Positions 1 to 64,000 of a stretch of 64,000 nt of DNA are shown here, piece by piece (position 1 is the stretch's first letter; each line of letters starts with the position of its first letter). The stretch covers positions 1,780,983-1,844,982 of the forward strand of contig CBDBBO010000001.1 in NCBI GenBank assembly GCA_965203135.1, in the 5' to 3' direction. Under the pieces are notes generated by a model, which made no database searches, was not told the origin of the DNA, and saw only the letters and a list, made by a program, of their open reading frames with translations. Both the position numbers and the translations under genes were made by a program. This DNA is from Dehalococcoidia bacterium. GTDB taxonomy: Bacteria; Chloroflexota; Dehalococcoidia; Lucifugimonadales; CATOSD01.

Positions 1-369
1 GCCCAGGATGTCGTACACCGCCCTGGCCACGTCGCGCCACACCTCCCGCTGCGCGCACGCCGGCGCGTGTACGCACACATCGGCGTCGTCCAGGCAGGCA
101 ACCAGCGTCTCGGCGCCTGCCAGGCACTCCATCACGTCGCTAAGAAGTATCTCCGAAGGCTCCATCGCCAGCGAGTGGCCGCCCTGCGGCCCGCGCTGGC
201 TGTGCAGCATGTTGCGCTTGCGCAGCGCGCGCAGCACCTGCGCGAGGTACGGCTCCGGTATCGCCATGCGCCTCGCGATCTGCGCGGCCTGCACCGGGCC
301 GCCCTCCGAGTGCAGCGCGATGTCCACCAGCGCGCGCACGCCGTAATCAACCTTAATCGGGATATGCAT
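1..369 (-). CDS. Rrf2-family (IscR-like) transcriptional regulator, 3' end outside window
   Basis: Not in the ORF track because it runs off the edge. Manual translation from ATG 369: MHIPIKVDYGVRALVDIA...PEPYLAQVL...SQRGPQGGH...ACLDDADVCVHAPAC, an Rrf2 wHTH with three Cys; follows sufU. Confidence 0.9.
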   Translation of the reverse strand, partial: MHIPIKVDYGVRALVDIALHSEGGPVQAAQIARRMAIPEPYLAQVLRALRKRNMLHSQRGPQGGHSLAMEPSEILLSDVMECLAGAETLVACLDDADVCVHAPACAQREVWRDVARAVYDILG

Positions 370-412
370 ATGCGTCTGCCTCCCGTTCCCGGTGGGGCCT
401 TAGCAACCCCGC

Positions 413-865
413 CTACTCCGTGCTGACTCGCTCGTTCTGCTCGCTCAACGCCGAGTGCAGCGTGTGCCAGGATAGCGTGGCGCACTTGATGCGCGCCGGG
501 AAGTCGGTCACACCGGACATGATCTCCAGGTCGCCCAGCAACTCGGCGTCGTAGTCCTCCTCGGGCCTGCGCGTGATCATGTGGCGAAACGCTTCGAACA
601 CGCGCTCCGCCTCCTCCACGGGAATCCCCTTGACACGCTCGGTCATCATGGACGACGTGGCCTTGGATATGGCGCACCCCTCGGCTATGAATCCGACGTC
701 GCTTATCACGTCGCCATCGACGCTCAGGTACACCGAAATGCGGTCCCCGCACAGCGGATTGAAGCCCTCGGCGCTGCGATTGGCGTCGTCCAGCTTGCGG
801 AAGTTGCGAGGCCGCCGGTTGTGGTCCATCACAACCTCTTGGTACAGTTCGCGAAGGTCGTACAT
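413..865 (-). CDS. sufU: SUF system NifU-family Fe-S assembly protein
   Basis: LYQEVVMDH, NPLCGD, GCAISKA and RIKCATLSWH motifs. Confidence 0.93.
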   Translation of the reverse strand: MYDLRELYQEVVMDHNRRPRNFRKLDDANRSAEGFNPLCGDRISVYLSVDGDVISDVGFIAEGCAISKATSSMMTERVKGIPVEEAERVFEAFRHMITRRPEEDYDAELLGDLEIMSGVTDFPARIKCATLSWHTLHSALSEQNERVSTE

Positions 866-924
866 GTGGGCCTTTCTCTAGCGCTCAAACTTGAGGAATC
901 ATCAGTGGTCTGGTCGCCGACAGG

Positions 925-2271
925 CTAAAACTCGAACCTGTAGCTCGGCAGCGACTCCAGGAAGATGCCCTCCAGGAAATCCCTCAGCTCGTCCAGTTGC
1001 ACCGTGTCGATGATCTCGCTCGCGAAGCCGTAGATGAGCAGCCGGCTCGCCGTCTCCAGGTCCACGCCGCGGCTGCGCATGTAGAAAACGGTGTCCTCGC
1101 TGATGTTGCCCGCCGTAGCCCCGTGGCCGCACTTCACGTCGTCCGCGTAGATGTACAGCGCGGGCTTGCTGTCCACTTCCGCTGTCGGCGACAGTACCAG
1201 GTTCTTGTCCGATTGCAGCGAGTCTGTCTTTATCGCGCCCTCACGTACCCACACGGTGCCGCCGAACACCGCCCTGGACCTGCCACTGAGGATGCCCTTG
1301 TAGTACAGGCGGCTGGTCCCGTACGGCTTGGCGTGGTCGATGTTGATGAAGTTGTCCATGTGCTGGCGGCCGGACGTTATGTACAGCCCGCCCAGGTCGC
1401 AGTAGCTCCCTGTGCCGTCGAGCGTCACTTCCAGGTCGTACCGTCCTATCGCGGGGCCCTTCTCGAACGACCTGGACGTGTAGACGCTGTCCTCGGCCTG
1501 TCGCACACGCGCGACGCCCACGTGGTAGGCCTGCTCGCTCTCCAAGAGCAGCCGGTGGTGGTCTATACGCGCGCCGCGCTCCAGCGCCATCTCGGTCACC
1601 GAGTTTGTGAAGTAGCGCTGATCCTGCGCGCCGACGTAGCTCTCCACGACTGTCGCCGCGCTGCCCGCCTCCGCCACCACCAGCGCCCGCGGGTGCGATG
1701 CCGTGGGCTCGTCCGATGCCGTCGAGCAGAAGACGAGGTGAATCGGCGACTCGGCCTTAACGCCCTTCCCGATGCGCACGTACGCGCCGTCCTGCAAGAA
1801 AGCGGTGTTGAGCGCCACAAATCCGTCGTCTTCGGGGCTGGCGTACTCGGCCAATCGCTCCTCGACATTCGTCTCGCCGTTTGCGATGGCCGCTCCGAGG
1901 CTCATAGTGCGCACCCCGTTTGCGGACGGGAGCGGCGAGGACAGCGCCTCCGAGAACCGGCCGTCCACGAACACCAGGTTGGTCCAGCCATCCGTCAGCA
2001 GCGCCGTGCCGCGAAGCTGCTCGCGCGCCCGTTCGGTGGCGGCCGCGGCGTCCTTCGCGCCACCGCCGTGGCGAAAGCTCGCCGCCGCGATGGGCCCGAC
2101 GTTCGTGTACTTCCACTTCTCGTTGCCCCTGCGCGCCGTGGGCATCCCCGTGTCCAGGAAGCGCCGCCAAGCCGCAGCGCGAAGCTCGCGGACACATTGC
2201 GGCTGGCCCTCGGCGCTCAGGGCGGCGTAGTCTGCCGCGTATTGATCGAACTGTGTCAGTGTCGTTGTCAT
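925..2271 (-). CDS. sufD: Fe-S cluster assembly protein SufD
   Basis: EKWKYT, KPALYIYADDVKCGHGAT, FYMRSRG; operon context. Confidence 0.95.
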   Translation of the reverse strand: MTTTLTQFDQYAADYAALSAEGQPQCVRELRAAAWRRFLDTGMPTARRGNEKWKYTNVGPIAAASFRHGGGAKDAAAATERAREQLRGTALLTDGWTNLVFVDGRFSEALSSPLPSANGVRTMSLGAAIANGETNVEERLAEYASPEDDGFVALNTAFLQDGAYVRIGKGVKAESPIHLVFCSTASDEPTASHPRALVVAEAGSAATVVESYVGAQDQRYFTNSVTEMALERGARIDHHRLLLESEQAYHVGVARVRQAEDSVYTSRSFEKGPAIGRYDLEVTLDGTGSYCDLGGLYITSGRQHMDNFINIDHAKPYGTSRLYYKGILSGRSRAVFGGTVWVREGAIKTDSLQSDKNLVLSPTAEVDSKPALYIYADDVKCGHGATAGNISEDTVFYMRSRGVDLETASRLLIYGFASEIIDTVQLDELRDFLEGIFLESLPSYRFEF

Positions 2272-2272
2272 G

Positions 2273-3052
2273 CTACCCCACCGCCTCTCGCACCCAGTCG
2301 TACCCCTTCTCCTCCAATTCCAGCGCCAGCTCCCGCCCGCCGGACATCGCCAGCCTGCCCGCGACCAGCACGTGCACGTAGTCTGGCGTGATGTAGTTGA
2401 GGATGCGCTGGTAGTGTGTCACCAGCACGATGGCCTTCTCCGACCCGCGCAGGTGGTTCACACCGTTCGCCACGATGCGCAGCGCGTCGATGTCCAGGCC
2501 CGAGTCGGTCTCGTCGAGCAGCGCCAGCTTAGGATCGAGCAGCGCCATCTGCAGTATCTCGTTGCGCTTCTTCTCGCCTCCTGAAAAGCCCTCGTTGACG
2601 GAGCGCCTCACCAGGTCCGCAGGCATCTCCATAAGCTCCATCTGTGCCTCGAGGTGGCGGTCGAACTCCCGGATGCTCAGCTCCTTCTGCCCCTTGTGCT
2701 GGCGCACCGCGTCCAGCGCCGTCTTGAGGAACTGCCAGGAGCGCACTCCGGCCAGCTCGACCGGATACTGGAATGCCAGGAAAATCCCCTCGCGCGCGCG
2801 GTCTTCGGGGAGCATCTGGAGGAGGTCCTGTCCCTGGTACAGCACCTCACCCTGGGTGACGGTGTACTCGGGCCGGCCCGCCAGCACGTTCGCCAGCGTG
2901 CTCTTGCCCGAGCCGTTGGGCCCCATTATGGCGTGCGCCTCGCCCAGGTTCACCGTGAGGTTGACGCCGTTCAGAATCGCGGTGTCGTCCACCGAGACGT
3001 GCAGGTCCCGGATTTGCAGAAGTGGTTCGGTGTTGTCCGTATCCTGAGTCAT
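2273..3052 (-). CDS. sufC: Fe-S cluster assembly ATPase SufC
   Basis: Walker A GPNGSGKS, FQYP, NEGFSGGEKKRNE, LDETDSGLDIDAL; start chosen at MTQD (3052). Confidence 0.95.
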   Translation of the reverse strand: MTQDTDNTEPLLQIRDLHVSVDDTAILNGVNLTVNLGEAHAIMGPNGSGKSTLANVLAGRPEYTVTQGEVLYQGQDLLQMLPEDRAREGIFLAFQYPVELAGVRSWQFLKTALDAVRQHKGQKELSIREFDRHLEAQMELMEMPADLVRRSVNEGFSGGEKKRNEILQMALLDPKLALLDETDSGLDIDALRIVANGVNHLRGSEKAIVLVTHYQRILNYITPDYVHVLVAGRLAMSGGRELALELEEKGYDWVREAVG

Positions 3053-3092
3053 CGCTATCGGAGTGTCCCTTTCGGTTAGTGTTTGTCTCTGC

Positions 3093-3536
3093 TTAAGGAT
3101 TGCCGCCCCGCGTCCTGACGAAGGACCTGGAGCGGACATGGTTGCGGCGGGGTGGCTGCTCTGGAGGCGGAATCGCCGCGAGAATGCCCACGAACCTTCT
3201 CACATTATCCATGCGACGGCGTATTGCCCCTTCGCTCCAGTGAGCCTCGTAGAAGTTTGCATGAAGAGCCTGCGCGGTGTCGAACAGATTGTCAATCTCC
3301 TCATTCCCCGTTTCCTCGACCAGGCGCTCAGCCACGATCGCGAGATGGGAATGTGTGTCGTGGCCCCAGTCGCGCTCCGTCGCCAGCGCCTTCAGGTGCT
3401 GTGCCGCCGCGCCCCAGGACTTCTCGGAGGCCTGCACGAAATCGCCCTTCTCGAACTCCGCCTCCGCCTCCTGCAGAAGCCAGTCCCCAGTGATCCGGAA
3501 CTCCTTGGCGAACTCGTTGACGTCGACGTACGTCAT
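3093..3536 (-). CDS. PaREP1/HEPN-like protein
   Basis: EAEFEKGDFVQASEKSWGAA...LHANFY signature typical of the PaREP1 family. Confidence 0.8.
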   Translation of the reverse strand: MTYVDVNEFAKEFRITGDWLLQEAEAEFEKGDFVQASEKSWGAAAQHLKALATERDWGHDTHSHLAIVAERLVEETGNEEIDNLFDTAQALHANFYEAHWSEGAIRRRMDNVRRFVGILAAIPPPEQPPRRNHVRSRSFVRTRGGNP

Positions 3537-3539
3537 CCC

Positions 3540-5001
3540 CTAGCCTACCGTGCCTTCGAGGTTCACCCTGAGAAGCTGCGACGCCTCCGCCGCGAACTCG
3601 AACGGCAGCTCCTTGAAGATGCCCCGGCAGAAGCCGTTGATGATCATGTAGTTGGCGTCGTCGAGCGAAATTCCACGCTGCTGCAGGTAGAAGAGTTGGT
3701 CGTCGTTCACCTTGGACGTCGTTGCCTCGTGGCCCATCCGCGCCGTGGGATTGCGCACCTCGATGTAGGGCACGGTGTGCGCTCCGCACTGGTCGCCGAT
3801 CAGCAGCGAGTCGCACTGCGTGAAGTTGCGGGCGTTCTTGGCGGTGGGCATTATCTTCACCATGCCGCGGTAGGTGGCCTGGCCGTGCCCCGCCGATATG
3901 CCCTTGGCGACGATGGTGCTGCGCGTGTTCTTGCCCAGGTGGATCATCTTGGTGCCCGTGTCGGCCTGCTGGTAGTTGTTCGTCAGCGCGACCGAGTAGA
4001 ACTCGCCCACCGAGTTGTCGCCCTGGAGTATCACGCTCGGGTACTTCCACGTGATGGCCGAGCCGGTTTCCACCTGCGTCCAGGATATCTTGGAGTTGAC
4101 GCCCGCCGCCTGGCCCCTCTTGGTGACGAAGTTGTACACGCCCCCGTTGCCGTCCTTGTCGCCCGGGTACCAGTTCTGCAGCGTGGAGTACTTGATCTCT
4201 GCGTCGTCCAGCGCCACCAGCTCCACTACCGCCGCGTGGAGCTGGTGCGTCTTGCGGATGGGCGCGGTGCAGCCCTCCAGGTAGCTCACGTAACTACCCT
4301 TGTCGGCGATGATGAGCGTCCGCTCGAACTGCCCCGTGTCGATCTCGTTGATGCGGAAGTACGTCATCAGCTCGACCGGACACCGCACGCCCTCAGGCAC
4401 GTAGCAGAACGAGCCGTCGCTGAAGACCGCCGAGTTCAGCGCGGCGTAGAAGTTGTCGCTGTACGGCACCACCGAGCCGATGTACTTCTTCACCAGCTCC
4501 GGGTGGTTCTGCACCGCCTCGCTCATCGAGCAGAATATGACGCCGGCCTTCTCCAGCATCTCCTTGTAGGTCGTGGCGACGGACACGCTGTCCAGCACCG
4601 CGTCGACCGCCACGCCGGTGAGCCGCTTCTGCTCCTCCAGCGGTATGCCCAGCTTGTCGAAAGCCTCCAGCACCTCGGGATCGACGTCGTCCAGGCCTCT
4701 TCGGGCCGTCCCCCTGGGACTTGGGCGCAGCGTAGTAGATGATGTCCTGGAAGTCGATGGGAGGGTGCTCGATGTTAGCCCACGTGGGCTCCTCGTTGCC
4801 CAGCGTCAGCCAGTGGCGGTACGCCTTCAACCGCCACTCCAGCATCCACTCGGGCTCCTGCTTTTTGGCCGAAATCAGCCGGACTATGTCCTCGCTGAGG
4901 CCCCTGGGGGCTATGTCCGACTCGATGTCCAAGTCGAAGCCCCACCTGTAGGCGGCTTCCTCGATGCCAGTCTCGCGTGAAATGACCTTCTGCGTGGTCA
5001 T
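3540..5001 (-). CDS. sufB: Fe-S cluster assembly protein SufB, apparent frameshift (one extra base) near 4696
   Basis: N-terminus MTTQKV...[28 protein letters not shown] is in one frame, the rest ([22 protein letters not shown]) in another; deleting one G in AAGAGGCCTG restores PKSLDDVDPE. Confidence 0.93.
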
Positions 5002-5113
5002 GCGTGTCGCGTCTCCTGTCTGATCCTGATTGCCGGTAGAGGGCCGCCCCGATTGGTCGGGCGCTCGCAATCGCCCCCTCCGTCGCTGCGTGAACTTTCG
5101 TGTTTGGATTAGG

Positions 5114-5136
5114 TTCTTGATGAATTCGGTCAAGAA
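5114..5136. promoter_or_regulatory. Putative Rrf2/IscR-type operator upstream of sufB
   Basis: Inverted repeat TTCTTGA-N9-TCAAGAA about 110 bp upstream of sufB; Rrf2 gene in the same operon. Confidence 0.6.
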
Positions 5137-5257
5137 TAAATTATGCCATTTCTGGAGCCGAATCGCAAGGTTTTCCTTTGAGCCGAGGCTGGTTCTCCAT
5201 AGCCATGCCGCCATCGCCTGAACCGCTACCGAGGACACTATTGGCACGTCTGTTACA

Positions 5258-7180
5258 ATGGCGACGCTTGGTGGGCGGATTCAGGCATCGCACGATGTAG
5301 CATTGCGAGAACAAATGGGAAAATCGAAACTATCCGCCGATGAAGCGCACACCCCCGCGCACCCAACGGTGCTCAGGGTCATTCGCGCCTCAATGGCGAC
5401 CCTTGTGGTGGCGCTGCTGCTGGGCATGGCAGCCGATTCTAGCCTTCGCATCGCGCTGGAATCCAGTCCGGTGAACGCCCAAGCTAGCAATTCTGACAGG
5501 GACAGTCTGGTCGCCTTATTCGAGGCCACCGGCGGCCCCCAGTGGGGGAATAGCGCCAACTGGCTGAGTGACAGGCCTGTGGGTGAGTGGTATGGCATCT
5601 CTGCCGATAAGTCCGGCAGGGTGTTTGACATCGCTCTACCCGACAACCGTTTGATTGGGAAGATTCCTGCTGAACTCGGCAGCCTATCAAATCTGGACAG
5701 ACTGGACTTGTCATTCAATAGTTTGGTTGGTGAGATACCTGCCGAAATAGGCAACCTGTCCAATCTGACTAATTTGGACCTCAGTGCCAATTCACTGACC
5801 GGTGAGATACCTGCCGAAATAGGCAACCTGTTGTATCTGAAAGGGCTGTACCTCGCGAGCAACCGGCTAATCGGAGAGATTCCGGCCGAAATAGGCAACT
5901 TGGCCGGTCTATATGAACTCTACCTTTACCACAACGAGTTGACCGGGCAGATTCCTGTTGAACTTGGCGACCTGTCCAACTTGGACCGGCTTCATCTCTA
6001 TCACAACCGGTTGACCGGTGAAGTACCTGTTGAACTTGCCGGCATGTCCAGTCTCCGAGATCTGCACCTATCTAGTAACGAGTTGACTGGTGAGATACCG
6101 GTTGAACTCGTCGACCTGTCCAATCTGCGATGGCTGAGTCTCTTGGACAACAAGTTGACTGGTGAGATACCGGTTGAACTCGCCGATCTGTCTAATCTGA
6201 ATGCGCTTTATCTTGGACACAACCGGTTGACTGGTGAAATTCCTGTTGAGCTAGCGAGCCTGTCTAATCTGCGCTCCCTGCACTTGTCAGGCAACCAGTT
6301 GGTCGGAAAGATACCGGCTGAACTCGGTAGATTGTCCTATCTCGAATTGCTGGATCTGTCTGACAACCAGTTAACTGGGGAAATTCCGGCCGACCTCGGC
6401 ACCCTCCGCCAGTTGGTGCAGCTGTACCTCTCTAGTAATCGCCTGTCCGGGAAGATACCGCATGATTTAACAGAGTTACTGCGTATACGTTTCTTCCATG
6501 TCCACGAAAATGCAGAGCTTTGCACGCCGACGGATGCCGCATTCTTGCAATGGCTCGGAGCCATTCCTGAAACGAAAATCGTCCCGTATTGTTCTTCCTC
6601 AGCCACTCCAATGCCTGCTGCCACGCCAACGTCTACGCCCGAGCCTACGCCCACCGCCACGCTTACGCCCGAGCCCACGCCTACGCCCGAGCCCACGCCT
6701 ACGCCCGAGCCTACGCCTACCGCCACGCTTGCGCCCGAGCCCACGCCTACGCCCGAACCCACGCCCACGCCCTCCCCTACTGCCACGCCTACGCCCGAAC
6801 CCACGCCCACGTCGACGCCCACTCCTACCCCTACTGCCACGCTCACGCCTGAGCCGACACCAACCGCCACTCCGATACCGACTGCCACGCCAACCGCTAC
6901 GCCGACACCCACGCCAACCGCTATACCGACACACACGCCGACCGCAACACCTGTGCCGACTGCCACGCCCACGCCAACCGAGGCTGCGGTTGTTCCGCCG
7001 CCGGAGTCTGAAGACCTCCCCCGTTGGACCACGTCATTGCCGGTTTTCCTGACAGCTATAGGGCTGACGGCACTGATAGCCCTCCTGGCCGGCCTGGTGA
7101 TTGGCGTGCTGGCGTACGCCCTTTTCCTGCGGTTACAATCGCGACACTATGAGGCGGACGACAATCGCCGGCTGGAATGA
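5258..7180 (+). CDS. Membrane-anchored leucine-rich repeat protein with Pro/Thr-rich stalk
   Basis: About 12 plant-type 24-aa LRRs (LxxLxLxxNxLTGEIPxELxxL), (TP/EP)n linker, C-terminal TM; true start may be further downstream. Confidence 0.9.
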   Translation: MATLGGRIQASHDVALREQMGKSKLSADEAHTPAHPTVLRVIRASMATLVVALLLGMAADSSLRIALESSPVNAQASNSDRDSLVALFEATGGPQWGNSANWLSDRPVGEWYGISADKSGRVFDIALPDNRLIGKIPAELGSLSNLDRLDLSFNSLVGEIPAEIGNLSNLTNLDLSANSLTGEIPAEIGNLLYLKGLYLASNRLIGEIPAEIGNLAGLYELYLYHNELTGQIPVELGDLSNLDRLHLYHNRLTGEVPVELAGMSSLRDLHLSSNELTGEIPVELVDLSNLRWLSLLDNKLTGEIPVELADLSNLNALYLGHNRLTGEIPVELASLSNLRSLHLSGNQLVGKIPAELGRLSYLELLDLSDNQLTGEIPADLGTLRQLVQLYLSSNRLSGKIPHDLTELLRIRFFHVHENAELCTPTDAAFLQWLGAIPETKIVPYCSSSATPMPAATPTSTPEPTPTATLTPEPTPTPEPTPTPEPTPTATLAPEPTPTPEPTPTPSPTATPTPEPTPTSTPTPTPTATLTPEPTPTATPIPTATPTATPTPTPTAIPTHTPTATPVPTATPTPTEAAVVPPPESEDLPRWTTSLPVFLTAIGLTALIALLAGLVIGVLAYALFLRLQSRHYEADDNRRLE

Positions 7181-7305
7181 CAATGAGGGTTAGCGTGTGC
7201 GGCGTCGCCCAGAGACGGCAATCGGGTGGAAACTTGCCGAACCGGCTCGCCAAGACTCTCCCCCAACCCTGCTACAATTGGACCACCCTAACTGGAGAAC
7301 CAACC

Positions 7306-8106
7306 ATGCTAGTACTCAAAACCAGCCCCTCATTCCTGCAAAGAATCGCCGTCGTCGAGGTGTTCGGCGCCATCGGCGGCAGCGTCAGCTCGTCCGCCCA
7401 CGAGCGCGTCTTCACCGCCATCGAGAAGGACGACAAGATCCGCGCCCTCGTGCTGGACATCGACTCCCCCGGAGGCGGAGTCTCGGCATCCGACTACCTG
7501 TACCACAGCGTCGCCAGGATCGCCGAAAAGAAGCCCGTCATCGCCAGCATACGCGGCCTGGGCGCGTCCGGCGCCTACTACATAAGCTGCGCTGCGCAGA
7601 TTATCGTCGCCTCCCCCGCGGCCCTGGTCGGCTCCATCGGCGTCTTGTCCGTCCGTCCCGCCCTGCGCGAGATGCTCCAGAAGGCGGGCGTGCGGGTAAG
7701 CGTGAACAAGAGCGGACGCCTGAAGGACATGGGCGCCGTGTGGCGCGACGCCACTCCCGAAGAGTCGGAGAAGATGCAGGAGATGGTGGACCACTCATAC
7801 GACATGTTCGTGTCGATCGTCGCGAAGGCCCGCAGCCTCGACGAGGACGCCGTTCGCGGTCTCGCCACCGGCGAGGTGTACTGGGCGCCGAGAGCGCACG
7901 AGCTTGGCCTCGTGGACGAACTGGGCGACCTCCAGAGGGCCATCGACATCGCCGCCGAGCTATCCGGTGCGCCGCGCAAGCCCATCTTCATGCGCCCCAG
8001 CCGCTCGCTCCGTGCGCGGCTGTTCGGCGCCATGGCCGACTCCCTGGTGGACTCCGTAGCCAACCGCATCGAGCGCCGCATCTACAACGACGCCATGAGA
8101 TACTAG
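7306..8106 (+). CDS. sppA: Signal peptide peptidase, S49 family
   Basis: IDSPGG, GASGAYYI, VGSIGV, GLVDELG; GGAGA RBS before ATG 7306. Confidence 0.92.
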   Translation: MLVLKTSPSFLQRIAVVEVFGAIGGSVSSSAHERVFTAIEKDDKIRALVLDIDSPGGGVSASDYLYHSVARIAEKKPVIASIRGLGASGAYYISCAAQIIVASPAALVGSIGVLSVRPALREMLQKAGVRVSVNKSGRLKDMGAVWRDATPEESEKMQEMVDHSYDMFVSIVAKARSLDEDAVRGLATGEVYWAPRAHELGLVDELGDLQRAIDIAAELSGAPRKPIFMRPSRSLRARLFGAMADSLVDSVANRIERRIYNDAMRY

Positions 8107-8118
8107 GGAGTTCCAAAT

Positions 8119-8193
8119 GTCCCTTCACCCTCGACGGGGGAGGGGGCCAAAAGTCCCTTCCCCCGTCAAAGGGGGAAGGTTAGGATGGGGGTG
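8119..8193. repeat. REP-like palindromic intergenic repeat
   Basis: CCTTCCCCCGTCAAAGGGGGAAGGTTAGGATGGGGGTG hairpins between convergent genes; related copies at about 28283 and 55375. Confidence 0.7.
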
Positions 8194-8212
8194 GACGAGC
8201 GCCGCCAGATCC

Positions 8213-9805
8213 CTAGCCCCCAAACCCTCGTATCACCCTCCCCGGCGTCTCCCCCGTGAACTCCCCGTTCTCGATAACCAGCGCCCCGTTCACCGCCACG
8301 TGCGGCACCCCCACCGGGTAGCTGTGCGGCGCCTCGAACGTCGCCGTGTCCGCCACCGTGTCCGGGTCCAGCGCCACCAGATCCGCGGCGAAACCGGGCG
8401 CGATGCGGCCCCTGCGGCTCAGCCCCATGCGCTGGGCCGGCAGCATCGTCATCTTGCGTATCGCCTCCTCCAGCGACACCAGCCCGCGCTCGCGGACGAA
8501 CTGCGCCAGGAACCGCGGGTTCGTGCCGTAACTGCGCGGGTGCGGCTGCCCCACCGACAGCACGCCCTCCGTCGACAGCGACGTCCCGTCCGACCCCACC
8601 GATATCAGCGGATGGCTGGCTATCGTCTCCATGTCCGGGTCGCGCATCGCGTGGATGATCACCTGCCCGTCGCCCTCCTCGTACATCTTCAGCGCCGCCT
8701 CCGTGGCCGATAGCCCCATGTCTGACGCGATCTCCGCCATGCTCATCCCCTCGTACCGAGGCTCCGGCGTGAACCTCGCAATCACCACGCCCTCCGGGTT
8801 CCCCGTCTTGGAGTAGATGACGTCCATGTCCGCCATCAGCCGCGCCCTGGACGCCGGGTCCGCCATGTGCGCCAGCGTCGCGTCCCGACCGCCGTCCAGC
8901 GACCAGCGCGGGAACAGCGCGCCCGTCAGCCCGGTGCTGCCGGCGGTGTAAGGATACTGGTCCCCTGCCACGTCCAGTCCCTCGTCGTTGGCACGCTCGA
9001 ACAGCGCCAGCGCGTCCGCGGCGCGTCCCCAGACCGACGGCCCCATGCACTTGACGTGCGAAATCTGGACGCGCACGCCGGTCCTGCGCCCCACCTCGAT
9101 AGCCTCGTTGATGGCGACGAACAGGCCCACGCTGTGGTTGCCCTCGTCCCGCATGTGCGTGGAGTACACCTTGCCCCGGCTTGCCGCCTCGCTTGCGACC
9201 TCGATCACCTCGTCCAGTCGCGCGTAGTTGCCCGGCGCATAGAACAGGCCGGTCGAAAACCCCATCGCGCCCGCGTCCAGGCACTCGCCCGCCAGCGCCT
9301 TCATCCGATCAAGCTCGTCGCCGGTGGGCGCGCGCGAGTCCAGCCCCAGCACGCACGAGCGCAGCGTGGCGTGCCCAACCTGCACGGCGATGTTCAGCGC
9401 CGGCCGCGCCCTCTGCAGCGCGTCCAGGTAGCCGCCGAAGTCGTCCCAGTCCAGCTCGAGGTCGTCCTCGTACTGCGTCGACCGCGTCTCGAACAGCTCC
9501 CTGGCCGCGCCCAGCAACGGCGCGCAAAAGCTGGAGCCGCAATTGCCCGCCAGTTCCAGCGTCACGCCCTGTCGCACCTTGCTCTGCGCGGTGTTGTCGA
9601 GCAGGAACGACATGTCGCTGTGCGTGTGCAGGTCGATGAAGCCGGGCGTGACCACCAGTCCCGACCCGTCGACGCGCCTGGCCGCCTCGCCCTCTAACCG
9701 GCCGATGGCCGCAATCTCGTCGCCGACCACGCCCACGTCCGCCTGGTACGCGGCGCTGCCCGTGCCGTCGATAATTCGTCCGTTCTGGATGAGTAGGTCG
9801 TACAT
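8213..9805 (-). CDS. N-acyl-D-amino-acid deacylase (D-aminoacylase)
   Basis: PGFIDLHTHSD, GNCG, HMRDE, HPRSYGT, ADLV amidohydrolase motifs. Confidence 0.93.
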   Translation of the reverse strand: MYDLLIQNGRIIDGTGSAAYQADVGVVGDEIAAIGRLEGEAARRVDGSGLVVTPGFIDLHTHSDMSFLLDNTAQSKVRQGVTLELAGNCGSSFCAPLLGAARELFETRSTQYEDDLELDWDDFGGYLDALQRARPALNIAVQVGHATLRSCVLGLDSRAPTGDELDRMKALAGECLDAGAMGFSTGLFYAPGNYARLDEVIEVASEAASRGKVYSTHMRDEGNHSVGLFVAINEAIEVGRRTGVRVQISHVKCMGPSVWGRAADALALFERANDEGLDVAGDQYPYTAGSTGLTGALFPRWSLDGGRDATLAHMADPASRARLMADMDVIYSKTGNPEGVVIARFTPEPRYEGMSMAEIASDMGLSATEAALKMYEEGDGQVIIHAMRDPDMETIASHPLISVGSDGTSLSTEGVLSVGQPHPRSYGTNPRFLAQFVRERGLVSLEEAIRKMTMLPAQRMGLSRRGRIAPGFAADLVALDPDTVADTATFEAPHSYPVGVPHVAVNGALVIENGEFTGETPGRVIRGFGG

Positions 9806-9893
9806 GGCTGTGGGCCTCCTGAGAGTGTGGTGTTGTAGGGTTTGGCGTTACGTGCGACGGGCAGGCGACCATCAATCTCGTCGAGCTAAAGCC

Positions 9894-10313
9894 TTACGGG
9901 GCAGGCTTCATCAGTATGGTAAAGCCTTCCTGCTCGAAGTTGTGGTCGCTGGTCAGAGCTTGGGTGATGCCCTCCGCGTCCATGACGTTCATGGCAATGC
10001 AGTTTTGGATGCTGTAGTTCTTGTCGGGGCGATTCTCATAGCGTGCCAACCCATCCAAAAAAGACTGTCGGGATTGGGGAATTACGCGGATTTCGCTGGT
10101 ATCCAGTACTTCCCTAACCAGTTCCGCAGCTAACCTGCGCCCTGTCTCGCCCGTGTTGGAAAAGGAGGTCAGGACTTCTACAAGCACTTCGTCGGTAGTC
10201 AACAGAGGCGTATCACCCAGGTGCTCACGGGCGTCCATCGCAAGTTGGCGCCATTGGTCCCGTGACACCAGGATAGCGACAAAGAACGCCGTATCTACGA
10301 AGACGGCGGCCAC
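9894..10313 (-). CDS. PIN-domain (VapC-like) toxin
   Basis: VFVDTAFF, acidic EV..E, LTSDHNFEQEGF. Confidence 0.88.
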   Translation of the reverse strand: MAAVFVDTAFFVAILVSRDQWRQLAMDAREHLGDTPLLTTDEVLVEVLTSFSNTGETGRRLAAELVREVLDTSEIRVIPQSRQSFLDGLARYENRPDKNYSIQNCIAMNVMDAEGITQALTSDHNFEQEGFTILMKPAP

Positions 10314-10630
10314 CGTTTGCTCGCGCCATACAAGTAGTGGTCAATGTTCTCAATGAAGTCGTCAGGGAATTGATCCTTTATCTCGTGAGGAATCCTCTCG
10401 GCGAAGTCGTCCAGAATCTCGTACAGCGTGCGATCCATACGGTCAGACGTGCCGCTCTTGTGGTGTCCGGCGCATTCGACGCGACTTTGAGTCTGCTTGA
10501 CATTCACCACCTGCTGAGGCATTTCGGCAGCGTCAGCGCTTGCGCCGCTAGTAGGGCTAACGTCGTGGGTGTCGGCGCCACCGGATTGATTGTCCATATC
10601 CTGTTCAGTGACTTTCTCCGTGTGTTCCAT
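10295..10630 (-). CDS. Putative antitoxin partner of the PIN toxin
   Basis: Overlaps PIN start; C-terminal PDDFIENIDHYLYG motif is seen in PIN-associated antitoxins; GAGGAG RBS. Confidence 0.7.
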   Translation of the reverse strand: MEHTEKVTEQDMDNQSGGADTHDVSPTSGASADAAEMPQQVVNVKQTQSRVECAGHHKSGTSDRMDRTLYEILDDFAERIPHEIKDQFPDDFIENIDHYLYGASKRWPPSS

Positions 10631-10640
10631 CAGCGTCTCC

Positions 10641-10724
10641 TCACTGTTGGCCCGGTCGTCTCGACGATGCCGCGCTGCCGGTGCCGTCGACAATCGTCCC
10701 CTTCTGAATCAGCAGGTCGTACAT
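10641..10724 (-). pseudogene. Truncated duplicate of the D-aminoacylase 5' end
   Basis: AGGAGG RBS then MYDLLIQKGTIVDGTGSAA followed by an early stop, versus MYDLLIQNGRIIDGTGSAA at 9805. Confidence 0.8.
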
Positions 10725-10865
10725 GGTGCAGGCCTCCTGGGCTACTGGGGCTTTCTGATCCGTGGGTGTGAACGGAGAGCGTGTGTGCGACGCCTGCCGG
10801 GCCGACTCGATGCCCGGACCGGTGCGGCCAAGTATAACGCAAGCGGCATCAGTGGTGCGTCGACG

Positions 10866-11588
10866 CTACGCCGGTGGCCTAACTGAGACCTCCACCACCA
10901 CCCCAAAGTGGTCCGACAGCCGCCTCTCACCGTCGAAGTTGCCGATGGCTCCCACGCTCTCCGCCGCCAAGTCACCGCTCAGCACAACATGGTCAATGCT
11001 CTTCCGCCCCCGGTATGCCAGCTCGGACGTGACGATTGTCATGTCCGATGGGAAGGCTCCCTGTAGCGCCGCGCGTAGCCTAACGGGCGCGTGAGCGCCC
11101 GTGCCGATTCGCTGGTTGAAGTCTCCCATCACTATCAGGCGCTTTGGCGTGACGCGCCCCAGGTATTCAGTGAGACAGGCCAGCGACAACTCGTGGTCCC
11201 CCCACCGCTCCCTGCGCTCCGCCCCACGCTTGGCCTCTGTCCGCGAGCCGAACCACGGTATGCAGATCCCGATGACCGTGACCTCACCCAGCGACGTCTG
11301 TGTCACGCCGGAAATGAACCGACCGGGCGGCATGAACTCCATTCCAAGATCGTCGACCTCTTCCCACGCCTCTCTCGACCACAGCATGGTCTTCCGTCTG
11401 TTCCCTGTATTCGCGTACCCGTAATCGGCCCGCGCGCAGATGGTGTGCCCGTTGCCCGCAAGCAGCCGGTAGTCCGTTTCCGTAAGGCAGACGACCTCGG
11501 GCGCGTGTAGGTCGAGCCGGCGCAGGATTTCTCCGGTGCGTCCCGACCAGGGCGTCGCCCACTGCACGTTCCAGTTAACCACCCTCAC
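10866..11588 (-). CDS. Endonuclease/exonuclease/phosphatase family protein
   Basis: NWNV, LTE, MGDFN, IDH, SDH motifs. Confidence 0.9.
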   Translation of the reverse strand: MRVVNWNVQWATPWSGRTGEILRRLDLHAPEVVCLTETDYRLLAGNGHTICARADYGYANTGNRRKTMLWSREAWEEVDDLGMEFMPPGRFISGVTQTSLGEVTVIGICIPWFGSRTEAKRGAERRERWGDHELSLACLTEYLGRVTPKRLIVMGDFNQRIGTGAHAPVRLRAALQGAFPSDMTIVTSELAYRGRKSIDHVVLSGDLAAESVGAIGNFDGERRLSDHFGVVVEVSVRPPA

Positions 11589-11600
11589 GGCGCGACCCCT

Positions 11601-12113
11601 TCACCCGCCACCCCCCTGACCCCCCGCCCCAAACCGCCACCGCGTCGCGTCCTCGAAAAACACCTTCCACGCATACGCAACGTCAGGCTCGAACACCAAC
11701 ACCTCCTGGCCCTCGTAATCATCGACCGTCTGGCCGTGGCTCTCGTCGTACTTGGCGCGCGACATCTCCAAAAGACGCTCCGCGAGCGCCCGGTCGGTGC
11801 GCATAACCGTCACGGTCCCGTGCAGAATCACCGCCTTTTCGCCATCTTCCAGGTTCACGCAAGCCCGGGGATTCCGTTCCAGGTTGCGACGCCAGCCAGC
11901 CTCTGAGCCGCCCCCGAAATACAGCCGGCCGTCGAGCCAGAAGCCGTCTATGGGCCGCGTGTGCGGCGCGCCGCTCGGAGTGACGGTGGAAAGCCAGTAG
12001 TGCTTGGCCTCTGCCAGCCTGTCGTCCACATACAACCAGGACAGAAGCCTCTCCGTGTCCGCTGGAACGCCGTACTCCTCCGGTAATCGCGGGCGGCTGG
12101 CGACAGGTTCCAT
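11601..12113 (-). CDS. Pyridoxamine 5'-phosphate oxidase-like (flavin/F420-binding) protein
   Basis: WLSTVTPSGAPHTRPI...RNLERNP split-barrel signature. Confidence 0.85.
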   Translation of the reverse strand: MEPVASRPRLPEEYGVPADTERLLSWLYVDDRLAEAKHYWLSTVTPSGAPHTRPIDGFWLDGRLYFGGGSEAGWRRNLERNPRACVNLEDGEKAVILHGTVTVMRTDRALAERLLEMSRAKYDESHGQTVDDYEGQEVLVFEPDVAYAWKVFFEDATRWRFGAGGQGGGG

Positions 12114-12204
12114 ATCTGCCTCATTTCGCTTACTCTGGCGGGTGGCGCCTTCCATCCTATCACCCGCCGGCCGGCGGAGCACCAAAGCAGTTTTCCCCAC
12201 GGTC

Positions 12205-12432
12205 TTGCCTTCTCAGTACATCCGTGCTACCGTCAATGCATGACTCACCCGAACCGCCATTCGCCAGCCCACTCCGCCACTACGGCTGGGACACTCCAAG
12301 GGCTGTCCCATGTCGGTCGCAGTTTCGGCTTTTTCGGCGCCGACACCACCTTTTCGGCGGCCCGTTACGGCTTAACCCGCCAATGCAGCCAGCTACGAAA
12401 TGGAACAAAATGCAACGGAATGAAACACTTTT
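12205..12432 (+). repeat. Dispersed promoter/operator + CCAGCTACG module, copy 1
   Basis: TTGCCT-N17-TACCGT with AGTAC-ATCC-GTGCT box; CCAGCTACG at 12389 followed by three 10-mers. Confidence 0.7.
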
Positions 12433-12526
12433 GCCCAAAATCCCCGTCGGCACGGACGGCATGTGGCCCCACCTCCGGCGCCGTTCCGGCCTAGTTCTGG
12501 CTTATGCCGACGAGAAGATGGCTCCC

Positions 12527-12838
12527 CTAGCGAAACGTCACATCGAGCGCGCGCTCGAGGTTGCCCAGGTACTCGCTGAAGGCCAGCCGTCCCTCCGGCG
12601 TCGCCTCCACCCACGTCCGGGGCTTCGAATCCACGAACTCCTTGGCCGTGCTCACGTAACCGGCGTCTGCCAGCTTGCGCAAGTGAATGGTGAGATTCCC
12701 GCCCGTCAGCCCCAACGTCCTCTGGATAAACCCATACGCCACCCGGTCCGACTCGGACCGCGACACCAGCAGCGTCATTATGCGCAGCCGCGTGGACTGG
12801 TGGATCGTCTCGTTGAGAACGACCGCCTCCGTGCTCAT
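12527..12838 (-). CDS. Winged-helix transcriptional regulator (HTH_34/MarR-like)
   Basis: IHQSTRLRIM...LTGGNLTIHLRKLADAGYV...KPRTW. Confidence 0.9.
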   Translation of the reverse strand: MSTEAVVLNETIHQSTRLRIMTLLVSRSESDRVAYGFIQRTLGLTGGNLTIHLRKLADAGYVSTAKEFVDSKPRTWVEATPEGRLAFSEYLGNLERALDVTFR

Positions 12839-13471
12839 GCTACGCCGCTCTTCCGTGTCCACGCCCACGCGACTGCCACGACCGCAACGATCAGCGCCGC
12901 AGACAACACCGGCGCGGCATCGCCGGCGAAGTGTGCGGGCAGGTAGAAGGCAACCGCGATGCCAACGCCTACCAGGGCGATGGCCGGGTGGTGCAATATG
13001 CCGAACAGCACGTATCCCAGCGCGATTATGCCGACGCCCGTTCCGGCGATGCCCACCGGATCGAGGTCTGATGTCCACAAGCCGGACGCCGCGGGAATCA
13101 CGAATGCGGCCGCCACCACCGCCATCCAGAACCCGAAGACGCGCAGACCCGCAGCCGTAGCAGACGGTCCGCTCGCGTTCCTCTTGCTGGCCCGGTGGCC
13201 GATGATCGAGCTTGCGATCATGCCCGGGACTCCCAGGCCGAGCCACAGCGGCCCCGGATACCACGGGTACTCGGCGGCAAAATCGGACGCCCATGTTCCG
13301 ACCGCGTACATCGAAACGTACCCCACCGCCACGATGGCCCCCCACAACAGCATGATGCTGCCTCCAGCCCGCCATGTACATGGAACTGCGCGACCTGTCC
13401 AGCGTCGCGTGTATCGACGCCAGTCCCTGGTCCGCGCTGATACGCTGCTCCTCGTCTTCTCGGTTCCTCAT
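12835..13471 (-). CDS. Integral membrane protein, apparent frameshift near 13362
   Basis: MRNREDEE...SMYMAGW joins IMLLWGAIV... if one base is removed from TGGAGGCAGC; about 6 TM segments; translationally coupled to the regulator. Confidence 0.75.
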
Positions 13472-13491
13472 GCTGGCCCTCCTTTCCGCAA

Positions 13492-13516
13492 TGCAAACTA
13501 GTTTGTATTGTAAACT
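13492..13516. promoter_or_regulatory. Putative autoregulatory operator
   Basis: CAAACTAGTTTG and AGTTT-N7-AAACT palindromes just upstream of the membrane protein/wHTH operon. Confidence 0.5.
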
Positions 13517-13636
13517 ACTTCCGCACACTTGTCAAGAGCCACGCCCTGCCGTAACCCGTCAAGCTATTGTGGCACGACTCACGACCAGGAGATGAACAAC
13601 ATTCGTTGGCGAAGAAGGCTCACCACGCCTTCGGTG

Positions 13637-14038
13637 TTACTCAGCGGCGTAGCCCATGATGAGGTCGCGCAGAGTCACCATACCGATGGCGTTGCGGTGA
13701 TGGTCGACGACCACAGCACGGGAGAGATCGAGGCGTACGAGAAGGCGGACGGCGTACCTGGCGAGCATGTCTTCGGGCAGTGTCAACAGCGGCTTGGACA
13801 TGACCTCGTAGACGTTGACACGCTCCGGCGCGCGGTTGTCGGCGATTACGCCGCGCGCGATGTCGGCGACCACGACGAGGCCCAGTTCGTCGTTCTCGTT
13901 GCGCCGGTTGACTACGAGCGAACTGACCCGGTGCTGCTTCATCAGCGCCATCGCGTCGGCGACGGTGTCCAGCCCGTCGATCGTGTGCAACTCTTCGACC
14001 ATGAGGTCTCTCACCCTGATGGAGTTATGTCTTGTCAT
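13637..14038 (-). CDS. CBS domain protein
   Basis: Tandem CBS pair (VRDLM...VYEVMSKP). Confidence 0.9.
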   Translation of the reverse strand: MTRHNSIRVRDLMVEELHTIDGLDTVADAMALMKQHRVSSLVVNRRNENDELGLVVVADIARGVIADNRAPERVNVYEVMSKPLLTLPEDMLARYAVRLLVRLDLSRAVVVDHHRNAIGMVTLRDLIMGYAAE

Positions 14039-14385
14039 ATATCGGACTCCAACTCCTCCAGAATTGCGGGCAACTGCGTGCTAAGTCCCACGGCATCCTC
14101 TATGGGTACTTGAAAGGCGATTCCGGCCCCCGGCTCGGAGTCCAGGCCTCCCGCGTCGCGGATGCGCTCAAGGATTTCACGGGCACGGGTCTCCACCACG
14201 AGGAACAGCACGACGTCACGCTTGGCGGCGAGCTCGAGGCCGAAGAAGGTCTTCTCCGGCCTCAGGCCCTCGCCCCGCACGCTGGTTATGACCGTGTCAC
14301 CGGTCGCGCCGGCCGCCCGCGCGGCTTCTACCACGGCGTCGGTCTTGTAGTCGCTCACCAGGGCAACAATCAACTTTAGTCTCAC
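14035..14385 (-). CDS. P-II-like regulatory protein
   Basis: LKLIVALV, AGATGDT, RGEG, GIAFQVPIEDAVGL. Confidence 0.88.
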   Translation of the reverse strand: MRLKLIVALVSDYKTDAVVEAARAAGATGDTVITSVRGEGLRPEKTFFGLELAAKRDVVLFLVVETRAREILERIRDAGGLDSEPGAGIAFQVPIEDAVGLSTQLPAILEELESDI

Positions 14386-14388
14386 GGC

Positions 14389-15177
14389 TCAAGCCTCCTC
14401 GGGAAGTTCTGACTTCCGCCTGCGGCTCAACCAGGACGCGGCAATAGAGTATCCCAGCACGGACATGATTGGGAAGACGCTGGCGAAAGCGATGAGTCCG
14501 AATCCGTCGATCAGCGGGCTCCGTCCCGGAACGCTCGCTGCAAGGCCCAGTCCAAGGGCCGCGACCACGGGCACGGTGACGGTCGAAGTGGTGACGCCGC
14601 CGCTGTCGTAGGCGAGCGGCACGATGGTCCTGCCTGCCCGGAACGTCAGCAATATGACGACGAAGTAGGAACCGATGATGTACCAAGGGAGGGGAGTGCC
14701 GGTGACGATGCGGAAGCAGCCCAGCGCCACGCCCACGGCGACGCCGATGGCCACTGCGATTCTCAGTCCCCAGGCGTGTACGGCTCCGCCCGAAGCCTCG
14801 CGGGCCTTTATCGCCACCGCGACGAGGGAAGGCTCAGCCACGGTCGTCGCGAAGCCGATGGCGGCGGCGAAAGCGTAGACGGGCAGGTAGTCGTGCCAGT
14901 CGATGCCGTCAGCCAGATTCTCCGCACCAATGGTCTCAGGAGCGGTGAGTTGGCTCGCCATGGTCTTGCCAATCGGGAAGAGCGCGTTCTCCAAGCCTAT
15001 CAGAAACAGGGCAAGTCCCAGCAGGACGAGGACGGATCCGGCAGCTATTCGACGCAGGTTGGGCGGCTTGCGACGCAGAACGACGAGTTGAAACAGGAGA
15101 ATGATGACGAAGATGGGCGCGACGTCGAGGACAGTGGAGAGCAAGGCATCGACGAAGGCGCGTGGAAAGTCGGTCAT
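14389..15177 (-). CDS. DUF1538 membrane protein
   Basis: [32 protein letters not shown]. Confidence 0.9.
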
Positions 15178-15911
15178 GAGGCCACCATCCCGTAGGCGAG
15201 GACGCAGACCATGGGTGTGAGGCTGGCGAATGCTATGAGGCCGAAGCCGTCGACCATGGGGTTGCGTCCGCGGATGGACGTGGCGAGTCCAACGCCGAGC
15301 GCCGTCACGAGCGGCACCGTTATGGTGCTGGTGGTCACGCCACCGGAGTCGTAGGCCACTCCGACGATTTCTGCCGGGGCGAAGGCGGTCATGGCGGTCA
15401 CCAGCAAGTATCCCCCGATGATGAGCATGTGGATGGGCCAGCCCTTGAGGATGCGCAGTATGCCCAGCACGATGGCGGCGCCCACGGATACGGCCACGAC
15501 CATCCGCAGTTCCAAAGCGTAGGAGGTGCGGGCGCGGTCGTCATCGACGATGGCGCCGGCTTCCGCGGCAACGTCGGCGGCCTCGGCTGCGACGGCGATC
15601 AGAGCCGGCTCGGCTATAGTAGTGCCGAAGCCCAAGCAGAAGCCGAATGCAAGCAGCATGGTTACACTGCCCTTCTGGGCGAATGCCTGCGCGAGCGCCT
15701 CGCCCAAGGGGAAGAGCCCGCTTTCGAGTCCCTGGATGAAAAGCGTCAGCCCGACGATTACGCAGAACAGTCCTATGAGCACGCTCAGCAATTCAGGAAA
15801 AGGCTGACGGAGCACCACAATCTGGAAGAACGCGATGACGAGAATGATGGGTGCCAGATCGCGCAGCGCGTTAAGGGTCAACTGCAGCACTGCAATCAGG
15901 AACCGGGTCAC
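15174..15911 (-). CDS. DUF1538 membrane protein
   Basis: [32 protein letters not shown]; paralog of its neighbour. Confidence 0.9.
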
Positions 15912-16120
15912 GCCTTCTTACCCCACCTCTGAGTTCGGGCCGGCCCGATACAGCGAATATACCGGGCATCGTCGAGTCGTTCAAGCGAGGGGAGCCAAGG
16001 GGTTCCATTTGTATGCCAAGTTTCCAGGATCCGACAATTCCAGCTTAGCCGGTTCCATGTCTTCACCCACTCCTGCAAATGGCTGGAGATGTGGTTCCCG
16101 CCAACCTGGGGAATCGCCCC

Positions 16121-16150
16121 TTGACATGCAACCCTATGGTTGCGTATAGT
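16121..16150 (+). promoter_or_regulatory. sigma70 promoter with ArsR-type operator
   Basis: TTGACA-N18-TATAGT enclosing palindrome GCAACC-N4-GGTTGC. Confidence 0.75.
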
Positions 16151-16158
16151 ATGCGGGC

Positions 16159-16431
16159 ATGCACACAGACCTAGTCTTCAATGCACTCGCGGACCCAACA
16201 CGAAGGTTGATGCTGGACGAGCTCTCTGAGCGCAACGAGCAGACGCTCTACGAGCTCACAGCGCGCTTGATCATGCGGCATGAAGTCGCCATCTCCCGAC
16301 AGGCCCTGGCCAAGCACATTGATCTGCTGGAAAAAGCAGGGCTCGTAAGCTCAGAGAAACGTGGCAAGTATCGGATGCTTGTCTTCAACGATGAACCACT
16401 CAAGGCTGTCATGGATCGATGGCTCAAATAA
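16159..16431 (+). CDS. ArsR-family transcriptional regulator
   Basis: FNALADPTRR, SRQALAKHIDLLEKAGLV. Confidence 0.9.
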   Translation: MHTDLVFNALADPTRRLMLDELSERNEQTLYELTARLIMRHEVAISRQALAKHIDLLEKAGLVSSEKRGKYRMLVFNDEPLKAVMDRWLK

Positions 16432-16458
16432 CACTATGAAAAGAAAAGGAGACCAGAA

Positions 16459-16842
16459 ATGCGCATCACACTCACCGGCGTTTTCGTAAGTGACCAGGAC
16501 GAAGCTCTGAGGTTCTACACGGAGACCCTCGGCTTTTTGAAGAAGCATGACGTCCCCGTGGGGGAATTCAAGTGGCTTACCGTCGTCTCGCCCGATGACC
16601 CGGATGGGACCGAGCTTCTGCTCGAACCAAACGAAAACCCGGTAGCACAGACATATCAGAAAGGGCTATTTGACCAGGGCATCCCAGCGGCGTCCTTTAG
16701 CGTTACGGACATCCGCGCAGAACATGAGAAACTGAAGTCACTGGGCGTGGCCTTCACGATGGAGCCAACAGAATTGGCCAACGTCACTGTCGCGGTCTTC
16801 GACGACACCTGCGGCAACCTGATCCAGCTAATGCAGACGTAA
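16459..16842 (+). CDS. VOC/glyoxalase family protein
   Basis: ALRFYTETLGF, ELLLEP, FDDTCGNLIQL. Confidence 0.92.
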   Translation: MRITLTGVFVSDQDEALRFYTETLGFLKKHDVPVGEFKWLTVVSPDDPDGTELLLEPNENPVAQTYQKGLFDQGIPAASFSVTDIRAEHEKLKSLGVAFTMEPTELANVTVAVFDDTCGNLIQLMQT

Positions 16843-17097
16843 CCACGATCGACCAGGCTGCCCTGTTTGGGTCGCGGGCGCAGCCTGGTCCGTCAGGCAC
16901 TTGGTAGGCCGTGTAAGACCGAATTGCGAACTTTCCGGTGGGAGGTGACGCTATGGGCCGGAGCGCTTGAACTCGCTCATCGCCCCGACCCATTCTATGG
17001 CACGACTGTGATCTGATGCCAGGAGACCATCGCGGCCTATGCCGACACATGAACGAATTCATCCGACGCGGGGCTTTCACCGAGTCAGTCCCATGCA

Positions 17098-17631
17098 TCA
17101 CTGAACACTGAGGAGTGTAAGAACTGCCAGAACGACCAGTCCCACCAGGCTTAACAGTCCCAGCGCTCCGATCCACTTCAAGACCCTGACGTCTTTCGCG
17201 TGGCGTTCCGCCTGTCGGGCTTCCTGCGCCGTCATCTGCTGCCGGGTTGCATCTTGGCTCGTGATTATCGTTTGCTCGATAGCCTCAGCCCGTTGGGACA
17301 CTGATTCAGTGAGTTTGGTTGAGCTATCTTCGATCGCCGCTCTAGTCGACATTTCTGATTCCTGAATGGCAGACGTGATGGCCGCGGGTTCCAGGCGCAT
17401 CATGACGTCGACAGCTCGTTCCAACGCTTTCACCGTCAGGTCGAGTGACTCTTGTGCCGCCCGGGCCGATGCCGTCAATTCCGACACGCGGGAGCTGGTA
17501 TGGGAAAGTTGACCATTTGCATCGCGTAAGGATTCCTCTAGGCCCACTATTTCATCGAGTCTCAATCGTAGGCTGGCCAGGTCTCCCGTGGTCGCATCAA
17601 GTTTGCCCCGCAAGTCATCGGCTAAGCTCAC
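17098..17631 (-). CDS. Coiled-coil protein with C-terminal TM anchor
   Basis: Heptad-rich body, hydrophobic C-terminus; overlaps the helicase stop by 4 nt. Confidence 0.75.
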   Translation of the reverse strand: MSLADDLRGKLDATTGDLASLRLRLDEIVGLEESLRDANGQLSHTSSRVSELTASARAAQESLDLTVKALERAVDVMMRLEPAAITSAIQESEMSTRAAIEDSSTKLTESVSQRAEAIEQTIITSQDATRQQMTAQEARQAERHAKDVRVLKWIGALGLLSLVGLVVLAVLTLLSVQ

Positions 17632-20600
17632 TCTCTGTATCCTCCCAACAGTTCCGTTACGTGCGGGTGGTTGTATCGCTGGACGACCGTCTCAGTGACA
17701 TCAGTCAAGAGCTCGACGCCCTTGCGTACATCGTAGACATTGAGAATTAACCTCACGTCATCTTGGATTCTGGGTTGTAGCTCAGGCAACCGTTCTTCAG
17801 TGACATCGGCGCAGAAAGCAAACTCAGGGCCAGCGTCTCCCACATCACACAAAGCCATTGCCAGAGGGACTCCCAACTCAACCCCACGCACAGGCATCTG
17901 GGCGAGGTCGTACAACTTGTTGAGCATTTCCCTAGTATCATTCTCGGGTATGCCCTTCCTCGCACACTCCTTGACGGCAGCTTCAATACCGTCCGCGGTG
18001 GCTCTGTCATTGTGGTCGTGGCACATAGCCTCTGCTGCTGCCCGAACGAATAGGAGCCCGGGGTGGTCCGCGGCGGACTCCAATGCGCGAATGGACAAGC
18101 CTCGCAACTCACCTGCATCCACCGGAGTTTGCACGGCCTCGACTAGCTCCCACCACTCTGCAAGCTGGACATCTTGCTGCTCCAAGAGCCGACCGATTCG
18201 CTCAGCCCCCAAGCCCTCTTGGAGGTAGTCCATCAGGCGCGTCCTGATTTCGGCATCGCTTAGGGCCGATCGAGCCAGCAACACCGATTCCTGGATTGCG
18301 CGTCTGCGTGACCGTTCTATCACGTCGTACGTGAATTCTATCAACAGTCTGGCCAGCGCAAGGGCGTCACTGTGCGGCCCTCTTGTGACTATTGCATCCA
18401 GTTTCTCCCTAAATTCGTTGCTTCTGTGAGGTTGGGCTGCCTGGACATAGTCAAGGAGCTTCTGGCGACACTGCTGAAAGTTGAAGGGTTCGGTTTGGAC
18501 AGTCAGGCGCGCCGACCCGAAATCCACTTCATAATCACGCAGTACGCCCACCCTCAATAGACGAACAACGGCGTGCTCCTTCCGGCGCTTGTCGTCATCG
18601 CCATCATATGCCAACTGGTACCGCTGAGATGACGTCAGGTCACTGAACTCTCTGAGAACACTCTCCACTAATTGGATCTCGTCCTCCGACCCGCTGAATG
18701 TATTGAGGTGAAACCACATGGCACTGGTGACATCGTCACCTATCGACCGATCGCGATCCGCCGCCCTGAAGCGTCCTTTCAGTTCTTCAAGGTCCACGTT
18801 CGGATCTACTAGGCTATCCGAACGGTCTGCGTCGTATTCAGTGAAGACCACAACGCAGTGGGCGGGCTGTTGATCGCGTCCCGCGCGTCCCGCCTCCTGA
18901 TAGAAACTCTCCAGCGAGTCCGGCATCCCGTAGTGAACTATGTACCGGATGTTCGGTTTGTCTATGCCCATCCCGAAGGCCTTTGTCGCCACCAACATAG
19001 GCGCTTCGTTACCTTTGAAATCGGACGCATTCTCCCGCTTATCGCGCTCCCAACTGCTGCGGTCGTAGCCTCGAGGTGCTCTGCCGGAATATATGACTGG
19101 ATCAACTCCGGTCGTCTTCCGCACTTCCTCTCTTGTGGCAATCAGTCCCGTAAAGCGGGCGTTAACCGTCCGGGTAAAGACAACGCCAGAGGCAGTTTTC
19201 CGACCATTTGGCCTGTAGAACTGTCCGCTGCCCGTACCGAACCGGCCGGGCATGCCGTTCAAGACGCCCCGCAAAGAGGCTTGGGCCTCCTGAGCGACTG
19301 TCGCCCGTCTGATATCGAAGTTAAGCTCCTTACGATCAAACGATTCTGGTCGAATCAACGCGCTGTCGTCCGATTGATCGATTCCAAGGTCCGTAAGCAT
19401 ATCCCTCAACACCGCACGGGAGGCAGTTCCCGTTAAGGCGAGCAAGGGTGGAGGGTTATCTGTCGAATCAGCGGCAAACCGCCGCAGGTTGTTGGCGAGG
19501 TTGAGATATGCAGGTCTGAAGTCATGACCCCACTCAGATACGCAGTGGGCCTCGTCAATCACCGCCAGATTCACTAACGAGATTTCCCGAAGTGCTTGGA
19601 GCGTGCCTCTGAACTCCGGAGTTTGCAGTCTTTCGGGCGAGTGCAGGACGAATTGGTACTCCCCACGCTCGATCTGCCGCAGCAGCCGCCCTCGCTCGTC
19701 TCGGCCGGCCATTGAGGACACGATTCCCACAGCACGCCCGATTCCATGCGCCTGCAGGCCGAGGACCTGGTCCTCGATTAGGGCGACAATGGGATCCACC
19801 ACGATCGTTATGCCGGGCATCAACAGACCTGCAAGCTGGTACACGATGCTCTTTCCCGCACCAGTTGGAAGGAGCACAACGGTATCGTTATGTCGGAGGG
19901 TGTTGTACACTGCCTCGCCCTGCTGTTGCCGAAACTCGTACTTTCTGAAGATGGTGCGTAGCAGTGTTGTGAGAGCCGGCTCCGCTTGGTCAAAGCTCTC
20001 CGTTGAAATAGGCTGGCGAACGCGTTCGAAGTGTTGCTGGACACTCAGGTTCACGGGTAGGAACGCCGGGCGGATGATGATGTCCCACGCATCGGACTCA
20101 ATCTCGTTGAAGGCACTTGAGCCTCGCTGGACGAGTATGCTGATGCGGTCACCCTTAGCCTCGGGCCCATCGTCATTCTTCCATTCTCCGTCGGCGAAAA
20201 CCCATGTGATTGGTGCCCCTCCGTCGTCCCTGACTGTGCAACGCGTTGGAACAGTACGCCCGCCGTAAAGCACGTCGAAGCAACTAAGGAGTCGAAGAGC
20301 GTCAAGCACCCCTGCCCTCTGGACCTCTCCAGTACCCGAGAGATTGATCTCCCATTCGTTATCCACCAGCCAACCGGCATGGATAGCGCGGGCGATGGCA
20401 AATTGAATCTTGGAAGCGAGGGAACAGTCGACGGCTAGTCTCGCCATGGGATTCTTGGAACCACCCACATCGGGTAAGACGTCGGCCGCATCGAATCTCT
20501 TCTTAATCTTGTTGAGCTGGGGGCCATCACCAGCTTCTACTTCCGCATTCGTTACGCGCATCACATCGATTCCCATGGAGCGCAGTTGCTTGTCACGTTC

Positions 20601-21575
20601 ATCGTCTATCGCTTGAGATGCGATGTGTTCAGGGCCATCGATTTCTACCGCGAATGGCTCTACTCCCGGATAGCAGACCAGGAAGTCGATCCGACGGTCA
20701 GCTCCATGCTCCAAGTTGGCGGATTCGAGCAATCTATCAAGTGGGGCTTGAGGCGTGAACCAATGTGCGGCGACCAGACCTAAGTTAGAGGGGACCCAAC
20801 TAGTCAAGAATGCAACCTCAGCGTCACTCTGTAACAGGGAATGCTTTGACTTGATATCGAAGACCCATGGGTCTCTCCGTATCAACTCTCTCCTGAGTTC
20901 ACCGTCAGCGGCCCTCTTGGCCTTCTCCGGCGGAACCTGCCATCCGACTTCAACCTTGCCTTTGGCTAGGTCTGTTGCTTCCTTCATCAGGCCATGACTA
21001 TTCAGGGCGGCGCGTTCGATTTCCAGCGTTGCCAGTGGTGCATGTCCCCGCTGGAGAAGCTTCGCAAGCAATCCCGAGGCAAGCCGGGCATGCTCCGTAG
21101 CTTCCACACGTCGGCGACTCTTGGACGTAAGGAGCAAGGTATGGCTAAGTAGACGCTTGACATCATCCGGTATATCTGCCTGAGTGACCAAAACTCCCGG
21201 GAGAGAGCCTATGGGCGCGTACTCGTAGTTGAATGATCCGCGAGGGGCGCCTTCAGTCCACTCAACCGGCACCGACGTGATCGCTCGTTCCTCGCGACTG
21301 ACCTCTCTCGCATCAAAGGGACTGTTCACGGCCTCCCCAGGCCCGAAGCCCTCTTCGCTGTTGCGCGAACCTGGAATAGCGTATTCCACGCTTGGCTCAT
21401 TGTAATCTACGCCCACATCGCGGGTACCGGTGCAGGACGACGAAGACCAAGTTGAACAGCCCCAAAACCGACTACCGCGATTCCGTCCACGCCTCGCGGT
21501 TCTGAGAATCATGGGCTGTCCGCATTTTGGACACGCTGGAGGAGGAGCGTATGTCATTTGTTGTCCCTCTGACAA
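17628..21575 (-). CDS. RecQ-family helicase fused to a topoisomerase-type C4 zinc ribbon and a DUF559/Vsr-like nuclease domain
   Basis: CPKCGQPM...FWGCS; IDF...VEIDG.EH...D.ERD; LPTGAGKS, DEAHCVSEWGHDFRPAY, ATKAFGMGIDKPN, QEAGRAGRD. Confidence 0.88.
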   Translation of the reverse strand: MSEGQQMTYAPPPACPKCGQPMILRTARRGRNRGSRFWGCSTWSSSSCTGTRDVGVDYNEPSVEYAIPGSRNSEEGFGPGEAVNSPFDAREVSREERAITSVPVEWTEGAPRGSFNYEYAPIGSLPGVLVTQADIPDDVKRLLSHTLLLTSKSRRRVEATEHARLASGLLAKLLQRGHAPLATLEIERAALNSHGLMKEATDLAKGKVEVGWQVPPEKAKRAADGELRRELIRRDPWVFDIKSKHSLLQSDAEVAFLTSWVPSNLGLVAAHWFTPQAPLDRLLESANLEHGADRRIDFLVCYPGVEPFAVEIDGPEHIASQAIDDERDKQLRSMGIDVMRVTNAEVEAGDGPQLNKIKKRFDAADVLPDVGGSKNPMARLAVDCSLASKIQFAIARAIHAGWLVDNEWEINLSGTGEVQRAGVLDALRLLSCFDVLYGGRTVPTRCTVRDDGGAPITWVFADGEWKNDDGPEAKGDRISILVQRGSSAFNEIESDAWDIIIRPAFLPVNLSVQQHFERVRQPISTESFDQAEPALTTLLRTIFRKYEFRQQQGEAVYNTLRHNDTVVLLPTGAGKSIVYQLAGLLMPGITIVVDPIVALIEDQVLGLQAHGIGRAVGIVSSMAGRDERGRLLRQIERGEYQFVLHSPERLQTPEFRGTLQALREISLVNLAVIDEAHCVSEWGHDFRPAYLNLANNLRRFAADSTDNPPPLLALTGTASRAVLRDMLTDLGIDQSDDSALIRPESFDRKELNFDIRRATVAQEAQASLRGVLNGMPGRFGTGSGQFYRPNGRKTASGVVFTRTVNARFTGLIATREEVRKTTGVDPVIYSGRAPRGYDRSSWERDKRENASDFKGNEAPMLVATKAFGMGIDKPNIRYIVHYGMPDSLESFYQEAGRAGRDQQPAHCVVVFTEYDADRSDSLVDPNVDLEELKGRFRAADRDRSIGDDVTSAMWFHLNTFSGSEDEIQLVESVLREFSDLTSSQRYQLAYDGDDDKRRKEHAVVRLLRVGVLRDYEVDFGSARLTVQTEPFNFQQCRQKLLDYVQAAQPHRSNEFREKLDAIVTRGPHSDALALARLLIEFTYDVIERSRRRAIQESVLLARSALSDAEIRTRLMDYLQEGLGAERIGRLLEQQDVQLAEWWELVEAVQTPVDAGELRGLSIRALESAADHPGLLFVRAAAEAMCHDHNDRATADGIEAAVKECARKGIPENDTREMLNKLYDLAQMPVRGVELGVPLAMALCDVGDAGPEFAFCADVTEERLPELQPRIQDDVRLILNVYDVRKGVELLTDVTETVVQRYNHPHVTELLGGYRE

Positions 21576-21720
21576 CTTGACGTGTTTTGGTGATCTAGGG
21601 GTGACTCAGGCTGTCAGGAAACTAACCTGGGATATTCCTAACAGCCTAAGGATAAGCGTCGTGCAATTGGGATGCCATTTGGTGAGCGACGGGGCACCGG
21701 TACCCTCGGCCATAAAGGTC

Positions 21721-21795
<75 letters not shown>

Positions 21796-22155
21796 ACGAA
21801 CAAGGCGCACATCAAGCGTACTCAAGCCCCAATGGGGTGTCAAGGCGTCGCGGCTTGGGGACAGGGCCTTTTCGTTATCCATCGCAAGAGTGCTCGCATG
21901 TATCTTTGCGACACCTCTCGCATGGAACACAGGCTACCCCACGCTCCCTGGCCGGAACCACCCCGAAAATCGTGTCTCAAACCTTCCCAACCGCGTAACC
22001 CAAACGCCACACCCATTCTCATCGGTGCGCAATCCCTTCCCATCTGTGTCACAAAAATTCCCACTCTCAGGCCCATTCCCACGATCTTATGTCAAGTAGC
22101 CCCGCCTCGCGCCAACAAAATCGGCGGACTCACACAATTGTCCCTGACCACCCCC

Positions 22156-22392
22156 TTGATTCTACAGTACTTATGTGCTAGTATCCATCACATAGGCGCT
22201 GCTGCCGCCGGTTGTGGAGTATGAGCGAGCTTCAAACTCGCTCACCCCCGGCCCGGCGCCACCGTCCCGTTCTGCGACATTTCGCGCAATGCCCGTGACG
22301 AACCTTAACAACTTGGCTCACAGAAAGTGACAAGAACATCGGGCCGCCCAGCTACGGAATGTGCAGAATGTAGCAGAATTGAGCAGATTTTT
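22156..22392 (+). repeat. Dispersed promoter/operator + CCAGCTACG module, copy 2
   Basis: TTGATT-N17-TAGTAT with AGTAC-TTAT-GTGCT box; CCAGCTACG at 22348 followed by GAAT-type repeats. Confidence 0.7.
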
Positions 22393-22507
22393 CGGAGAGC
22401 CCGCCCAAAGCCCCTCAAGCGGGAGGGGGAAAGAGCCTGGCCTACCGCCCCGACAACCCATACCCGCTACCCCCCAGGCCCTTTAACAACTCAATCGGCG
22501 ATAACCC

Positions 22508-23317
22508 TCATCCGGCGGGTTCGGCCGTGGGCACGTACCGCGCCACCGTATCCCAGCCCTGGCCCAGCAGCGCCCGAATGTTGGCGCTGGTCGCCTCCTC
22601 CACCTCCGCCGGTTCGCGGCCCTGGAGCGCGGCGAGCTTGTCGGCGATCACCCGCAGGTGCCGCGGCTCGGTCCAGTTCTCCCGCTTCGCCTTGAACGGC
22701 TGGGGCGCCGCGTCCGTCTCCAGTACGATGTTGTCCAGCGACAGGTTGGCCGCCGCCCGCTGCAGGTGAGGCAACCGAAGCAACGGCCTCGCGAGCGACA
22801 CGTAGAAGCCCAGCTCGATCGCCTTGCCGGCCGTCGTCTCGTCATCCTGGAAGTAGTGCATCACCCCGCCCACCTCGTAGGCCCGCTCCTCCCTCAGCAC
22901 CCGGAACACCTCATCGTGCGCCTCGCGGCTGTGGAACACCACCGGAAGCCGGAGCTCGCGCGCCAGCCTTATCTGCTCGCGAAACGCCTGGTACTGGATA
23001 GCCCTGTCCGGCGCGCCCTCCATGAAGTCGAGGCCGATCTCGCTTATCACCACCACCTTGTTGGTCGAAAGCGCCATCGTGCGCAGCCGCTCGTAGGTGT
23101 CCTCGTCCACCGGCCCCGTCACGTTCATGGGGTGTATCCCTACACCGGAGAAGAAATCGTCAAAGCTCTTCGAAAGCTCGATAGACCGCTGGGAAGTCTC
23201 CAACGTAGTGCCGGCCGAGACGACAAACCCGACGCCCACGTTCCTCCCCCGCTCCAGTATCTCGCTAACCTCCCCGTCGGAGTAGGAGTCGAGATGGGCG
23301 TGGCAGTCTATGAGCAT
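22508..23317 (-). CDS. tatD: TatD-family hydrolase
   Basis: IDCHAHL, GIHP, EIGLDF, HSREA, LETDA. Confidence 0.9.
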   Translation of the reverse strand: MLIDCHAHLDSYSDGEVSEILERGRNVGVGFVVSAGTTLETSQRSIELSKSFDDFFSGVGIHPMNVTGPVDEDTYERLRTMALSTNKVVVISEIGLDFMEGAPDRAIQYQAFREQIRLARELRLPVVFHSREAHDEVFRVLREERAYEVGGVMHYFQDDETTAGKAIELGFYVSLARPLLRLPHLQRAAANLSLDNIVLETDAAPQPFKAKRENWTEPRHLRVIADKLAALQGREPAEVEEATSANIRALLGQGWDTVARYVPTAEPAG

Positions 23318-23500
23318 AGCGAGTTTCCTTCCCTTCCTCACACGTAGGTTCCCCGTTGGGCAGGAATGACGGTACAGTTCCGGTTCGAAGGACAACGCCC
23401 CGCTGCTGGCGGCGGCGGGTCTAACTGAATTATACTACAGAGCCGTGTGCTGGCCTCTAAACTGGCGGACTGCGTGTATTGATCTTATGGTTCACCCTGT

Positions 23501-24544
23501 ATGAAGAGCGCGCTGAAAGGCTTCGGCACCTCGGCGCTGGGAATCGCGGCCAGCCTGGTTCTGGGCTGGCTGGTCATACGCGGCCTGGAATGGGGGGACG
23601 TCGTCGACTCGTTCCAGGGCGTGTCAGTGCCCCTGGTCGCGCTTGCGTTCGTCGTGTTTCTCCTGGCCAGCGTTCTGAGGGCGATCCGATGGCAGATGCT
23701 CTTCACCGAAAAACGCGTCTCGACGATGCGACTGTTCATCGTCCAGAACGAGGGCATCGGTCTGAACAACCTGGTCCCGGTGCGCATCGCCAGCGAACTG
23801 GCGCAACTGACGGTGCTCTCGTTGCGAGACGGCGTCCGAGTCTCCACGGCTGTGGCCACGCTCGGCATGGAGCGCGTGCTCGACCTGGTGGCAAGCGCCA
23901 GCATCCTGGCCGTCGCCTTCTTCGGCCTGGCCTTCTTTTTCGGGGGACCGGAAATGGAAGTGTTCACGCCCGTCGTCGTCGGCCTGCTTGTAATCTCGGT
24001 GGCGGCGGTAATGGTGGTGCCCGTGCTGGCCTGGGGCGGCAGCGGCGCGGCGGTCGTCCTCAAGCGGCTGCCCTTCCTGGCAGACATGCTCAAGAGCCTG
24101 TCGCAGGCTCTCAAGGACTTGGGGAGAAGTCCCGGGCGGTTGGCGTCCGCATCGGCCCTTACCCTTTTGTACTGGATACTGGTGGGGATTACGGGCTGGC
24201 TGGTGGCCCAGGCAGTGGACGTGCAGATTTCGCCCATCGTCGCGACGCTCGTCATACTCGGCTCCATCTTCTTCGCCACCAGCGTGCCTGGAGCGCCCAG
24301 CGCCATAGGCACCTTCGAGTTCGCCGTCGTCGGCGTCCTGCGCGTTCTGGGCCTGGTGAATGAAGACAACGAGGCCGCCGCGTTCGGGTTCGCAGTGATA
24401 ACCCACGCGGTGTTCTTCCTGCCCTCCACTGTGATCGCGGCGGTGTTCCTGCCCCGGGAGGGTCTCGGCTCCATCCGGACCGTGCGCCGAACGCTCTTCA
24501 AGAGCGCGGAGAGCGCTAGGGCCGGTAATGAGACCCACGCCTAG
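23501..24544 (+). CDS. Lysylphosphatidylglycerol synthase TM / flippase-like (UPF0104) protein
   Basis: RAIRW, NNLVPVR, ERVLD, PSAIGTFE. Confidence 0.88.
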   Translation: MKSALKGFGTSALGIAASLVLGWLVIRGLEWGDVVDSFQGVSVPLVALAFVVFLLASVLRAIRWQMLFTEKRVSTMRLFIVQNEGIGLNNLVPVRIASELAQLTVLSLRDGVRVSTAVATLGMERVLDLVASASILAVAFFGLAFFFGGPEMEVFTPVVVGLLVISVAAVMVVPVLAWGGSGAAVVLKRLPFLADMLKSLSQALKDLGRSPGRLASASALTLLYWILVGITGWLVAQAVDVQISPIVATLVILGSIFFATSVPGAPSAIGTFEFAVVGVLRVLGLVNEDNEAAAFGFAVITHAVFFLPSTVIAAVFLPREGLGSIRTVRRTLFKSAESARAGNETHA

Positions 24545-26336
24545 CCTTGCCCGCCGCGTCTGGCCGCTTGCCGCTCTTGCGCTGGTCTGGCTGATCGCCG
24601 CCGCTTGTTTGGGCGATCGGGAAGTCACGCCGACCGCCGCCGCGCCCACACCGGTTCCCACCGCGACGTCTCCGCCTCCCACTGTGGCCGTCGTCTCCGC
24701 GCCCACGCATACACCTACCACGCGCCAGGACGAAGGGCCGTCGCCGGCCGCGGCCACCGCCACCGCTACGCCGCCCCCGCCCCTCATGGTGACGGCCACG
24801 TCGCGCCCACCGACGGCCGCGCCCGTGCCCACGCCGGTTCCGCAAGCGAAGGGAGGCCTGCTTAACCTCGCCGTGCGGCACGCCGCGCCCCACCTGGACG
24901 TGCACCAGGAGGTCTCGCCCGCCCTCTCCACCTGGGGGCCGGGCATCGTCTACAGCCGTCTGCTGAGACTGGAGGCAGGGCCCGATGTGGAGCTGCCAAC
25001 GCTCGCAGTCGAATGCGAGCTGTGCGAGTCCTGGCGCATGGAAGACCCCACCACGCTGGTGTTTACCATGCGGCAAGACGTGCGCTGGCAGGAAGCGGCG
25101 CCGGTGAACGGAAGGCTTCTCACGGCCGAAGACGTGGTGTTCAGCTACGACCGCCAGCGCCAGCCGGGCTGGCCCAACGCCGGTCTTCTGGCGATGATTG
25201 ACAGCGTCGAAGCGCCCGCACCGGACGAACTCAGGGTCTCGCTCGCCTACGCCGACGCCGACTTCCTGGTCGGGCTGGCGGACGGGCACACCAAGGTCGT
25301 GGCGCCGGAGGCGGTGGAGGTCGGCGCAGACCTCAAGGCGGGACCCGCCGTTGGCTCCGGACCGTGGCTTCTCACCGGGAGCGGACTGGCGGAGGGCTAC
25401 GTCTTCGAGCGCAACCAGCTCTACTTCGAGACCGGCCTGCCGCTGCTGGACGGCATGAGGATGCACGTGATCGAGGACGGGGCTACTCGCAACGCCGCCT
25501 TCGGCGTGGGCCGCATCGACGTTCACCAGGTGGATCCGGCCGACTGGCCGACTCTGCGCGACAGGCAGCCGGACGCGACCCTGCTGCGCAGCGTGGACTC
25601 CGGTACGGGCCTTGAGGTCGCGCTGAACACGAGCGCGGCGCCGTTCGACGATCCCCGCGCTCGGGCCGCCGCCTTTCTGGCCATGGACCCGTGGCGCGCC
25701 GCAGAAGAGGTGTGGCTCGGCGCCGCGTTCGTGTCGCTCGGGGTACCACTGGCGCGTCCGGACTGGCTGCTCGAGGACGACGTGATGCGCCCGTTCTTCG
25801 CGGACCCGGACGCGGCTCGCGAAAGGTTCGCGCCGCTGCCCGGTGACGCGCCCAGGACGGCCCGGCTGACCTTGGGCGACTTCGGCGAGCGCTACGACAG
25901 CCACGCCCGGCTGGTAGCCGCCGAGCTGGAGGCCGTCGGGTTCGAGGTATCCTTGGAAGAGGTGAATCGCAGGGTGTTCGCCGAGCGGGTGTGGCTGGGC
26001 GGCGACTACCAGATGTTCGTGGGCCCGATCGCCCCGATGGTGACGCCCAACGCATACCTGCTGACGCTGCTGCACAGCCAGGGCCGCTGGAACACCACCG
26101 GACACCGCGACGACACGCTCGACGCTCTCATCGAGGCACAGGCGCAGACGTTCGACGAAGCGGAGCGCCGGGACCTCGTGCGAGACATACAGGTGAGGGC
26201 GCTGCAGGGGGCCTACCGCTACATGCCGGCGGCGGGCGTCTCGCTGTGGACCTGGTCGCCCAGGGTGCGCGGCTTCCATCCGAATTTCGCCGCGTCGGAG
26301 TACGCCCACTGGCGCCTGGTGTGGCTGGAGGGCTAG
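24528..26336 (+). CDS. ABC transporter substrate-binding lipoprotein, family 5
   Basis: Lipobox AAAC, P/T linker, VNGRLLTAEDVVFSY, GSGPW, PFDDPRAR. Confidence 0.9.
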   Translation: MRPTPSLARRVWPLAALALVWLIAAACLGDREVTPTAAAPTPVPTATSPPPTVAVVSAPTHTPTTRQDEGPSPAAATATATPPPPLMVTATSRPPTAAPVPTPVPQAKGGLLNLAVRHAAPHLDVHQEVSPALSTWGPGIVYSRLLRLEAGPDVELPTLAVECELCESWRMEDPTTLVFTMRQDVRWQEAAPVNGRLLTAEDVVFSYDRQRQPGWPNAGLLAMIDSVEAPAPDELRVSLAYADADFLVGLADGHTKVVAPEAVEVGADLKAGPAVGSGPWLLTGSGLAEGYVFERNQLYFETGLPLLDGMRMHVIEDGATRNAAFGVGRIDVHQVDPADWPTLRDRQPDATLLRSVDSGTGLEVALNTSAAPFDDPRARAAAFLAMDPWRAAEEVWLGAAFVSLGVPLARPDWLLEDDVMRPFFADPDAARERFAPLPGDAPRTARLTLGDFGERYDSHARLVAAELEAVGFEVSLEEVNRRVFAERVWLGGDYQMFVGPIAPMVTPNAYLLTLLHSQGRWNTTGHRDDTLDALIEAQAQTFDEAERRDLVRDIQVRALQGAYRYMPAAGVSLWTWSPRVRGFHPNFAASEYAHWRLVWLEG

Positions 26337-26355
26337 CGCCGGGAAGAGATCGGCG

Positions 26356-26820
26356 CTAGCCGGACTCCTCCTCCATGGCCGCGTACTTGGACGGGCACTT
26401 GACGATCACCCGCTCGCTCACGAAAGGCTCTCCGGGCACGTGCGCGCCCTCCAGTATGATCTCGGAGTGCTCGTTGAAGAACAGGTCGGGCAGAATCCCG
26501 TCGTGGATCGCGGCCAGCGTCGCCGTTCCGTCGGTGAGGGCAAAGTTGGCGACCGTGGAGCCGTCCGCCCGGTGGAAAGACTCGGGGACGAGCTTGCCGC
26601 CGACCCGCACCGTCCTGCCCTCGGGAGTGGCCTGCTGGTCGCTCATCTCGCTCACGGTGTAGAAGTAGACCGTGGCGCTCTGGAAGGCCATGAAGGCGAA
26701 ATAGCCCAGCGCCGCCGCCAGCACCGCCAACCCAACCAGCAGCCTCCACCGGCCGGCGAAACCCTCGGCGGGCGCGCTTACGCTCTGTGCGTTCACTGCC
26801 GGATTAAGCTCCTGGCTCAC
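26356..26820 (-). CDS. ccmE: Cytochrome c maturation heme chaperone CcmE (CxxxY variant)
   Basis: N-terminal TM, VRVGG, GILPDLF, KCPSKY. Confidence 0.9.
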   Translation of the reverse strand: MSQELNPAVNAQSVSAPAEGFAGRWRLLVGLAVLAAALGYFAFMAFQSATVYFYTVSEMSDQQATPEGRTVRVGGKLVPESFHRADGSTVANFALTDGTATLAAIHDGILPDLFFNEHSEIILEGAHVPGEPFVSERVIVKCPSKYAAMEEESG

Positions 26821-27169
26821 TTCGGCTCCTCGTTTCCATCCCGCCGCCTCGCGAATCTCTCTCCGAGATGGCGCGCTTCAGTTCGTCTATCTCCCGCTGC
26901 ATCTCACGCTGGCGCCTCGACATGTAGAACACGTACCCAAAGAAGGCCAGCCAGGTGATGATGAACACGGCGAACAGGTACGGCAGGTTAGCTTCCGGCT
27001 CCGCGCCGGTCTCCTGGGCGGCATGGGCCGCGGGAGCCGGGAGCGGCTCCGTATCGAACGCGCGGGCTGGCGCGCCGGGCGTCAGCAGCGCCACGAGCAG
27101 CGCCGCCGCGAGCAGCGCGAGCCCCAAGCGCCGGCTAAGCGGCGCGCCTGTGTAGCTCGTCAAGGTCAT
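26804..27169 (-). CDS. ccmD: CcmD-family protein
   Basis: YLFAVFIITW...Y...RQREM TM plus coil; lies between ccmC and ccmE. Confidence 0.75.
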   Translation of the reverse strand: MTLTSYTGAPLSRRLGLALLAAALLVALLTPGAPARAFDTEPLPAPAAHAAQETGAEPEANLPYLFAVFIITWLAFFGYVFYMSRRQREMQREIDELKRAISERDSRGGGMETRSRSEPGA

Positions 27170-27857
27170 TAGCCGACTGCTTCAGCGAGTACCTCTCTAT
27201 CAGCAGGAAAACGTACAACACCGTGAACGCGACCAGCGAAACCAGGAAGGTCAGCGCCATCCTGGAGTCCAGGCCGCCGGACTCTGCCAGCGGTCCGATG
27301 TTCAGTTCGGGGTGGGCCGTTCGCCACCACAGCGTGGCGAAGTAGATGATTGGCGCGTCGATGGCGCCTATCAGCGCCACTACGGACGCGAACCGCTGGC
27401 CCTGCGATCCGGCGGGCGCATAGGCCTTGACCATGAGATAGCCGACGTAGATGAACCAGAGTATGAGCGTGGTGGTGAGCTTGGCGTCCCAGGTCCACCA
27501 CACGCCCCAGACGGGCTTCGCCCAGATGCTCCCGGTGACGATGATGAGCGTGGCGGCGATAAGCCCCACCTCGGCGGTGGAGTGGGCCAGGCTATCCCAG
27601 CGCTCGCGCCCCGTGAGCAAGTGCATCACGCTGGCGAACGCCACAATGACAATGGAGACCATGCCCAGCCAGCCCAGCGGCACGTGGAAGTAGAAGATGC
27701 GCTGGGACACGCCCAGGTTCTGCTCGGTCGGCACCCACATGAAGATCATGTACAGGCTGAGCGCCATGAGCAGCGCGCTCAACACCAACTGTCCGTCGCG
27801 CGCGGGGGACCATGTGCGGGTGCGCTTGCCCGGTGCGGTTGCGGTCAACTCGGCCAT
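27135..27857 (-). CDS. ccmC: Heme exporter protein C
   Basis: IFYFHVP, tryptophan-rich WAKPVWGVWWTWD, WWRTAHP. Confidence 0.92.
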   Translation of the reverse strand: MAELTATAPGKRTRTWSPARDGQLVLSALLMALSLYMIFMWVPTEQNLGVSQRIFYFHVPLGWLGMVSIVIVAFASVMHLLTGRERWDSLAHSTAEVGLIAATLIIVTGSIWAKPVWGVWWTWDAKLTTTLILWFIYVGYLMVKAYAPAGSQGQRFASVVALIGAIDAPIIYFATLWWRTAHPELNIGPLAESGGLDSRMALTFLVSLVAFTVLYVFLLIERYSLKQSANDLDELHRRAA

Positions 27858-28282
27858 GTGTGCAATGTATCACAAAGTCGGTGTTCCTGCCAGCAGCCGC
27901 CGGCGCGAGGAGCCTGTATCAGCTTGGCCGGTGCGCGGCCCTTCAACTCGACGCCGGCAGAGCTTCGTCACGCCCGAGAAAGCGGGAGTCCAGAGGTTCG
28001 AGCGCGAGAACGGCCTCGACTCGGATGGTATACCGATTGAGTTGTTAAAGGCTCGCAGCTAGCAAGTACGGGTTGGCGACGCGGAAGGGCCGGGACTGGC
28101 TCGCGCGGTGGCCACGAGGACAGACCGCGCAGCACCTCTCGACCTGCTGCCGCGTGATTGGGCCAGGGACGCCGTCGGCAAGGTGATGCGGAACCGGGAC
28201 CGGAACTCCGCGCCGGCCTTGCGGCGTGCGCGGTACGGGTCGAGGACGGCTTTTCGCTCGCTCACCCACATTCCAGCTTCAT

Positions 28283-28348
28283 CCTCACCCTGGCGCTCTC
28301 CCCTCGAAGGGGAAGGGACCAGCGGGCAGGTTTGAAACCTGCCCCTAC
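28283..28348. repeat. REP-like composite repeat
   Basis: CTCCCCTCGAAGGGGAAGGGAC hairpin plus GGGCAGGTTTGAAACCTGCCCCTAC palindrome. Confidence 0.75.
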
Positions 28349-28448
28349 AGTTGCGAGGGGGCAAGGGATGGACGGGTGACGGGCTACCAAGCGGAGTAGC
28401 ATCCGGGCAGTGGCAGTGGCCAAACTGCCGGGTGGGACAATTCAGCTA

Positions 28449-28665
28449 GAAAAAACTGTCCCGTTTCGTTTCTTTTGTTCTTTCTCCTCAGATTTCGTAG
28501 CTGGGCAGTCTGCGTTTCAGGTTACGGATGGTACGGATCAGGGTCGGACGGGAACTTATCTGACAGATTGTTGTCTTGGCTGTTACGTTGGTGGCTGGTG
28601 ACCAGTGGTCGGTGGCCGGTTGTTTGTGATGAAGGAAGCGTAGCACGGATGTGCTGGGATGTCAA
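28449..28665 (-). repeat. Dispersed promoter/operator + CCAGCTACG module, copy 3 (inside the MITE)
   Basis: TTGACA-N17-TACGCT with perfect AGCAC-N4-GTGCT box (28642-28655); CCAGCTACG at 28504-28496, then A-rich repeats. Confidence 0.7.
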
Positions 28666-28905
28666 TGGCCCTGCCGCCCTGGATTCCCGTTCCCCGTTTT
28701 CGCGGGGACAAGCTTTGCGGGAGTGACGAACGTAGGGGTGATTCCTTGTGTTGGCGGTGCTGGTCATCATGCCCAGGGCACCGCCAAGGGACGCCTCTCC
28801 TTGTGGGGCACCGACTAAGCTGATACAGACTCCGGCGCGAGAAGCGCCTACGTCTCGCGGTCCAACTCGTTTCGCTTTGGCAACAGTTGCGGCTAAAATG
28901 TCAGT

Positions 28906-31089
28906 ATGTTGCTTCATATGGGTTTGAGTGCGGCAAGTACTGGCCGCACAGAGTTTCCGGCCCGAGAAACTGAGGGTATTCGTCGCCTCCCGCCACTCCT
29001 CACCGCGTGCGTGGTCGTCGCGGCGCTGTGGCTGGCCGGCTGCGGTGGAACGCCTGCCCCCCAGCCCACGCCAGATATAGCCGCGACGGTTGAGGCGGCC
29101 GTCGCCATGGCGATGCCGACCGTGACGCCGACGCCCAAGCCGGACATCGAAGCTACCGTGGCGGCGGGCGTGCAGGCGACCGTCGTCGCCATGCGCCCCA
29201 CCATCACGCCAACCCACACGCCTACCTGGACGCCAACCGTCACGCCCACGCCGACAGCTACTCACACACCCACGCCAACCGCTACTCACACGCCCACGCC
29301 AACGTCGACCCCCACCCCCACGCCAATGCCAACCAACACCCCTACACCTACTCCCATTCCTACGTCCACACCTACCTACACGCCGGCGCCGACAGCTACT
29401 CACACGCACACTCCGACACCTACTCCGGTCGCCAGCCGTTCGGTGGTGGACATAGTGGACGAGGCCCGGCCCAGTGTGGTGCGAATCGTAAGCGGTGACG
29501 GCGGGGGCACCGGCTTCGTAATCGATGCCGACGGCTACATACTCACCAACGAGCATGTCGTCGAAGGAGAAACGCGCGTGTCGGTCGTGTTCCACGACAG
29601 CGTGCGGCTGTGGGCGCGGGTGGTCTCGGCGGACGCTGAGAGGGACATCGCCCTGCTCAAGGTAGATACCGGCCGCGTTCTCGCGCCGCTCGCGTTCGCA
29701 GAGCGCGTGCGGGAGGGGGAGGGCGTCATCGCGCTGGGCTTTCCGCTCGACCTCGGCGAGAGCATGAGCGTCACGAGAGGAATCGTGTCGGCCATCAGGA
29801 CGCTGGGCGGTGTCGAGTACCTCCAGACCGACGCCGCCATCAATCCCGGCAACAGCGGCGGTCCGCTCCTCAACGACCTCGGCGAGGTGGTGGGCATGAA
29901 CACGTTCATCCGGCGCGAGATAGAGGGGCGGGAGTACGACGCGCAGGGGATAGGTTTCGCCGTCTCGTTCGAGGTGCTGGACGCGCGATACGCGGCCATG
30001 AAGGCCAGCCCGTCCCCGCCAGCCACGGTGGTCGCCAAGGCGACTCCGACGGCCGTTATTCGGGCCACGCCCACGCCTGCCGCCGGGAGCGGGTTCGGCC
30101 CGGTGAGCGGCGAACTGGAGCACGATGACGACAACTTCGTCGAAACCCTCGACGCCCGCGTCGCTCTCTCCGACTCGGTGATAGAGGCGACGTTCGTGGA
30201 CACTCACTCGCAACTCGGCAGAAGCTGGAGCCACGGGTTCTTCATCCGCAAGGATGGTCACCGCCTTTATGCGTTAAGCATATCCAGCAGCGGTACATGG
30301 CATCTCAAGTTGCGGGACGGTGAGCCCCCACACGACGATGACATCAGCGTGCAGTCAGGGGACTCGCCCAACATCAACGTTGGGGGCGGTCTGGAAAACC
30401 ATGTGCGTGTGATCGCGCTGGGCAATAGGGGATGGTTGTTCATCAACGGAGCATTCGAGTCGCAGTTGGACCTGCGAGGGATTGGGGATGCCGGCTCTAT
30501 AAGCCTTCTTGCTCACTGGTTCCGAGGGCATGAGTACCCAGGTAGTTCCACCGTGTACAAGGACTTCAGCGTGCGCCCCATAGAGCTTGAGCACGGTCCA
30601 GAGAGCGGCATGATCGAGCATGCGGGTCACGAGACCAGATACGATGGCCGTCACACCCTAGCATGGATGGTGGACGGCATAATCGAAGCGCGCTTCTTCA
30701 ACCCATTCTTCGTGCCCGAGGGCGAGTGGAGCAGCGGCTTCACCTTCAGGAACAGCGGGGTGGGTGGGCCCTACGTGGTCGTGATCAGTGGGTCGCCGGG
30801 CTGGTATCACGGGCTGTGGAGAGGCGACAATTGGGAAAAACTGGCGATCGAGTGGGAGGACAGGGTGGCACCGGCACGAGGCAACGCCAATCTCTTGCTC
30901 ATCATAGCGATCGGCGAAAGCGGTCACCTGTTTATAAACAACTCCTATGTGGACACGCTGGACCTGAGCGGCTGGACAGGCGAGGGGAGCGTCGCGGCGA
31001 TAGCCTCGTTCTACTTCGGGCACGGCGTCGCGGGTGTGTCCACCCAGTTCGAGCGGTTCGCGGTGTGGTCGATCGCGGAGTTGCCGTAG
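28906..31089 (+). CDS. Trypsin-like (HtrA-type) serine protease lipoprotein, no PDZ, duplicated C-terminal beta domain
   Basis: LAGC lipobox, (TP)n stalk, TNEHVV / DIALL / GNSGGP catalytic triad; start uncertain. Confidence 0.88.
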
Positions 31090-31109
31090 GGACGGTACGC
31101 TGACCGCCC

Positions 31110-32795
31110 CTACCCTGTGACGGCGCCCTCGGAGGCGGAGGACACCAGCTTGGCGTACTTGGCCATTACGCCTGTGGTGTAGTTGGACGGCGGTGGCGTC
31201 CAGCGGTCGCGGCGGCGCGCCAACTCCTCTTCCGGCACGCGAACGCTGAGCTCGCGCGTTTCCACGTCCATCACGATGCGGTCGCCGTCCTCGACGAGCG
31301 CTATTACGCCGCCCACGGCTGCCTCCGGCGCCACGTGGCCTATCATCGGCCCGCGCGTCGCGCCCGAGAAGCGCCCGTCGGTGATGAGCAGCGTGTCCTC
31401 GCCCAGTCCGGCTCCCATGATGGCGCCGGTGACGGCCAACATCTCCTGCATACCAGGCCCGCCCTTGGGCCCTTCGTACCGGATTATCACCACGTCGCCG
31501 TCCTTGATCTCGCCGGATGTGACGGCATTGAACGCGGCGCGCTCGCCGTCGAAAACACGCGCCGGACCGTCGTGGCTCAAGTGGCCGGTGCCGGACACCT
31601 TCATTACGGCGCCCTCGGTGGCGAGGTTGCCCTTGAGTATCACCAGGCCCCCAGTGGGGCTGCGCGCCTCTGAAACCGGGTAGATTACGCGGCTGTCCGG
31701 CATGGTGTCGAACTCGGCAAGGTTCTCGGCGAGCGTCTTGCCGGTGATGGTCAGCACGTCCGGATGTAGGTGTCCGGCCCTGAGCAGCTCGTTCATCAGC
31801 ACCGGCAGCCCGCCGGACTTGTCCATGTCGGACATGACGAACCGGCCTCCCGGCCGCAGGTCGGTCAGGTAGGGAGTGCTGCGGCTGAGCCGGTCGAAGT
31901 CGTCGATATGGAGCTCCACTCCGGCCTCGCGTGCGATGGCCAGCAGGTGGAGCACGGCGTTGGTCGAGCCGCCCATCGCGAGCACCACGGTTATGGCGTT
32001 CTCGAACGCCTCGCGAGTCATGATGTCGCGCGGCTTGATGTCCTTCTCCAGCATGTTGTAGAGCACCGCGCCCGCCTGGTGTGCGATCTCCTCGTTGCGG
32101 GGGTCCACCGCCGGTATGGATGCGGCGCCGGGCAGGGACATGCCCATCGCCTCGATGGCCGAGGACATGGTGTTTGCGGTGAACATGCCCGAGCACGCGC
32201 CCTCGCCCGGACAGGCGACGCGCTCCATGCCGTACAGCTCGTCCAGGGTGAGCTTGCCCTGGGAGTATGCGCCCACGGCCTCGAACATGTCCTGTATGTT
32301 TATGTCGCGGCCCATGTAGTTGCCCGGCAGAATCGCGCCGCCGTAGACGAACAGCGACGGGACGTTGAGCCGCGCCATGGCCATCATCGCGCCCGGCATG
32401 TTCTTGTCGCACGCCGCGACGACGATAAGTCCGTCCATGCTCTCGCCGAAGGTTACGGTCTCTATGGAGTCGGCTATGACTTCGCGGCTCACCAGCGACG
32501 CCTTCATGCCCTCGGTTCCCATGGAGATGCCGTCGCTGATGGTTATGGTGCCGAACAGGAACGGCACTGATCCGCCGTCCCACACGCCCTGCTTGGCTTT
32601 CTGCGCCAGCCTGTCCAGGTGCACGTTGCAGGGAGTCACGTCGCTGGCGAGGTTGGCGACGGCGACGAACGGCTTGTCCATGTCGTCGTCGCTGAGACCC
32701 ACGGCCCGCAGCATGGCGCGCGCCGCGGCGCGATCCGGCCCCATGCTCACCACGTGGCTGTTTCGCTTGAGCGATGCTGCGGTACTCGTAGTCAT
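31110..32795 (-). CDS. ilvD: Dihydroxy-acid dehydratase
   Basis: [40 protein letters not shown]. Confidence 0.97.
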
Positions 32796-32820
32796 GTGAG
32801 TTCTCCCACCTGGGAATGAG

Positions 32821-33078
32821 TTAGTCGGAAGAGCTTCCAGCGCCCTCGTGGGAGCGCTCGAACAGCGCCTCTCGCAGTCCGTCCAGTAGCCCCGCCATAC
32901 GAGCCTGTCCCTTTTCCAATTCGGTCACGCGCGTCGTCAATTGCCTGAGATCAGTCACAAGCTGGTCGATGCGCTTGTTGGTATCGTCGATGCGCTTGTT
33001 CAGCATCTGAAAGCCGGCCAGATTGAGGGTGGCCAGCGAGATGCCAACACCAATGATGGCCCAAAACTCGGGTGTCAT
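32821..33078 (-). CDS. Small TM + coiled-coil protein
   Basis: [18 protein letters not shown], then coil ...[19 protein letters not shown]. Confidence 0.75.
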
Positions 33079-33096
33079 CTCAGGTCGCCTTCTAGT

Positions 33097-33300
33097 CTAT
33101 TCCGGCCTATGTTTCTCAATCAGCGCGACAACCCTGGAGTCGAACTCGTCGCCCAGGGAGCGGCCCGCGTCGGAGTAGGCGATGCCGAGATGGAGTTGGC
33201 GGGACAACTGCTCGAACTCAGGGGACTCGCCCCATTCGTTCTTGAGCTCGTCGAACGCCGCGTCAAGGTCGTCTTTTCTGAACATGTGGGTTGGCCTCAC
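33097..33300 (-). CDS. Small hypothetical protein
   Basis: 67-aa ORF with host-like codon usage, co-oriented with neighbours. Confidence 0.6.
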   Translation of the reverse strand: MRPTHMFRKDDLDAAFDELKNEWGESPEFEQLSRQLHLGIAYSDAGRSLGDEFDSRVVALIEKHRPE

Positions 33301-33403
33301 GTATAAGGGCCAGCGCGCGGCTGGCCCCTGTTTAGGTTGTCAACGGGCCGGCGACGCGGGCGGGCCTAATAGCGACCGCCCGCGCCTCTTGCCGCGCTTT
33401 CGG

Positions 33404-34654
33404 TTATTCGTCTCCGCGGGTGCTGTCGCCCTCGTCCAGGATCTTCTTCAGATCGGTGGCGAAGCCGACGAGCTCCTCGTAGGCCGGAACGCCCTCTTCG
33501 GAGAGCTTGTCCTTGAACTGCTCGAACAGCCACTCCTCGCGCCTGCCGTGCGGGATCTCGAAGAACTGGCGGTTGAACCTGGGCAACTCGCCGGGGCCGA
33601 AGTAGCCCTTGTCCCTGATGGTGTAGCCCTCGAGGTTGTGGGTGCCCTTGCCGAGCACCTCGCCGGTCTCGACGTAGTGCTCCATTACGGGCTTCATGCC
33701 GTAGCGCTGGACCGGGCAGACCTTGATGCAGACGGCGCAGCCTTCGTAGCGGGCCATCACCGGGCGGCAGCGCTCGTAGATGACCTTGAACTTCTCGGCG
33801 CCCCTCCACCAGACCCTGTCCTTGAGCAGCGCCCTGCCCGGGCAGCGGTTCACGCACACCTGGCAGATCTTGCAGAACTGGTTGATGCCGTAGTCGACCG
33901 GCTGGTCGTAGGTGACGGGCGCGTCGGTGGTGATGATCGCGAGCCTGGCCCTTGAGCCGAAGTGCGGCGAAAGGAGCTGTCCGTTTGCGCCCAACTGGCC
34001 GAGGCCGGCGTTGATGAACATCGGAATGTACGCGCCGCTGTTGTCGTTGGGGCTGTGCACCTGGGCGTGGTAGCCCAGCGTGCGGATGTGGTCGGCCAGG
34101 TCGAGCGCCAGCGCGCCCTCGATCTCGTAGGTGCCGAAGTGGGCGAACTCGGCCTCCAGGCTCGGAAGCGTCTGGGTCTGCAGGTAGTCCTGCTCGAGCG
34201 CTACGCAGATGGCGTGCTCGTACTTGACCCACGTCTTCTTGCTGGTGTAGGCGTAGTGATGGTCGAAACGGGTGAAACCGACCTCGTTGAAGCCGAGCTC
34301 CCTGGCCTTCAGGCGGATGGCGTCGGTCATGTCCTTGCCCGGCACCGCCTCGCCAGTCGGCTCGATGTCGCCGGTAACCAGGGCGGCGTCGACCAGAGGC
34401 TGGTTCAGCTCGTCGTGGCGCTCGCGGTACTCGAGCACGTCGGGAGTGTAGACCGACCAGACCCAGTCGCGGTCGGCGGCCTTTTCGATGTTCTGGGTCT
34501 CGAGGGGATACACCCTCGTGTAGAAGGAAACGTCCTCCTGCCGCACCGGCGCGCCCGGTACGGTAGCGAGGTCTTCTGCAACGGGAATGTCAACCTCCGG
34601 GTCGCCGTGCCTCCGACCGGGGCGAGTTACAACGTGGTGAACTTCTTTAGGCAT
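33404..34654 (-). CDS. Reductive dehalogenase/epoxyqueuosine reductase-like cobalamin, 2x[4Fe-4S] protein
   Basis: AGLGQLGANGQLLSPHFGSRARL, FCKICQVCVNRCP, CAVCIKVCP; GGAGG RBS before 34654; no Tat leader. Confidence 0.8.
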   Translation of the reverse strand: MPKEVHHVVTRPGRRHGDPEVDIPVAEDLATVPGAPVRQEDVSFYTRVYPLETQNIEKAADRDWVWSVYTPDVLEYRERHDELNQPLVDAALVTGDIEPTGEAVPGKDMTDAIRLKARELGFNEVGFTRFDHHYAYTSKKTWVKYEHAICVALEQDYLQTQTLPSLEAEFAHFGTYEIEGALALDLADHIRTLGYHAQVHSPNDNSGAYIPMFINAGLGQLGANGQLLSPHFGSRARLAIITTDAPVTYDQPVDYGINQFCKICQVCVNRCPGRALLKDRVWWRGAEKFKVIYERCRPVMARYEGCAVCIKVCPVQRYGMKPVMEHYVETGEVLGKGTHNLEGYTIRDKGYFGPGELPRFNRQFFEIPHGRREEWLFEQFKDKLSEEGVPAYEELVGFATDLKKILDEGDSTRGDE

Positions 34655-34756
34655 AGGTGTACCTCCCGCAGATTTTCCTCGCTTGGCGCGGAGTGTACTC
34701 GCAAGTTTGCAACAAGTCAAGCGATTTGGGGCGCGTATCTATTCGGACGGCAGAAT

Positions 34757-37700
34757 CTACGGGACAGTCGTGACGTTGACCACGACCGTGGCGGTGGCGG
34801 CGGTGCCCCTGCCGTCGGCGGCTTGCACCGTCAGCGTGTGCGACGCGGCGGTCTTCCGGCTCAGCGCACCCGCCACCGTGATCGCGCCGTCGGACGCGCC
34901 TATGGCGAACAGTCCCGCGCTATTGCCCGCGCTGATGGAGTACGACACCGTGTCCCCCGCGTCGGGGTCGGTCGCCGACACCGTTCCCACCGGCGTGCTC
35001 GTCGCCGCGTTCTCAGGCACCGAGAAGGCGTAGCTGGACGTGGCGAACACCGGCGCGCGGTTGGCGCAGTCGGGCAGGCCCAGGTCGGCGAGGTCGTTGT
35101 TCGCCGCCTCCCGAAGCCCGAGGGGGACGCAGCCCGTAAGCGCGTTGCCCGCGAGGAACAGATAGTCGAGGTCGAGCTGAGCGAGGCCCGGGGGTATGGC
35201 ACCCGTGAGCCGGTTGTTGGAGAGCCACAGCTCCTCCAACTCGGCCAGCTCGGTCAGCGCCGGGGGTATGGAGCCTGTCAGCCGGTTGTTGCTGAGGTTG
35301 AGTTCGGTCAACTCGCCGAGTTCTCCCAGCCGCGCGGGGACGGCGCCGCTCAGGTCGTTGCCGCTGAGGTAGAGCACCTGGAGGCTGGCGAGGCCGCCCA
35401 GTTCGGGCGGTATCTCGCCCGTCAGGTCGTTGTCGAACAGGTGCAGGTGCGTCAGGTTGGCGAGGCCGCCCAGCTCCGGCGGTATCCCGCCCGTGAGCCG
35501 GTTGGTGTCGAGGTCGAGCCTGGCCAAGTTGGAGAGTTGCCCCAGTTGTGGGGGTATCTTCCCTGTGAGCCGGTTGTCGAACAGGAAGAGGTGCTTGAGG
35601 TTGGAGAGTTGTCCCAGTTGTGGGGGGACCGGGCCGGTGAGGGCGTTCTCGTAGAGGTCTATCCTGGTCAGCCCGGTGAGCGCGCCCAGCGCCGGCGGTA
35701 TGGAGCCGTCCAGGCCCAGTTCGGCGAGCCTGAGTTGTTGGACGCGGCCTCCCCGCACACGCACGCCCTGCCAGTCGGTGATGGGGTTGTCTGAGCTCCA
35801 GTCGAGGCTGAATGTGCCCGCGAGCGTCCGCATGACGCCGTGGTAGAGGATGAGGCAGTCGGCGACCAGGTCTGCGCCGGTGTGTGGTGGGACCACCCCG
35901 TCGCGGCAGACGGAGGTCACCGCTATCACCACCTTGGCGGTGGCCGCGCCTCCGTCGGCGTCGGCGGCCCGGACGGTGAGGACGCGGGACGGCGCGGGTT
36001 CGAGGAAGAGTGGGCCAGCGACGCTGATGCGGCCCGTGGCCGAGTCTATGGCGAAGACTCCGGCGTCGTTGCCGGCCGTAATCGAGTACGACACCGCGCC
36101 GCCTTCGGGGTCGGTCGCGGACACCACACCCACCGGCGTTCCGGTGGCGGCGCCCGCATCGATGGTGAAGGCGTAGCTGGACGTGGCGAACACCGGGGGC
36201 CGAGAGCACGCGCCGGTCGTGTGAGAGACGGGATCGGAAGGCTCGCTCCAGTCGGCGCGGTAGGTCGCTCCGTCGCCGTGGGCGCTCACCCGGAACTCGT
36301 AGACCGTCCCGCACACAGGCCCGCCCTCCGGGCTGAGCGCCAGGCTCGTGCTAGTCGTGGTGGAGAGGCCGGTCCACTCGCCGGCGCCGCCCGTGCGGTA
36401 CTGCGCGCCGTAACGGCTCGCGCCCGTGACCGCGCTCCACGAGACGGTGAACGCGCCGTCCGCCAGTGACACGCTCACGTCCTGCGGCGCGGGCGGCCTG
36501 GCGCCGCAGTCGGGGAGCCCCAGCGACGCCAGGTCGTTGGTGGGCACGTCCTTGAGCGCTACCGGGATGCAGCCGGTCAGCGAGTTGCCCGACAGCCTGA
36601 GCGTCTCCAGGTTAGAGAGGAGACCCAACTCTGCCGGTATCGTGCCGGTCAGGGAGTTGCCGGAGAGGTCCAGGCGGCTCAACCCGGACAGGCTTCCCAG
36701 CCCGGCGGGGATGCCGCCCGTAAGGTTCCTGCCGGTCAGCGCCAGCGCGGTCACTCGCAGAGGGCTGCCCCCGGTCGCGACGCCGTCCCAGCCGGTGATG
36801 ACCGTGTCCATGCTCCAGTCGAGGGGGGGCGGCGCCGCGCAGCGTGTCCCGTACGGCGAGCAGCGTCTCGCAGTCGCGGACGAGGGCGCGGTTGGCCGCG
36901 GGGTCGGGGATGACCGTGCCGTTGGCGCAGGCGTACGGCGCGGGCGGCTGGGACGGCGTGAAGGTGGTGGTCGCGTTGTCGCCGGGGGTGATGTCGTCAT
37001 ACGCCCCGATGTCGCGGTAGTACCGATTCAGGCCGGAGACGTTGGCTATCCTGGTGCTCGTGGAGGTCGCCGCGGCGGCGCTGACGCGGCTCTTGAGGTT
37101 GGCGAGCGTCTGGGTGTGTTCGGGGTCGCCCTCGTGGGAGCCGTAGCGCACCGCGTTCACCGTGCCGTCGTCGGCCCGCTGCACGTCCCACTGCGCCACC
37201 GCCTGCCAAGCCTCCACCGCGATGGCGTTGTGCGCGCCCATGGGCGCCAGAAACACCACCGCCTCGCGGCCGCCCAAGACGACGCCCAGAACGAGCTCTA
37301 CGTCGGAGATGATTTGGCTGAGATACTCATCGTACTCGGTCTCGGTCATGAGCGCCTCAGTCCCGAACTCTCCCTCGACATGGGCCAGCTTGTACAGTTC
37401 GTAGGAGCGTGCTTCCCCCATCCTGTCGTATGCAACGCTCAGCTTGGTGGAGCCTCTCCCCAGCAGGTACTCGCTGACGCTGTAGTCCGCGTAGCAGGCC
37501 AGGAACACGTAACCTGTTGTCAGGCCGCCGCGAGCCAGGGAGCGGAAGTTCGCCTTGAGCGTCGCGGGATAGACGGCGTTCATTCGCTCCAACTCGGCTA
37601 TGAAGCGGCGCTCGGCCTCCGCGGGAGACGGAAGCGGGGCGTCGGCGTCCAGACCCAGCCAGAAGCGCAGCGCGGCCTCTCGCTGTTCGGTTGTCCGCGC

Positions 37701-38159
37701 GATGCCGCGCCACTCGCAGCGCACGGAGTCTTCCGCCACGGCACCGCGAATCGCGATGTGCACCGGCGACGCTCCCGCCAAGCGCAGCCCCCGCTCCAGC
37801 ACGTCCTCCACGCTCGCCGCGTCCACCTCGCCACCCGACGCCGCGCCCCCGCTCGGCCCGCCCGAGAACAAGTCGGGTAGCAAGTGGGGAACGCGGGGAG
37901 TCGCGTCCGCCAGGGGCGTAGAGGTTGGCGCGGGAGTCGCCGCGGCTGTGGTTCGAGACGTTGCCGTCTCTGGCGATGCCGCATTGGGCTCCCGACTCGC
38001 CGCGGCGGTAGGTGTGGCCCCTGGCGTTGCCGCCACAGCCTGGGAGTGCCCATGCTCCGGTTCGGCTTGGGGCGATGTGGCATCCTGTCCGCAGCCGTAT
38101 GCAGCCAGCAGCAGCGTCAGTACCCACAGAACATTCGCCGCAACCATCCTCATTCTCAC
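34757..38159 (-). CDS. Lipoprotein B2: variable N-terminal domain + LRR + FN3 + cadherin + LRR + cadherin; frameshift at G7 tract 36823-36829
   Basis: ORFs 36612..38159 and 34757..37000 join as LRGAAPLDWS if one base of the homopolymer is removed; AYGC lipobox; ATDP[DE] cadherin motifs. Confidence 0.85.
34760..36220. repeat. About 1.46-kb near-identical direct repeat (cadherin-LRR-cadherin), partner 44392-45852
   Basis: Constant 9632-bp offset; near-identical translations in all frames. Confidence 0.95.
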
Positions 38160-38163
38160 TCCC

Positions 38164-40227
38164 TCACCCCCCGCAGCCCTCGGGCTCCTCGTATCCAGTC
38201 ACCTTCCCGCGTAACCCGTCGGGTATGCACCCGCTCAGACCATGACTGCGGTCGAGATACAGTGTCTCTAACGACCGTAGGTTACCCAGCTCCGGTGGGA
38301 TGGAGCCACTAAAATAGTTGTCTCTCAAGCTCAACTGCTTCAGAGCCGTCAGGTTGCCCAGTTCCGGCGGGATGGGACCGAAGAGACCGCTCCTTCCTAA
38401 GTCCAGGGATTCGAGCGCCGTCAGGTTGCCCAGTTCCGGCGGGATGGGGCCATCGAAACGACCGGCCAGATTGAGTTCTCGCAGATTGGCTAGCTCCCCC
38501 AGCTCAGGGGGGATGGGGCCGACCAGGTATGGCGTGTACCTATAACGTGACCGGTCGTCTGTGAGGTCGAGCACCCTCAGCTCGCTGAGCTCAGCCACTG
38601 CGCGAGGCAAGGGACCTACCATGTCGCGCCCCGGCAGGGAGAGACTATGAACTCGTAGCGAGGTCGACGTCTCACTGCTGTAGCCCTCCCTGGTCGTCTC
38701 GCCGAGTGTTATTCCCTCCCACTCGGAGATGGGCGTTTCCGCGTTCCAGTTAAGCCCCACGACAGCGAGCCGGTCCATCATCTCCACAAGTGCCTCACAG
38801 TCCCGCACAAGGCCAGGGTTCGACTCCAGGTCGGGGATCACGACCGCCGAGGAGCACACTGTTTCTGCCGAGTGCCTCTGCCCTGGGCCTGCGACTTCCA
38901 CAAGGCCCTTCGCGCTCCGTCTCGCCAGGACCCGCACGCCCGATCCGTCCGGCGACACGGTATAGAGCGCAACGTCCGACTTTTCATCCGCCACCAGTAC
39001 GGCGATACTTGAACCGTCTGGAGACCAGGACGGGTAAGTGGATGGGAGAGTCGTGATCCATGTTGCTACAGAGTGGACTCCAGAACCTTCCCACTGAACG
39101 AGATACAGAAGCTCACTTGGAGAAAACATGATCTGGGGACCAGTGAAATACGGAGACCAAGACACCCAACGGCCCCCTAGTCTTGCGTAGTCCGCATCCG
39201 GTCCGACCACTTCCCGCAAGTCTGATCCGTCACGGTTGACGGAGTAGAGCTTAAGGCGAACAGGTTGACCCTGTCGCCGTAGAAAGGTGATGCGAGACCC
39301 ATCTGGAGACCACACGAGCGGGCCCACAAGCGACCTCGACTTCCGATTCGTTACTCCGAGGGGCCTTTCCTCACCAACTACCAGCCTCGTCATACTGGAA
39401 TCACTGACATCGACCGTTACGAGAGAGGCGCGCTTGCTGCGCGTGATTGCGACCGACGGGTCGCGTCCATGCAGCGTCTCATCGATTATCAGGGCAACAG
39501 TCCGTCTATCTGGAGCCCACGATATGGTTCCAGTCAGAATATCCCTCCCTGACACGCCCCATTCCTTGCCAGGTATGACCTTGCGTACATCAGAGCCATC
39601 AGGCCTCATGGTGTAGAGCCCTATATCCGCAGGGTCGTGGGCACAAGGGGACTCGGCGTCTCTGGTGAACGCGATACGGGTGTCGTTGTCCAGCCAATCG
39701 GATGGGACATCGAATCCCACCTCGTGAGTGAGCCTCTTCTGTTCGGATCCGTCGAGAGCGGCGTTCACTATCTCAAAGTAACGCTTGTCCTCATCCACGT
39801 CATTGTACGCAGAGTACATGATGCGTGAGCCGTCACTAGAAACAATCGGGGAGTGGAATATATCACTCTCTTCGCCTATTGTGAGCAGACTCGATCCATC
39901 TGCCGCGACGACGTGCACTTGGCTTCTGCTTCTACTCTCAGAGTACAAGTCTGACCGGGTCGTAAAGACTATGTGTGCCCCGTCTGGTGTCCAGCGCGGC
40001 GATTGTCTGAGCAATTCTCGGTTGTAGATGTGGAGAAAGTCTGACGAGGTGTAGTGGCTCATGCCCGACTCGGTACTGAATGCTCTCGAAAGCCTACATT
40101 CAGACCAGTTGCCCCAGTTGCCGTAGTAGCTCATACACGCCCTCACCGCCAGCGCGATCCCGAATATCAACGCGAGTAGGACCGCCCATCTCGCCGTCCT
40201 GCTTTTCAATGCGTTGCTGAAGTTCAT
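38164..40227 (-). CDS. TolB-like (PD40) beta-propeller + LRR protein
   Basis: Repeated WTPDG/WSPDG/PDGSD blades; C-terminal LRRs with LVRDCEAL cap; N-terminal signal. Confidence 0.85.
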   Translation of the reverse strand: MNFSNALKSRTARWAVLLALIFGIALAVRACMSYYGNWGNWSECRLSRAFSTESGMSHYTSSDFLHIYNRELLRQSPRWTPDGAHIVFTTRSDLYSESRSRSQVHVVAADGSSLLTIGEESDIFHSPIVSSDGSRIMYSAYNDVDEDKRYFEIVNAALDGSEQKRLTHEVGFDVPSDWLDNDTRIAFTRDAESPCAHDPADIGLYTMRPDGSDVRKVIPGKEWGVSGRDILTGTISWAPDRRTVALIIDETLHGRDPSVAITRSKRASLVTVDVSDSSMTRLVVGEERPLGVTNRKSRSLVGPLVWSPDGSRITFLRRQGQPVRLKLYSVNRDGSDLREVVGPDADYARLGGRWVSWSPYFTGPQIMFSPSELLYLVQWEGSGVHSVATWITTLPSTYPSWSPDGSSIAVLVADEKSDVALYTVSPDGSGVRVLARRSAKGLVEVAGPGQRHSAETVCSSAVVIPDLESNPGLVRDCEALVEMMDRLAVVGLNWNAETPISEWEGITLGETTREGYSSETSTSLRVHSLSLPGRDMVGPLPRAVAELSELRVLDLTDDRSRYRYTPYLVGPIPPELGELANLRELNLAGRFDGPIPPELGNLTALESLDLGRSGLFGPIPPELGNLTALKQLSLRDNYFSGSIPPELGNLRSLETLYLDRSHGLSGCIPDGLRGKVTGYEEPEGCGG

Positions 40228-43200
40228 GGGTCAGCCTGATACAGCGCATAGATAGCCATGATGTCGAATGGATGGGGAGAGCAGTCGGGCTCATTTAGCG
40301 GCGAAGGGGCCCACCTTGCCCAATCTTCAGGTACACCTTTATCATAGTTCATCACCGCGTCCGGAATCGTAGGGTGTGCGGCTTCATATGGTTGGACATC
40401 CTCAAAGAACGACCAGAAAGGTTCCGTAACAAGACCCGCGTAACTGAAGTTGGATAGCCCCAGGGCATGTCCTGCTTCGTGCACAGCGAGCCTGTAAGCC
40501 TTGTAACCATTGTCGGGATCGGCGTCGGCCGGGTTCACAGCGTCCAGGCAGGTGTTGAACTGAGTACTGGCAGGCATTTTAACTGGATTCACGAAGCTCT
40601 CCTGGTTGAAGGTCACATCAACGCTTACTATCTCATTCTTTGCCTCCCTGTTGCTAAGGAACGCTCTCAATAGGATACGCCTCTGGATGTTCGGTAGGGC
40701 ATTACAGCCTAGGAGATCCTCGTTCTCACAGGCATCAATCGCTTGAGCATGCTGCCTCCGTAGTATGCTATCTGGGCCAATGCCGGAATAGCCAGAGAAC
40801 GAGGTGACACAGGCATCGGCACCCGCGACGCACAACTTGAACACGTCCGAATCAACCTCAGGGAATGACAGGACTTTAGACAGTCCATTGGCTGCATCGA
40901 GCATCCTGACTTCACTTCGGTCATCATCATCCATGATGAACTCACTCATTCTGGTGGAAGTGGACTTTTCGGAACAACGCCATACGCCCACACCATCAAC
41001 GCGAGGCGTCATGGTGATGAAGTTGTCTGTTGAGGTTGCCCACTCCCCAAAGGCGCTCTTGATGAGTTCAACCCATTGGTCATTCTCATTGACCAATGGA
41101 GTAGATGCATCATCGGGGGGGAAAGTGTCTCTGCAGATGATGTATTCGAACTCTCGATTCCGGTGGTGTCCAAAGAAAGTGTATGTCCCCACCACGCTGT
41201 CATTCGCTGGAACATCGCCAGACGGCCAGACGAAGGCATCCCTTGCAGAGAACACCTTATCGCCCGTAGTCGTCTCGTAGTTGAATTGGAATGCGTAGAT
41301 TGGCTCTGCGCGACCGCGACTCCCCTTTTCAAACGGCAGGCCTCTGATCGTTGTTGATGTCAGTGAAGGAGAGACATTCACAGGTGAAGAGTATTCACTA
41401 CCATAGTAAGGCCAACCTGCCCTTTCAGGCCACTCATGGTTGTCGTGGCTGACATGCCTGGTGTTCTGACCAGAGCCTCGCTCGTAGCTGCCCAATCGCC
41501 TGTGTCTGATCGAGTATGCCTTAACATGCGATATGCCGATCCACTCCAAGCGAGCTTCGCCCTTGCCGGAAGCCCTTGCACTGCCACCCTCAGTCAGTAG
41601 GGGGTTGTCTATAACCCTGATGATGTCGCTGTGTGTGCTGTCTATCTGCCCTATGCCGTCGCCCACCGCCCTTACGCGATACTCATATGACTCGCCAACG
41701 CCTAGATGCGCCATGCCATACTCCGTGTCCGGAACCGTGCTCGTACTCACCCATACCGAGTCCAGTATGATAGTCGCGCTTGCGTTGGACACTGGCAGAA
41801 GGACATTCGCCTGCCGCCACGTCGATGTAGCGCTATTCCGAACCTCCACCTCGTACCCGCTGGCTCTTGCGTCCCCATCCCAACTCAGTTCGGCTCTGCG
41901 AAGAGAGAGCGGAGAGACTATAAGGTTGGTAGGAGCGCTGAGTGTGGCCATCGGCGTCGCTTCAACGTGTGTCGTCCAATCGGATTCGTCTGCGCTGTTC
42001 ACGCTCCTGACCCGGTGAGCGTACGACGTGCCGTTGGTCAGTCCCCCGACATTGGCCGTGGAGTCGGCTATGGTGACTGTTGTGGTGGAGCCATCGAGGG
42101 TGAAGGGGGCGAAGGGCAGCGTGCGCCATGTTAGGTTTCCTGGAGAGCCGTCCCACTGCTGCACCTCGTACGAGGCCGCGCGGGCGGCGTCGTCCCAGTC
42201 CAGCGTTATCGTGCCGTCGCCGGTTGTGGTGGCCAGGTTGGTCGGTATGTCAGGGGGCAGTTCTTCAACCGTCACATCGAATAGGTCCACTACCCACAGT
42301 GTTCCAGGATGGCCGGGAGGGCCGTCCCACGCAACGACCGTGACCGACACGGAGCCTGCGGATAACGCCTCGAGTGTGAGCGTGCTTCCGCTGACCGTGG
42401 GATTCACGACGCTAGTGTCCTGCGACGTGACCGTGTAGATGAGAAAGGTCCCGTCAGGGTCGCCGAAAGTCCTGTACAGGTCAATCGTCGTGGAGGCTCC
42501 GGCGGTCATCGTCCTGTCGGCGATCTCCGTGTCTACAAACGGCCACTCGTTCACGTTGGTGACGGTGACGGTCACGTTACTGTCAGCCCTGAGATCGCCG
42601 TCGCTTGCACTGACCGTGACCTCGTACACATTGTTCCTGCCAGAGTCGATGGGATTCTCAAAGTCCGGGGCACTCTTGAAGGTGAGTTCGCCGCCGGAGA
42701 AGTTGAAGTCGCCGGCATCGGTGCCGCTAAGCGACCACTCTATGCCGCGGCCGCAAGAAGCCGAAGCGCGGTAGATCGCGACATTACCCCTACCGTTCTC
42801 GGAATAGAACAGGGGTGAGGCCGGACCCCTGATGACCGGCGCCGAGTGCCGATCGTCGTCCGTAATGGCGATTTTCGCTTCCTTCTGCGAACCCTCCACC
42901 ACTCCAGTCGGCCGGGTCCCGAAGCTCAGTTGTATCTCCTCGTCCGCACAATCCGTGTCGTGAAAAATGAAGTACGTGAATGCACTGGACGTGGCGTTGC
43001 TGCTGAATCTGGCCGTGCGTTCGAATCGCGGGCCCACCTTCACAGGTATGCGCAAGCTATGGCCCGGCGTCTTGCTCAGCTTGACTGTGATATCCACGCT
43101 CGAACCCTCGTTCACCGAGTACTCCTTCGAGCCGAACATCACACAGATTTCGTCGTCCGCGATGACGATGTCAGCGTCGTCTTGCGAACCGTTCGACACG

Positions 43201-44264
43201 TTAGGCGGCGGGTCGCCGAGGCTCAGTTCAATCCTCTCGTTCTCACAACCTCTGTCATGGTTGGTTCTGACAGTGAACGACTCCGACGTGTCATGCGGCT
43301 CGAAGGCCAGCTTGCCATTGGCCAGACCGCTCACGCTGTAGTCTTCGCTTTCAGCCGTATCCGCAGTTACCGTTACCGGTATACTGAACGTGTGGCCGGT
43401 CGGATGGCTGAGATTGACCGTGACAACCGCGTCCGATCCCTCGTTGACGTCGTATGTCGCCCTGCTGAACCCTACGGTCGGGTCGGCGACATTCAGGAAG
43501 TGGTCCGTCAAGCCGGATGAGGCGATGGCGTTGCCTCCCACCTCTTCCACCCACGCCCAGAGATATGACCCCGGCGCCGCGCAGCCGTAGGCGTCGTAGC
43601 TGCTGGTGGCCGAGGTCGCGCCCCGTATGGTTTCGGTCTCTTTGAAGTTGGTGCAGCCTCGGTTGAACGCCGCGCTGATTCCGTTCAGCACGACCGTGTT
43701 CAGCTCGTATGTCTTGGCTCTGCTGAGTCCCGTCGCGCTGACCGAGAAATCGTCTTTCGAACCGCCCGGTATCAGGTCCGCCGAAGTGACGCCGCTGAGA
43801 GCCACCGAGAGCGGCGCCTGCCCGACCACTCCTCGAGGGGTGATGGTTACGCTCACCTCCTCGATTACGTGTTCCGTGCCGGACGCGACCAGCCGCACGT
43901 AGCCGTCGCCGACCGAGCAGGCGTTCAGCGTGACCCAGGTGGGCGCGGCGGCGGGCTGCGTGGCTCCGGGCGTGGCGCCGTCGCACGCCTGGCCTTCCGG
44001 CGTGAAGTGCTCGCTGTAGTGGATTTCCACTTCCGTATCGAGCGGGGCCACGTGGAGGCCGACGGCGAGCGTCGTCTGCCCCACTTGCACCACGCCTGGC
44101 ACCACTACCAGTTCTCCGGTGGGCGTGGAGGTCGCGGTAGACCCCTCCTGCGCCCGTACCGTCTCTATGCCGCTCGACGGGTCGAAGAGAACGGCCGCCA
44201 GCGCCAGGAGGCTCATCGCCACCACCGCGAGCGGGATTGTCGGCGCTAGGCGATGGCCAGACAT
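40224..44264 (-). CDS. Secreted protein A2: conserved stalk (Calx-beta, cadherin, FN3) + C-terminal zinc metallopeptidase (metzincin-like)
   Basis: Signal peptide, VNEG/DDE Calx-beta motifs, PDFENP cadherin, FN3, HEAGHALGL and AVMNY Met-turn. Confidence 0.85.
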   Translation of the reverse strand: MSGHRLAPTIPLAVVAMSLLALAAVLFDPSSGIETVRAQEGSTATSTPTGELVVVPGVVQVGQTTLAVGLHVAPLDTEVEIHYSEHFTPEGQACDGATPGATQPAAAPTWVTLNACSVGDGYVRLVASGTEHVIEEVSVTITPRGVVGQAPLSVALSGVTSADLIPGGSKDDFSVSATGLSRAKTYELNTVVLNGISAAFNRGCTNFKETETIRGATSATSSYDAYGCAAPGSYLWAWVEEVGGNAIASSGLTDHFLNVADPTVGFSRATYDVNEGSDAVVTVNLSHPTGHTFSIPVTVTADTAESEDYSVSGLANGKLAFEPHDTSESFTVRTNHDRGCENERIELSLGDPPPNVSNGSQDDADIVIADDEICVMFGSKEYSVNEGSSVDITVKLSKTPGHSLRIPVKVGPRFERTARFSSNATSSAFTYFIFHDTDCADEEIQLSFGTRPTGVVEGSQKEAKIAITDDDRHSAPVIRGPASPLFYSENGRGNVAIYRASASCGRGIEWSLSGTDAGDFNFSGGELTFKSAPDFENPIDSGRNNVYEVTVSASDGDLRADSNVTVTVTNVNEWPFVDTEIADRTMTAGASTTIDLYRTFGDPDGTFLIYTVTSQDTSVVNPTVSGSTLTLEALSAGSVSVTVVAWDGPPGHPGTLWVVDLFDVTVEELPPDIPTNLATTTGDGTITLDWDDAARAASYEVQQWDGSPGNLTWRTLPFAPFTLDGSTTTVTIADSTANVGGLTNGTSYAHRVRSVNSADESDWTTHVEATPMATLSAPTNLIVSPLSLRRAELSWDGDARASGYEVEVRNSATSTWRQANVLLPVSNASATIILDSVWVSTSTVPDTEYGMAHLGVGESYEYRVRAVGDGIGQIDSTHSDIIRVIDNPLLTEGGSARASGKGEARLEWIGISHVKAYSIRHRRLGSYERGSGQNTRHVSHDNHEWPERAGWPYYGSEYSSPVNVSPSLTSTTIRGLPFEKGSRGRAEPIYAFQFNYETTTGDKVFSARDAFVWPSGDVPANDSVVGTYTFFGHHRNREFEYIICRDTFPPDDASTPLVNENDQWVELIKSAFGEWATSTDNFITMTPRVDGVGVWRCSEKSTSTRMSEFIMDDDDRSEVRMLDAANGLSKVLSFPEVDSDVFKLCVAGADACVTSFSGYSGIGPDSILRRQHAQAIDACENEDLLGCNALPNIQRRILLRAFLSNREAKNEIVSVDVTFNQESFVNPVKMPASTQFNTCLDAVNPADADPDNGYKAYRLAVHEAGHALGLSNFSYAGLVTEPFWSFFEDVQPYEAAHPTIPDAVMNYDKGVPEDWARWAPSPLNEPDCSPHPFDIMAIYALYQADP

Positions 44265-44328
44265 AACGCGCGTCCTCTGCTGCCGTGGCGCTCTGCCTCA
44301 TGCCGAAAAGGAAGCGCCTCCCGCATGC

Positions 44329-44358
44329 AGTGTACACACCCGCAGGAGGGTGTCGCAA
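44329..44358 (-). promoter_or_regulatory. Putative sigma70 promoter of A2
   Basis: TTGCGA-N18-TACACT; homologous sequence lies upstream of A1. Confidence 0.6.
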
Positions 44359-44388
44359 CGGCGCGCCGCGAATGGAAAGCGGCGCACC

Positions 44389-47300
44389 CTAGCCGGGATC
44401 CGTGACGCTGACCACCACCGTGGCCGTCGCCGCGCCGCCCCTGCCGTCGGCGGCCCGGACCGTCAGCGTGTGCGACGCCGCGGTCTTCCGGCTCAGCGCG
44501 CCCGCCACCGTGAGCGCGCCCGTGGCCGGGTCTATGGCGAACTCGCCGCCGTCGTTGCCCGCCGTGATGGAGTAGGACACCGCGTCGCCCGCGTCGGGGT
44601 CGGTCGCCGACACCGTTCCCACCGGCGTGCTCGTCGCCGCGTTCTCGGCCACGCTGAAGGCGTAGCTGGACGTGGCGAACACCGGCGCGCGGTTGGCGCA
44701 GTCGGGCAGACCCAGGTCCGCGAGGTCGTTGTTCGCCGCCTCCCGAAGCCCGAGGGGGACGCAGCCCGTAAGCGCGTTGCCCGCGAGGAACAGATAGTCG
44801 AGGTCGAGCCGAGCGAGGCCCGGGGGTATGGCGCCGATGAGCCGGTTGTCGGAGAGCCACAGCTCCTCCAACTCGGCCAGCTCGGCCAGCGCCGGGGGTA
44901 TGGAGCCTGTCAGCCGGTTGTTGCTGAGGTTGAGTTCGGTCAACTCGGTGAGTTCTCCCAGCCGCGCGGGGACGGCGCCGCTCAGGTCGTTGCCGCTGAG
45001 GTAGAGCACCTGGAGGCTGGCGAGGCCGCCCAGTTCGGGCGGTATCTCGCCCGTCAGGTCGTTGTCGAACAGGTGGAGGTGCGTCAGGTTGGCGAGGCCG
45101 CCCAGCTCCGGCGGTATCCCGCCCGTGAGCCGGTTTGTGTCGAGGTCGAGCCTGGCCAGGTTGGAGAGTTGGCCCAGTTCGGGAGGTATCTTCCCTGTGA
45201 GCCGGTTGTCGAACAGGAAGAGGTGCTTGAGGTTGGAGAGTTGTCCCAGTTGTGGGGGGACCGGGCCGGTGAGAGCGTTCTCGTAGAGGTCTATCCTGGT
45301 CAGCCCGGTGAGCGCGCCCAGCGCCGGCGGTATGGAGCCGTCCAGGCCCAGTTCGGCGAGTCTGAGTTGTTGGACGCGGCCTCCCCGCACGCGCACGCCC
45401 TGCCAGTCGGTGATGGGGTTGTCGGCGCTCCAGTCGAGGCTGAATGAGCCCGCGAGCGTCCGCATGACGCCGTGGTAGAGGATGAGGCAGTCGGCGACCA
45501 GGTCTGCGCCGGTGTGCGGTAGGACCACCCCGTCGCGGCAGACGGAGGTCACCGCTATCACCACCTTGGCGGTGGCCGCGCCTCCGTCGGCGTCGGCGGC
45601 CCGGACGGTGAGGACGCGGGACGGCGCGGGTTCGAGGAAGAGTGGGCCAGCGACGCTGATGCGGCCCGTGGCCGAGTCTATGGCGAAGACTCCGGCGTCG
45701 TTGCCGGCCGTAATCGAGTACGACACCGCGCCGCCTTCGGGGTCGGTCGCGGACACCACACCCACCGGCGTTCCGGTGGCGGCGCCCGCATCGATGGTGA
45801 AGGCGTAGCTGGACGTGGCGAACACCGGGGGCCGAGAGCACGCGCCGGTCGTCGCCGTGGCGGTCGCGGACCATAGGCCGGCCTGTCGGTCGTAGGTGGT
45901 CCCGTCTCCGTACGCGCCCACCCGGAACTCGTATGTGGCGCCGCAGCGCAGGCCGGCCGCCTTGTGGGTCGTGCCCGTAACGCTGGCGTCCACGCTCTGC
46001 CACGCCTCTTGCCCGCTCTCGCGGCGCTGGACTTGGTAGCCCGACGCGCCGCTCACCGGGTTCCAGGACAGGTCGGCTGCGTCCATTGCCGACGGTGCGG
46101 CCGTCAGGCCGGTGGGAGCGGGCGCGTATGGCAGCGCCTCGCGTATGCGCAGCATCAGCTTGGCGCCGTCCTCCCACGACTGGGATGGCACGGGCCAACT
46201 CAGCGTGGCGTTGGGCGCGTCCACCGCGGCGTCCGACACCGACAGGGACAGAGACACCGTTCCGTCCAGCTCGATGAAGTCGAGCCTGTGGCCCGCGAGA
46301 CCGGTGTGGGGGCTGAGCCTCATCTCGACGCTGCCGGATTCCCACGCGATGCGCTGGATGGTCGAGGTCGCGCCGTTGGTATCGGTGAACGACGCGAGCT
46401 TGAGGACGCCGTTGGCGCTGTCGGCGGCGACGGCGTTGCCGTCCGTGACGGGGTCGAAGAACGCCTCGTGGAGCGTGCCTTCGGGGGCGATGGCGCTGAC
46501 CGTCCATTCGGTAACGAGAAAGGCGTTACACGGTATCATATTGGGTTCCAGGTCTTTTACGGTGAATCTGTAGTCCCCAGCCGGAATCGGTCGCACCGGC
46601 CTGAGAGACTGCGTGTACCGTATGAAGTCAATTCCATCGGTGAGAACACCGTCGCGGTTCCAATCGTCGGGAGTCGTGGGGCCATCGACAGTCTCGAACA
46701 GGTCGGCGTCTCCGCCTTCGAGCGAGGTCTGCATTCTGGTGTCAGGGTAAATGCCAAACCCATCGCTCTCGAATATCACCGTGCCCGCGGGCGATCCGGA
46801 CACCAGCCTGTGGGTGTCGAGGACAGCTCTGATACCCAACTTCCTGCCCTCGCTTTGGGCGTGCCGTTCCTCGCGCTCAGCTTGGTATTTGATGCTGACG
46901 CAATTCCTGTAAGCTTCAGAGCCGTCGCCTGCGTTCAACTCGGCGTTGATCGCAGCGATGCGGCTCTTCAACTCCCGAATGGTTATCGTAGGGGTGTCCT
47001 TGCCCGGCTCGGGCACGGCGAGCAGAAACTCCTGGTCGTCCCCCGTCGCGCTCGTCCCCGCGGACGGAAGCCACAACTTGCTATATCGGTCTTGCAGGCT
47101 GTACCTGTCCTGGTAGGGGCCGCCGATAGACAGGAAGTAGTCGTTGGCCCCCTGTACTGCCGCGCTGAAGATATCGTAATGGTCATCGCTATTGAGGAAG
47201 ATGATCGCCTCGAGGTCGTCCCAGGTGGTAACCTTGTTGGCGGCGATGCCCGGCTCTGTGTCCTCGGCCTCACTCTGGGTGTCGTAGCCTCCACCCTGAA

Positions 47301-47661
47301 TTGCGAATGCGGTAATGCTGCTCTCGCCGGACCCGCGCAGGTACTCGCTCACCGTCAGGTGAAACCTCAGGGCGACGTAGTGATAGTCGCTCCATTCTTC
47401 AGTCGTCGTCGTGGCAATCTCACTCGTCGTCGTGGCCAACCGCGCCTTGACGATGGTGTCGGCATTCACTATCCGCTCTTCTATGGACTGCTCTCCGTGG
47501 TAGGGCTGCTTCGCGCCTGCGGCGGCCGGAGGGATGCCCGTGGACGGGGGCGGCGCAGGGGGCGCTGCGGGCGGCTCTGCCTGTTCGTCTGGTCGCGTGA
47601 CCAGGGAACAGGCCAGCAGCGCGCAGGCCAGCAGCATCGCAATGATAAGTTGCGTCCTCAT
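44389..47661 (-). CDS. Lipoprotein B1: variable N-terminal domain + FN3 + cadherin + LRR + cadherin
   Basis: MRTQLIIAMLLACALLAC lipobox; C-terminal approx. 485 aa near-identical to B2. Confidence 0.88.
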   Translation of the reverse strand: MRTQLIIAMLLACALLACSLVTRPDEQAEPPAAPPAPPPSTGIPPAAAGAKQPYHGEQSIEERIVNADTIVKARLATTTSEIATTTTEEWSDYHYVALRFHLTVSEYLRGSGESSITAFAIQGGGYDTQSEAEDTEPGIAANKVTTWDDLEAIIFLNSDDHYDIFSAAVQGANDYFLSIGGPYQDRYSLQDRYSKLWLPSAGTSATGDDQEFLLAVPEPGKDTPTITIRELKSRIAAINAELNAGDGSEAYRNCVSIKYQAEREERHAQSEGRKLGIRAVLDTHRLVSGSPAGTVIFESDGFGIYPDTRMQTSLEGGDADLFETVDGPTTPDDWNRDGVLTDGIDFIRYTQSLRPVRPIPAGDYRFTVKDLEPNMIPCNAFLVTEWTVSAIAPEGTLHEAFFDPVTDGNAVAADSANGVLKLASFTDTNGATSTIQRIAWESGSVEMRLSPHTGLAGHRLDFIELDGTVSLSLSVSDAAVDAPNATLSWPVPSQSWEDGAKLMLRIREALPYAPAPTGLTAAPSAMDAADLSWNPVSGASGYQVQRRESGQEAWQSVDASVTGTTHKAAGLRCGATYEFRVGAYGDGTTYDRQAGLWSATATATTGACSRPPVFATSSYAFTIDAGAATGTPVGVVSATDPEGGAVSYSITAGNDAGVFAIDSATGRISVAGPLFLEPAPSRVLTVRAADADGGAATAKVVIAVTSVCRDGVVLPHTGADLVADCLILYHGVMRTLAGSFSLDWSADNPITDWQGVRVRGGRVQQLRLAELGLDGSIPPALGALTGLTRIDLYENALTGPVPPQLGQLSNLKHLFLFDNRLTGKIPPELGQLSNLARLDLDTNRLTGGIPPELGGLANLTHLHLFDNDLTGEIPPELGGLASLQVLYLSGNDLSGAVPARLGELTELTELNLSNNRLTGSIPPALAELAELEELWLSDNRLIGAIPPGLARLDLDYLFLAGNALTGCVPLGLREAANNDLADLGLPDCANRAPVFATSSYAFSVAENAATSTPVGTVSATDPDAGDAVSYSITAGNDGGEFAIDPATGALTVAGALSRKTAASHTLTVRAADGRGGAATATVVVSVTDPG

Positions 47662-47696
47662 GGCTACCCTCTCAACTTCAGGTGTCTCTCGGAGCA

Positions 47697-50600
47697 CTAC
47701 TTCGCGGCGTGACTTGAATGGCGCCTGTAGATGGCCTCGAGCTGCGCGATGTCCGTGTCCTGTATGCTCTTGGCATCCCAGTACGCATTCATTATGGCAA
47801 GCTCGGCGTTTAGTTGTGGGTCATAGTTTGTAGACGGGTGGGGACCCCGAACTGAGTAGAAGTCCGGCAGACCCAGTGTGTGTCCTAGCTCGTGGAGCGC
47901 CAGATGCTCGGCATGAACAAAGTAAATGCGGGGCGGGCCCCGTGTTATCCGTATGCCGCTCAGGTTCGGGTTGCTCGTCCATACATACCTTATCTGCTCG
48001 GCAGGCAAACACGGATTGAGAGGGCTGTCACACCCATAGGGCGGGTCTTCGAAGATCACGTCCATGTTCGTGATGTGGCCGCCTACACCGTCGCGTGTGG
48101 GTATGGGCGTACCGGTCAGAGCTACACAGGCGTGGCTGCTCCCGCATCCGGTAAGGTTGTCTCTGGGCGAGCTCGGGGCCACAGTCTTGATGGTGGCTGT
48201 GTACCCGTCAGAATTGCGGCTGCGGCAGTCGTTGTCGGCGGTATCGCATATGCTCAGGACGGGGTTGATGCTGGTGTTCCACTGGGCAATCGCCGTCGGT
48301 ATCGCGGTCTCAAGGCTCATCTCAGAAATGGCGCCTATGGTATAGCCGACGGTGTGGTCGGCCTGGTGCCCCCACGCGTGCGTTGGTTCTTCCGCCAAGA
48401 GCCCCGCGCTCGTGGCCGCGGGGCCGCTGCCCGAACCGTTATGACCCTTGACGGAGAACGTGTAGTCGGTTCCCGGAACCAGTCCGAGCACGTTGAGGGA
48501 GAATGTGGCTGGGAAGCGGGCGCTTCCAGGGCTGACCTCTACCCAGGGGAAGTTCGGTATCTGGGATACGGTATGGGGTCCACTGGCGAAGCTGAACTCC
48601 AACGATGGGCTGTGGGGCGTCGCCCTGACCATGTAGGACGATGCGTTGGCGACACTTGGCACCCATTCAAGCAGAAAGCCCCTGTACCCTATCAGGTGGC
48701 TGACTGTCGGAGTGGGCGGCGCCGCCAAAGGCGATTCATCAGTAACGGTCGTCGAGACCACGTTGGATTCGGCGGACTTACCCTGCACGCTCTGGGCCTT
48801 TATCCTGTGCTCGTATTCCTCGCCGGGAGTAAGCCCGCTGACAACGACCTGGATCCTGCCGCCGCTAGTGGTTATTGAGCCTATGGTCACGCCATCATGC
48901 GGTAGCCTCCTCCATCCGGAGTCGAGCGGATTCAGGGTCGGGAAAAGCTGCTCTACGTGGTAGTTGCCGTCCAGATCATCGGCGACGTCGGGATTGGGAA
49001 CGGGGTCCCAAGAGAGCGTTAACTGCCTGTATTGCATCGCCACGTACTGGCCTTGCAGGTTCTGTGGGGCCGGCCTCAGGTTGACGGTGACTTCGCTCGA
49101 ATCGGCGGTCTGGCTGTCTCTGACGGCTCGAATGATGAACATGTGATACTCAGCGGTGTCGAGGCCATCGACCATCGTTGTGGTTACGCCGCTTCCCAGG
49201 ACCTGAATCGTGGTGTAGACACAAGGGCCGGGCGGGATGCGACGGCTCCTGCAATGTCGCACCTCATAGCCCGTCGCGTCTGATACAGCGTCCCAGTCGA
49301 GGCTGACGGTACCCGCAGTCCTTGTAAGTGTGTAGGTGAGATTTTCAGGCATTTCGAGTGGCGGCGGCTCCACCGTCACCGTGAATTGGTTGAATGCCCA
49401 CAGTGTGCCGGGCCGGTTGGGAGGCCCGTCCCACGCAATGACCGTGACCGGCACGGAGCCTGCGGATAACGCGCCAAGTGTAAGATCGCTTCCGCTAAGG
49501 GTGGGATTCACGACGCTAGTGTCCCCCGACGTGACCGTGTAGATGAGAAAGGTTCCATCAGGGTCGCTGAAGGTATCAGTCAGGTCGACAGTAGTGGAGT
49601 CGCCGGCGGTCATCGTCATGGCGGCGATCGGCGAATCTACAAACGGCGGCTCGTTGACATTGGTGACGGTGACGGTCACGTCCAGATCACCACTGGAACT
49701 GCCGTCGCTGGCCGTGACCGTGACCAGGTATTCGTTGTCTTGGCCGTCGTCGGTGGGATTCTCGAAGTCGGGGGTATTGTTGAAGTTGAGTTTGCCGTCG
49801 GAGGTGATGTTGAAGACGCCTGCATCGGTGCCGCTTAACGACCAGCTTATGGACCTGCCGCATGAAACCGAAGCGTCGTAGGTCGCCACCTCGTCGTCAC
49901 CGTTCTCGGCATAGTTCGGTGAGGCCGGACCGTCGATGACCGGTGCCGAATACGTATCGTTGTCCAGATGGGTGATGCGGGACACGTTCGGCGAACCGTC
50001 CACGACTCCACTCGGCCGCCTGCCGAAGGTCAGTTCTACCTGCTCGTTCGCACAGTTCCTGTCGTTCGGGGCTACGTAGGGGAAGGTATTCCTCGTGGCG
50101 TTATTGCCGAAGGTCACCGTGCGGTTGGTCCCCGGGGTCGCAATTACTATTACACTCACGGTACGGCCCGGCGCCCTGCTCAGCGTGACTTCGATGTGCC
50201 CGGTCGTACCCTCGTTCACCGTGTAATTCCTGGAGCGGAACATCACACAGACTTCGTCATCGGCAATTACGATTTCCGAATCGTCCTGCGTGTCTTGCGT
50301 AGGCTCGGACACGTGAGACGGTAGGTTTCCTATGCTCAGTTCTATCCTCTCGTTCACACAATCGCCGTCGTGGTTGGTGCTGACAGTGAACGACTCTTCG
50401 GTATCGTGAGGCTCGAATGTCAGCTCGCCCCTGGTCAGGCCGCTCACGCTGTAGTCGTTGCCTTCGGCCGTATCCGCGGTTACCGACACGGGTATTCTGA
50501 GTCTGTGCCCGGTCGGATGGCTGAGATTGACCGTGACAACCGCGTTCGCTCCCTCGTTGACGTCGTATGTCTCGCTGCTGAACTCTACGGTCGGGTCCGC

Positions 50601-51294
50601 GACGTTCAGGAAGTGGTCGTGCAGACCGGATGAGGCGATGGCGTTGCCGCCCACCTCTTCCACCCACGCCCAGAGGTATGACCCCGGCGCCGCGCAGCCG
50701 TAGGCCTTGTAGCTGCTGGTGGCCGAGGTCGCGCCCCGTATGGTCTCGGTCTCTTTGAAGTCGGTGCAGCCTCGGTTGAACGCCGCGCTTACTCCGTTCA
50801 GCACGACTGTGTTCAGTTCGTATGTCTTGCCGCTGCTGAGTCCCGTCGCGCTGACCGTGAACTCGTCTTCCGGACCGCCCGGTATCAGGTCCGCCGAAGT
50901 GACGTCGTCGAGAGTCACCGTGAGCGGCGCCTGTCCGACTAGTCCTCGTGGAGTGACGGTTACGCTCTCTTCCTCGATTACGTGTTCGGTGCCGGACGCG
51001 ACCAGCCGCACGTAGCCGTCGCCGACCGAGCAGGCGTTCAGTGTGACCCAGGTGGGCGCGGCGGCGGGCTGGGTGGCTCCGGGCGTGGCGCCGTCGCACG
51101 CCTGGCCTTCCGGCGTGAAGTGCTCGCTGTAGTGGATTTCGACTTCCGTACCGAACGGGTCCACGTGCAAGCCGACGGCGAGCGTCGTCTGCCCCACCTG
51201 CACCACGCCCGGCACCACTACCAGTTCTCCGGTGGGCGTAGAGGTCGCGGTAGACCCCTCCTGCGCCCGTACCGTCTCTATCCCATTCGACGGG
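47697..51294 (-). CDS. Protein A1: paralog of A2 with a different metallopeptidase tip; 5'-truncated (no original start or signal peptide)
   Basis: Stalk homologous to A2 (offset 7113) up to 51294; first in-frame start is GTG 51218; HELGHTLGLPD and AIMN. Confidence 0.8.
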
Positions 51295-51320
51295 CCTGCG
51301 GGAAGCGGCCCGCCAAGCGC

Positions 51321-51349
51321 AGTATACCCGCCCGCCAGAGGCGTCGCAA
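51321..51349 (-). promoter_or_regulatory. Putative sigma70 promoter of A1
   Basis: TTGCGA-N17-TATACT, homologous to the A2 promoter. Confidence 0.65.
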
Positions 51350-51388
51350 CGGCACGCCGCGGGGCGCGGGCTGCGGCAGTCTACCGGC

Positions 51389-52453
51389 TCAGCGTCCTCG
51401 CGACCATGGGCGCCTCCGCGCGCTCGCCAAATGCCTCGTCACCAACACCAGGCCGCCGACGATGAGGACGCTGAGGTAGGTGATCGAGCGGTCGACGAGG
51501 GCGATGGAGACGGCCTCGTGTCGGGCGAGGCTGAGCGCGAGCAGACCGGTCACGCCGGGCTCGACGGCCCCCACTCCTCCCGGTGTCGGCACGGTGCTCA
51601 GCAGCGCGTGGGCCAGCGCCACGATGGCCAGCATGGGCAGCCCGACCTCCGCGCCTAGCGCCTGCACGACGAAGCCGAGCCGCGCGATTTCCATGAGCCA
51701 GCCCAGCAGGCCCAGCGTGAACAGCGTGGGCAGTTGCTTGAAGCTGCCGAACGCCCCGCTCCGGAAGCTCAGGAAGGCCGCCTCGAGCCGCTGGGGCAGC
51801 AGCCGCGCCAGCCGAGCGCCGAACGCCTTGATGGCGATGACCAGCGCGGCGAGCGCGACGGTCATCAGCGCGGCCATCGCGGCGGCCCTGAACACCAGGC
51901 TCCTCGCGTCCGGCGTGTCAGCGGTCAACGCCAGCGCCAGCACGCTCACGGCGACGATGGCGGCGACTGTGGCCATGTCCATCACGCGCTCGGCCAACAC
52001 CGTGCCCAGGCTCCACGAGAAGCCGGCACGCGACTCCTGGGAGAACAGGTAGGCGCGGTAGGCGTCGCCGAGCCTGAGCCACGCGATGGAGTTGACGAAC
52101 CAGCCGGCCACGATGAGCGAGGCGCACCGGACCGCCGAGGGCAGCCGCGTGTCCGGGCCGTCCTCCAGTCCCGCGTTCTTTGCGAGAAGCCGCCAGCGCA
52201 GTCCGCGGAACGCGAAGCTGACGTAGTACAGCACCAGGGCCAGCGCGTACAGCCGCGGGTCCATGGAGCGCAGGTTCTCCAGGGTCGCGCCCCAGTCGAG
52301 ATCGAAGCGCGTCGACAGAAAGACGACGAAAGCCGCGGCCACCGCGAAGGACAGCAGCGTCGGCAGCGAGAGGACTCGCCGCCGCAGCGACATGGCGGGC
52401 GCGGAGTCCTGGCTAGGGCCGGTCTCTCCGCTTCCGAGGTTCGGTTCGCTCAC
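51389..52453 (-). CDS. Lysylphosphatidylglycerol synthase TM / flippase-like (UPF0104) protein
   Basis: RGLRW, LGDAYR, ERVMD, TPGGVGAVE. Confidence 0.88.
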   Translation of the reverse strand: MSEPNLGSGETGPSQDSAPAMSLRRRVLSLPTLLSFAVAAAFVVFLSTRFDLDWGATLENLRSMDPRLYALALVLYYVSFAFRGLRWRLLAKNAGLEDGPDTRLPSAVRCASLIVAGWFVNSIAWLRLGDAYRAYLFSQESRAGFSWSLGTVLAERVMDMATVAAIVAVSVLALALTADTPDARSLVFRAAAMAALMTVALAALVIAIKAFGARLARLLPQRLEAAFLSFRSGAFGSFKQLPTLFTLGLLGWLMEIARLGFVVQALGAEVGLPMLAIVALAHALLSTVPTPGGVGAVEPGVTGLLALSLARHEAVSIALVDRSITYLSVLIVGGLVLVTRHLASARRRPWSRGR

Positions 52454-53229
52454 AGCGGGCGCTTGCCCGGTATGCCGGGCCTACGGGGGTAGCGGTCCGG
52501 GGTGGGGGCCACCTTGTCCAGCACGACCAGGGCGCGGGGACGGTCCAGTCCGGGCACGTCGACGCTCCTGACCTCGCGGATGGCGCCGCCGAGGGTGCGG
52601 ACGGCGGTCTCGGCGGCGGCGGCCTCGGCGTCGGCGTCCGCTCCCTTGGATGCGACGACCACGCCCCCGACCCGGCAGAGCGGCAGGGTGAGCTCGGCGA
52701 GCGCGTTCAGCCTGGCGACGCCGCGCGCGGTCACGACGTCGAACGCCTCGCGCGCCAGCGGGTCGCGGCCCAGCGTCTCGGCGCGGCAGGCCAGCACCTC
52801 AACTCCGTCCAGGCCCAGTGACTCTCCCAGCCCGCGCAGGAAGTCGGCCTTCTTGCGGGTGGCCTCCACGAGGGTAACGCGAAGGGACGGTTCGGCTATC
52901 AGCAGCGCGATGCCCGGCAGGCCCGCGCCGCTGCCCACGTCGGCCAGGCGGCCCGACCGCAGCAGCGCGGGCGGGATGGCCGCCAGCACGCTGAGCGAGT
53001 CGAGATAGTGTACGGCCTGCGCTCGTTCCCAGTCGGCTACGGAGGTGAGGTTGGCGCGGCGGTTCCCGCGCTCCAGCTCCCGGTGGTAGCGCCGGAAGGT
53101 GTCGAGCTGCGCCGGCGTGAGCGGGACGCCGAGCCGTTCCGCGCCCTCGCGCAGCGCCGTCGCGTCCTTCGTTTCAGTCGGCGTTTCATTCGGCGGGGGC
53201 GCGGCGGCGCGCCGTGAGTGTTCGATCAT
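52450..53229 (-). CDS. rsmG: 16S rRNA m7G527 methyltransferase
   Basis: NLTS, HYLDSL, DVGSGAGLPG, RAE, YPRRPGIP; start uncertain. Confidence 0.93.
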   Translation of the reverse strand: MIEHSRRAAAPPPNETPTETKDATALREGAERLGVPLTPAQLDTFRRYHRELERGNRRANLTSVADWERAQAVHYLDSLSVLAAIPPALLRSGRLADVGSGAGLPGIALLIAEPSLRVTLVEATRKKADFLRGLGESLGLDGVEVLACRAETLGRDPLAREAFDVVTARGVARLNALAELTLPLCRVGGVVVASKGADADAEAAAAETAVRTLGGAIREVRSVDVPGLDRPRALVVLDKVAPTPDRYPRRPGIPGKRPL

Positions 53230-53252
53230 TCGGTGCGGATGGCCGGCGGCGC

Positions 53253-53810
53253 TCAGCCCTGGCGGGCGTACTCTGTCGCCAGCATCCCCATCACCACCGA
53301 GTCGAACCGCGAACCCTCGTGCGGGCGGCTCTTTCGCAGCGTTCCCTCGTGTACGAACCCGAGGTGGCGGAACAGCGTGAGTGCGGCTGCGTTGTACTCC
53401 GGAATGTCCGCCCAGACGCGGTACAGCCCGTAATCGTCGAACGCCTTCTCCAGCGCGGCGCGCATGGCCGTGGTGCCGAAGCCGTGATGCCACATGTCCT
53501 TGCGTCCGATGAGTATCGATATCTGCCCGTCGCCCAGCGATTCCTCGATGGCCAGATGAATCTCGCCAATGTGCTCGTCGTTCTCGCTGTAGATGGACAG
53601 GATGCGATGCTCGGGGTCGTCGAAGATTCGCCGCCACTCCTCATCGGAGACGTCCAGCACCTCGTTCGGATGGTATCCCAGGTGCGCGGGGTCGCCGTAG
53701 GAGTAGCGTCCGAACCAGCTCTCCGCCACCTCGTCGTCGTCCAGCCAGGTGCGTATGCGGGACACGTCCTCCCGGGTCACGTCCCTCAGCGTAACGTGAT
53801 GTTGTTCCAT
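53253..53810 (-). CDS. GNAT acetyltransferase (RimJ/RimL-like)
   Basis: WHHGFGT, EYNAAA, LGFVHEGTLR. Confidence 0.9.
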   Translation of the reverse strand: MEQHHVTLRDVTREDVSRIRTWLDDDEVAESWFGRYSYGDPAHLGYHPNEVLDVSDEEWRRIFDDPEHRILSIYSENDEHIGEIHLAIEESLGDGQISILIGRKDMWHHGFGTTAMRAALEKAFDDYGLYRVWADIPEYNAAALTLFRHLGFVHEGTLRKSRPHEGSRFDSVVMGMLATEYARQG

Positions 53811-53864
53811 TGGTTACCTCCTGGGTGTACAGCCGCGACACCCGCGTCCCCTGTCCTACCCGTT

Positions 53865-55163
53865 CTAGCCGGCGGCCGCTCCGGCGCCGGCCCTATCGGG
53901 CAGCCTCAGCATTACGGTCAACACGATCGTTCCGACCAACACGAGGGCGCCGCCGTATACGAACGTCGCCTGGACGCCGTAGTTGTCCCACATCAGGCCG
54001 GCTATCACAGGCGAGAGGGTGCCGATGAAGCTCGCGCCGTAGATGAGCGACACTATCGTCGACTGGACCGCGCCCTCCGCGGCCTCTATGGCCGCCGCGA
54101 TGAATATGGCGTGCAGCGCGTACAGCACCGTTCCCATCACCATGATGGTAACGACAAGCCAGCTTATCTGCCAGAAGAACGGCTCGGGGTCGGCGAACCC
54201 GAGCGTCATGGCCAGCAGGCTCATCAGGAGCATCGACGGCACCAGCACCGGCTTGTAGCCGAACTTGTCGGCCAGATAGCCCATCACCGGCTGGGCCACG
54301 ATGCCCACGACCTGGGCGAGAGACAGGTAAATCGCCACCTTGCTCGCCGAGAAACCCAACCCTCCCTGCTCAACACTTTCCCGGAGATAAACGGGAAGAA
54401 AGATCATCACCGAGCTCTGGCCCACGCTGCGGAGCGCCGTTACGATGACCAGCACGTAGAGCGCCTTGCGCTTGAGGAGCGACAGCAGCGAGGAGAAGTA
54501 CTCCCGCACGGACGAGACGGCCTGCATCTCGCCGCCGGGCACGTTGCGCATGAACAGCCAGATGGCGACGGCGCAAACCAGCGCGGGGAAGAGGCTGTAT
54601 ACCAGCACGGAGTCCCAGCTCATCGCCAGCCAGCCGAGGAGCACGACGCCCGCCAGCAGCGGACCGGCCACCTCGCCCACGCTGCCGCCGGTGCCATGCA
54701 GCGATATGGCGAAGCCGCGGCGGTCGGGGAAGCGGCGGGACAGCGCGCCGATGGCGGGCGGGTGGTACAGCGACGGCCCTACGCCGACCAGCAGCATGAT
54801 GGCGAGGACGGCGATGAAGATCAGGTTCTCGGAGACGACGCTGTCGGCTATGCCCAGCAGGTAGTAGGACACTCCCATCATCAGGAGCGATATGCCGAGC
54901 ATGAGCGAGGCGCGGTCGGCGAACCGGTCGCCGAGAAATCCGGCGAAGACGGTGGTGACCCAGCTCGTCGCCTGGCGGGAGAACGCCAGCGTGCCGAGCT
55001 GGGTGCCGCTGAGGCCGAGCCCTATCTTGATTTCCGGGAACAGTATGGACTGTAGCGCTGAGTTGTAAACGTGCTTGACGGCGTGGCCCACGACGACCGT
55101 TGCCGCCAACTGGTTGCGCCCGCGCCTGAGCTGGGGCGACACCTCTACGGCTTCTGTTGACAA
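53865..55163 (-). CDS. MFS transporter (Fsr-like)
   Basis: About 12 TM, GFLGDRF / GYLADKFG motifs, YHPP; TTG start after GAGGGAG. Confidence 0.9.
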   Translation of the reverse strand: MSTEAVEVSPQLRRGRNQLAATVVVGHAVKHVYNSALQSILFPEIKIGLGLSGTQLGTLAFSRQATSWVTTVFAGFLGDRFADRASLMLGISLLMMGVSYYLLGIADSVVSENLIFIAVLAIMLLVGVGPSLYHPPAIGALSRRFPDRRGFAISLHGTGGSVGEVAGPLLAGVVLLGWLAMSWDSVLVYSLFPALVCAVAIWLFMRNVPGGEMQAVSSVREYFSSLLSLLKRKALYVLVIVTALRSVGQSSVMIFLPVYLRESVEQGGLGFSASKVAIYLSLAQVVGIVAQPVMGYLADKFGYKPVLVPSMLLMSLLAMTLGFADPEPFFWQISWLVVTIMVMGTVLYALHAIFIAAAIEAAEGAVQSTIVSLIYGASFIGTLSPVIAGLMWDNYGVQATFVYGGALVLVGTIVLTVMLRLPDRAGAGAAAG

Positions 55164-55233
55164 GTCGGCTCCCTCGATTCCGGTTGGATGCACGCGCAAT
55201 TATAGCACGTAGGCGAGCCAGGCTTGGGGGGGC

Positions 55234-55527
55234 GTTTCTTGTTCGATTCTGTTGCATTCTGTTGGATTCGTAGCTGGGCGTGTCGTTGGTCCTGCTCGAT
55301 TCTGTAGTGCCGGAGTGGGCAATTCAGGACATAGGCGTCGCGCCGCGCGGCAGAATGGGATAGGGGCAGGAGTTCACCCCCATCCTAGCCCATTCGGCAG
55401 GCTCAGGGCAGGCTCTTCCCCCGTCAAGGGGGAAGGGACATTGGGAAGGCCCGGGTCGGTCCCGCGGGCGGGTTTGAAACCCGCCCCTACCGTGTGCGAT
55501 GATAGCACGTATGTGCGTATACTTCAA
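55234..55527 (-). repeat. Dispersed promoter/operator + CCAGCTACG module, copy 4 (interrupted by REPs)
   Basis: TTGAAG-N17-TATCAT with CGCAC-ATAC-GTGCT box; CCAGCTACG at 55277-55269, then GAATCCAAC AGAATGCAAC AGAATCGAAC. Confidence 0.7.
55375..55490. repeat. REP-like composite repeat
   Basis: CACCCCCATCCTAGCC...CTTCCCCCGTCAAGGGGGAAGGGAC plus GGGCGGGTTTGAAACCCGCCCCTAC; same parts as 8119 and 28283. Confidence 0.75.
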
Positions 55528-55998
55528 GAGCGGTGGCGAGATTGGGGGATCAGGGCGAAATTGTGGGAAGAAATTGCGCACGAATGGGGATGGGGCGGGG
55601 CGTGCGTGGGGCGTGCGTGGGGCAGGGCTGGGGAACGGATGGCGCGGGAAAGTGACGGAATTTTCGGGTGCGCGGGGGGCGGATGGGGTCGGGCGTGGGC
55701 GACGCGGCAGACCGACCACGAGGCTAATAGTCATACAAAGTGGCAGTCACTTGGCTTAAGGGTTATACGGACGTTACCCAAATGTTGTTGCCCAGGTGGT
55801 ACAGTAGGCTGTGGTTTCGCCGAAGTGACCTGGCCCAGGTACTCGTATGACTACGCGGTGGCTGGCTCAGCGTTGATGTTCCTGCCACAGTGGCTTCCGT
55901 TCAGTGTGACACTGGCCTTAAGGGCCGGAAAGAGGTCAAACTAGAACAAGCTGTGAGGGAGTCGGGATTGTAGCTGGAGTGCCTGGAAGGGAAGGATC

Positions 55999-56442
55999 AT
56001 GTCGAGGCTAGGGCAAACTGCTCTCCGTTTAGGAATACTAATCGGACTGGGTAGTTTCACAGGTGTGTTGTCGGCGATTGCTGTGTCCGTGGCTCTTACT
56101 GATGTGGACTTTACTCGCTCCGTAGCCAGTGTCGCTGGCCATAATCTCGATGGGTACAACGCGATATGGATGGGTGTGGGCTCGGCGACATGGATTGTGA
56201 CAGTGGTGATCGCATCGCTGCCGAGGGAGGAGAACCGTAGACACGCTGTCTGCTTTGGAGCGGCTACTCTGGCGGCCATACTGTACGCGCTCTCAGGGAT
56301 TGTGTGGATAGTGTTTTTCCCCCCGCATCCCGATTGGATTTTCCCGCCCCATTTGTTCGCCGGCTTCTTGCTGTTGACAGGCATTCCGATGACGTGGGGG
56401 GGAGCGGTTCTGGCAGTGAGGAAATGGAGAGGCCTGGAATAG
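55999..56442 (+). CDS. Small 4-TM membrane protein (candidate orphan immunity/partner)
   Basis: AAGGA RBS, four hydrophobic segments, lower GC, at the head of the cassette array. Confidence 0.7.
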   Translation: MSRLGQTALRLGILIGLGSFTGVLSAIAVSVALTDVDFTRSVASVAGHNLDGYNAIWMGVGSATWIVTVVIASLPREENRRHAVCFGAATLAAILYALSGIVWIVFFPPHPDWIFPPHLFAGFLLLTGIPMTWGGAVLAVRKWRGLE

Positions 56443-56451
56443 GTTTGTGGA

Positions 56452-59396
56452 GTGAGTCTATCAGGCTGCGCGACGATGCGCTCGGTTGCGGGCCTGTCGT
56501 GCGGGACGACGTACCGGTTCCGGGTGAGGGTGCGTGGAGACGGCGACCCCTATGCGAACGGCAACTGCCGCGCGGCGCCGCTCCCACCTCGACCACTCGG
56601 ACCTTCACGGGTTCTCGCGACTTCACGTTCACCGGGTGCGCTTACGGGACCCACACCTTCAGGCTGCTCACGTCGGGAGGGGCGCAACTGGCGAGCGTCG
56701 TGATACGGGTAGAGCGTCCCACGCCCACCCCCACTCCCCCGCCGCCGCCCACGCATCCCAACCTGTCGATGTCCTTCACGTCGTCCCCTTCGTCCATCGT
56801 CGCGGGCCGGTCGCACGACTTCGGCGTGGTAGTCTCGGGCACGACCCCCGGCCGCCGCTACCGGATCATCGTCTACGCCGTCCCGCGCATATCCGCCGCA
56901 GGGTTCGACGCGACATGCTCTCGCAGCTACAAGCTCACACCCGAGTTCGGAGGCTCGGCATCCCAGGTGTCCAGGTCGTTCACGCTGTACGGGTGCGCCG
57001 AGGCGCAGAACATCACCCTGGAGGCCCAGTTGCTGGAGCGCGCGCTCGACAGCCGCCGGCTCTCCGACATCAAGACCATCACGGCCAGCCTGTCGGTGAC
57101 CGCGCCGCCGCCGAACCGCCCGCCGGAGTTCTCGAAGGCTACCTACAGCTTCGGCGTGTCGGGCAGCGCGCCGGTGGGCGCGAGCGTCGGCTCAGTCTCG
57201 GCGACAGACCCGGACGCCGACGGCGTTTCCTATTCCATCACCGGGGGCGATAGCGCGGGAGTGTTCGCCATGGGCGCGTCCGACGGCGCGATCACGCTCG
57301 CCAAGAAGCTAAGCGCGGGGACGGCCTCCTACAGCCTGGCGGTCCGGGCCGCCGACGGCAGGGGCGGCGCGGACACGGCGAGCGTGAGCGTGGACGTGGC
57401 GTTGCCGCCCACGATCCGGGCGGACGCCCTTAGGCCGTTCGTGGGGCAGGAGGTGACGTTCAGGGCGACGCCCGCGGCGGGTAGCGGCCCGGCTGTGCTG
57501 CACTGGTGGCAGGAGTGGCGGGGCGGCAGGTGGGTGGACCTTGGGTCCGCGACCACCTGGGACGTGCACCGGGTGACGTCCAGCGTGTCCGGGTTCAGGA
57601 CGTTCAGGGTGAAGGTCTCCTACCTGTCGAGGATCAAGGCGGAGTCAGCGCCCATCACCGTGGAGTGGCGGCCGGTGGTGGTCGGGGTCACGTCGTCGCC
57701 CGCCTATCCGCGGGCCGGGGACGCCGCGACGAGCACTGTCACGCTGACCGCCGGGGGCGACGTGCCGTCGGGGGCCATGTACCAGTGGCAGGAGTGGGCC
57801 GGCAACCGGTGGGCGAACCTGGGGGCCACGACGACCACGCCGACGAAGGATGTGTGGTCGGCTGTGCGGGGCACGAAGAAGTACAGGGTGGTGGTGAGCC
57901 ACGCGACGGCGTCGACAGCGGTGTCGGAGGCTGTGTACGTGACCTGGGACGAGTGGGCGATCGTGGCGGACATGATACGCGATCTGTCGGTGGCGGTGGC
58001 GTCGTCGACGGCGTACACCAGGGCCCAGACCGCGCTGGTGAGCTGCATGAACGGTGGCGGTGGAATCCAGGGGCAGGCGCCGACTACGCCGCCCGCCGTG
58101 ACGTTCGCCAGCTTCGACGACATCCTGGGGCGCTACACGGGGGACGTGAAGACGAAGATGGATGCGGGCGGCGATTGCGCCCCCCAGTCCAGCACCATGT
58201 TCAGCACGAACCAACGCGCGACGCGCTCGGAGCTTGGGAAACTGAAGGCGGGCAACGCGGAGTACGCGGCATGGTTGGCAACACGCCGAGGGCAGCTCTT
58301 CGAGGCGAACCTCGGCGACCCCGACGAGATCAAGTTGGTGTCGTATCTGGGAGCCACCACGTTCGAGCCGGGCGAGTTTACGAGGCCGCTGTACTCCGCC
58401 GCCAGTGGCGAAGGGGGAGCGTCCGGGCAGGATGCTCCAGAGCCAACTGAACTGCCAGTGCTTGGGACTGGCCTCGACTGTCTGCCTGCGAACGTGAACG
58501 GCGAGGACTTGTCGCTGAGCAACAAGCTCGTGGTGCTCAACTGCCTTGTGTTCTCGACACCGCACGATTTCTGGGTAGGTAGCCCAGACGGGACCGGTGA
58601 TGTAGAGAGTTTGAGAACAGGCTCTCAGGTCGACAGATGGGCCTGGCTCGCGTTCGGTGATTGGGAATGTACAAGCTTCTTACAAGGGCCCGTGCCGTCA
58701 TGTCTAAAGCACGACGTGGCTTGGGGCAGTCTCAAGAAATTCGTGAAGAACTCGGACGATGATGACTTGCTGCCGGAGGATGACGATACACTGGACAAAG
58801 CCTGGAACCCACGGAACAAGGCTCTCGCCGACGCCAAGTTCAAGTCAGATATTGCTAAACATGGCTGCCAAAACTCCGACTTCCGGGCACGTATATCGGT
58901 TTGCCCACCTGTCAATCTGTTAGGTATAGCGACGAACCATTCGTTGTCGGAGCTATACTTCTTCGGGGTAGCTAACATTAACGCCAAGAGTTGGGTCTAC
59001 ACCGACTATGACTCAGAGCACAGCGACCGCAATCCCCGGTTGGCCGTGTACGAGATTCCAAGTGTGTCCGACGTACGAGTGTCAAGGTTACGGTCGCACC
59101 AGTCCGATGCTACGACTTATCGAGTGAGTTGGGCGTACAACCCTGGATCCGTGCGGACGGCTACTGTGTCCTCTTATAGGCTATGCTGGGAGACCGCTAA
59201 AGGCCGCGAAATATGTCGTCATGCGAAAAACGGCAATGCCCTGAGCTATGATCTGGTCGTGCCTGTTGATCTGATAGTGCCTGTAGAGATTGTGGCACTC
59301 AAATCGATCGCGATCGCTCCCAACCGTTGGCGATTCGTGGGTCTCGGGGGCGTCCACTATCCTCCGCAGCAATTTGACCTGAGATATGGAGAGTGA
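56452..59396 (+). CDS. Cassette P1: cadherin + repeated WQEW beta-domains + phospholipase A2-like C-terminal domain; 5' end degraded
   Basis: FN3 remnant (GLSCGTTYRFRV) is out of frame with the main ORF; no signal peptide; SCLKHDVAW...NKALADAKFKSD. Start uncertain. Confidence 0.75.
57162..58000 (+). repeat. Conserved stalk repeat, copies at about 60727-61282 and 63287-64000
   Basis: Near-identical DNA at offsets 3282 (from 57445) and 6125 (from 57162). Confidence 0.95.
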
Positions 59397-59399
59397 GCC

Positions 59400-60065
59400 T
59401 TGGTTGTTGTCTTCATAATCGTTGTCATTGTGTTGTTCTGGATGGGCATAGCGATGTGCTCTCGGCACTGGGCAGACATCATTCTCGCCCTCGGCTTTAG
59501 CTCCGCATTTGTGGCCGTTTTGGCGTTTCTGATCTTGGGGACGCCCCTGGTTGAACTCGTAAACGACAACCCCACCTGCACCAAACTGCTTTGTGGAGAG
59601 AATGTGCAAAGTTTCGTTGTGTTGTCCCCCATCCTGGTGACAGTCCTTTTCTTGCCTTTGCTGTTTCTTGTCGCCCGCAAGAGAGGGATCGATGCTTCGG
59701 CTGTGAGTCCAATAGCTGTTTACGTGGCTGGCTACGCACTGTGGATGACTGTGACTTTTGGCTACATCGCTTATTTGGTCTACTCGGCCATGGACTATCA
59801 TCTGTACCGCGTCGAGCGTGGGGCGGAGGGAACAGAGGGTGTCATTACAATGTGGTTTGTGATGATTGCCCTGAGTTCGTATACATGGGCAGCGTCATCG
59901 TTGGGATTGCGCCGTGCTTACGCTCAGTATAGAGCAGAGCAGGAAGAGCTTCCCCGGTATATTCCAGAGGCCAGCGTGTTCATGCATCCGTTGGCATGGC
60001 CCTTCGTGTGGATTGTGGTCTTTCCGATTGTTTGGGTTATCACCTACGTGATTGTTTCGCCTTAG
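59400..60065 (+). CDS. Multi-TM membrane protein (candidate immunity for P1)
   Basis: Starts 3 nt after the P1 stop; 5-6 TM; VARKRG loop. Confidence 0.7.
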   Translation: MVVVFIIVVIVLFWMGIAMCSRHWADIILALGFSSAFVAVLAFLILGTPLVELVNDNPTCTKLLCGENVQSFVVLSPILVTVLFLPLLFLVARKRGIDASAVSPIAVYVAGYALWMTVTFGYIAYLVYSAMDYHLYRVERGAEGTEGVITMWFVMIALSSYTWAASSLGLRRAYAQYRAEQEELPRYIPEASVFMHPLAWPFVWIVVFPIVWVITYVIVSP

Positions 60066-60110
60066 ACCCGACCTTGGAGAAGTGCGAGCAGGACATTTGG
60101 CGGCGCGACG

Positions 60111-62654
60111 ATGCCAGTTGTTTCGAGGGAACCGGTTTGGTCGGAGTATCGTCGGCCGTGGGGGTACGAGCGGCGCGTGGAGGCAGACGAGTTGTTGGGG
60201 AGGACGCGGACGGCGACGGGCCTGGACTGCGGCACCACCTATCACTTCCGGGTAAGCGCGCGCGGCGATGGTTCGCCGTACTCGACGTCGTTTGGGAGCG
60301 CGTCGGCCAGCGTGTCGGGGGCTACCTCGGCGTGCCCGTCCGCGGCGGTTGAGATCACGCTCGAGCCCGAAAGCCCGTTCGTGGGGCAGGCGGTGAGGAT
60401 GGCGGCGTCCACGACGGTGGCGAGCGGGCAGGCGCCGTCGTACCAGTGGCAGGAGTGGAGCTCGGGCAACTGGGTGAACCTGGGAACGGCGTCGGCGTCC
60501 AAGCAGAGGAGTGTTTCGTCCAGCGCATCGGGGCTGCGGATATTCCGGGTCGTGGTGGCTTATGCTGGGGGAGCGACCTCGGAATCCTCGCCGGCAACGA
60601 TCCAGTGGCGGCCAATGAGCGTGAGCGTGTCGGCGTCTCCCGCGTATCCGCGGGCGGGCGCCGAGGCGACGAGCACGGTTACGCTGACGGCTGAGGCGGA
60701 CGCTCCGTCGGACGCCGTTTACAGGTGGCAGGAGGTGACGTTCAGGGCGACGCCCGCGGCGGCGAGCGGCCCGGCTGTGCTGCACTGGTGGCAGGAGTGG
60801 AGTGGCGGCGGGTGGGTGGACCTTGGGTCCGCGACCACCTGGGACGTGCGCCGGGTGACGTCCAGCGTGTCCGGGTTCAGGACGTTCAGGGTGAAGGTTG
60901 CCTATCTGTCGAGGATAAAGGCGGAGTCTGAGCCTCTGACCGTGGAGTGGCGGCCGGTGGTGGTCGGGGTCACGTCGTCGCCCGCCTATCCGCGGGCCGG
61001 GGCGCCCGCGACGAGCACGGTGACGCTGACCGCCGGGGGAGATGTGCCGTCGGGGGCGGAGTTCCAGTGGCAGGAGTGGCGCGGCAACCGGTGGGCGAAC
61101 CTGGGGGCGGCCAGCGCGTCGCCGACGAAGGATGTGTCGTCGGCTGTGCGTGGCACGAAGAAGTACAGGGTGGTGGTGAGCCACGCGACGGCGTCGACGG
61201 CGGTGTCGGAGGCTGTGTACGTGACGTGGGACGAGTGGGCGATTGTGGCGGACATGATACGCGAGTTGTCGGCGGCGGTTGCGACTTCCACCGATTACAA
61301 GGAGAAGCAAACAGCACTGCTCAGTTGCATGAATGGTCCGGGCGGCGCGACTTCCACAACCTCTACTTACGCCTCCTTCGACGACATCCTGGCAAGGTAC
61401 GCCACGACGACCAAGGCGAAGATGGAAGGGACGTGCAGTACACAGGCGGACACCATGTTCAAGGCGGTTCAAAGACAGTCCCGCATTCAGTTGAATAACC
61501 TCACGAGCGGGACATTCACCGCTGCCTTGCTGTACTCCGGGCTGCTGGAGACGCCGCATGGCAAGCAGTTCAAGGCGAGCGTGGGCGAGCCGCACATCAC
61601 CAAGCTGTTTATCTACCTGCTGGCCTATGAGCCGCCCGAACCGGCCACTGGCTTCGAAGGGGCTTCGGACACCCCGACAACTGTCCAGCGGGCGGGATTC
61701 GACTGTCTCCCCTGGAGCGGTCGAGAGCCTTCAAGTGTGGAGAACAAGATTGCTGTGGTTAACTGCCTTGTGTTCGACACGCCACACAGCTTCTGGGTGG
61801 ACAACGCAGCCGAACTCCATAATCGTATAGACCGCAGTTATCAACGGCGAGACGGTGTATTAGTCGGCCGACTTGACTGGTTGGGTTACGGTGACTGGGA
61901 GTGCACGCTCTGGGCTGACGGCCCGTTACCGACATGTTACAAGCACGACGTGGCTCTTTCGAGTCTCCAGAAATTTGCAGGCGTGTCGTCGAGCACAGAA
62001 GAGATGGACGAGGCTTGGAATCCGAGAAACAAGCATCTGGCAGACGCCAAGGCTATGGCTGACATCGAGAAGTATGATTGTCAGAACCCCACTCTTATAG
62101 CCATCATATTTCCATTTGCCTGCGTATTGCCTGCGGGGACTGGTCCGCTTACCACCGCCGGAGTTATGCACTTTGGAATGAATAAGCTAAACTCCCCCTG
62201 GCCTGTCACAGTGCAGGACATTGAGCATGCTGAGTCAAATCCTCAATACATTCGATGCACTCAGCCAGCGGTGACCAGTCTTGATGAAGTCAGTCACGTC
62301 AAAGAGTCCCGATTCAGGGTGGTCTGGACAATATCAAGAAGCTGTACTGGCACATCTGTCCAACATTCCATTAGAGTGGTGGGATACACAGGGGCGTCAC
62401 CATACGACCGGAATTCACTGACAATCAACGATAGCGGTGCCGTGGAAGATGACGATACCACGAACACTCTCAGCTTTGAATTCGAAGTCCAGGGAGTTGA
62501 TGCTCTCGATAGTGGGACGCCGGTTAGACTAGAAATAACAATTGCAATGCATCCACGCGATGTGGATTATGGTCAACTGCTCGATCCAGTTCTCCCAGGT
62601 GTTTATACATACCCCGTTGCTGTGTTTTCACGGGAGTTTGAGATAGGAAACTGA
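60111..62654 (+). CDS. Cassette P2: FN3 remnant + WQEW repeats + phospholipase A2-like domain; no signal peptide
   Basis: TCYKHDVAL...NKHLADAKAMAD; GDWECT and AWNPRNK shared with P1. Confidence 0.78.
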   Translation: MPVVSREPVWSEYRRPWGYERRVEADELLGRTRTATGLDCGTTYHFRVSARGDGSPYSTSFGSASASVSGATSACPSAAVEITLEPESPFVGQAVRMAASTTVASGQAPSYQWQEWSSGNWVNLGTASASKQRSVSSSASGLRIFRVVVAYAGGATSESSPATIQWRPMSVSVSASPAYPRAGAEATSTVTLTAEADAPSDAVYRWQEVTFRATPAAASGPAVLHWWQEWSGGGWVDLGSATTWDVRRVTSSVSGFRTFRVKVAYLSRIKAESEPLTVEWRPVVVGVTSSPAYPRAGAPATSTVTLTAGGDVPSGAEFQWQEWRGNRWANLGAASASPTKDVSSAVRGTKKYRVVVSHATASTAVSEAVYVTWDEWAIVADMIRELSAAVATSTDYKEKQTALLSCMNGPGGATSTTSTYASFDDILARYATTTKAKMEGTCSTQADTMFKAVQRQSRIQLNNLTSGTFTAALLYSGLLETPHGKQFKASVGEPHITKLFIYLLAYEPPEPATGFEGASDTPTTVQRAGFDCLPWSGREPSSVENKIAVVNCLVFDTPHSFWVDNAAELHNRIDRSYQRRDGVLVGRLDWLGYGDWECTLWADGPLPTCYKHDVALSSLQKFAGVSSSTEEMDEAWNPRNKHLADAKAMADIEKYDCQNPTLIAIIFPFACVLPAGTGPLTTAGVMHFGMNKLNSPWPVTVQDIEHAESNPQYIRCTQPAVTSLDEVSHVKESRFRVVWTISRSCTGTSVQHSIRVVGYTGASPYDRNSLTINDSGAVEDDDTTNTLSFEFEVQGVDALDSGTPVRLEITIAMHPRDVDYGQLLDPVLPGVYTYPVAVFSREFEIGN

Positions 62655-62657
62655 CCA

Positions 62658-63221
62658 TTGCTGCTCATCTATGCGACGGTAGTTTCTGTGATCGGCACGG
62701 CAGTTGCCGTAGTTTCCTTTGGCATACTGTGGACACCACTCGCCGCCATCATTTGCGGACTCATTGCGCGCAAACAAGGGCGTAGTGTCAAGGACTACGC
62801 TCTGGCAGGGGCACTGTACTCTGCGCTGTCTTTCCTACCGTGGGTCTATTTCGTGTGGGATAGGCTGTTGGACAGGCGAACTCCCGGATTTTTCCCGGTT
62901 TCAACTTACTTTGCCATCTACGGACTTGTGTGGCCGGCGTCACCATTTGCCAGCCTGTTCTTATACGCTTCTGCCAACGAACCAATACCTGCGTGGATAG
63001 GAGTTCTAATCACACTTGTCAACCTTGCCAGTGTCGGAACTTGGGCGGTGACACTCTGGTACCTGTATCGGACACATAGTCACTTGCCGCCTGGCGACCT
63101 CTTCATTCATCGTGCGTATTTGGTCCCGTTCGCGTTCCCCCCTATTGTGTTCGTATTGCTTCTAGTGCAGTCAGTGGTCATGACCCTTTATACCACACCT
63201 TCGAACCCCTTCCTCAATTGA
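62658..63221 (+). CDS. Multi-TM membrane protein (candidate immunity for P2)
   Basis: Starts 3 nt after the P2 stop; about 5 TM; IARKQG loop. Confidence 0.72.
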   Translation: MLLIYATVVSVIGTAVAVVSFGILWTPLAAIICGLIARKQGRSVKDYALAGALYSALSFLPWVYFVWDRLLDRRTPGFFPVSTYFAIYGLVWPASPFASLFLYASANEPIPAWIGVLITLVNLASVGTWAVTLWYLYRTHSHLPPGDLFIHRAYLVPFAFPPIVFVLLLVQSVVMTLYTTPSNPFLN

Positions 63222-63229
63222 CTTCGTCG

Positions 63230-64000
63230 ATGAACTGCCCCGCGATAATCGCATACGCAATCGCCTCGCCGTATTCGACTTCCTTCGGCAGCGCGCCGGT
63301 GGGGGCGAGTGTCGGCTCAGTCTCGGCGACAGACCCGGACGCCGACGGTGTTTCCTATTCCATCACCGGGGGCGATAGCGCGGGAGTGTTCGCCATAGGC
63401 GCGTCGGACGGCGCGATCACGCTCGCCAAGAAGCTCGGCGCGGGGACGGCCTCCTACAGCCTGACGGTCCGGGCCGCCGACGGCAGGGGCGGCGCGGACA
63501 CGGCGAGCGTGAGCGTGGACGTTGCGCTGCCGCCCACGATCCGGGCGGACGCCCTTAGGCCGTTCGTGGGGCAGGAGGTGACGTTCAGGGCGACGCCCGC
63601 GGCGGGTAGCGGCCCGGCTGTGCTGCACTGGTGGCAGGAGTGGCGGGGCGGCAGGTGGGTGGACCTTGGGTCCGCGACCACCTGGGACGTGCACCGGGTG
63701 ACGTCCAGCGTGTCCGGGTTCAGGACGTTCAGGGTGAAGGTCTCCTACCTGTCGAGGATCAAGGCGGAGTCAGCGCCCATCACCGTGGAGTGGCGGCCGG
63801 TGGTGGTCGGGGTCACGTCGTCGCCCGCCTATCCGCGGGCCGGGGACGCCGCGACGAGCACTGTCACGCTGACCGCCGGGGGCGACGTGCCGTCGGGGGC
63901 CATGTACCAGTGGCAGGAGTGGGCCGGCAACCGGTGGGCGAACCTGGGGGCCACGACGACCACGCCGACGAAGGATGTGTGGTCGGCCAATCGGGGCACG
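63230..64000 (+). CDS. Cassette P3, partial (runs off window): third copy of the stalk
   Basis: Open frame from ATG 63230: MNCPAIIAYAIA-SPYSTSFGSA-PVGASVGSVSATDPD...; near-identical to P1 57162-57875. Confidence 0.75.
   Translation, partial: MNCPAIIAYAIASPYSTSFGSAPVGASVGSVSATDPDADGVSYSITGGDSAGVFAIGASDGAITLAKKLGAGTASYSLTVRAADGRGGADTASVSVDVALPPTIRADALRPFVGQEVTFRATPAAGSGPAVLHWWQEWRGGRWVDLGSATTWDVHRVTSSVSGFRTFRVKVSYLSRIKAESAPITVEWRPVVVGVTSSPAYPRAGDAATSTVTLTAGGDVPSGAMYQWQEWAGNRWANLGATTTTPTKDVWSANRGT

Follow-up and report, generated by a model that had tools for sequence, protein, structure and literature searches.

Dispersed promoter-bearing non-coding units in a Dehalococcoidia-type genome and their possible reading as promoter-plus-leader cassettes

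What are the four similar intergenic segments that recur within 64,000 nucleotides of a Dehalococcoidia bacterium genome (GCA_965203135.1, CBDBBO010000001.1:1780983-1844982; this whole stretch is referred to as the window), and what might they do? The original prediction, which was made from this sequence alone, described a four-copy module in which a promoter overlapped by a LexA-like box is followed by an invariant motif and phased A-rich 10-bp repeats, and it proposed a possibly DNA-damage-inducible small RNA or a mini mobile element with an iteron-like protein-binding array. All four copies and their motifs are present (Table 1), with -35 and -10 hexamers separated by 17 bp and distances from the -10 to the motif of 156, 164, 133 and 222 nt for copies 1-4. 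REP-like inserts are present in copy 4 and also occur inside other copies, GCCCACTCCG(C/G)CACTAC is common to copies 1 and 4, and the upstream sequence CCCGAAAAT...GTGCGCAAT..CTTCCCA is common to copies 2 and 4. In an alignment, GCCCACTCCG(C/G)CACTAC forms part of a block that is conserved in one subfamily. GYAC-N4-GTGCTA occurs exactly four times in the window, once per copy, compared with 0.15 expected. CCAGCTACG occurs eight times compared with 0.57 expected, and the four occurrences outside the copies (35029, 36172, 44661 and 45804, minus strand) lie within repeated coding sequence.

Table 1. Features of the four units and their surroundings, numbered from the first nucleotide of the window.
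Feature	Position	Strand	Details
Dyad starts, plus-strand copies	12216, 22167	+	GYAC-N4-GTGCTA
Dyad starts, minus-strand copies	28654, 55516	-	GYAC-N4-GTGCTA
Copy 1, whole unit	12205..12437	+	-35 TTGCCT 12205-12210; -10 TACCGT 12228-12233; body, motif, tail
Copy 1 dyad	12216..12229	+	GTAC-ATCC-GTGCTA; overlaps spacer and -10
Copy 1 invariant motif	12389..12397	+	CCAGCTACG
Copy 1 tail	12398..12437	+	A-rich 10-mers AAATGGAAC AAAATGCAAC GGAATGAAAC, then T run
Left module before copy 2	21925..22135	+	~200-bp repeat
Copy 2, whole unit, subfamily M	22156..22395	+	-35 TTGATT 22156-22161; -10 TAGTAT 22179-22184
Copy 2 dyad	22167..22180	+	GTAC-TTAT-GTGCTA
Copy 2 'anti-tail'	22269..22287	+	GTTCTGCGACATTTCGCGC; complementary to tail units 1-2
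Copy 2 boxA-like word	22302..22312	+	ACCTTAACAAC; short hairpin before; same 10-mer as genome's 16S rRNA leader
Copy 2 invariant motif	22348..22356	+	CCAGCTACG
Copy 2 tail	22357..22395	+	GAATGTGCA GAATGTAGCA GAATTGAGCA GATTTTTCGG
Repeated extension after copy 3 tail, subfamily c	28035..28448	-	REP-like hairpins; ends near GCCTTTAACAACTCAATCGG
Copy 3, whole unit, subfamily c	28449..28665	-	-35 TTGACA 28665-28660; -10 TACGCT 28642-28637
Copy 3 motif and tail	motif 28504-28496, tail 28495-28449	-	
Separate promoter of MFS gene after copy 4 tail	55199..55210	-	ACGTGCTATAAT
Copy 4, whole unit, subfamily D with REP-like inserts	55234..55527	-	-35 TTGAAG 55527-55522; -10 TATCAT 55504-55499
Copy 4 motif and tail	motif 55277-55269, tail 55268-55234	-	
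Copy 4 upstream module variant	55528..55672	-	CCCGAAAAT...GTGCGCAAT..CTTCCCA

The promoter and the downstream motif had been expected to co-occur across the genome, and they do. Box promoters were defined as TTGNNN-N5/6-GYAC-N4-GTGCTA and tails as YCAGCTAYG followed by A-rich 10-mers and a T run, with the tail allowed 60-450 nt downstream of the promoter. Across the whole 3.5-Mb genome of this uncultured Dehalococcoidia-type bacterium, 92 of 107 box promoters have such a tail on the same strand, compared with 1 when the tail was sought upstream and 4 when it was sought on the opposite strand, and a promoter lies upstream of 95 of 111 tails. The window copies are members of a genome-wide family of about 100 or more (at least about 100 dispersed, non-coding, promoter-bearing units per genome), with a spacing of roughly one per 30 kb. 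The family was found in all eight genomes of the genus, and the promoter box occurs many-fold in one genome from a second family of the order. Several diverged subfamilies are apparent, which include M (the largest), B, D and c, and some 30 units from the M and B subfamilies have a left module of ~200 bp in front of them. The Rfam comparison that had been suggested for the copies returned no matching family: the whole window yielded only tRNA-Met at the gathering threshold, and copies 2 and 3 gave chance-level matches only at E up to 5. None of the three motif strings of the family was found in the literature searched.

Among 14 orthologous pairs, identity was 99.2% in the motif, 85.7% in the tail and 81.1% in the promoter, compared with 63.4% in the body and 68-74% in the flanks, which points to tighter constraint on the promoter than on the body. 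The body spans 130-370 nt, is untranslated, and takes insertions of REP-like sequences and IS elements. G001, G003 and G005 have kept copy 1 at its locus, and the tail of this copy is nearly invariant across four species.

The promoter is of the sigma-70 type, with TTGAnn, a 17-bp spacer and TAnnnT preceded by a TGC extension, and the GYAC-N4-GTGC dyad lies over the spacer and the -10. The register of the dyad over the -10 is the same in all subfamilies, and in subfamily M the dyad takes the symmetric form TAGCAC-N4-GTGCTA. LexA boxes have the form GAAC-N4-GTTC in Gram-positives and Dehalococcoides and resemble RGTAC-N4-GTWC in cyanobacteria. The units share with such SOS boxes a 4-nt-spaced dyad that overlaps the promoter -10, their dyad resembles the cyanobacterial type, and the genome encodes both LexA (LexA_DNA_bind, 57.6 bits, 254-aa frame) and RecA. 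However, the half-sites are GYAC and GTGC, and GYAC-N4-GTGC is absent from the upstream regions of both SOS markers (0 of 2), which instead carry words of the GAAC-N4 type, as in Dehalococcoides LexA sites: GAAC-ATTT-GGTC (lexA) and GAAC-AAAT-ATTT (recA). Furthermore, the right half-site GTGCTA (as GTGCTAnnnT) serves as an extended -10 at promoters of other genes in the genome. That the units are LexA-controlled, damage-inducible elements is therefore highly improbable, and this part of the original interpretation is not supported, whereas the part that describes a high-copy, non-coding, promoter-bearing module stands.

The units had also been viewed as standing alone and facing convergent genes. 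Copies 1 and 2 do precede convergent genes, both on the minus strand (encoding an HTH_34 protein and TatD), and an MFS gene that runs in the same direction lies after copy 4. Genome-wide, the next downstream gene is co-directional for 74 of 89 units (binomial p = 1.5e-10; the count uses crude GC3-based gene calls, and the test needs strand symmetry only, not call accuracy), which indicates that the stand-alone impression came from exceptional cases. Within tandem gene pairs, 34 units are co-oriented and 10 anti-oriented (p = 3.9e-4), and only 5 units lie between convergent genes. The downstream genes are housekeeping genes with no relation to one another, with the largest blastp cluster holding 3 of 74 and Pfam matches in 63 of 69. 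Their products include GroEL, GroES, S6, S15, L9, AlaRS, a class II tRNA synthetase (D/K/N), RelA/SpoT, Fur, DXS, Amt and MFS, and many of the genes have a promoter of their own between the tail and the start codon.

Units of subfamily M share a further element with the rRNA operons of their own genome. The exact word ACCTTAACAAC occurs on the sense strand of 21 of 80 units, on the antisense strand of none, and never in shuffles; allowing up to 2 mismatches raises the count to 35 of 80 units, compared with 1.15 in shuffles. Genome-wide there are 24 exact occurrences, of which 21 lie within units, and alignment with the 16S leader identified the word as the genome's own rRNA-leader boxA-like sequence. 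In that leader, a hairpin (CCCCTC-ACTAAAA-GAGGGG) is followed by cACCTTAACAAttgg. The transcribed strand of M units similarly reads as a short hairpin (CGCGC-AAT-GCGCG), ACCUUAACAAC and UUGG, with the same 10-mer plus UUGG as in the 16S leader; the hairpin may correspond to the boxB of the boxB-boxA-boxC antitermination signal (NusB/NusE) of rRNA-operon leaders. The exact word is confined to this one subfamily, and B and D have no convincing version. The M word is close, and not identical, to the gamma-proteobacterial boxA consensus GYTCTTTAANA as given by Baniulyte et al. (2017; PMC5725501), and boxA elements outside rRNA operons are described there and by Warner et al. (2023; PMC10250234). 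M units also contain a pyrimidine-rich upstream strand able to pair with the purine-rich tail, which is reminiscent of the rRNA leader-trailer helix. Unlike in the rRNA leader system, there is no rRNA between the M strands, dozens of copies lie upstream of protein genes, the non-M subfamilies have no clear boxA, and the two rrn promoters contain neither GTGC nor the dyad. NusB and Rho are encoded in the genome.

We tentatively favor, with somewhat less than even confidence, a reading in which the units would be portable cassettes of a distal promoter and an untranslated leader, in part under Nus/boxA protection, from which transcription would continue into downstream genes. The sequences themselves show the anatomy, copy number, motif co-occurrence, orientation bias, conservation pattern and boxA identity; that the units are transcribed, that transcription reads through, that Nus factors are recruited and that a partner binds is what we infer. 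This reading is favored by the promoter-tail co-occurrence, the orientation toward unrelated genes, the stronger conservation of promoter, motif and tail than of the body, the sense-strand boxA-like word together with the encoded NusB and Rho, the occurrence of the family throughout the genus, and the lack of a terminator-like site after any of the four window tails. The sigma-70-type promoter would fire through the leader into the next gene, often atop the proximal promoter of that gene. In subfamily M, the leader would present the hairpin and then the match to the boxA-like element of the 16S leader, and antitermination of the NusB/NusE type could shield the long untranslated RNA from Rho. 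The dyad may be the operator for a dimeric regulator other than LexA or no more than a peculiarity of promoters in this lineage. The 3' end, with its motif and repeats, would be a putative recognition site, and in some subfamilies it may pair with upstream complementary 'anti-units', which would place the motif inside a long hairpin. Several observations count against the cassette reading: 15 of the 89 units, copies 1 and 2 among them, are not co-oriented with the next gene; the boxA-like word is exact in only 21 of 80 units; the -10 hexamers in the window are weak and depend on the TGC extension, and a generic sigma-70 scanner flagged only one of the four window promoters (copy 4) on the claimed strand; and CCAGCUACG and the 10-nt repeats are left unexplained. 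In addition, genes with their own promoters after the tail would not need the cassette for transcription.

At the 3' end, YCAGCUAYG is followed by three or four A-rich units of 10 nt each and then by a U run, which might just as well be where a stand-alone RNA ends. It is rather unlikely, in our estimate, that the units form a family of small-RNA genes, each of which would specify a 150-350-nt RNA ending at the U run, with the motif and A-rich repeats doing the work (either as the platform on which an RNA-binding protein sits or by seeding pairing in trans) and with co-orientation serving only to avoid antisense transcription. Such RNAs would fit the discrete ends and promoter-tail co-occurrence of the units, the closing U run, the superior conservation of motif and tail, and the separate promoters that follow many tails. 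Cognate body:tail complementarity also exceeded non-cognate complementarity, ranking first in 4 of 15 tail clusters and no lower than third in 7, and only 14 of 5000 permutations were as low in a swap test; furthermore, L149, a unit from another genus, folds far better than its shuffles (z = -5.09). In contrast, folding of the four window copies does not surpass that of their shuffles (z = -0.49, +0.47, +1.33 and -0.44), and the U runs at the four window tails follow no GC hairpin that would make an intrinsic terminator. Neither Hfq nor CsrA was found in the genome, which is 95% complete. Covariation was weak or absent in the two helices tested: the long-range helix of M and B has 88.6% of cells paired compared with at most 50.9% in slid controls, with only 2 pairs showing double changes; RNAalifold reported none; and the D hairpin was no better than shuffles. 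Finally, an efficiently terminated RNA would not require the observed orientation bias.

We consider it unlikely that the units are a dispersed DNA repeat of the MITE-like or another selfish kind, for which the 10-bp repeats and upstream module would be subterminal protein-binding sites, the promoter would be incidental or a relic, and the unit as such would be tolerated mainly upstream of genes. Mobility would be consistent with the high copy number and diverged subfamilies, with the REP-like and IS insertions in bodies, and with differences between species: when 21 units of other species with their flanks were mapped to this genome, 5 had no counterpart, and the copy-2 locus in another species (G005) holds a different subfamily in the opposite orientation. 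At 'empty' sites of M and B units, the whole composite of unit and left module is missing, and GGAAT-type words are inverted within the left module. However, the other 16 mapped loci hold the unit in place across ~5-15% flank divergence, the promoter is better preserved than the body, and the orientation bias argues that transcription matters. The search for empty sites in relatives that had been proposed produced no clean one and no target duplication among the three loci examined, which hold unrelated replacement sequence. In the one full unit tested, the terminal inverted repeat score of 17 was not significant against shuffles (14.0 +/- 1.9, maximum 22). No Y1_Tnp match, the signature sought for a Y1/RAYT transposase, was found in the 95%-complete genome, and no longer parent element was seen. 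A DNA-level regulatory array appears improbable; here the dyad would be the operator of a global repressor, and the phased repeats would either be bound by a protein (e.g., a nucleoid protein or a direct-repeat binder of the response-regulator type) or bend the DNA ahead of the promoter of the next gene. The symmetric dyad in constant register, the 10-bp phase, and the tail of copy 4, which ends ~35 bp upstream of the next promoter's -10, suit this arrangement, but the distance from tail to next promoter varies widely, nothing points to a binding protein, and the strand-specific co-occurrence with a promoter that lies 130-370 nt upstream is more readily explained by a transcript than by a site acting purely as DNA.

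Correia/NEMIS, ERIC and REP/REPIN elements are high-copy intergenic repeats, some of which carry promoters and internal inverted repeats, and their copies are vertically stable. The units are likewise high-copy and intergenic but show neither significant terminal inverted repeats nor target duplications or cleanly empty sites; they differ from these repeats also in the absence of a detected RAYT/Y1 transposase and in their strong strand bias toward downstream genes. These repeat types are named in the study of putative mobile promoters and promoter reuse by Nijveen, Matus-Garcia and van Passel (2012; PMC3575422). As with the mobile promoters described in that study, near-identical, homologous promoter regions of the units face non-homologous genes and are oriented toward them. 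Unlike those promoters, the units have a far larger, putatively transcribed non-coding part with an invariant 3' motif and repeats, number more than 100 copies in one genome, and share a promoter dyad.

Were the units active as promoters, few classes of transcription start in the genome would outnumber them, and a single promoter type with its dyad would link genes for chaperones, ribosomal proteins, tRNA synthetases and transporters. The match between the boxA-like word and that of the rRNA leader suggests the testable idea that Nus-type antitermination was copied with a promoter to many protein genes, in an organism in which 18 kb of scanned sequence held no excess of intrinsic terminators. 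We hold it to be quite unlikely that the cassettes amount to a genome-wide regulon, in which more than 100 copies of the promoter and a shared operator dyad, with an rRNA-leader-derived hairpin-boxA in the largest subfamily, would place dozens of unrelated housekeeping genes under a single regulator and have them transcribed in rRNA style, protected by Nus factors and resistant to Rho, and in which CCAGCUACG, presented with the phased repeats, would act as a new RNA motif for protein recognition. In uncultured Dehalococcoidia, the invariant 9-mer with its phased repeats makes a clean candidate for a new element through which a protein recognizes RNA or DNA. On the annotation side, intergenic breaks in short-read assemblies of these organisms are explained by the units.

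Inspection of the window sequence bore out the original prediction of four dispersed non-coding units (copies 1 to 4), each with a -35 element, a 17-bp spacer and a -10 element, followed by an invariant motif (CCAGCTACG) and an A-rich 10-mer tail with a T run. The distances from the -10 element to the motif are 156, 164, 133 and 222 nt for copies 1 to 4, as claimed, and the inserts in copy 4 that resemble short intergenic (REP) repeats and both additional shared blocks are likewise present. The promoter string GYAC-N4-GTGCTA occurs exactly four times in the window against an expected 0.15, once in every copy, and CCAGCTACG occurs eight times against an expected 0.57. Four of these eight are the unit copies; the others lie inside large minus-strand ORFs as two pairs, each 1143 bp apart in near-identical coding context. 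On the claimed strand, a generic sigma-70 scanner accepted the promoter of copy 4 only among the four, and a terminator scan found no terminator-like site at any of the four tails.

Positions of the units and of associated or neighbouring features in the window and on contigs of the host genome (G000)
Feature	Sequence	Position	Strand
Copy 1	window	12205..12437	+
Copy 2	window	22156..22395	+
Copy 3	window	28449..28665	-
Copy 4	window	55234..55527	-
Reverse-strand promoter-like site in copy 2	window	22159-22187	-
tRNA-Met	window	21721-21795	-
Second boxA-like word, downstream of copy 2	window	22478-22497	+
Second boxA-like word, downstream of copy 3	window	28037-28056	-
REP-like repeats in or after units, example	window	55375-55490	-
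REP-like repeats in or after units, example	window	28270-28360	-
REP-like repeats in or after units, example	window	22396-22470	+
Rise in contig depth	window	21717-22317
Rise in contig depth	window	28328-28928
Contig joint	window	28350>28630
CCAGCTACG pair in large ORFs	window	35029/36172
CCAGCTACG pair in large ORFs	window	44661/45804
Large repeat-bearing ORF	window	34757-37000	-
Large repeat-bearing ORF	window	40224-44264	-
Large repeat-bearing ORF	window	44389-47697	-
Large repeat-bearing ORF	window	47697-51218	-
16S rRNA gene	contig C3, locus L148	4065-6100	-
CIRCE-like inverted repeat, groES upstream	contig C2	near 851,550
IS-like insertion	contig C2	696,912	-
IS-like insertion	contig C2	58,204	+
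IS-like insertion	contig C2	310,712	+
IS-like insertion	contig C2	909,960	+
CRISPR-like array	contig C1	near 1,419,155

Across the 3.49-Mb assembly (64% G+C, three contigs), CCAGCTACG occurs 142 times and is followed by an A/T-rich tail at 76 sites, 70 of which have GTGCTA 52-268 nt upstream. A tail profile recovered 111 sites at E < 1, including the motif variants TCAGCTACG and CCAGCTATG (these E-values, and the z-scores below that come from small shuffle sets, are rough), and 107 promoters match TTGNNN-N5/6-GYAC-N4-GTGCTA. The two motifs co-occur genome-wide, as had been proposed: 92 of the 107 promoters have a same-strand tail 60-450 nt downstream and 95 of the 111 tails have a promoter upstream, compared with one in the control with the tail upstream and four in the control on the opposite strand. 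Most of the 'orphan' promoters lead to diverged tails, such as CCAAGTACG or CAGCTAGG. Because promoter and tail co-occur, we conclude that the motifs are two ends of a single unit, and that about 100 or more units make up the family. Several subfamilies, labelled by us, could be distinguished: copy 2 belongs to M (the largest), copy 3 to c (six members) and copy 4 to D, and copy 1 is a singleton in the host genome. A conserved small ORF was rejected on reading by eye only, as the frames across the tail differ by subfamily and are broken by stops, and bodies carry REP inserts.

The promoter dyad had been taken for a LexA-like box. The genome encodes both LexA and RecA; however, GYAC-N4-GTGC is absent upstream of lexA and recA, where GAAC-ATTT-GGTC and GAAC-AAAT-ATTT are found instead, boxes that we take to be of the GAAC-N4-GTTC type of Dehalococcoides LexA. 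A literature search on the latter returned nothing usable. The units therefore fail the key test for an SOS box, which leaves the DNA-damage reading unsupported and control of the units by LexA extremely unlikely. The dyad could serve as an operator for some other regulator, or it may be a promoter feature peculiar to this lineage. Its left half-site, GYAC, is the unit-specific part of the promoter box. GTGCTAnnnT occurs at 277 sites in the genome, 80 of which belong to units, and also forms the extended -10 element (TGC plus hexamer) of the genes' own promoters 3' of tails (e.g., GTGCTAGAAT and GTGCTATAAT). Subfamily M has a perfect dyad here, TAGCAC-N4-GTGCTA. CIRCE/HrcA was considered and rejected: its half-sites resemble those of the dyad (TAGCAC/GTGCTA), yet the halves of the dyad are N4 apart and not N13, and a separate CIRCE-like inverted repeat (TTAGCAGTC-N9-GACTGCTAA) at groES lies 3' of that gene's own promoter and downstream of a unit. 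On the reverse strand, the M dyad of copy 2 gives rise to a promoter-like site (TGGATA-17-TAGAAT, 9/12 by the sigma-70 scanner) that points toward tRNA-Met through the left module, a repeat of ~200 bp present in about 30 copies and usually preceding M and B units. Among units with a left module, the upstream gene is divergent in 20 of 29 (p = 0.06), which, together with the reverse-strand site, suggests that M-type dyad promoters could possibly fire bidirectionally.

We also examined how the units are distributed and conserved. Within the genus, 8 of 8 other genomes contain the copy-2 M-type sequence, compared with 0 of 32 searched genomes from other genera. In a species-representative collection, the strict motif pattern returned 57 stretches, of which 49 lie in records titled Dehalococcoidia bacterium (four assemblies) and eight are single matches in unrelated taxa. 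The promoter 14-mer GYACATCCGTGCTA is present in 43-53 copies per genome in four sampled genus members, in 15 and 3 copies in two genomes from another family of the same order, in one copy each in two more and in none of the other 113, and the reversed-pattern control was found in only 1 of 121 genomes. Units of this second lineage follow the same plan with different words: promoter, TGTTCC 'anti-units', CCCAG(A/G)TAG, then 3x AATGGAACA. Three other species carry copy 1 at the corresponding locus, with promoter and tail nearly unchanged and the body strongly altered. Among 14 orthologous pairs, identity was 99.2% for the motif, 85.7% for the tail and 81.1% for the promoter, compared with 73.7% and 68.2% for the flanks and 63.4% for the body.

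The original prediction also raised mobility. For 21 of the 57 collection-scan loci, both flanks could be placed on the host genome, where 16 of these 21 have a unit in the matching position and orientation and five have none. At the 'empty' loci examined, the whole composite is replaced by unrelated sequence, and neither clean empty sites nor target duplications were found there. In another species (G005), the copy-2 locus is occupied by an oppositely oriented unit of subfamily c. Terminal inverted repeats of the left-module-plus-unit composite were not significant, searching with the tail profile (E < 1) did not recover a reversed left module, and no Y1/RAYT transposase was found in the genome. 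A MITE-like selfish repeat, dispersed as these units are, is an unlikely explanation, and the units fail those defining features of MITEs and REP/RAYT systems that were tested.

The next downstream gene is co-directional for 74 of 89 units (two-sided binomial p = 1.5e-10), a comparison that uses our own crude, GC3-based gene calls and leans on strand symmetry alone rather than on gene-call accuracy. Forty units lie between divergent genes and five between convergent genes, and within tandem gene pairs 34 units share the genes' orientation versus 10 that oppose it (p = 3.9e-4). Copies 1 and 2 are exceptions to this co-orientation, facing convergent HTH_34 and TatD genes. The downstream proteins are mutually unrelated (largest cluster, 3 of 74), and Pfam matches were obtained for 63 of the 69 scanned, which include GroEL, GroES, ribosomal proteins S6, S15 and L9, AlaRS, a class II tRNA synthetase (D/K/N), RelA/SpoT, Fur, DXS, PspA, an ammonium transporter, and MFS and ABC proteins. 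A second, ordinary promoter is often present from tail to gene, as in copy 4.

In subfamily M, the hairpin CGCGC-AAT-GCGCG is followed by ACCTTAACAAC, which lies ~45 nt before the motif. The genome has a single 16S leader, in which two promoters and a hairpin come first and cACCTTAACAAttgg after them; its alignment with subfamily M revealed an identical 10-mer plus TTGG; in rRNA this boxA-like stretch is part of the leader-trailer helix. Exact ACCTTAACAAC is on the sense strand of 21 of 80 units, compared with none antisense and none in shuffles, and allowing up to two mismatches raises the count to 35 of 80, versus 1.15 in shuffles. Genome-wide, 21 of 24 copies lie inside units, and several small subfamilies have near-matches close to the 5' end. 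The word is similar but not identical to GYTCTTTAANA, the boxA consensus that PMC5725501 gives for gamma-proteobacteria. NusB and Rho are both encoded in the genome. Only ~6 of 9 positions of the motif agree by eye with the 16S 5' end (CCUGGCUCAG), and homology between the two is therefore not claimed. A second boxA-like word, G(C/G)CCTTTAACAACTCAATCGG, is nearer the classical CTCTTTAACAA and sits downstream of copies 2 and 3 on the same strand; CCTTTAACAAC occurs eight times in the genome, six of them extended with TC (TTTAACAACTC). On reading the sequence, a tRNA and then apparently protein-coding sequence come after the 16S rRNA gene; no 23S match was found within the 6.4 kb scanned, and the 16S gene looks unlinked from 23S.

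The strongest signals in the units are linear sequence motifs, and RNA structure is no more than plausible, in some subfamilies. In M and B, an upstream stretch complementary to the tail units (the anti-tail) shows strong complementarity to the first of them (-20 to -36 kcal/mol), with z <= -2 in 21 of 76 units (30 shuffles per unit). For an 18-pair helix in 51 M/B sequences, 88.6% of cells are paired versus at most 50.9% when slid, with both-side changes in two pairs only; sequences for the pair-count alignments were picked with word filters in one case (51) and by eye in the other (22). RNAalifold on the 51 sequences gave essentially no consensus structure. In a swap test of 15 tail types, bodies pair better with their own tail: the cognate was best in four and among the top three in seven, compared with one and three for the reversed-tail control, and mean normalised energy was -3.29 versus +0.23, with 14 of 5000 permutations as low. 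One second-lineage unit folds as a long nested helix (z = -5.09), two others gave z = -2.09 and -0.46, and the window copies gave -0.49, +0.47, +1.33 and -0.44. A hairpin proposed by hand before the motif in subfamily D was no better than shuffles. We consider it rather doubtful that the units are a stand-alone small-RNA family with its end at the U run. Rfam gave no family match at gathering or permissive thresholds. Hfq and CsrA, considered as partners, were not found in the genome. A purely DNA-level binding array seems quite improbable.

Our preferred reading, held tentatively, is that the units are dispersed cassettes of a distal promoter plus leader whose transcripts would run into the downstream gene. 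We favor it because the promoter and tail ends are tightly linked, with promoter, motif and tail under purifying selection; because the units sit in promoter-bearing intergenic regions with a sixfold bias to the next gene's orientation; and because the window tails are without a terminator and the largest subfamily shares a boxA-like word with the rRNA leader. Transcription would start at the unit promoter and read through the leader into the gene. For subfamily M, the long untranslated RNA would escape Rho through Nus-type protection; one factor would read the dyad and another the motif and repeats (CCAGCUACG-plus-repeat RNA). Among known systems, the unit comes closest to a 'mobile promoter' (PMC3575422) coupled to an rrn-type boxA leader (PMC5725501, PMC10250234). 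None of the three motif strings was found in any paper in the literature searched, and searches on Dehalococcoidia, sponge and small RNA returned nothing useful. Promoter-bearing dispersed intergenic repeats are already known; these units also carry an unexplained, invariant 3' motif and a possible antitermination link.

The public runs listed for the window are contigs of DNA or unknown type, with no RNA run among them. Contigs from four of these runs were placed on 18 kb of the window, a comparison that left out sponge and coral metagenome runs holding small shares. One contig bridges copy 1 without differences, and a contig joint near copy 3 has 23 letters on its shorter side only and is hence unreliable. 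One run labelled sponge metagenome gave diverged contigs across part of the window. Summed contig depth rises 10- to 30-fold over the repeats at two places, where contigs also end. In these organisms, short-read assemblies are interrupted at the units.

Several other elements were observed in or near the units. IS-like elements have inserted into units or into their REP inserts at four places, one with the terminal words TCCAACTAATT / AATTAGTTGGA and a transposase-like ORF; the units are targets, not relatives, of these insertions. Other REP-like families enter unit bodies and stack behind tails (e.g., GGGGCGGGTTTCAAACCCGCCC, CCCTTCCCCCTCGCAGGGGGAAGG...GGATGGGGGTGA, GAGCCTGCCCTGAGCCTGCCGAACGGG and CATTCCGAGCGCAGCCGAGGAATCTAA). 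The very large ORFs of the window (747-1346 aa) have internal repeats and look like tandem-domain surface-type proteins. Finally, the host genome has a CRISPR-like array with repeat GGTCTATCCCCGCGCGTGCGGGGCAACC, one spacer of which contains CCAGCTACG.

Follow-up and report, generated by a model that had tools for sequence, protein, structure and literature searches.

Why should a single locus in an uncultured Dehalococcoidia bacterium hold two sets of large genes whose ends are nearly alike and whose cores are not? The locus lies within a window of 64,000 nucleotides, the whole stretch of DNA that was analysed. The explanation that we favor, and hold to be probable, is a lineage-specific 16.7-kb island of two paralogous operons encoding cognate protease/occluding-partner pairs, the scaffolds of which would be kept alike by gene conversion.

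An island between Fe-S and LPG-synthase genes

The five genes of the block are all on the minus strand, and their coordinates bear out the transcription order proposed in a sequence-only reading of this DNA, namely A1, B1, A2, TolB-LRR and B2 (Table 1). The stop of A1 and the start of B1 overlap (47697), as do those of A2 and the propeller gene (TolB-LRR). The surrounding DNA matches genomes G001, G005 and G007 up to position 34735 (34671 in G007) and again from 51414-51426, and the gap between those flanks in the three genomes is just 59-210 bp. The Fe-S gene and the LPG-synthase gene adjoin in 8 of the other 10 members of the 11-genome family set. The entire block has been inserted between these two genes. 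In a sister genome the Fe-S-side junction is common with the window and different cassettes occupy the same island. As a side observation, one relative was found in a run labelled as a coral metagenome.

Table 1. Features of the five-gene island, in window coordinates
Feature	Position	Strand	Remarks
Island with five-gene block	34736-51413	-	16,678 bp; lineage-specific; flank alignments
Promoter-like element upstream of A1	51321-51361	-	shared with A2 upstream 44329-44370
A1	47697-51218	-	
A1 stalk	49369-51320	-	Ig-like N-domain, two Calx-beta, cadherin-like
A1 variable FN3 region	48501-49368	-	Pfam fn3 E 1.3e-19
A1 tip, predicted MMP-like metzincin catalytic domain	47700-48500	-	HELGHTLGLPD zinc motif and Met-turn
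B1	44389-47697	-	
B1 head	46138-47697	-	lipobox, Pro-rich linker, predicted NtA/N-TIMP-like domain aa 71-257, hairpin, cadherin-like, sandwich
B1 FN3 and conserved tail	44389-46137	-	tail 44401-45852; Pfam Cadherin, LRR, fn3
A2	40224-44264	-	
A2 signal peptide and stalk	42265-44264	-	hydrophobic N-terminus; repeat by blastn
A2 variable FN3 region and A2-type peptidase domain	40224-42264	-	HEAGHALGL; GC 52.6%
TolB-LRR (propeller, TolB/PD40-like, with C-terminal LRR)	38164-40227	-	N-terminal membrane anchor
B2	34757-38159	-	
B2 head ORF	36612-38159	-	lipobox; out of frame past 36823-36829
G7/C7 homopolymer	36823-36829	-	one extra base; splits B2
B2 downstream part	34757-36822	-	short LRR, FN3, conserved tail 34769-36220; BLASTP match to B1

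B2 had been taken for a single gene and is in fact broken by a +1 frameshift, an extra base in the G7 run parting it into the head ORF and a tail ORF at 34757-37000. Contigs from runs X1 and X2 carry the identical G7 run, and a ~92% relative in run X3 has one base fewer at 36823 and B2 in frame. It could be argued that this frameshift, the truncation of A1 described below or the tails themselves stem from mis-assembly of repeats, since the sequence comes from a MAG whose contamination is put at 4%, 1.45-kb repeats that are 96% identical pose difficulties for assembly and homopolymer errors are frequent. However, contigs of the two runs reproduce 36400-38200 and 36400-37729 without difference, frameshift included (run X1 may be the source run), the same architecture occurs in independent genomes, and the Fe-S-side junction recurs in the sister genome. 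We therefore consider such an artefact extremely improbable.

Repeated scaffolds and linked cores

Self-blastn places unlike cores between conserved DNA on both sides, as the sequence-only reading had it. The A stalks (42265-44204 versus 49369-51320) are 82.6% identical over 1970 nt at offsets of 7104-7113, in agreement with the common stalk of ~1.9 kb that had been proposed, and the cadherin-LRR-cadherin tails of B (34769-36220 versus 44401-45852) are indeed near-identical, at 95.9% over 1455 nt and an offset of 9632. Similarly, the claim of a common promoter found support in the promoter-like elements upstream of A1 and A2, which are ~81% identical (local alignment of 42 columns; the element is 41 nt). 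A sigma-70-like match, TTGCGA-17-TATACT, lies at 51349-51321, one of six such sites in the region against 2.5 expected. Pfam Calx-beta is sub-threshold in the A1 stalk. The stalk is joined to at least three tip types, A1-type, A2-type and a third, among G000, G007, G001 and G003. The variable FN3 region of A1 has 88% amino acid identity to G007 and only 25-45% to A2.

A1 is not the intact counterpart of A2 that it had seemed. Its stalk homology to A2 extends upstream of its first start codon, the earliest in-frame start being a GTG at 51218, and alignment to A2 reveals that it is without the ~120 nt that hold start codon and signal peptide there. Signal peptides are present in most stalk-bearing relatives. 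Because A1 is without one here, the two proteins might not come into contact at all in this strain, A1 lacking an export signal and B1 being a lipoprotein.

Divergence across the repeats is a mosaic. Along the B tail, dS climbs from 0 in cadherin 1 through 0.03-0.2 in the LRR to 0.26-0.29 in cadherin 2, and in the adjoining FN3 it stands at 0.7-0.96. For the A1/A2 stalk, dS is 0.07-0.25 over residues 1-230 and 0.6-0.7 over residues 240-310, and dN/dS is about 1 over residues 320-450. The two tails of G007 are mutually 91% (1952 nt) and 98% (391 nt) alike, with only 45-57% amino acid identity to the tails of G000. Because stalk and tail resemble the paralogue in their own genome and dS is mosaic, falling as low as 0, these data point to gene conversion as what keeps stalks and tails alike within a genome. 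The dS mosaics, the homogenised tails of G007 and the other cassettes in the sister genome's island also suggest that cassettes may be exchanged through the conserved flanks.

An old tandem duplication, its ends held alike by purifying selection and its middles left to drift, with neither cognate pairing nor recombination, would suit two units that abut head to tail with promoter-like element, stalk and tail in common, and whose tips, like their heads, appear to be remote homologues. Selection at the protein level does not, however, explain why dS is 0.7-0.96 on the FN3 side of the FN3/cadherin border and 0 on the other. Moreover, both tip/head types stand as separate conserved pairs in other genomes, G007 has its A1-type and A2-type pairs in reverse order, each with its own homogenised tail, and the cassettes differ within the sister genome's island. 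Mosaic dS and separate pairs elsewhere largely refute such an origin, which we regard as very improbable.

Across genomes, tips and heads travel together. An A1-type peptidase is followed directly by a B1-type head at all 11 matches in the 11 family genomes and at 7/7 in six further Chloroflexota MAG loci (18/18 overall). Likewise, the B2-type head lies downstream of the A2-type peptidase in each of the nine assessable loci (10 found), with the propeller gene between the two in 8/10. Tip and head distances are correlated (Mantel Spearman r 0.866 for 10 pairs; 0 of 5000 permutations as high), a signal that rests on about three clades of linked genes and that shared descent alone would yield. 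Tips and heads are thus not independent, and the co-variation anticipated between them across homologous loci holds. In G008 a B2-type head and an A2-type peptidase are joined in a single 898-aa ORF. G002 carries three tandem units, each a 114-136-aa C-terminal peptidase fragment with an intact head, and units of this kind also occur in G006 (one, with a 144-aa fragment ORF) and G007 (two). The core of tip and head is best read as an old, co-inherited cognate pair, and conserved flanks around a variable core would arise because gene conversion homogenises the scaffolds around such cores.

Peptidase tips and their putative partners

The AF2 model of the A1 tip (pLDDT 92.1) retrieved karilysin by Foldseek at E 6e-6, among 137 matches at E<=1e-3. 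With VIA, 148 of 162 residues aligned to karilysin 4in9_A (Z 12.1, rmsd 3.4), and MMP-1, -8, -9, -12 and -13 gave Z 11.2-11.9 and astacin Z 11.7; Z>=8 was reached by 222 chains. Structural matches of the tip also include the karilysin-PotA complex 8b2q. In 51 sequences, conservation is 90% or higher at H203, E204, H207, G210, D213 and M237, and Asp occupies the position of the third zinc ligand. By zinc motif, Met-turn and modeled fold the tip is predicted to be an MMP/karilysin-like metzincin. It lies under the gathering score of Pfam Peptidase_M10 (11.2 bits, E 0.33, versus 24 bits needed), and its relatives, 126 representative clusters at E<=1e-10 and 329 peptidase-domain representatives at E<=1e-3, make up a divergent family of their own.

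For the A2 tip, HEAGHALG is invariant in seven sequences, the +11 position is variable, and an invariant His lies ~35 residues downstream of the zinc motif, followed by V-M/L-N-Y, a candidate Met-turn. Its Matrixin match is below cut-off (17.7 bits, E 0.0035) and its family profile finds MMP-14 in the PDB at E 0.012. Alignment of the A2-type and A1-tip families by hhalign (probability 93%, E 3e-7, the N-terminal 81 columns only) suggests that the two peptidase domains are remote homologues. The claim that the A proteins diverge into different peptidase domains therefore holds in part: past the stalk they have just the zinc-motif stretch in common (11/19 residues), yet their domains appear to share a distant origin. 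The propeller gene has Pfam PD40 and LRR matches, and NCBIfam TolB is sub-threshold.

B1 and the B2 head ORF each begin with a lipobox signal, as had been noted for both. In the AF2 model of the B1 head (pLDDT 82.8), the lipidated Cys and a Pro-rich linker (~35 residues, modeled with low confidence) are followed by an NtA-like domain, a helical hairpin, a cadherin-like domain (aa 288-405) and a beta-sandwich. Foldseek matched the model to NtA (1pxu, 1jc7, 1jb3, 3i70) and TIMP-2 (2e2d_C, 1br9) with probability 0.99-1.0 and TM 0.38-0.51. VIA aligned 112 of 127 residues of agrin NtA 1jb3_A to model range 71-257 (rmsd 3.1) at Z 8.4, just above its stated grey zone; this chain ranked 45th of 48,161 as the sole non-cadherin entry among the best 50, and cadherin matches reached Z 10.7. 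The first domain is predicted to be agrin-NtA/N-TIMP-like, a likeness by fold only. None of 66 head-family members matched the TIMP/NTR Pfam models at E<=10, and the family profile had no match among 177,635 PDB sequences. A free N-terminal, zinc-chelating Cys and a conserved disulfide pattern are hallmarks of TIMPs. In the B1 head no Cys stands where the NtA-like domain begins (about residue 63-71), a free N-terminal Cys being absent, and its only invariant or at least 90% conserved Cys residues are C30 (lipobox), C266 and C390. The two heads, earlier called unrelated, gave a weak profile match by hhalign (E 6e-4, probability 28%, 114 columns), and appear to be remote homologues. Their families, 471 proteins for B1 and 433 or more for B2 at E<=1e-5, are far larger than the peptidase families. 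This genome alone has about 10 B1-head stretches, and because the copies outside the locus have no HExxH ORF upstream, a head need not serve a peptidase.

Co-folding of the A1 tip with the B1 head gave an ipSAE of 0.71, compared to 0.00 for the best of three controls. That mark is reached by 58/80 solved complexes and 2/110 mismatched pairs, a calibration that holds only roughly here because the alignments were custom-made. Three runs have at least 79% of contacts in common, with partner pLDDT of at least 88. The predicted interface takes in, around the zinc site of the peptidase, D213, Y215, A239, W241, I170 and V173 and, on the head, residues 63-67, where the NtA-like domain starts and the model first becomes ordered. 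Its 81-118 contacts extend over three head domains, the best-defined part clamping peptidase loop 180-190. The model suggests that the B1 head binds and covers the A1 peptidase, and we infer that it may inhibit the metzincin. The proposal that heads are inhibitors or partners thus gains support from the NtA/N-TIMP-like fold, the MMP-like tip and a co-fold that passes its controls, and is weakened by the missing TIMP Cys.

Taken together, the A protein would be a large display protein built of Ig-like, Calx-beta, cadherin-like and FN3 domains and tipped by an MMP-like metzincin. The lipoprotein encoded downstream, and translationally coupled, would bind and cover that peptidase with its head, an NtA/N-TIMP-like domain, helical hairpin and cadherin-like domain followed by the FN3-cadherin-LRR-cadherin tail. 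The second operon would additionally supply a membrane-anchored beta-propeller-LRR protein, and stalk and tail would serve as shared scaffolds homogenised by conversion between paralogues. Most likely, the head acts as an inhibitor or an immunity-like partner that restrains a secreted protease on the surface of the producing cell itself.

Alternatively, the lipoprotein could be a substrate, anchor or pro-factor, cleavage of whose linker frees an NtA/TIMP-like fragment to act on cell wall, host matrix or other cells. For example, Tim of Listeria monocytogenes, a TIMP-like lipoprotein encoded just after a metzincin, is reported to be cleaved by that metzincin and released (PMC8235301). Head residues 63-67, behind the Pro-rich linker, lie in the predicted interface, as do residues around the zinc site, the same pose that a substrate would be expected to take, and the large adhesin-like tail (cadherin, LRR) suits a released or displayed binding factor. 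On the other hand, so broad an interface, with three head domains and a clamped loop, exceeds the need of a cleavage site, and the many orphan heads without a peptidase suit a protective repertoire better than a pro-factor. We consider a substrate role unlikely, and prefer a restraining partner.

Comparison with known systems

As described in PMC8235301, the Listeria locus consists of a gene for a secreted metzincin followed immediately by a promoterless gene for a lipoprotein of TIMP-like fold, predicted from structure and without sequence similarity to TIMP. By predicted folds, A1/B1 has the same layout, a metzincin directly followed by a TIMP-like-fold lipoprotein. The Mtz-Tim pair is said there to recur across many Gram-positive bacteria, and those authors report having come across no other record of TIMP-like bacterial proteins. 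The Listeria proteins are described as small and located beside a phage-type CI/Cro switch (PMC8235301), whereas here the peptidase tips a display protein of >1100 aa, the partner bears additional domains, helical and cadherin-like, besides the FN3-cadherin-LRR-cadherin tail, and the families are multi-copy and mosaic, the likeness being one of layout and predicted fold. When 50,697 phage records were searched by tblastn with the A1 tip, only chance-level matches came up.

Among animal proteins, MMPs resemble the A1 tip in catalytic fold (Z 11-12), TIMP-2 and agrin NtA match the first domain of the B1 partner, and the predicted interface covers the active-site rim. Unlike TIMPs, the B1 head is without the free N-terminal Cys and the TIMP/NTR sequence signature; unlike animal MMPs, A1 has Asp, not His, as third zinc ligand (HEXXHXXGXXD is named an Asp-zincin motif in PMC3890501), and showed no cysteine-switch pro-domain. 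If the fold likeness reflects common descent, then these uncultured Dehalococcoidia would possess the bacterial equivalent of an MMP/TIMP pair as known from animals. The KLIKK peptidases and potempins of Tannerella forsythia are similar in that lipoprotein inhibitors, one specific to each, adjoin secreted peptidases (PMC9890683). Potempins are given as spanning 98-132 residues, with genes that precede the peptidase gene (PMC9890683), whereas the partner here is downstream, >1000 aa and of a different predicted fold.

CDI/Rhs systems also combine a conserved N-terminal part, a variable C-terminal enzymatic tip and a cognate gene directly downstream, and the diversity of their tips is ascribed to recombination with stand-alone cassettes (PMC3482391). 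Tandem arrays of truncated tip and intact partner, three in a row in G002, and many orphan partners are further likenesses. It is possible, though unlikely, that the locus is outright a polymorphic effector-immunity system, one that uses an extracellular MMP-like protease together with a TIMP-like lipoprotein, with tip-and-head cassettes swapped between a shared display stalk and a shared adhesin tail through recombination in these flanks; fragment-plus-head arrays and orphan heads would then form a cassette and immunity reservoir. In contrast to CDI/Rhs, the 'immunity' protein here is a large extracellular lipoprotein and the C-terminal side (the tail) is conserved as well. Pfam and NCBIfam detected neither T5/T6/T7 secretion domains nor pre-toxin domains.

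Pairs of a metzincin and a TIMP-like lipoprotein have so far been described from Listeria, and the literature searched, at title and abstract level, yielded no paper linking metzincins to TIMP-like partners in Chloroflexota. The present analysis offers a named, testable function for two large families without annotation, a concrete enzyme/partner pair for biochemistry, and what appears to be a clear case in which gene conversion homogenises scaffolds and the cognate cores remain linked. Mtz-Tim-type logic would now extend to another phylum, as large families welded to adhesin-like scaffolds. By analogy, the system is best read as closest to Listeria Mtz-Tim and organised like polymorphic effector-immunity loci.

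Gene order, shared flanks and lesions of the block

The sequence-only reading had described a block in the order A1, B1, A2, TolB-LRR and B2, and this order was borne out by five minus-strand genes (table). A1 and A2 encode large surface proteins with a stalk and a C-terminal peptidase tip, and B1 and B2 encode lipoproteins with a head and a tail. Pfam reported fn3 for the A proteins (plus Calx-beta below threshold), fn3, Cadherin and LRR for the B proteins, and PD40 with LRR for the propeller gene product.

Genes of the five-gene block and of its two flanks (window positions)
Feature	Position	Strand	Remark
A1	47697-51218	minus	first in block order
B1	44389-47697	minus	second in block order
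A2	40224-44264	minus	third in block order
TolB-like propeller-LRR gene	38164-40227	minus	fourth in block order
B2	34757-38159	minus	fifth in block order
Fe-S gene	33404-34720		island flank
LPG-synthase-TM gene (LPG_synthase_TM)	51389-52453	minus	island flank

Self-blastn recovered both repeats that had been read from the sequence alone, namely the near-identical B tails at offset 9632 (34769-36220 against 44401-45852, 95.9% over 1455 nt) and the A-stalk repeat (42265-44204 against 49369-51320, 82.6% over 1970 nt, offsets 7104-7113). At the protein level A1 and A2 are 60% identical across the first ~830 residues (BLASTP), and between B1 and the B2 tail ORF near-identity starts at the first cadherin domain and reaches the protein end. 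The claim of a promoter common to A1 and A2 also holds: a 41-nt promoter-like element (51361-51321 against 44370-44329) is about 81% identical between them and contains one of the six sigma-70-like sites predicted (2.5 expected). An opposite reading of a MAFFT alignment, with no common promoter, was overturned by the site search and local alignment. Elsewhere in the window, a 640-aa LRR protein (5258-7180, plus strand) with a Pro/Thr-rich linker, a C-terminal membrane anchor and a GC3 of 0.62 has repeats at 44-50% identity to the LRR of the B tails.

Both units are damaged in this strain. The ~120 nt that supply A2 with its start codon and hydrophobic signal are missing from A1, and the first in-frame start of A1 is a GTG at 51218; among representative stalk-first relatives, whose N-termini were read by eye, 9/12 carry a signal peptide. 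B2 has the proposed head and tail layout, but it is not the single gene it was taken for: it is split into two ORFs, the frame being shifted between head and tail by an extra base in a G7 run (36823-36829), and removing one base from this run makes the junction as long as that of B1. The run is unchanged in matching contigs of two sequencing runs from one study, X1 (possibly the source run) and X2, and a ~92% relative in X3, a run from another study, has one base missing at 36823. Among the data sets listed as carrying the B2 head stretch there was no RNA one.

Synonymous divergence is unevenly spread along these flanks. Between the B1 and B2 tails dS rises from 0 in the first cadherin domain through 0.03-0.2 in the LRR to 0.26-0.29 in the last cadherin domain, and it is 0.7-0.96 in the FN3 directly upstream; between the A1 and A2 stalks it is 0.07-0.25 over residues 1-230, 0.6-0.7 at 240-310 and 0.3-0.5 beyond. 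Because the two B tails of family genome G007 are alike (91% over 1952 nt and 98% over 391 nt) yet share only 45-57% protein identity with those of the genome under study (G000), the tails match the in-genome paralogue over the orthologue, which is a signature of gene conversion. The stalk occurs with tips of the A1 type, of the A2 type and of a third type, and tips of the A2 type are also found on other N-terminal architectures; patterns of this kind suggest that cassettes may be exchanged via the conserved flanks.

Two further observations concern the same regions. Inside the conserved stalk, 49900-50260 (A1 residues ~320-450) compares with A2 at a dN/dS of 0.8-1.7 and a protein identity of 34-44%, which could mean that the second Calx-beta-like domain is under relaxed constraint or under diversifying selection. 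In G007 the A2-type and A1-type units stand in reverse order relative to G000, and a stretch of 313 nt at 77% is common to both (4931-5236 against 15517-15819 of locus L026); its copies precede the A1-type stalk match and the open frame that contains the A2-type peptidase.

Predicted folds of tips and heads

The two tips had been called different, and past the stalk they are indeed unlike except for a zinc-motif stretch that still matches (11/19, BLASTP), but profile comparison reveals a remote homology (hhalign, 93% probability, E 3e-7, 81 columns). Neither reached the Pfam Matrixin cut-off (E 0.33 for A1, 0.0035 for A2), phmmer of both against PDB sequences returned FN3 matches or weak zinc-helix matches and nothing else, and a tblastn search of phage records with the A1 tip gave chance-level matches only. 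A full HMMER scan found 329 representative A1-tip relatives at E≤1e-3, including 126 at E≤1e-10, in which, except for rows matching the leading FN3 remnant alone, the domain lies at the C-terminus, or close to it, in proteins differing in length. A 51-sequence alignment of this family shows at least 90% conservation of H203, E204, H207, G210, D213 and M237 and of four Cys. An AlphaFold2 model built from that alignment (pLDDT 92.1) is matched by karilysin and MMP catalytic domains, both in Foldseek (E 6e-6, 137 matches at E≤1e-3) and in VIA, a structure comparison giving Z scores (Z 12.1, 148/162 residues aligned).

The heads had been described as unrelated; they share a core of 114 columns that is weakly detectable (hhalign probability 28%, E 6e-4), and clear homology between them is weakly supported. 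Pfam and NCBIfam hold no family for either head, and the ESM Atlas gave a best score of 0.76 for the B1 head and no usable match for the B2 head. The B1-head family includes at least 471 proteins without annotation, the few named ones being Chloroflexi MAG hypotheticals or LRR proteins. The B1-head model (pLDDT 82.8) has four parts: its N-terminal domain is followed by a helical hairpin, then by a cadherin-like domain that spans residues 288-405 (Z up to 10.7), and last by another beta-sandwich. In a Foldseek-independent search agrin NtA was the sole non-cadherin row among the best 50 of 48,161 chains, aligning to residues 71-257 of the model (Z 8.4, rmsd 3.1, 112/127 residues), and its PDB title itself describes it as structurally related to N-TIMP-1. 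In Foldseek four NtA entries and two of TIMP-2 had probabilities of 0.99-1.0; in a narrower VIA search cadherin-like matches filled the best 50, and NtA and TIMP were not among these. At the sequence level, no TIMP/NTR signal was found in the B1-head family, the B1-head profile had no match among PDB sequences, and a Cys is absent from the start of the B1 NtA-like domain.

That tips and heads might be binding partners was partly upheld by co-folding, in which the A1 tip (30-267) and B1 head (63-520) scored 0.71, 0.69 and 0.71 in three runs, the best of three controls scoring 0.00. This mark is attained by 58/80 solved complexes and 2/110 mismatched pairs, a calibration that is only rough for alignments made by ourselves, as those used here, one for each partner. 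The runs had at least 79% of contacts in common, with a partner pLDDT of at least 88. Because MMP-TIMP complexes are solved, part of the score may be likeness to them. The best-defined predicted contacts hold peptidase loop 180-190 between the helical hairpin and the cadherin-like domain of the head. Around the zinc site the predicted interface further includes I170, V173, D213, Y215, A239 and W241 of the peptidase; from the NtA-like domain of the head it includes residues 63-67, 101-102 and 136-137, and in the model these two sets would pair across the cleft.

Linkage of tips and heads across genomes

Co-variation of tips and heads, which the sequence-only reading had named as a check, was found: across the 11 family genomes a B1-type head directly follows 11/11 A1-tip matches on the same strand. 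A scan of species-representative genomes with a 12-sequence subset of the 51-sequence A1-tip alignment gave eight loci. Beyond the family, 7/7 A1-type genes (six Chloroflexota/Dehalococcoidia loci) abut a B1-type head ORF; the Oleiharenicola and Cellulomonas loci were rejected as family members, matching around the zinc motif only and having no head gene. For A2, ten loci contained the catalytic N-part, and a B2-type head lies downstream of the peptidase in all nine in which the head could be assessed, with the propeller gene between peptidase and head in 8/10. The identities of peptidase C-terminus and head co-vary (Mantel Spearman r 0.866, 0/5000 permutations as high) over ten pairs that represent about three clades and omit the sister genome G003, where a contig end cuts the head. 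Because of these few clades and the common descent of linked genes, this result shows non-independent assortment of tip and head, not co-evolution.

Heads also occur by themselves. B1-type heads far outnumber peptidases, with 80 matched stretches in 10/11 family genomes and 10 in G000, where no HExxH ORF was found upstream of the other B1-type head copies, and B2-type heads likewise occur as orphans. In G002 each of three tandem units consists of a 114-136-aa ORF with the peptidase C-terminal half alone, beginning just upstream of the zinc helix, followed by an intact head gene; one such unit is found in G006 (144-aa fragment ORF) and two in G007.

The array loci L040 (G002:C16:2358000-2367500), L041 and L042 hold such tandem units, in which a short ORF for the C-terminal half of the peptidase goes with a complete head gene. 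In G002 and G006 the short ORFs have in common an unrelated, conserved N-terminal stretch, possibly the mark of a recombination junction that both share. In G008 a B2-type head, which starts near residue 88, shares an 898-aa frame (G008:C1:196454-198886; L029:4484-6892) with an FN3 piece and an A2-type peptidase; this frame represents a natural fusion, or else partner and enzyme have recombined. G000 itself holds two relics: one at G000:C2:758393-760002 comprises a 69-aa frame that matches the extreme C-terminus of the A2 peptidase (28 residues, 75%) and, directly downstream, a propeller-gene paralogue (41%), and one at G000:C1:1309076-1309246 is another C-terminal fragment (47%) within a 93-aa frame.

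A lineage-specific island and its relation to known systems

Alignments to family genomes place the block within an insertion of 16,678 bp (34736-51413), between an Fe-S gene and an LPG-synthase-TM gene that are spaced 72-401 bp apart in 8/10 other family genomes and 1.4 kb apart in G010; gene calling and scanning of the flanks covered the genes close by. In G003 the flanking proteins are 91-99% identical and the Fe-S-side junction is shared, aligning to 34802 at 95.7%. Contig breaks hide the middle of this island; its LPG-synthase-side A gene has a tip of the third type (28-38% identity), accompanied by a head at 31%, and its Fe-S-side B gene is B1-like, not B2-like (79.5% nt to 44619-46492). 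The GC dip at 39-43.5 kb was rejected as a sign of recent foreign origin, since the homologues of the A2-type peptidase and propeller genes in G006, G007 and G008 are equally low (53-56% GC).

Other features of the window were recorded alongside. The island-flanking LPG_synthase_TM gene has a paralogue at 23501-24544 (plus strand). A second mosaic array (56304-64000, plus strand) encodes three large cadherin/FN3 proteins (56304-59396, 60111-62654 and 63218 to the window end), followed by small multi-pass membrane proteins (59400-60065, 62658-63221); the third protein matches residues 287-523 of the first at 98% identity, and for the second protein the identity is 54-87%. On the minus strand, Zn-ribbon, DUF559 and DEAD/Helicase_C domains are combined in a protein of 1315 aa (17628-21575), after which comes a 177-aa ORF; both have a GC3 (0.61-0.62) below that of their neighbours.

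The finding is real and more structured than the first reading had it. We conclude that the system comprises probable cognate pairs of an MMP-like protease and an NtA/TIMP-like lipoprotein, carried on shared recombining scaffolds in a lineage-specific island; a more novel reading, open to test, is that it may be a polymorphic protease-immunity system. Literature on TIMP-like bacterial lipoproteins and on metzincin/TIMP with Chloroflexota, judged by title or abstract, yielded no such pairs in this phylum. The genetic layout resembles that of polymorphic toxin systems, whose C-terminal diversity, as outlined in PMC3482391, comes from recombination with stand-alone cassettes. Similarly, the potempins of Tannerella are presented in PMC9890683 as lipoprotein inhibitors encoded beside peptidases. 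The closest system is Mtz-Tim of Listeria, which by the account in PMC8235301 consists of a secreted metzincin and a downstream lipoprotein with a TIMP-like predicted structure; there Tim is cut and set free by Mtz, and pairs of this type recur in many Gram-positive bacteria.

Follow-up and report, generated by a model that had tools for sequence, protein, structure and literature searches.

The window (the whole 64,000-nucleotide stretch of Dehalococcoidia DNA analysed here) ends in an array of related cassettes, two complete and a third that begins within the window and ends 2.1 kb beyond it. All are built alike: near-identical stalk DNA is followed by a divergent, low-GC C-terminal module of ~480 aa, hereafter the tip, and by a gene for a 4-5-TM protein (Table 1). 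The original prediction of a unit present twice in full and started a third time is borne out by the ORFs, the identity of the stalks, the GC contrast (0.69-0.74 in stalks against 0.49-0.55 in tips and TM genes) and the spacing, with the TM gene starting 3 nt past the tip stop in cassettes 1 and 2 and 21 nt past it in cassette 3. The first two tip-TM junctions are alike, a purine-rich SD-like run leading into TGA, three bases and TTG. Cassette 3, finished outside the window, comprises a 769-aa ORF and a 200-aa TM gene.

Table 1. Features of the cassette array; positions are those of the window, continued beyond its end for cassette 3.
Feature	Position	Strand	Remarks
Genome-specific segment in place of main-gene head	55861..56567	+	Contains orphan 4-TM ORF (55999-56442) and FN3-end remnant; blastn against orthologous locus of congener G001
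FN3-end remnant, left joint of cassette 1	56452..56563	+	Out of frame with cassette 1
Cassette 1 stalk	56568..57944	+	In 1030-aa ORF 56304-59396; beta-rich segment, cadherin domain (57144-57398), two ~93-aa 'WQEW' Ig-like repeats
Tip module 1 (483 aa)	57945..59396	+	Helical N-part; PLA2-like core ~58434-59132; Cys-x-x-His-Asp at 58701; variable C-terminal domain
TM gene 1 (221 aa, TTG start)	59400..60065	+	Candidate immunity protein; TM-family HMM E 8e-30
Cassette 2 stalk	60111..61226	+	In 847-aa ORF 60111-62654; truncated FN3 end and three WQEW repeats
Tip module 2	61227..62654	+	PLA2-like core ~61671-62327; Cys-x-x-His-Asp at 61935; tip HMM E 1e-143
TM gene 2 (187 aa, TTG start)	62658..63221	+	TM-family HMM E 1.6e-40
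Cassette 3, 5' part	63218..64000	+	Joint remnant, cadherin domain, WQEW repeats; ORF still open at window end
Cassette 3, remainder	to 65527		Window-equivalent position
TM gene 3	65549-66151		Window-equivalent positions

Stalk DNA at 57445-57744 is 100% identical to that at 63570-63869 and is matched at 93% by 60727-61026. Cassettes 1 and 3 share 94-100% of their DNA over 57180-57990, with identity falling to ~40% past 58880. The cassette 1 stalk, 89% identical in DNA to the main gene of G001, contains a Pfam Cadherin domain (E 4.4e-10) and repeats of family D3. Thus, the cadherin part of the cadherin/FN3 scaffold originally proposed stands, whereas fn3 was not found in the cassettes by Pfam and is represented there only by FN3-end remnants at their 5' edges. 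In translation, the FN3 C-terminal motif of the left joint of cassette 1 also opens cassette 2 and, in full-length relatives, lies ahead of the stalk repeats; homology to one of these, P0024, begins at 56568 in a frame other than that of the remnant. Neither a signal peptide nor a clear ribosome-binding site was found on inspection of the cassette 2 stalk. The ORF at 55999, which is hydrophobic and had been taken for an unpaired membrane gene of the cassettes, falls outside the TM family: the family HMM gives no match to it at E<=10, the hhalign probability is 0.1%, and none of 8 congeners has a homologue. Giant LRR/cadherin/FN3 proteins are encoded in a cluster that adjoins the array within the window, and contig 2 carries another stalk remnant, which is tip-less.

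The tip core and secreted phospholipases A2

In the relatives a helical N-part of ~165 aa leads into a disulfide-rich His/Asp PLA2-like core of ~210 aa, which contains an inserted W-N-P-R-N-K segment, and the tip closes with a hypervariable C-terminal domain. The module has no Pfam or NCBIfam match, and two tip cores compared with Pfam, PF09056 included, gave zero matches at E<=10. Searching all six frames of the genome with PF09056 likewise gave 0 matches at E<=10; the same model recovers a canonical member in another Dehalococcoidia-class genome.

Profile comparisons indicate that the core is a remote relative of the microbial secreted PLA2s, in agreement with the original prediction. Against 177,635 PDB sequences, a core-only profile (A5) gave four matches at E<=10, all of them microbial secreted PLA2s, with weak to moderate E-values (4aup_A 0.0046, 7ygk_A 0.0079, 8k1w_A 0.022 and 1faz_A 0.057, the last identical in sequence to 1kp4 and 1lwb), while a whole-module profile (A3) placed three PLA2 chains at the top with E ~0.2. 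When aligned by hhalign to one canonical PF09056 ORF from another Dehalococcoidia-class genome, the tip family scored E 2.4e-4 at a probability of 43.7%, and Cys-x-x-His-Asp, the later Asp-x-x-Phe, two Cys and the following helix fell in register; against two canonical sequences the probability was only 7.0%.

The tip family comprises 243 representatives, and 181 relatives cover the core. Across these 181, the His is present in 181, the Asp next to it in 180 and both flanking Cys in 181 each; the second catalytic Asp, on the following helix and aligned by hhalign to the canonical Asp-x-x-Phe, is kept in 179, and the subsequent Cys in 172. The Cys-x-x-His-Asp motifs of tips 1 and 2 lie exactly where they had been predicted (Table 1). 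Four positions past the His, Tyr occurs in 102 of the 181, Trp in 37, Phe in 28 and Leu in 12, the array itself having Trp, Leu and Tyr in cassettes 1, 2 and 3, respectively. The replacement of Tyr by Trp or Leu, originally seen as casting doubt on activity, is therefore real in tips 1 and 2 but amounts to ordinary family variation, with Tyr retained in tip 3. Of the calcium loop (D-x-C-[ST]), C-[ST] is found in 169/181; the Asp, separated from the Cys by one more residue, is present in 127/181 and replaced by Asn in 27, and the Asn after the Tyr of the Y-x-N motif is not retained in the tip family.

Set beside the microbial secreted PLA2s of groups XIII/XIV (Streptomyces violaceoruber, 1faz/1kp4/1lwb; Tuber borchii, 4aup; PF09056), the tips align in the catalytic His-Asp, the Asp-x-x-Phe helix and the Cys pattern. 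Whereas those enzymes are free-standing and ~120 aa long, the present core lies within a 480-aa module carried by a stalk, has its calcium-loop Asp off by one position and is unmatched by the PF09056 HMM. The near-invariance of the His, both Asp and six Cys points to a working enzyme rather than to a purely structural module, and the tips are predicted to be lipases.

Partner genes, arrays and mosaicism

Members of both the tip and the TM family were found in Dehalococcoidia/Chloroflexi MAGs only, tips being present in 8 of 41 related genomes. The intact form in relatives is one long gene for a putative signal peptide, a modular stalk, two or three 'WQEW' Ig-like repeats, a conserved T-W-D-E-W junction and the ~480-aa tip, and the stalk modules vary between PT-rich linkers, FN3, cadherin, LRR or PKD domains. 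Of 26 long relatives judged by eye, at least 13 start with a hydrophobic, signal-like N-terminus; thus, the full-length stalk gene sought by the original prediction exists in relatives, often with a putative signal peptide, while the copies here are headless. In the arrays a first gene of 1300-1740 aa is followed by shorter cassettes and fragments, frameshifted ones among them, and arrays of 5'-truncated tip-TM cassettes with a conserved junction are found in G000, G004, G006, G007, G008 and G030. The proposed polymorphic-toxin anatomy with truncated orphans recurs in 7 other searched genomes. Also as predicted, markers of Rhs and T6SS are absent: searches for three families, the RHS repeat, WXG100 and the T6SS sheath, each gave 0 matches in the genome (95% complete) and recovered their positive controls.

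Only two families, the tip and the TM, are conserved over 38 loci. A TM-family gene comes directly after 39 of the 52 tips whose C-terminal end is present (3/3 in the array), with 13/52 lacking such a neighbour, and 61 of 70 TM candidates fall into one family by phmmer single linkage, for which no Pfam, NCBIfam or PDB relative was found. Over 30 pairs, TM identity correlates with that of the tip C-terminal domain at r 0.75, of the core at 0.70 and of the N-part at 0.52, with 0/2000 permutations as high, although kin are not independent and co-inheritance of adjacent genes alone predicts co-variation. The expected co-variation across genomes is thus present for the variable half of the tip. Certain loci have 5-6 TM genes behind a single tip, and G031, a 96%-complete genome in one contig, carries 7 TM-family matches, clustered in tandem amid housekeeping genes, with no tip found there by protein query or profile search. 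From this organization we infer that the TM protein is the immunity protein for its tip.

In their variable halves, cassettes 1 and 3 match proteins of other genomes at 81-90% identity and other cassettes of their own array at just 17-54%, while the N-parts of these two cassettes are 81% identical to each other. This mosaic pattern fits cassette exchange, in line with the tip swapping by recombination that had been proposed. A search for alternative tips came out otherwise: among 39 stalk hits, 36 bear the same tip family and the other three are distant Bacteroidota Ig-repeat proteins, so that unrelated toxin domains alternating on the stalk are absent among 36/36 true stalk relatives. The variation is therefore within one toxin family and not across folds.

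A toxin-immunity interpretation and its alternatives

Anatomy, remote homology, conservation of key residues, pair linkage, co-variation, mosaicism and TM-only islands form the basis for reading the locus. They lead us to propose, with rather better than even confidence, a Dehalococcoidia-specific, Sec-dependent polymorphic PLA2 toxin locus in which the immunity protein is a polytopic membrane protein; the target cell, the toxicity and the immunity are predictions of this proposal. An exported tip would hydrolyze the membrane phospholipids of a neighbouring cell, and the 4-5-TM protein in the membrane of the producer would neutralize the cognate tip, probably by binding its variable C-terminal half. 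The 5'-truncated downstream tip-TM cassettes would constitute a reservoir, from which the expressed tip could be swapped, with the conserved stalk and N-part as the sites of homologous recombination, and whose TM genes may broaden the range of immunity.

Although the system was originally not recognised as a described class, PLA2 tips on polymorphic toxins are known as Tox-PLA2 (Zhang, de Souza, Anantharaman, Iyer and Aravind, 2012; PMC3482391), described there as a C-terminal PLA2 domain of the 1kp4 type on secreted proteins that are long and filamentous and use general secretory export, Chloroflexi being among the phyla; the Tox-PLA2 entry lists RHS and ALF repeats and gives no immunity protein. 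The present tips share with that entry the Cys-x-x-His...Tyr motif and flanking Cys, and some members of the family may already have been counted in that survey. They differ from what the entry describes in the stalk (cadherin/FN3/LRR and WQEW Ig-like repeats), in a core beyond the reach of PF09056 with its W-N-P-R-N-K insert, N-part and variable C-terminal domain, and in the conserved polytopic membrane partner. Thus, the general kind, a toxin-immunity arsenal, is known, and what looks new is the divergent tip family and its membrane partner, both unannotated.

Bacillus subtilis WapA-WapI and other monoderm systems of Sec-dependent contact-dependent inhibition work without a dedicated secretion machine: a signal peptide exports a protein with a long surface stalk and a variable toxin at its C-terminus, and the immunity gene lies beside it. 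WapA has RHS repeats and nuclease-type toxins, and its immunity proteins are soluble. The present family would follow the same plan, but RHS repeats are absent, the tip is of a predicted lipolytic type and its partner is integral to the membrane. CdiA/Rhs orphans are 5'-truncated toxin-immunity pairs behind a main gene, with a conserved junction permitting recombination. The present cassettes resemble them in both respects, but no TpsB, Rhs, T6SS or T7SS context was found among the families conserved over the loci or in the searches for the RHS repeat, WXG100 and the T6SS sheath, and one tip family is used throughout. Small multi-TM immunity proteins encoded beside membrane-acting toxins are known from pore-forming colicins and T7SS TspA-TsaI; the TM family is of comparable build, with no sequence relation to them found.

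The presence of one tip family on all 36 stalks means that the hallmark diversity of unrelated toxin folds is missing, which counts against a toxin arsenal and would suit a surface enzyme directed at a host or prey, an unlikely alternative. Its eukaryote-like cadherin/FN3/LRR stalk would bind a eukaryotic host or other cells, the tip would remodel or harvest lipids, the TM protein would protect the membrane of the producer or handle products, and diversity would be driven by hosts instead of bacterial rivals. The adhesion-type stalk domains and the cluster of giant proteins beside the array accord with this, as do the PLA2 toxins against eukaryotes noted in the same survey (PMC3482391). The TM-only tandem clusters of G031 and the co-variation of the TM protein with the hypervariable end of its own tip argue against it, as do the truncated orphan pairs, which typify bacterial toxin-immunity conflicts.

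That co-variation is strongest with the last tip domain could also mean that, in a wall-less monoderm, a secreted adhesin is docked in the membrane by the TM protein, which would receive its C-terminal domain, the core being structural or lipid-binding and the cassettes providing antigenic or adhesive variation like silent pilS or vls. Silent 5'-truncated cassettes behind an expression site are indeed also typical of antigenic-variation loci, and no anchor signal, sortase-type or otherwise, stood out in the relatives that were read. We regard this as improbable: the near-invariant residues speak for an enzyme, and neither stalk-less TM-only clusters nor 5-6 TM genes per tip fit an anchor that pairs one to one.

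State of the locus in this genome

The toxin-immunity interpretation concerns the family, and the copy described here departs from its intact form. Residues 1-758 of P0024 have no counterpart in the genome, and blastn against the orthologous locus of G001 leaves a 2.4 kb head (L040 2944-5344) unmatched between matching flanks, with the 0.7-kb genome-specific segment in its place; synteny with G001 picks up again at 66156. The head of the first gene (signal peptide and ~760 aa) has been replaced, and consequently all three cassettes are headless and all three tips lack an export signal, which agrees with the earlier observation that no cassette has an intact 5' end. As no cassette is Sec-exportable as written, the system may do nothing in this genome; a disarmed reservoir or an immunity island is the likeliest description of the locus.

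That the three cassettes are functionless, pseudogene-like remnants retained by chance after the head was lost has a low probability in our estimate: the replaced head, the out-of-frame left joint of cassette 1, the lack of a clear ribosome-binding site in cassette 2, the tip-less remnant on contig 2 and promoter-like sites no more frequent than the shuffled expectation would fit decay, but the TM genes retain coupled start sites, and the three tip ORFs (769-1030 aa) and three TM ORFs are all open with every key residue present, while relatives have frameshifted fragments. Such decay would describe the state of this one copy and does not conflict with the toxin-immunity interpretation of the family. 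Misassembly of the repeats, raised as a concern originally, finds no support in short-read contigs (two runs of one study, possibly from the same sample as the assembly), which show 0 differences over 55639-57215, 58365-60756 and 61214-63340, and the matched stretches span the joints from each unique tip-TM pair to the next cassette.

Anatomy and integrity of the cassette array

The genome under study is a 3.49 Mb assembly in 3 contigs, the window corresponding to 1780983-1844982 of contig 1. Its array comprises three consecutive cassettes, each with a stalk, a tip module of ~480 aa (a helical N-part, a PLA2-like core and a variable C-terminal domain) and a gene for a small multi-TM protein, with housekeeping genes after the last of these. 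The stalk DNA is near-identical between cassettes, as the original prediction held: 57445-57744 recurs at 63570-63869 with 100% identity and at 60727-61026 with 93%. When cassettes 1 and 3 are aligned, their DNA identity falls in steps, from 94-100% over 57180-57990 through 66-97% in the first part of the tip and 52-68% near the catalytic motif to ~40% from 58880 on, through the membrane gene. The stated drop in GC content likewise holds, with 0.69-0.74 in the stalks and 0.49-0.55 in the tips and membrane genes, and the tip/TM junctions of cassettes 1 and 2 are indeed alike: a purine-rich run, TGA, three bases and TTG.

Cassette genes of the array (window positions) and TM-family clusters of genome G031
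Feature	Position	Strand	Product or remark
Cassette 1 tip ORF	56304-59396	+	1030 aa (ORF list)
TM gene 1	59400-60065	+	221 aa (ORF list)
Cassette 2 tip ORF	60111-62654	+	847 aa (ORF list)
TM gene 2	62658-63221	+	187 aa (ORF list)
Cassette 3 ORF	from 63218, past window end	+	769 aa once the next 11 kb are added
TM gene 3	21 nt after cassette 3 stop, outside window		200-aa hydrophobic ORF
G031 TM clusters	L083:6899-9069, also L084, L085		L083 cluster adjoins an IS630-like transposase pair and housekeeping genes

Contigs assembled from public short reads (2 runs of 1 study, perhaps the assembly's own sample) are interrupted only within the stalk repeats and show 0 differences across the joints between P0005 and cassette 1, between tip 1, TM 1 and cassette 2, and between tip 2, TM 2 and cassette 3. 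Misassembly of the array is rejected, because these contigs match across the joints and the same anatomy recurs in other genomes. Rfam gave 0 matches over 54800-64000, promoter- and terminator-like sites at the array did not exceed the shuffled expectation, and no tRNA gene was found near it. A dispersed intergenic repeat of ~65-80 nt lies at 55374-55450; it has at least 60 copies of 84-96% identity, spread over all three contigs, and in the public short-read contigs it coincides with a depth spike (~150 vs ~10) and many loose ends.

Of the cadherin/FN3 scaffold initially proposed, the cadherin domain was recovered, as the only Pfam match in the cassette stalk (E 4e-10), but FN3 is represented in the cassettes just by remnants of the domain's end at their left edges; the remainder of the stalk consists of two or three Ig-like WQEW repeats of ~93 aa (family D3). 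The tip family is common to all 36 of the 36 true stalk relatives. Contig 2 of the same genome bears a further, tipless stalk remnant between aminotransferase genes (L014:9791-11460, minus strand): three FN3 domains in one frame are followed by an FN3 end and three WQEW repeats in another, and the remnant ends ~20 residues into the tip module, without a TM gene.

The tip family and its relation to phospholipases A2

The tip module, i.e. the last ~480 aa, has no Pfam, NCBIfam or direct PDB match. It defines a family of its own: a word-indexed search matched 91 proteins at E<=1e-3, and an exhaustive search of 1.84 billion proteins yielded 243 cluster representatives (50% identity), with E<=1e-30 for 111; no member among the matches listed in the word-indexed and stalk searches carries a source-given name. 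Its position is nearly always C-terminal, behind scaffolds as diverse as FN3, cadherin, PKD, LRR and PPC domains. With one genome sampled per GTDB species, the module occurs at 33 loci, of which 32 come from records titled Dehalococcoidia and one from a record titled Chloroflexi, and no relatives of the tip core were found in viral contigs. In a sub-group (L054, L062, L067, L069, L072) the module stands at the start or in the middle of the protein, with other domains after it and mostly without an adjacent TM-family gene.

The PLA2-like nature of the tip, as originally predicted, is supported by the PDB matches of its core and by its near-invariant catalytic residues, but not by the Pfam secreted PLA2 model PF09056, which itself does not match the tip cores. 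A core-only profile (A5, built from 27 sequences) gave 4 matches at E<=10 among 177,635 PDB sequences, all of them microbial secreted PLA2: 4aup_A (E 0.0046), 7ygk_A (0.0079), 8k1w_A (0.022) and 1faz_A (0.057), the last identical in sequence to 1kp4 and 1lwb. The whole-module profile (A3) also places three PLA2 chains on top, at E ~0.2. Alignment of the core by hhalign with one canonical PF09056 ORF from another Dehalococcoidia-class genome (E 2.4e-4, probability 43.7%) brings into register the Cys-x-x-His-Asp motif, the later Asp-x-x-Phe, two Cys and the next helix; upon addition of a Streptomyces plasmid homologue, giving a two-sequence profile, the register is unchanged, with a probability of 7% and E 0.0051.

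The two C-x-x-H-D motifs are present at the positions originally given (58701 and 61935). Among the 181 sequences that cover the core, the His and each of two flanking Cys are invariant (181/181), and the adjacent Asp is found in 180 and the later Asp in 179. A point against membership is that the calcium-loop Asp is displaced by one residue and less conserved (127/181). The Trp or Leu in place of a Tyr, on account of which activity had been called unproven, falls within the normal variation of the family: Tyr occupies this position in 102 of the 181 relatives, Trp in 37, Phe in 28 and Leu in 12, and cassette 3 itself has Tyr. Judged by these profile and residue comparisons, the tip core (~58434-59132 in cassette 1) is a remote, divergent relative of the group XIII/XIV-type PLA2. 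The canonical ORF used in the alignment is small and free-standing (L075:1486-1770, in G332) and is the only PF09056 match among the 301 Chloroflexota genomes sampled; a word-index search with it as query returned only that ORF itself.

The membrane partner and signs of exchange

The three downstream proteins of the array fall in one TM family, within which phmmer links 61 of the 70 small ORFs with several TM segments that the array strand carries at 38 loci (L042-L044, as duplicates of L036, L040 and L041, are left out of these counts and of the tip-TM pair counts below). The family HMM finds exactly three members in the genome under study, all within the array. The hydrophobic ORF at 55999-56442, at first taken for an unpaired cognate membrane gene, does not belong here: it has no match to the HMM at E<=10 and an hhalign probability of 0.1%, and no homologue of it was found in 8 congeners. 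The TM family has no Pfam, NCBIfam or PDB relative, its profile drawing only chance-level capsid matches from PDB. It also has no invariant polar residue, and hence would fit a binding protein better than an enzyme.

Among the 52 tips that retain their C-terminal region, 39 have a TM-family gene directly behind them. The other 13 include cases where the module is internal to the protein, a locus where three TM genes lie upstream, two where the TM ORF belongs to a different cluster, and one where 302 nt separate the TM gene from the tip. Beyond the tip and the TM protein, the loci share no conserved gene family. A single tip gene is trailed by a tandem of five TM-family genes at L057:5393-8835 and of six at L058:5293-8600.

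The membrane genes co-vary with the tips, as a cognate relationship had been expected to show: in a Mantel test on 30 of the 39 tip-TM pairs, those with the full module, TM identity correlates with that of the last tip domain at r 0.75, of the core at 0.70 and of the N-part at 0.52, values reached in 0 of 2000 permutations. Part of this correlation would be expected from neighbouring position and common descent alone. The variable halves of cassettes 1 and 3 are 81-90% identical to counterparts in other genomes and only 17-54% identical to other cassettes of their own array, and their N-parts are most alike each other (81%). Cassette exchange with local homogenisation would give such a mosaic. 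The co-variation, the mosaic, the TM genes in tandem behind one tip and the tipless TM clusters of G031 can all be read as marks of a conflict system.

The headless locus, known toxins and possible function

Tips were found in 8 of 41 related genomes: the one under study, 6 of its 8 other congeners and one from a different family of the same order. In five of them (G004, G006, G007, G008, G030) the array opens with a long gene of 790-1710 aa, truncated by the end of the locus in one case, behind which lie shorter cassettes and fragments, several with frameshifts, and at least 13 of 26 full-length relatives have a signal-like hydrophobic N-terminus as judged by eye. The congener G001 has the orthologous locus between flanks of 90-93% identity (window 52946-55230 and 66156-70324); there, just one gene of 1739 aa, its N-terminus signal-like, is accompanied by TM genes. 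The first 2.4 kb of this gene have no counterpart in the genome under study, where 55861-56567 occupies their place and contains an FN3-end remnant out of frame with cassette 1; cassettes 2 and 3 begin inside or after an FN3 end. Thus, in line with the predicted lack of an intact 5' end or signal peptide, no export signal precedes any of the three tips, and by comparison with G001 the array is a headless one. The distribution of the TM family matches that of the tips (eight genomes) except for its further occurrence in G031, where seven matches stand in tandem clusters amid housekeeping genes and neither the protein nor the profile search found a tip.

The proposal of a polymorphic PLA2 effector of an undescribed class is right in outline, but the class is already known, since Tox-PLA2, with the PLA2 fold of 1kp4, is listed by Zhang et al. 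2012 (PMC3482391). The entry there records two motifs, D-x-C-[ST] and C-x-x-H-x-x-x-Y-x-N, together with export by the general secretory route and RHS/ALF repeats; it counts Chloroflexi among the phyla and lists no immunity protein. In contrast to that entry, the present array and its relatives have a divergent, enlarged module on another type of stalk, with one tip family only and a conserved polytopic partner. The predicted absence of Rhs and T6SS markers extends to the whole genome, which lacks RHS repeats, WXG100 and the T6SS sheath. No other paper with Tox-PLA2, and none on the present tip/TM system, was found in the literature searched. PLA2-tipped toxins were catalogued in that entry without an immunity partner and apparently not followed up, and the loci described here offer a testable candidate toxin-immunity pair.

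Taken together, the tips probably represent a polymorphic toxin of PLA2 type that depends on Sec for export and is countered by an immunity protein embedded in the membrane, a system that would be disarmed in this genome. More tentatively, the 4-5-TM family might be the first immunity family for PLA2-type polymorphic toxins and, with the tip, form its own kind of contact- or proximity-dependent competition system in uncultured Dehalococcoidia. Such a system would have a cadherin/FN3/LRR stalk and no dedicated secretion machine; different species would share its allelic types of tip and immunity protein, and some genomes would retain the immunity genes alone. Attack on membrane lipids with membrane-embedded neutralisation would then be a main route by which this lineage discriminates kin. 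Neutralisation of a lipase by the TM proteins from inside the membrane, if it occurs, would be an unusual mode of immunity and its structure worth solving. The Dehalococcoidia lineage is known almost only from metagenomes; the array and its relatives add two protein families without any annotation (the tip with its 243 representatives) and would afford a first view of its inter-cell conflict genes.

Elsewhere in the window, a row of giant proteins of surface type, which carry LRR, cadherin, FN3 and Calx-beta domains, is encoded at 34757-51218 (minus strand); these may be other stalk-plus-enzyme-tip proteins. The last of them (47697-51218, minus strand) ends in an H-E-x-x-H-x-x-G-x-x-D zinc-protease-like motif that Pfam leaves unnamed. 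A lysyl-phosphatidylglycerol-synthase-type membrane protein is encoded three genes upstream of the array (51389-52453, minus strand), and a 1315-aa DEAD/DEAH helicase with a DUF559 endonuclease-like domain at 17628-21575 (minus strand).
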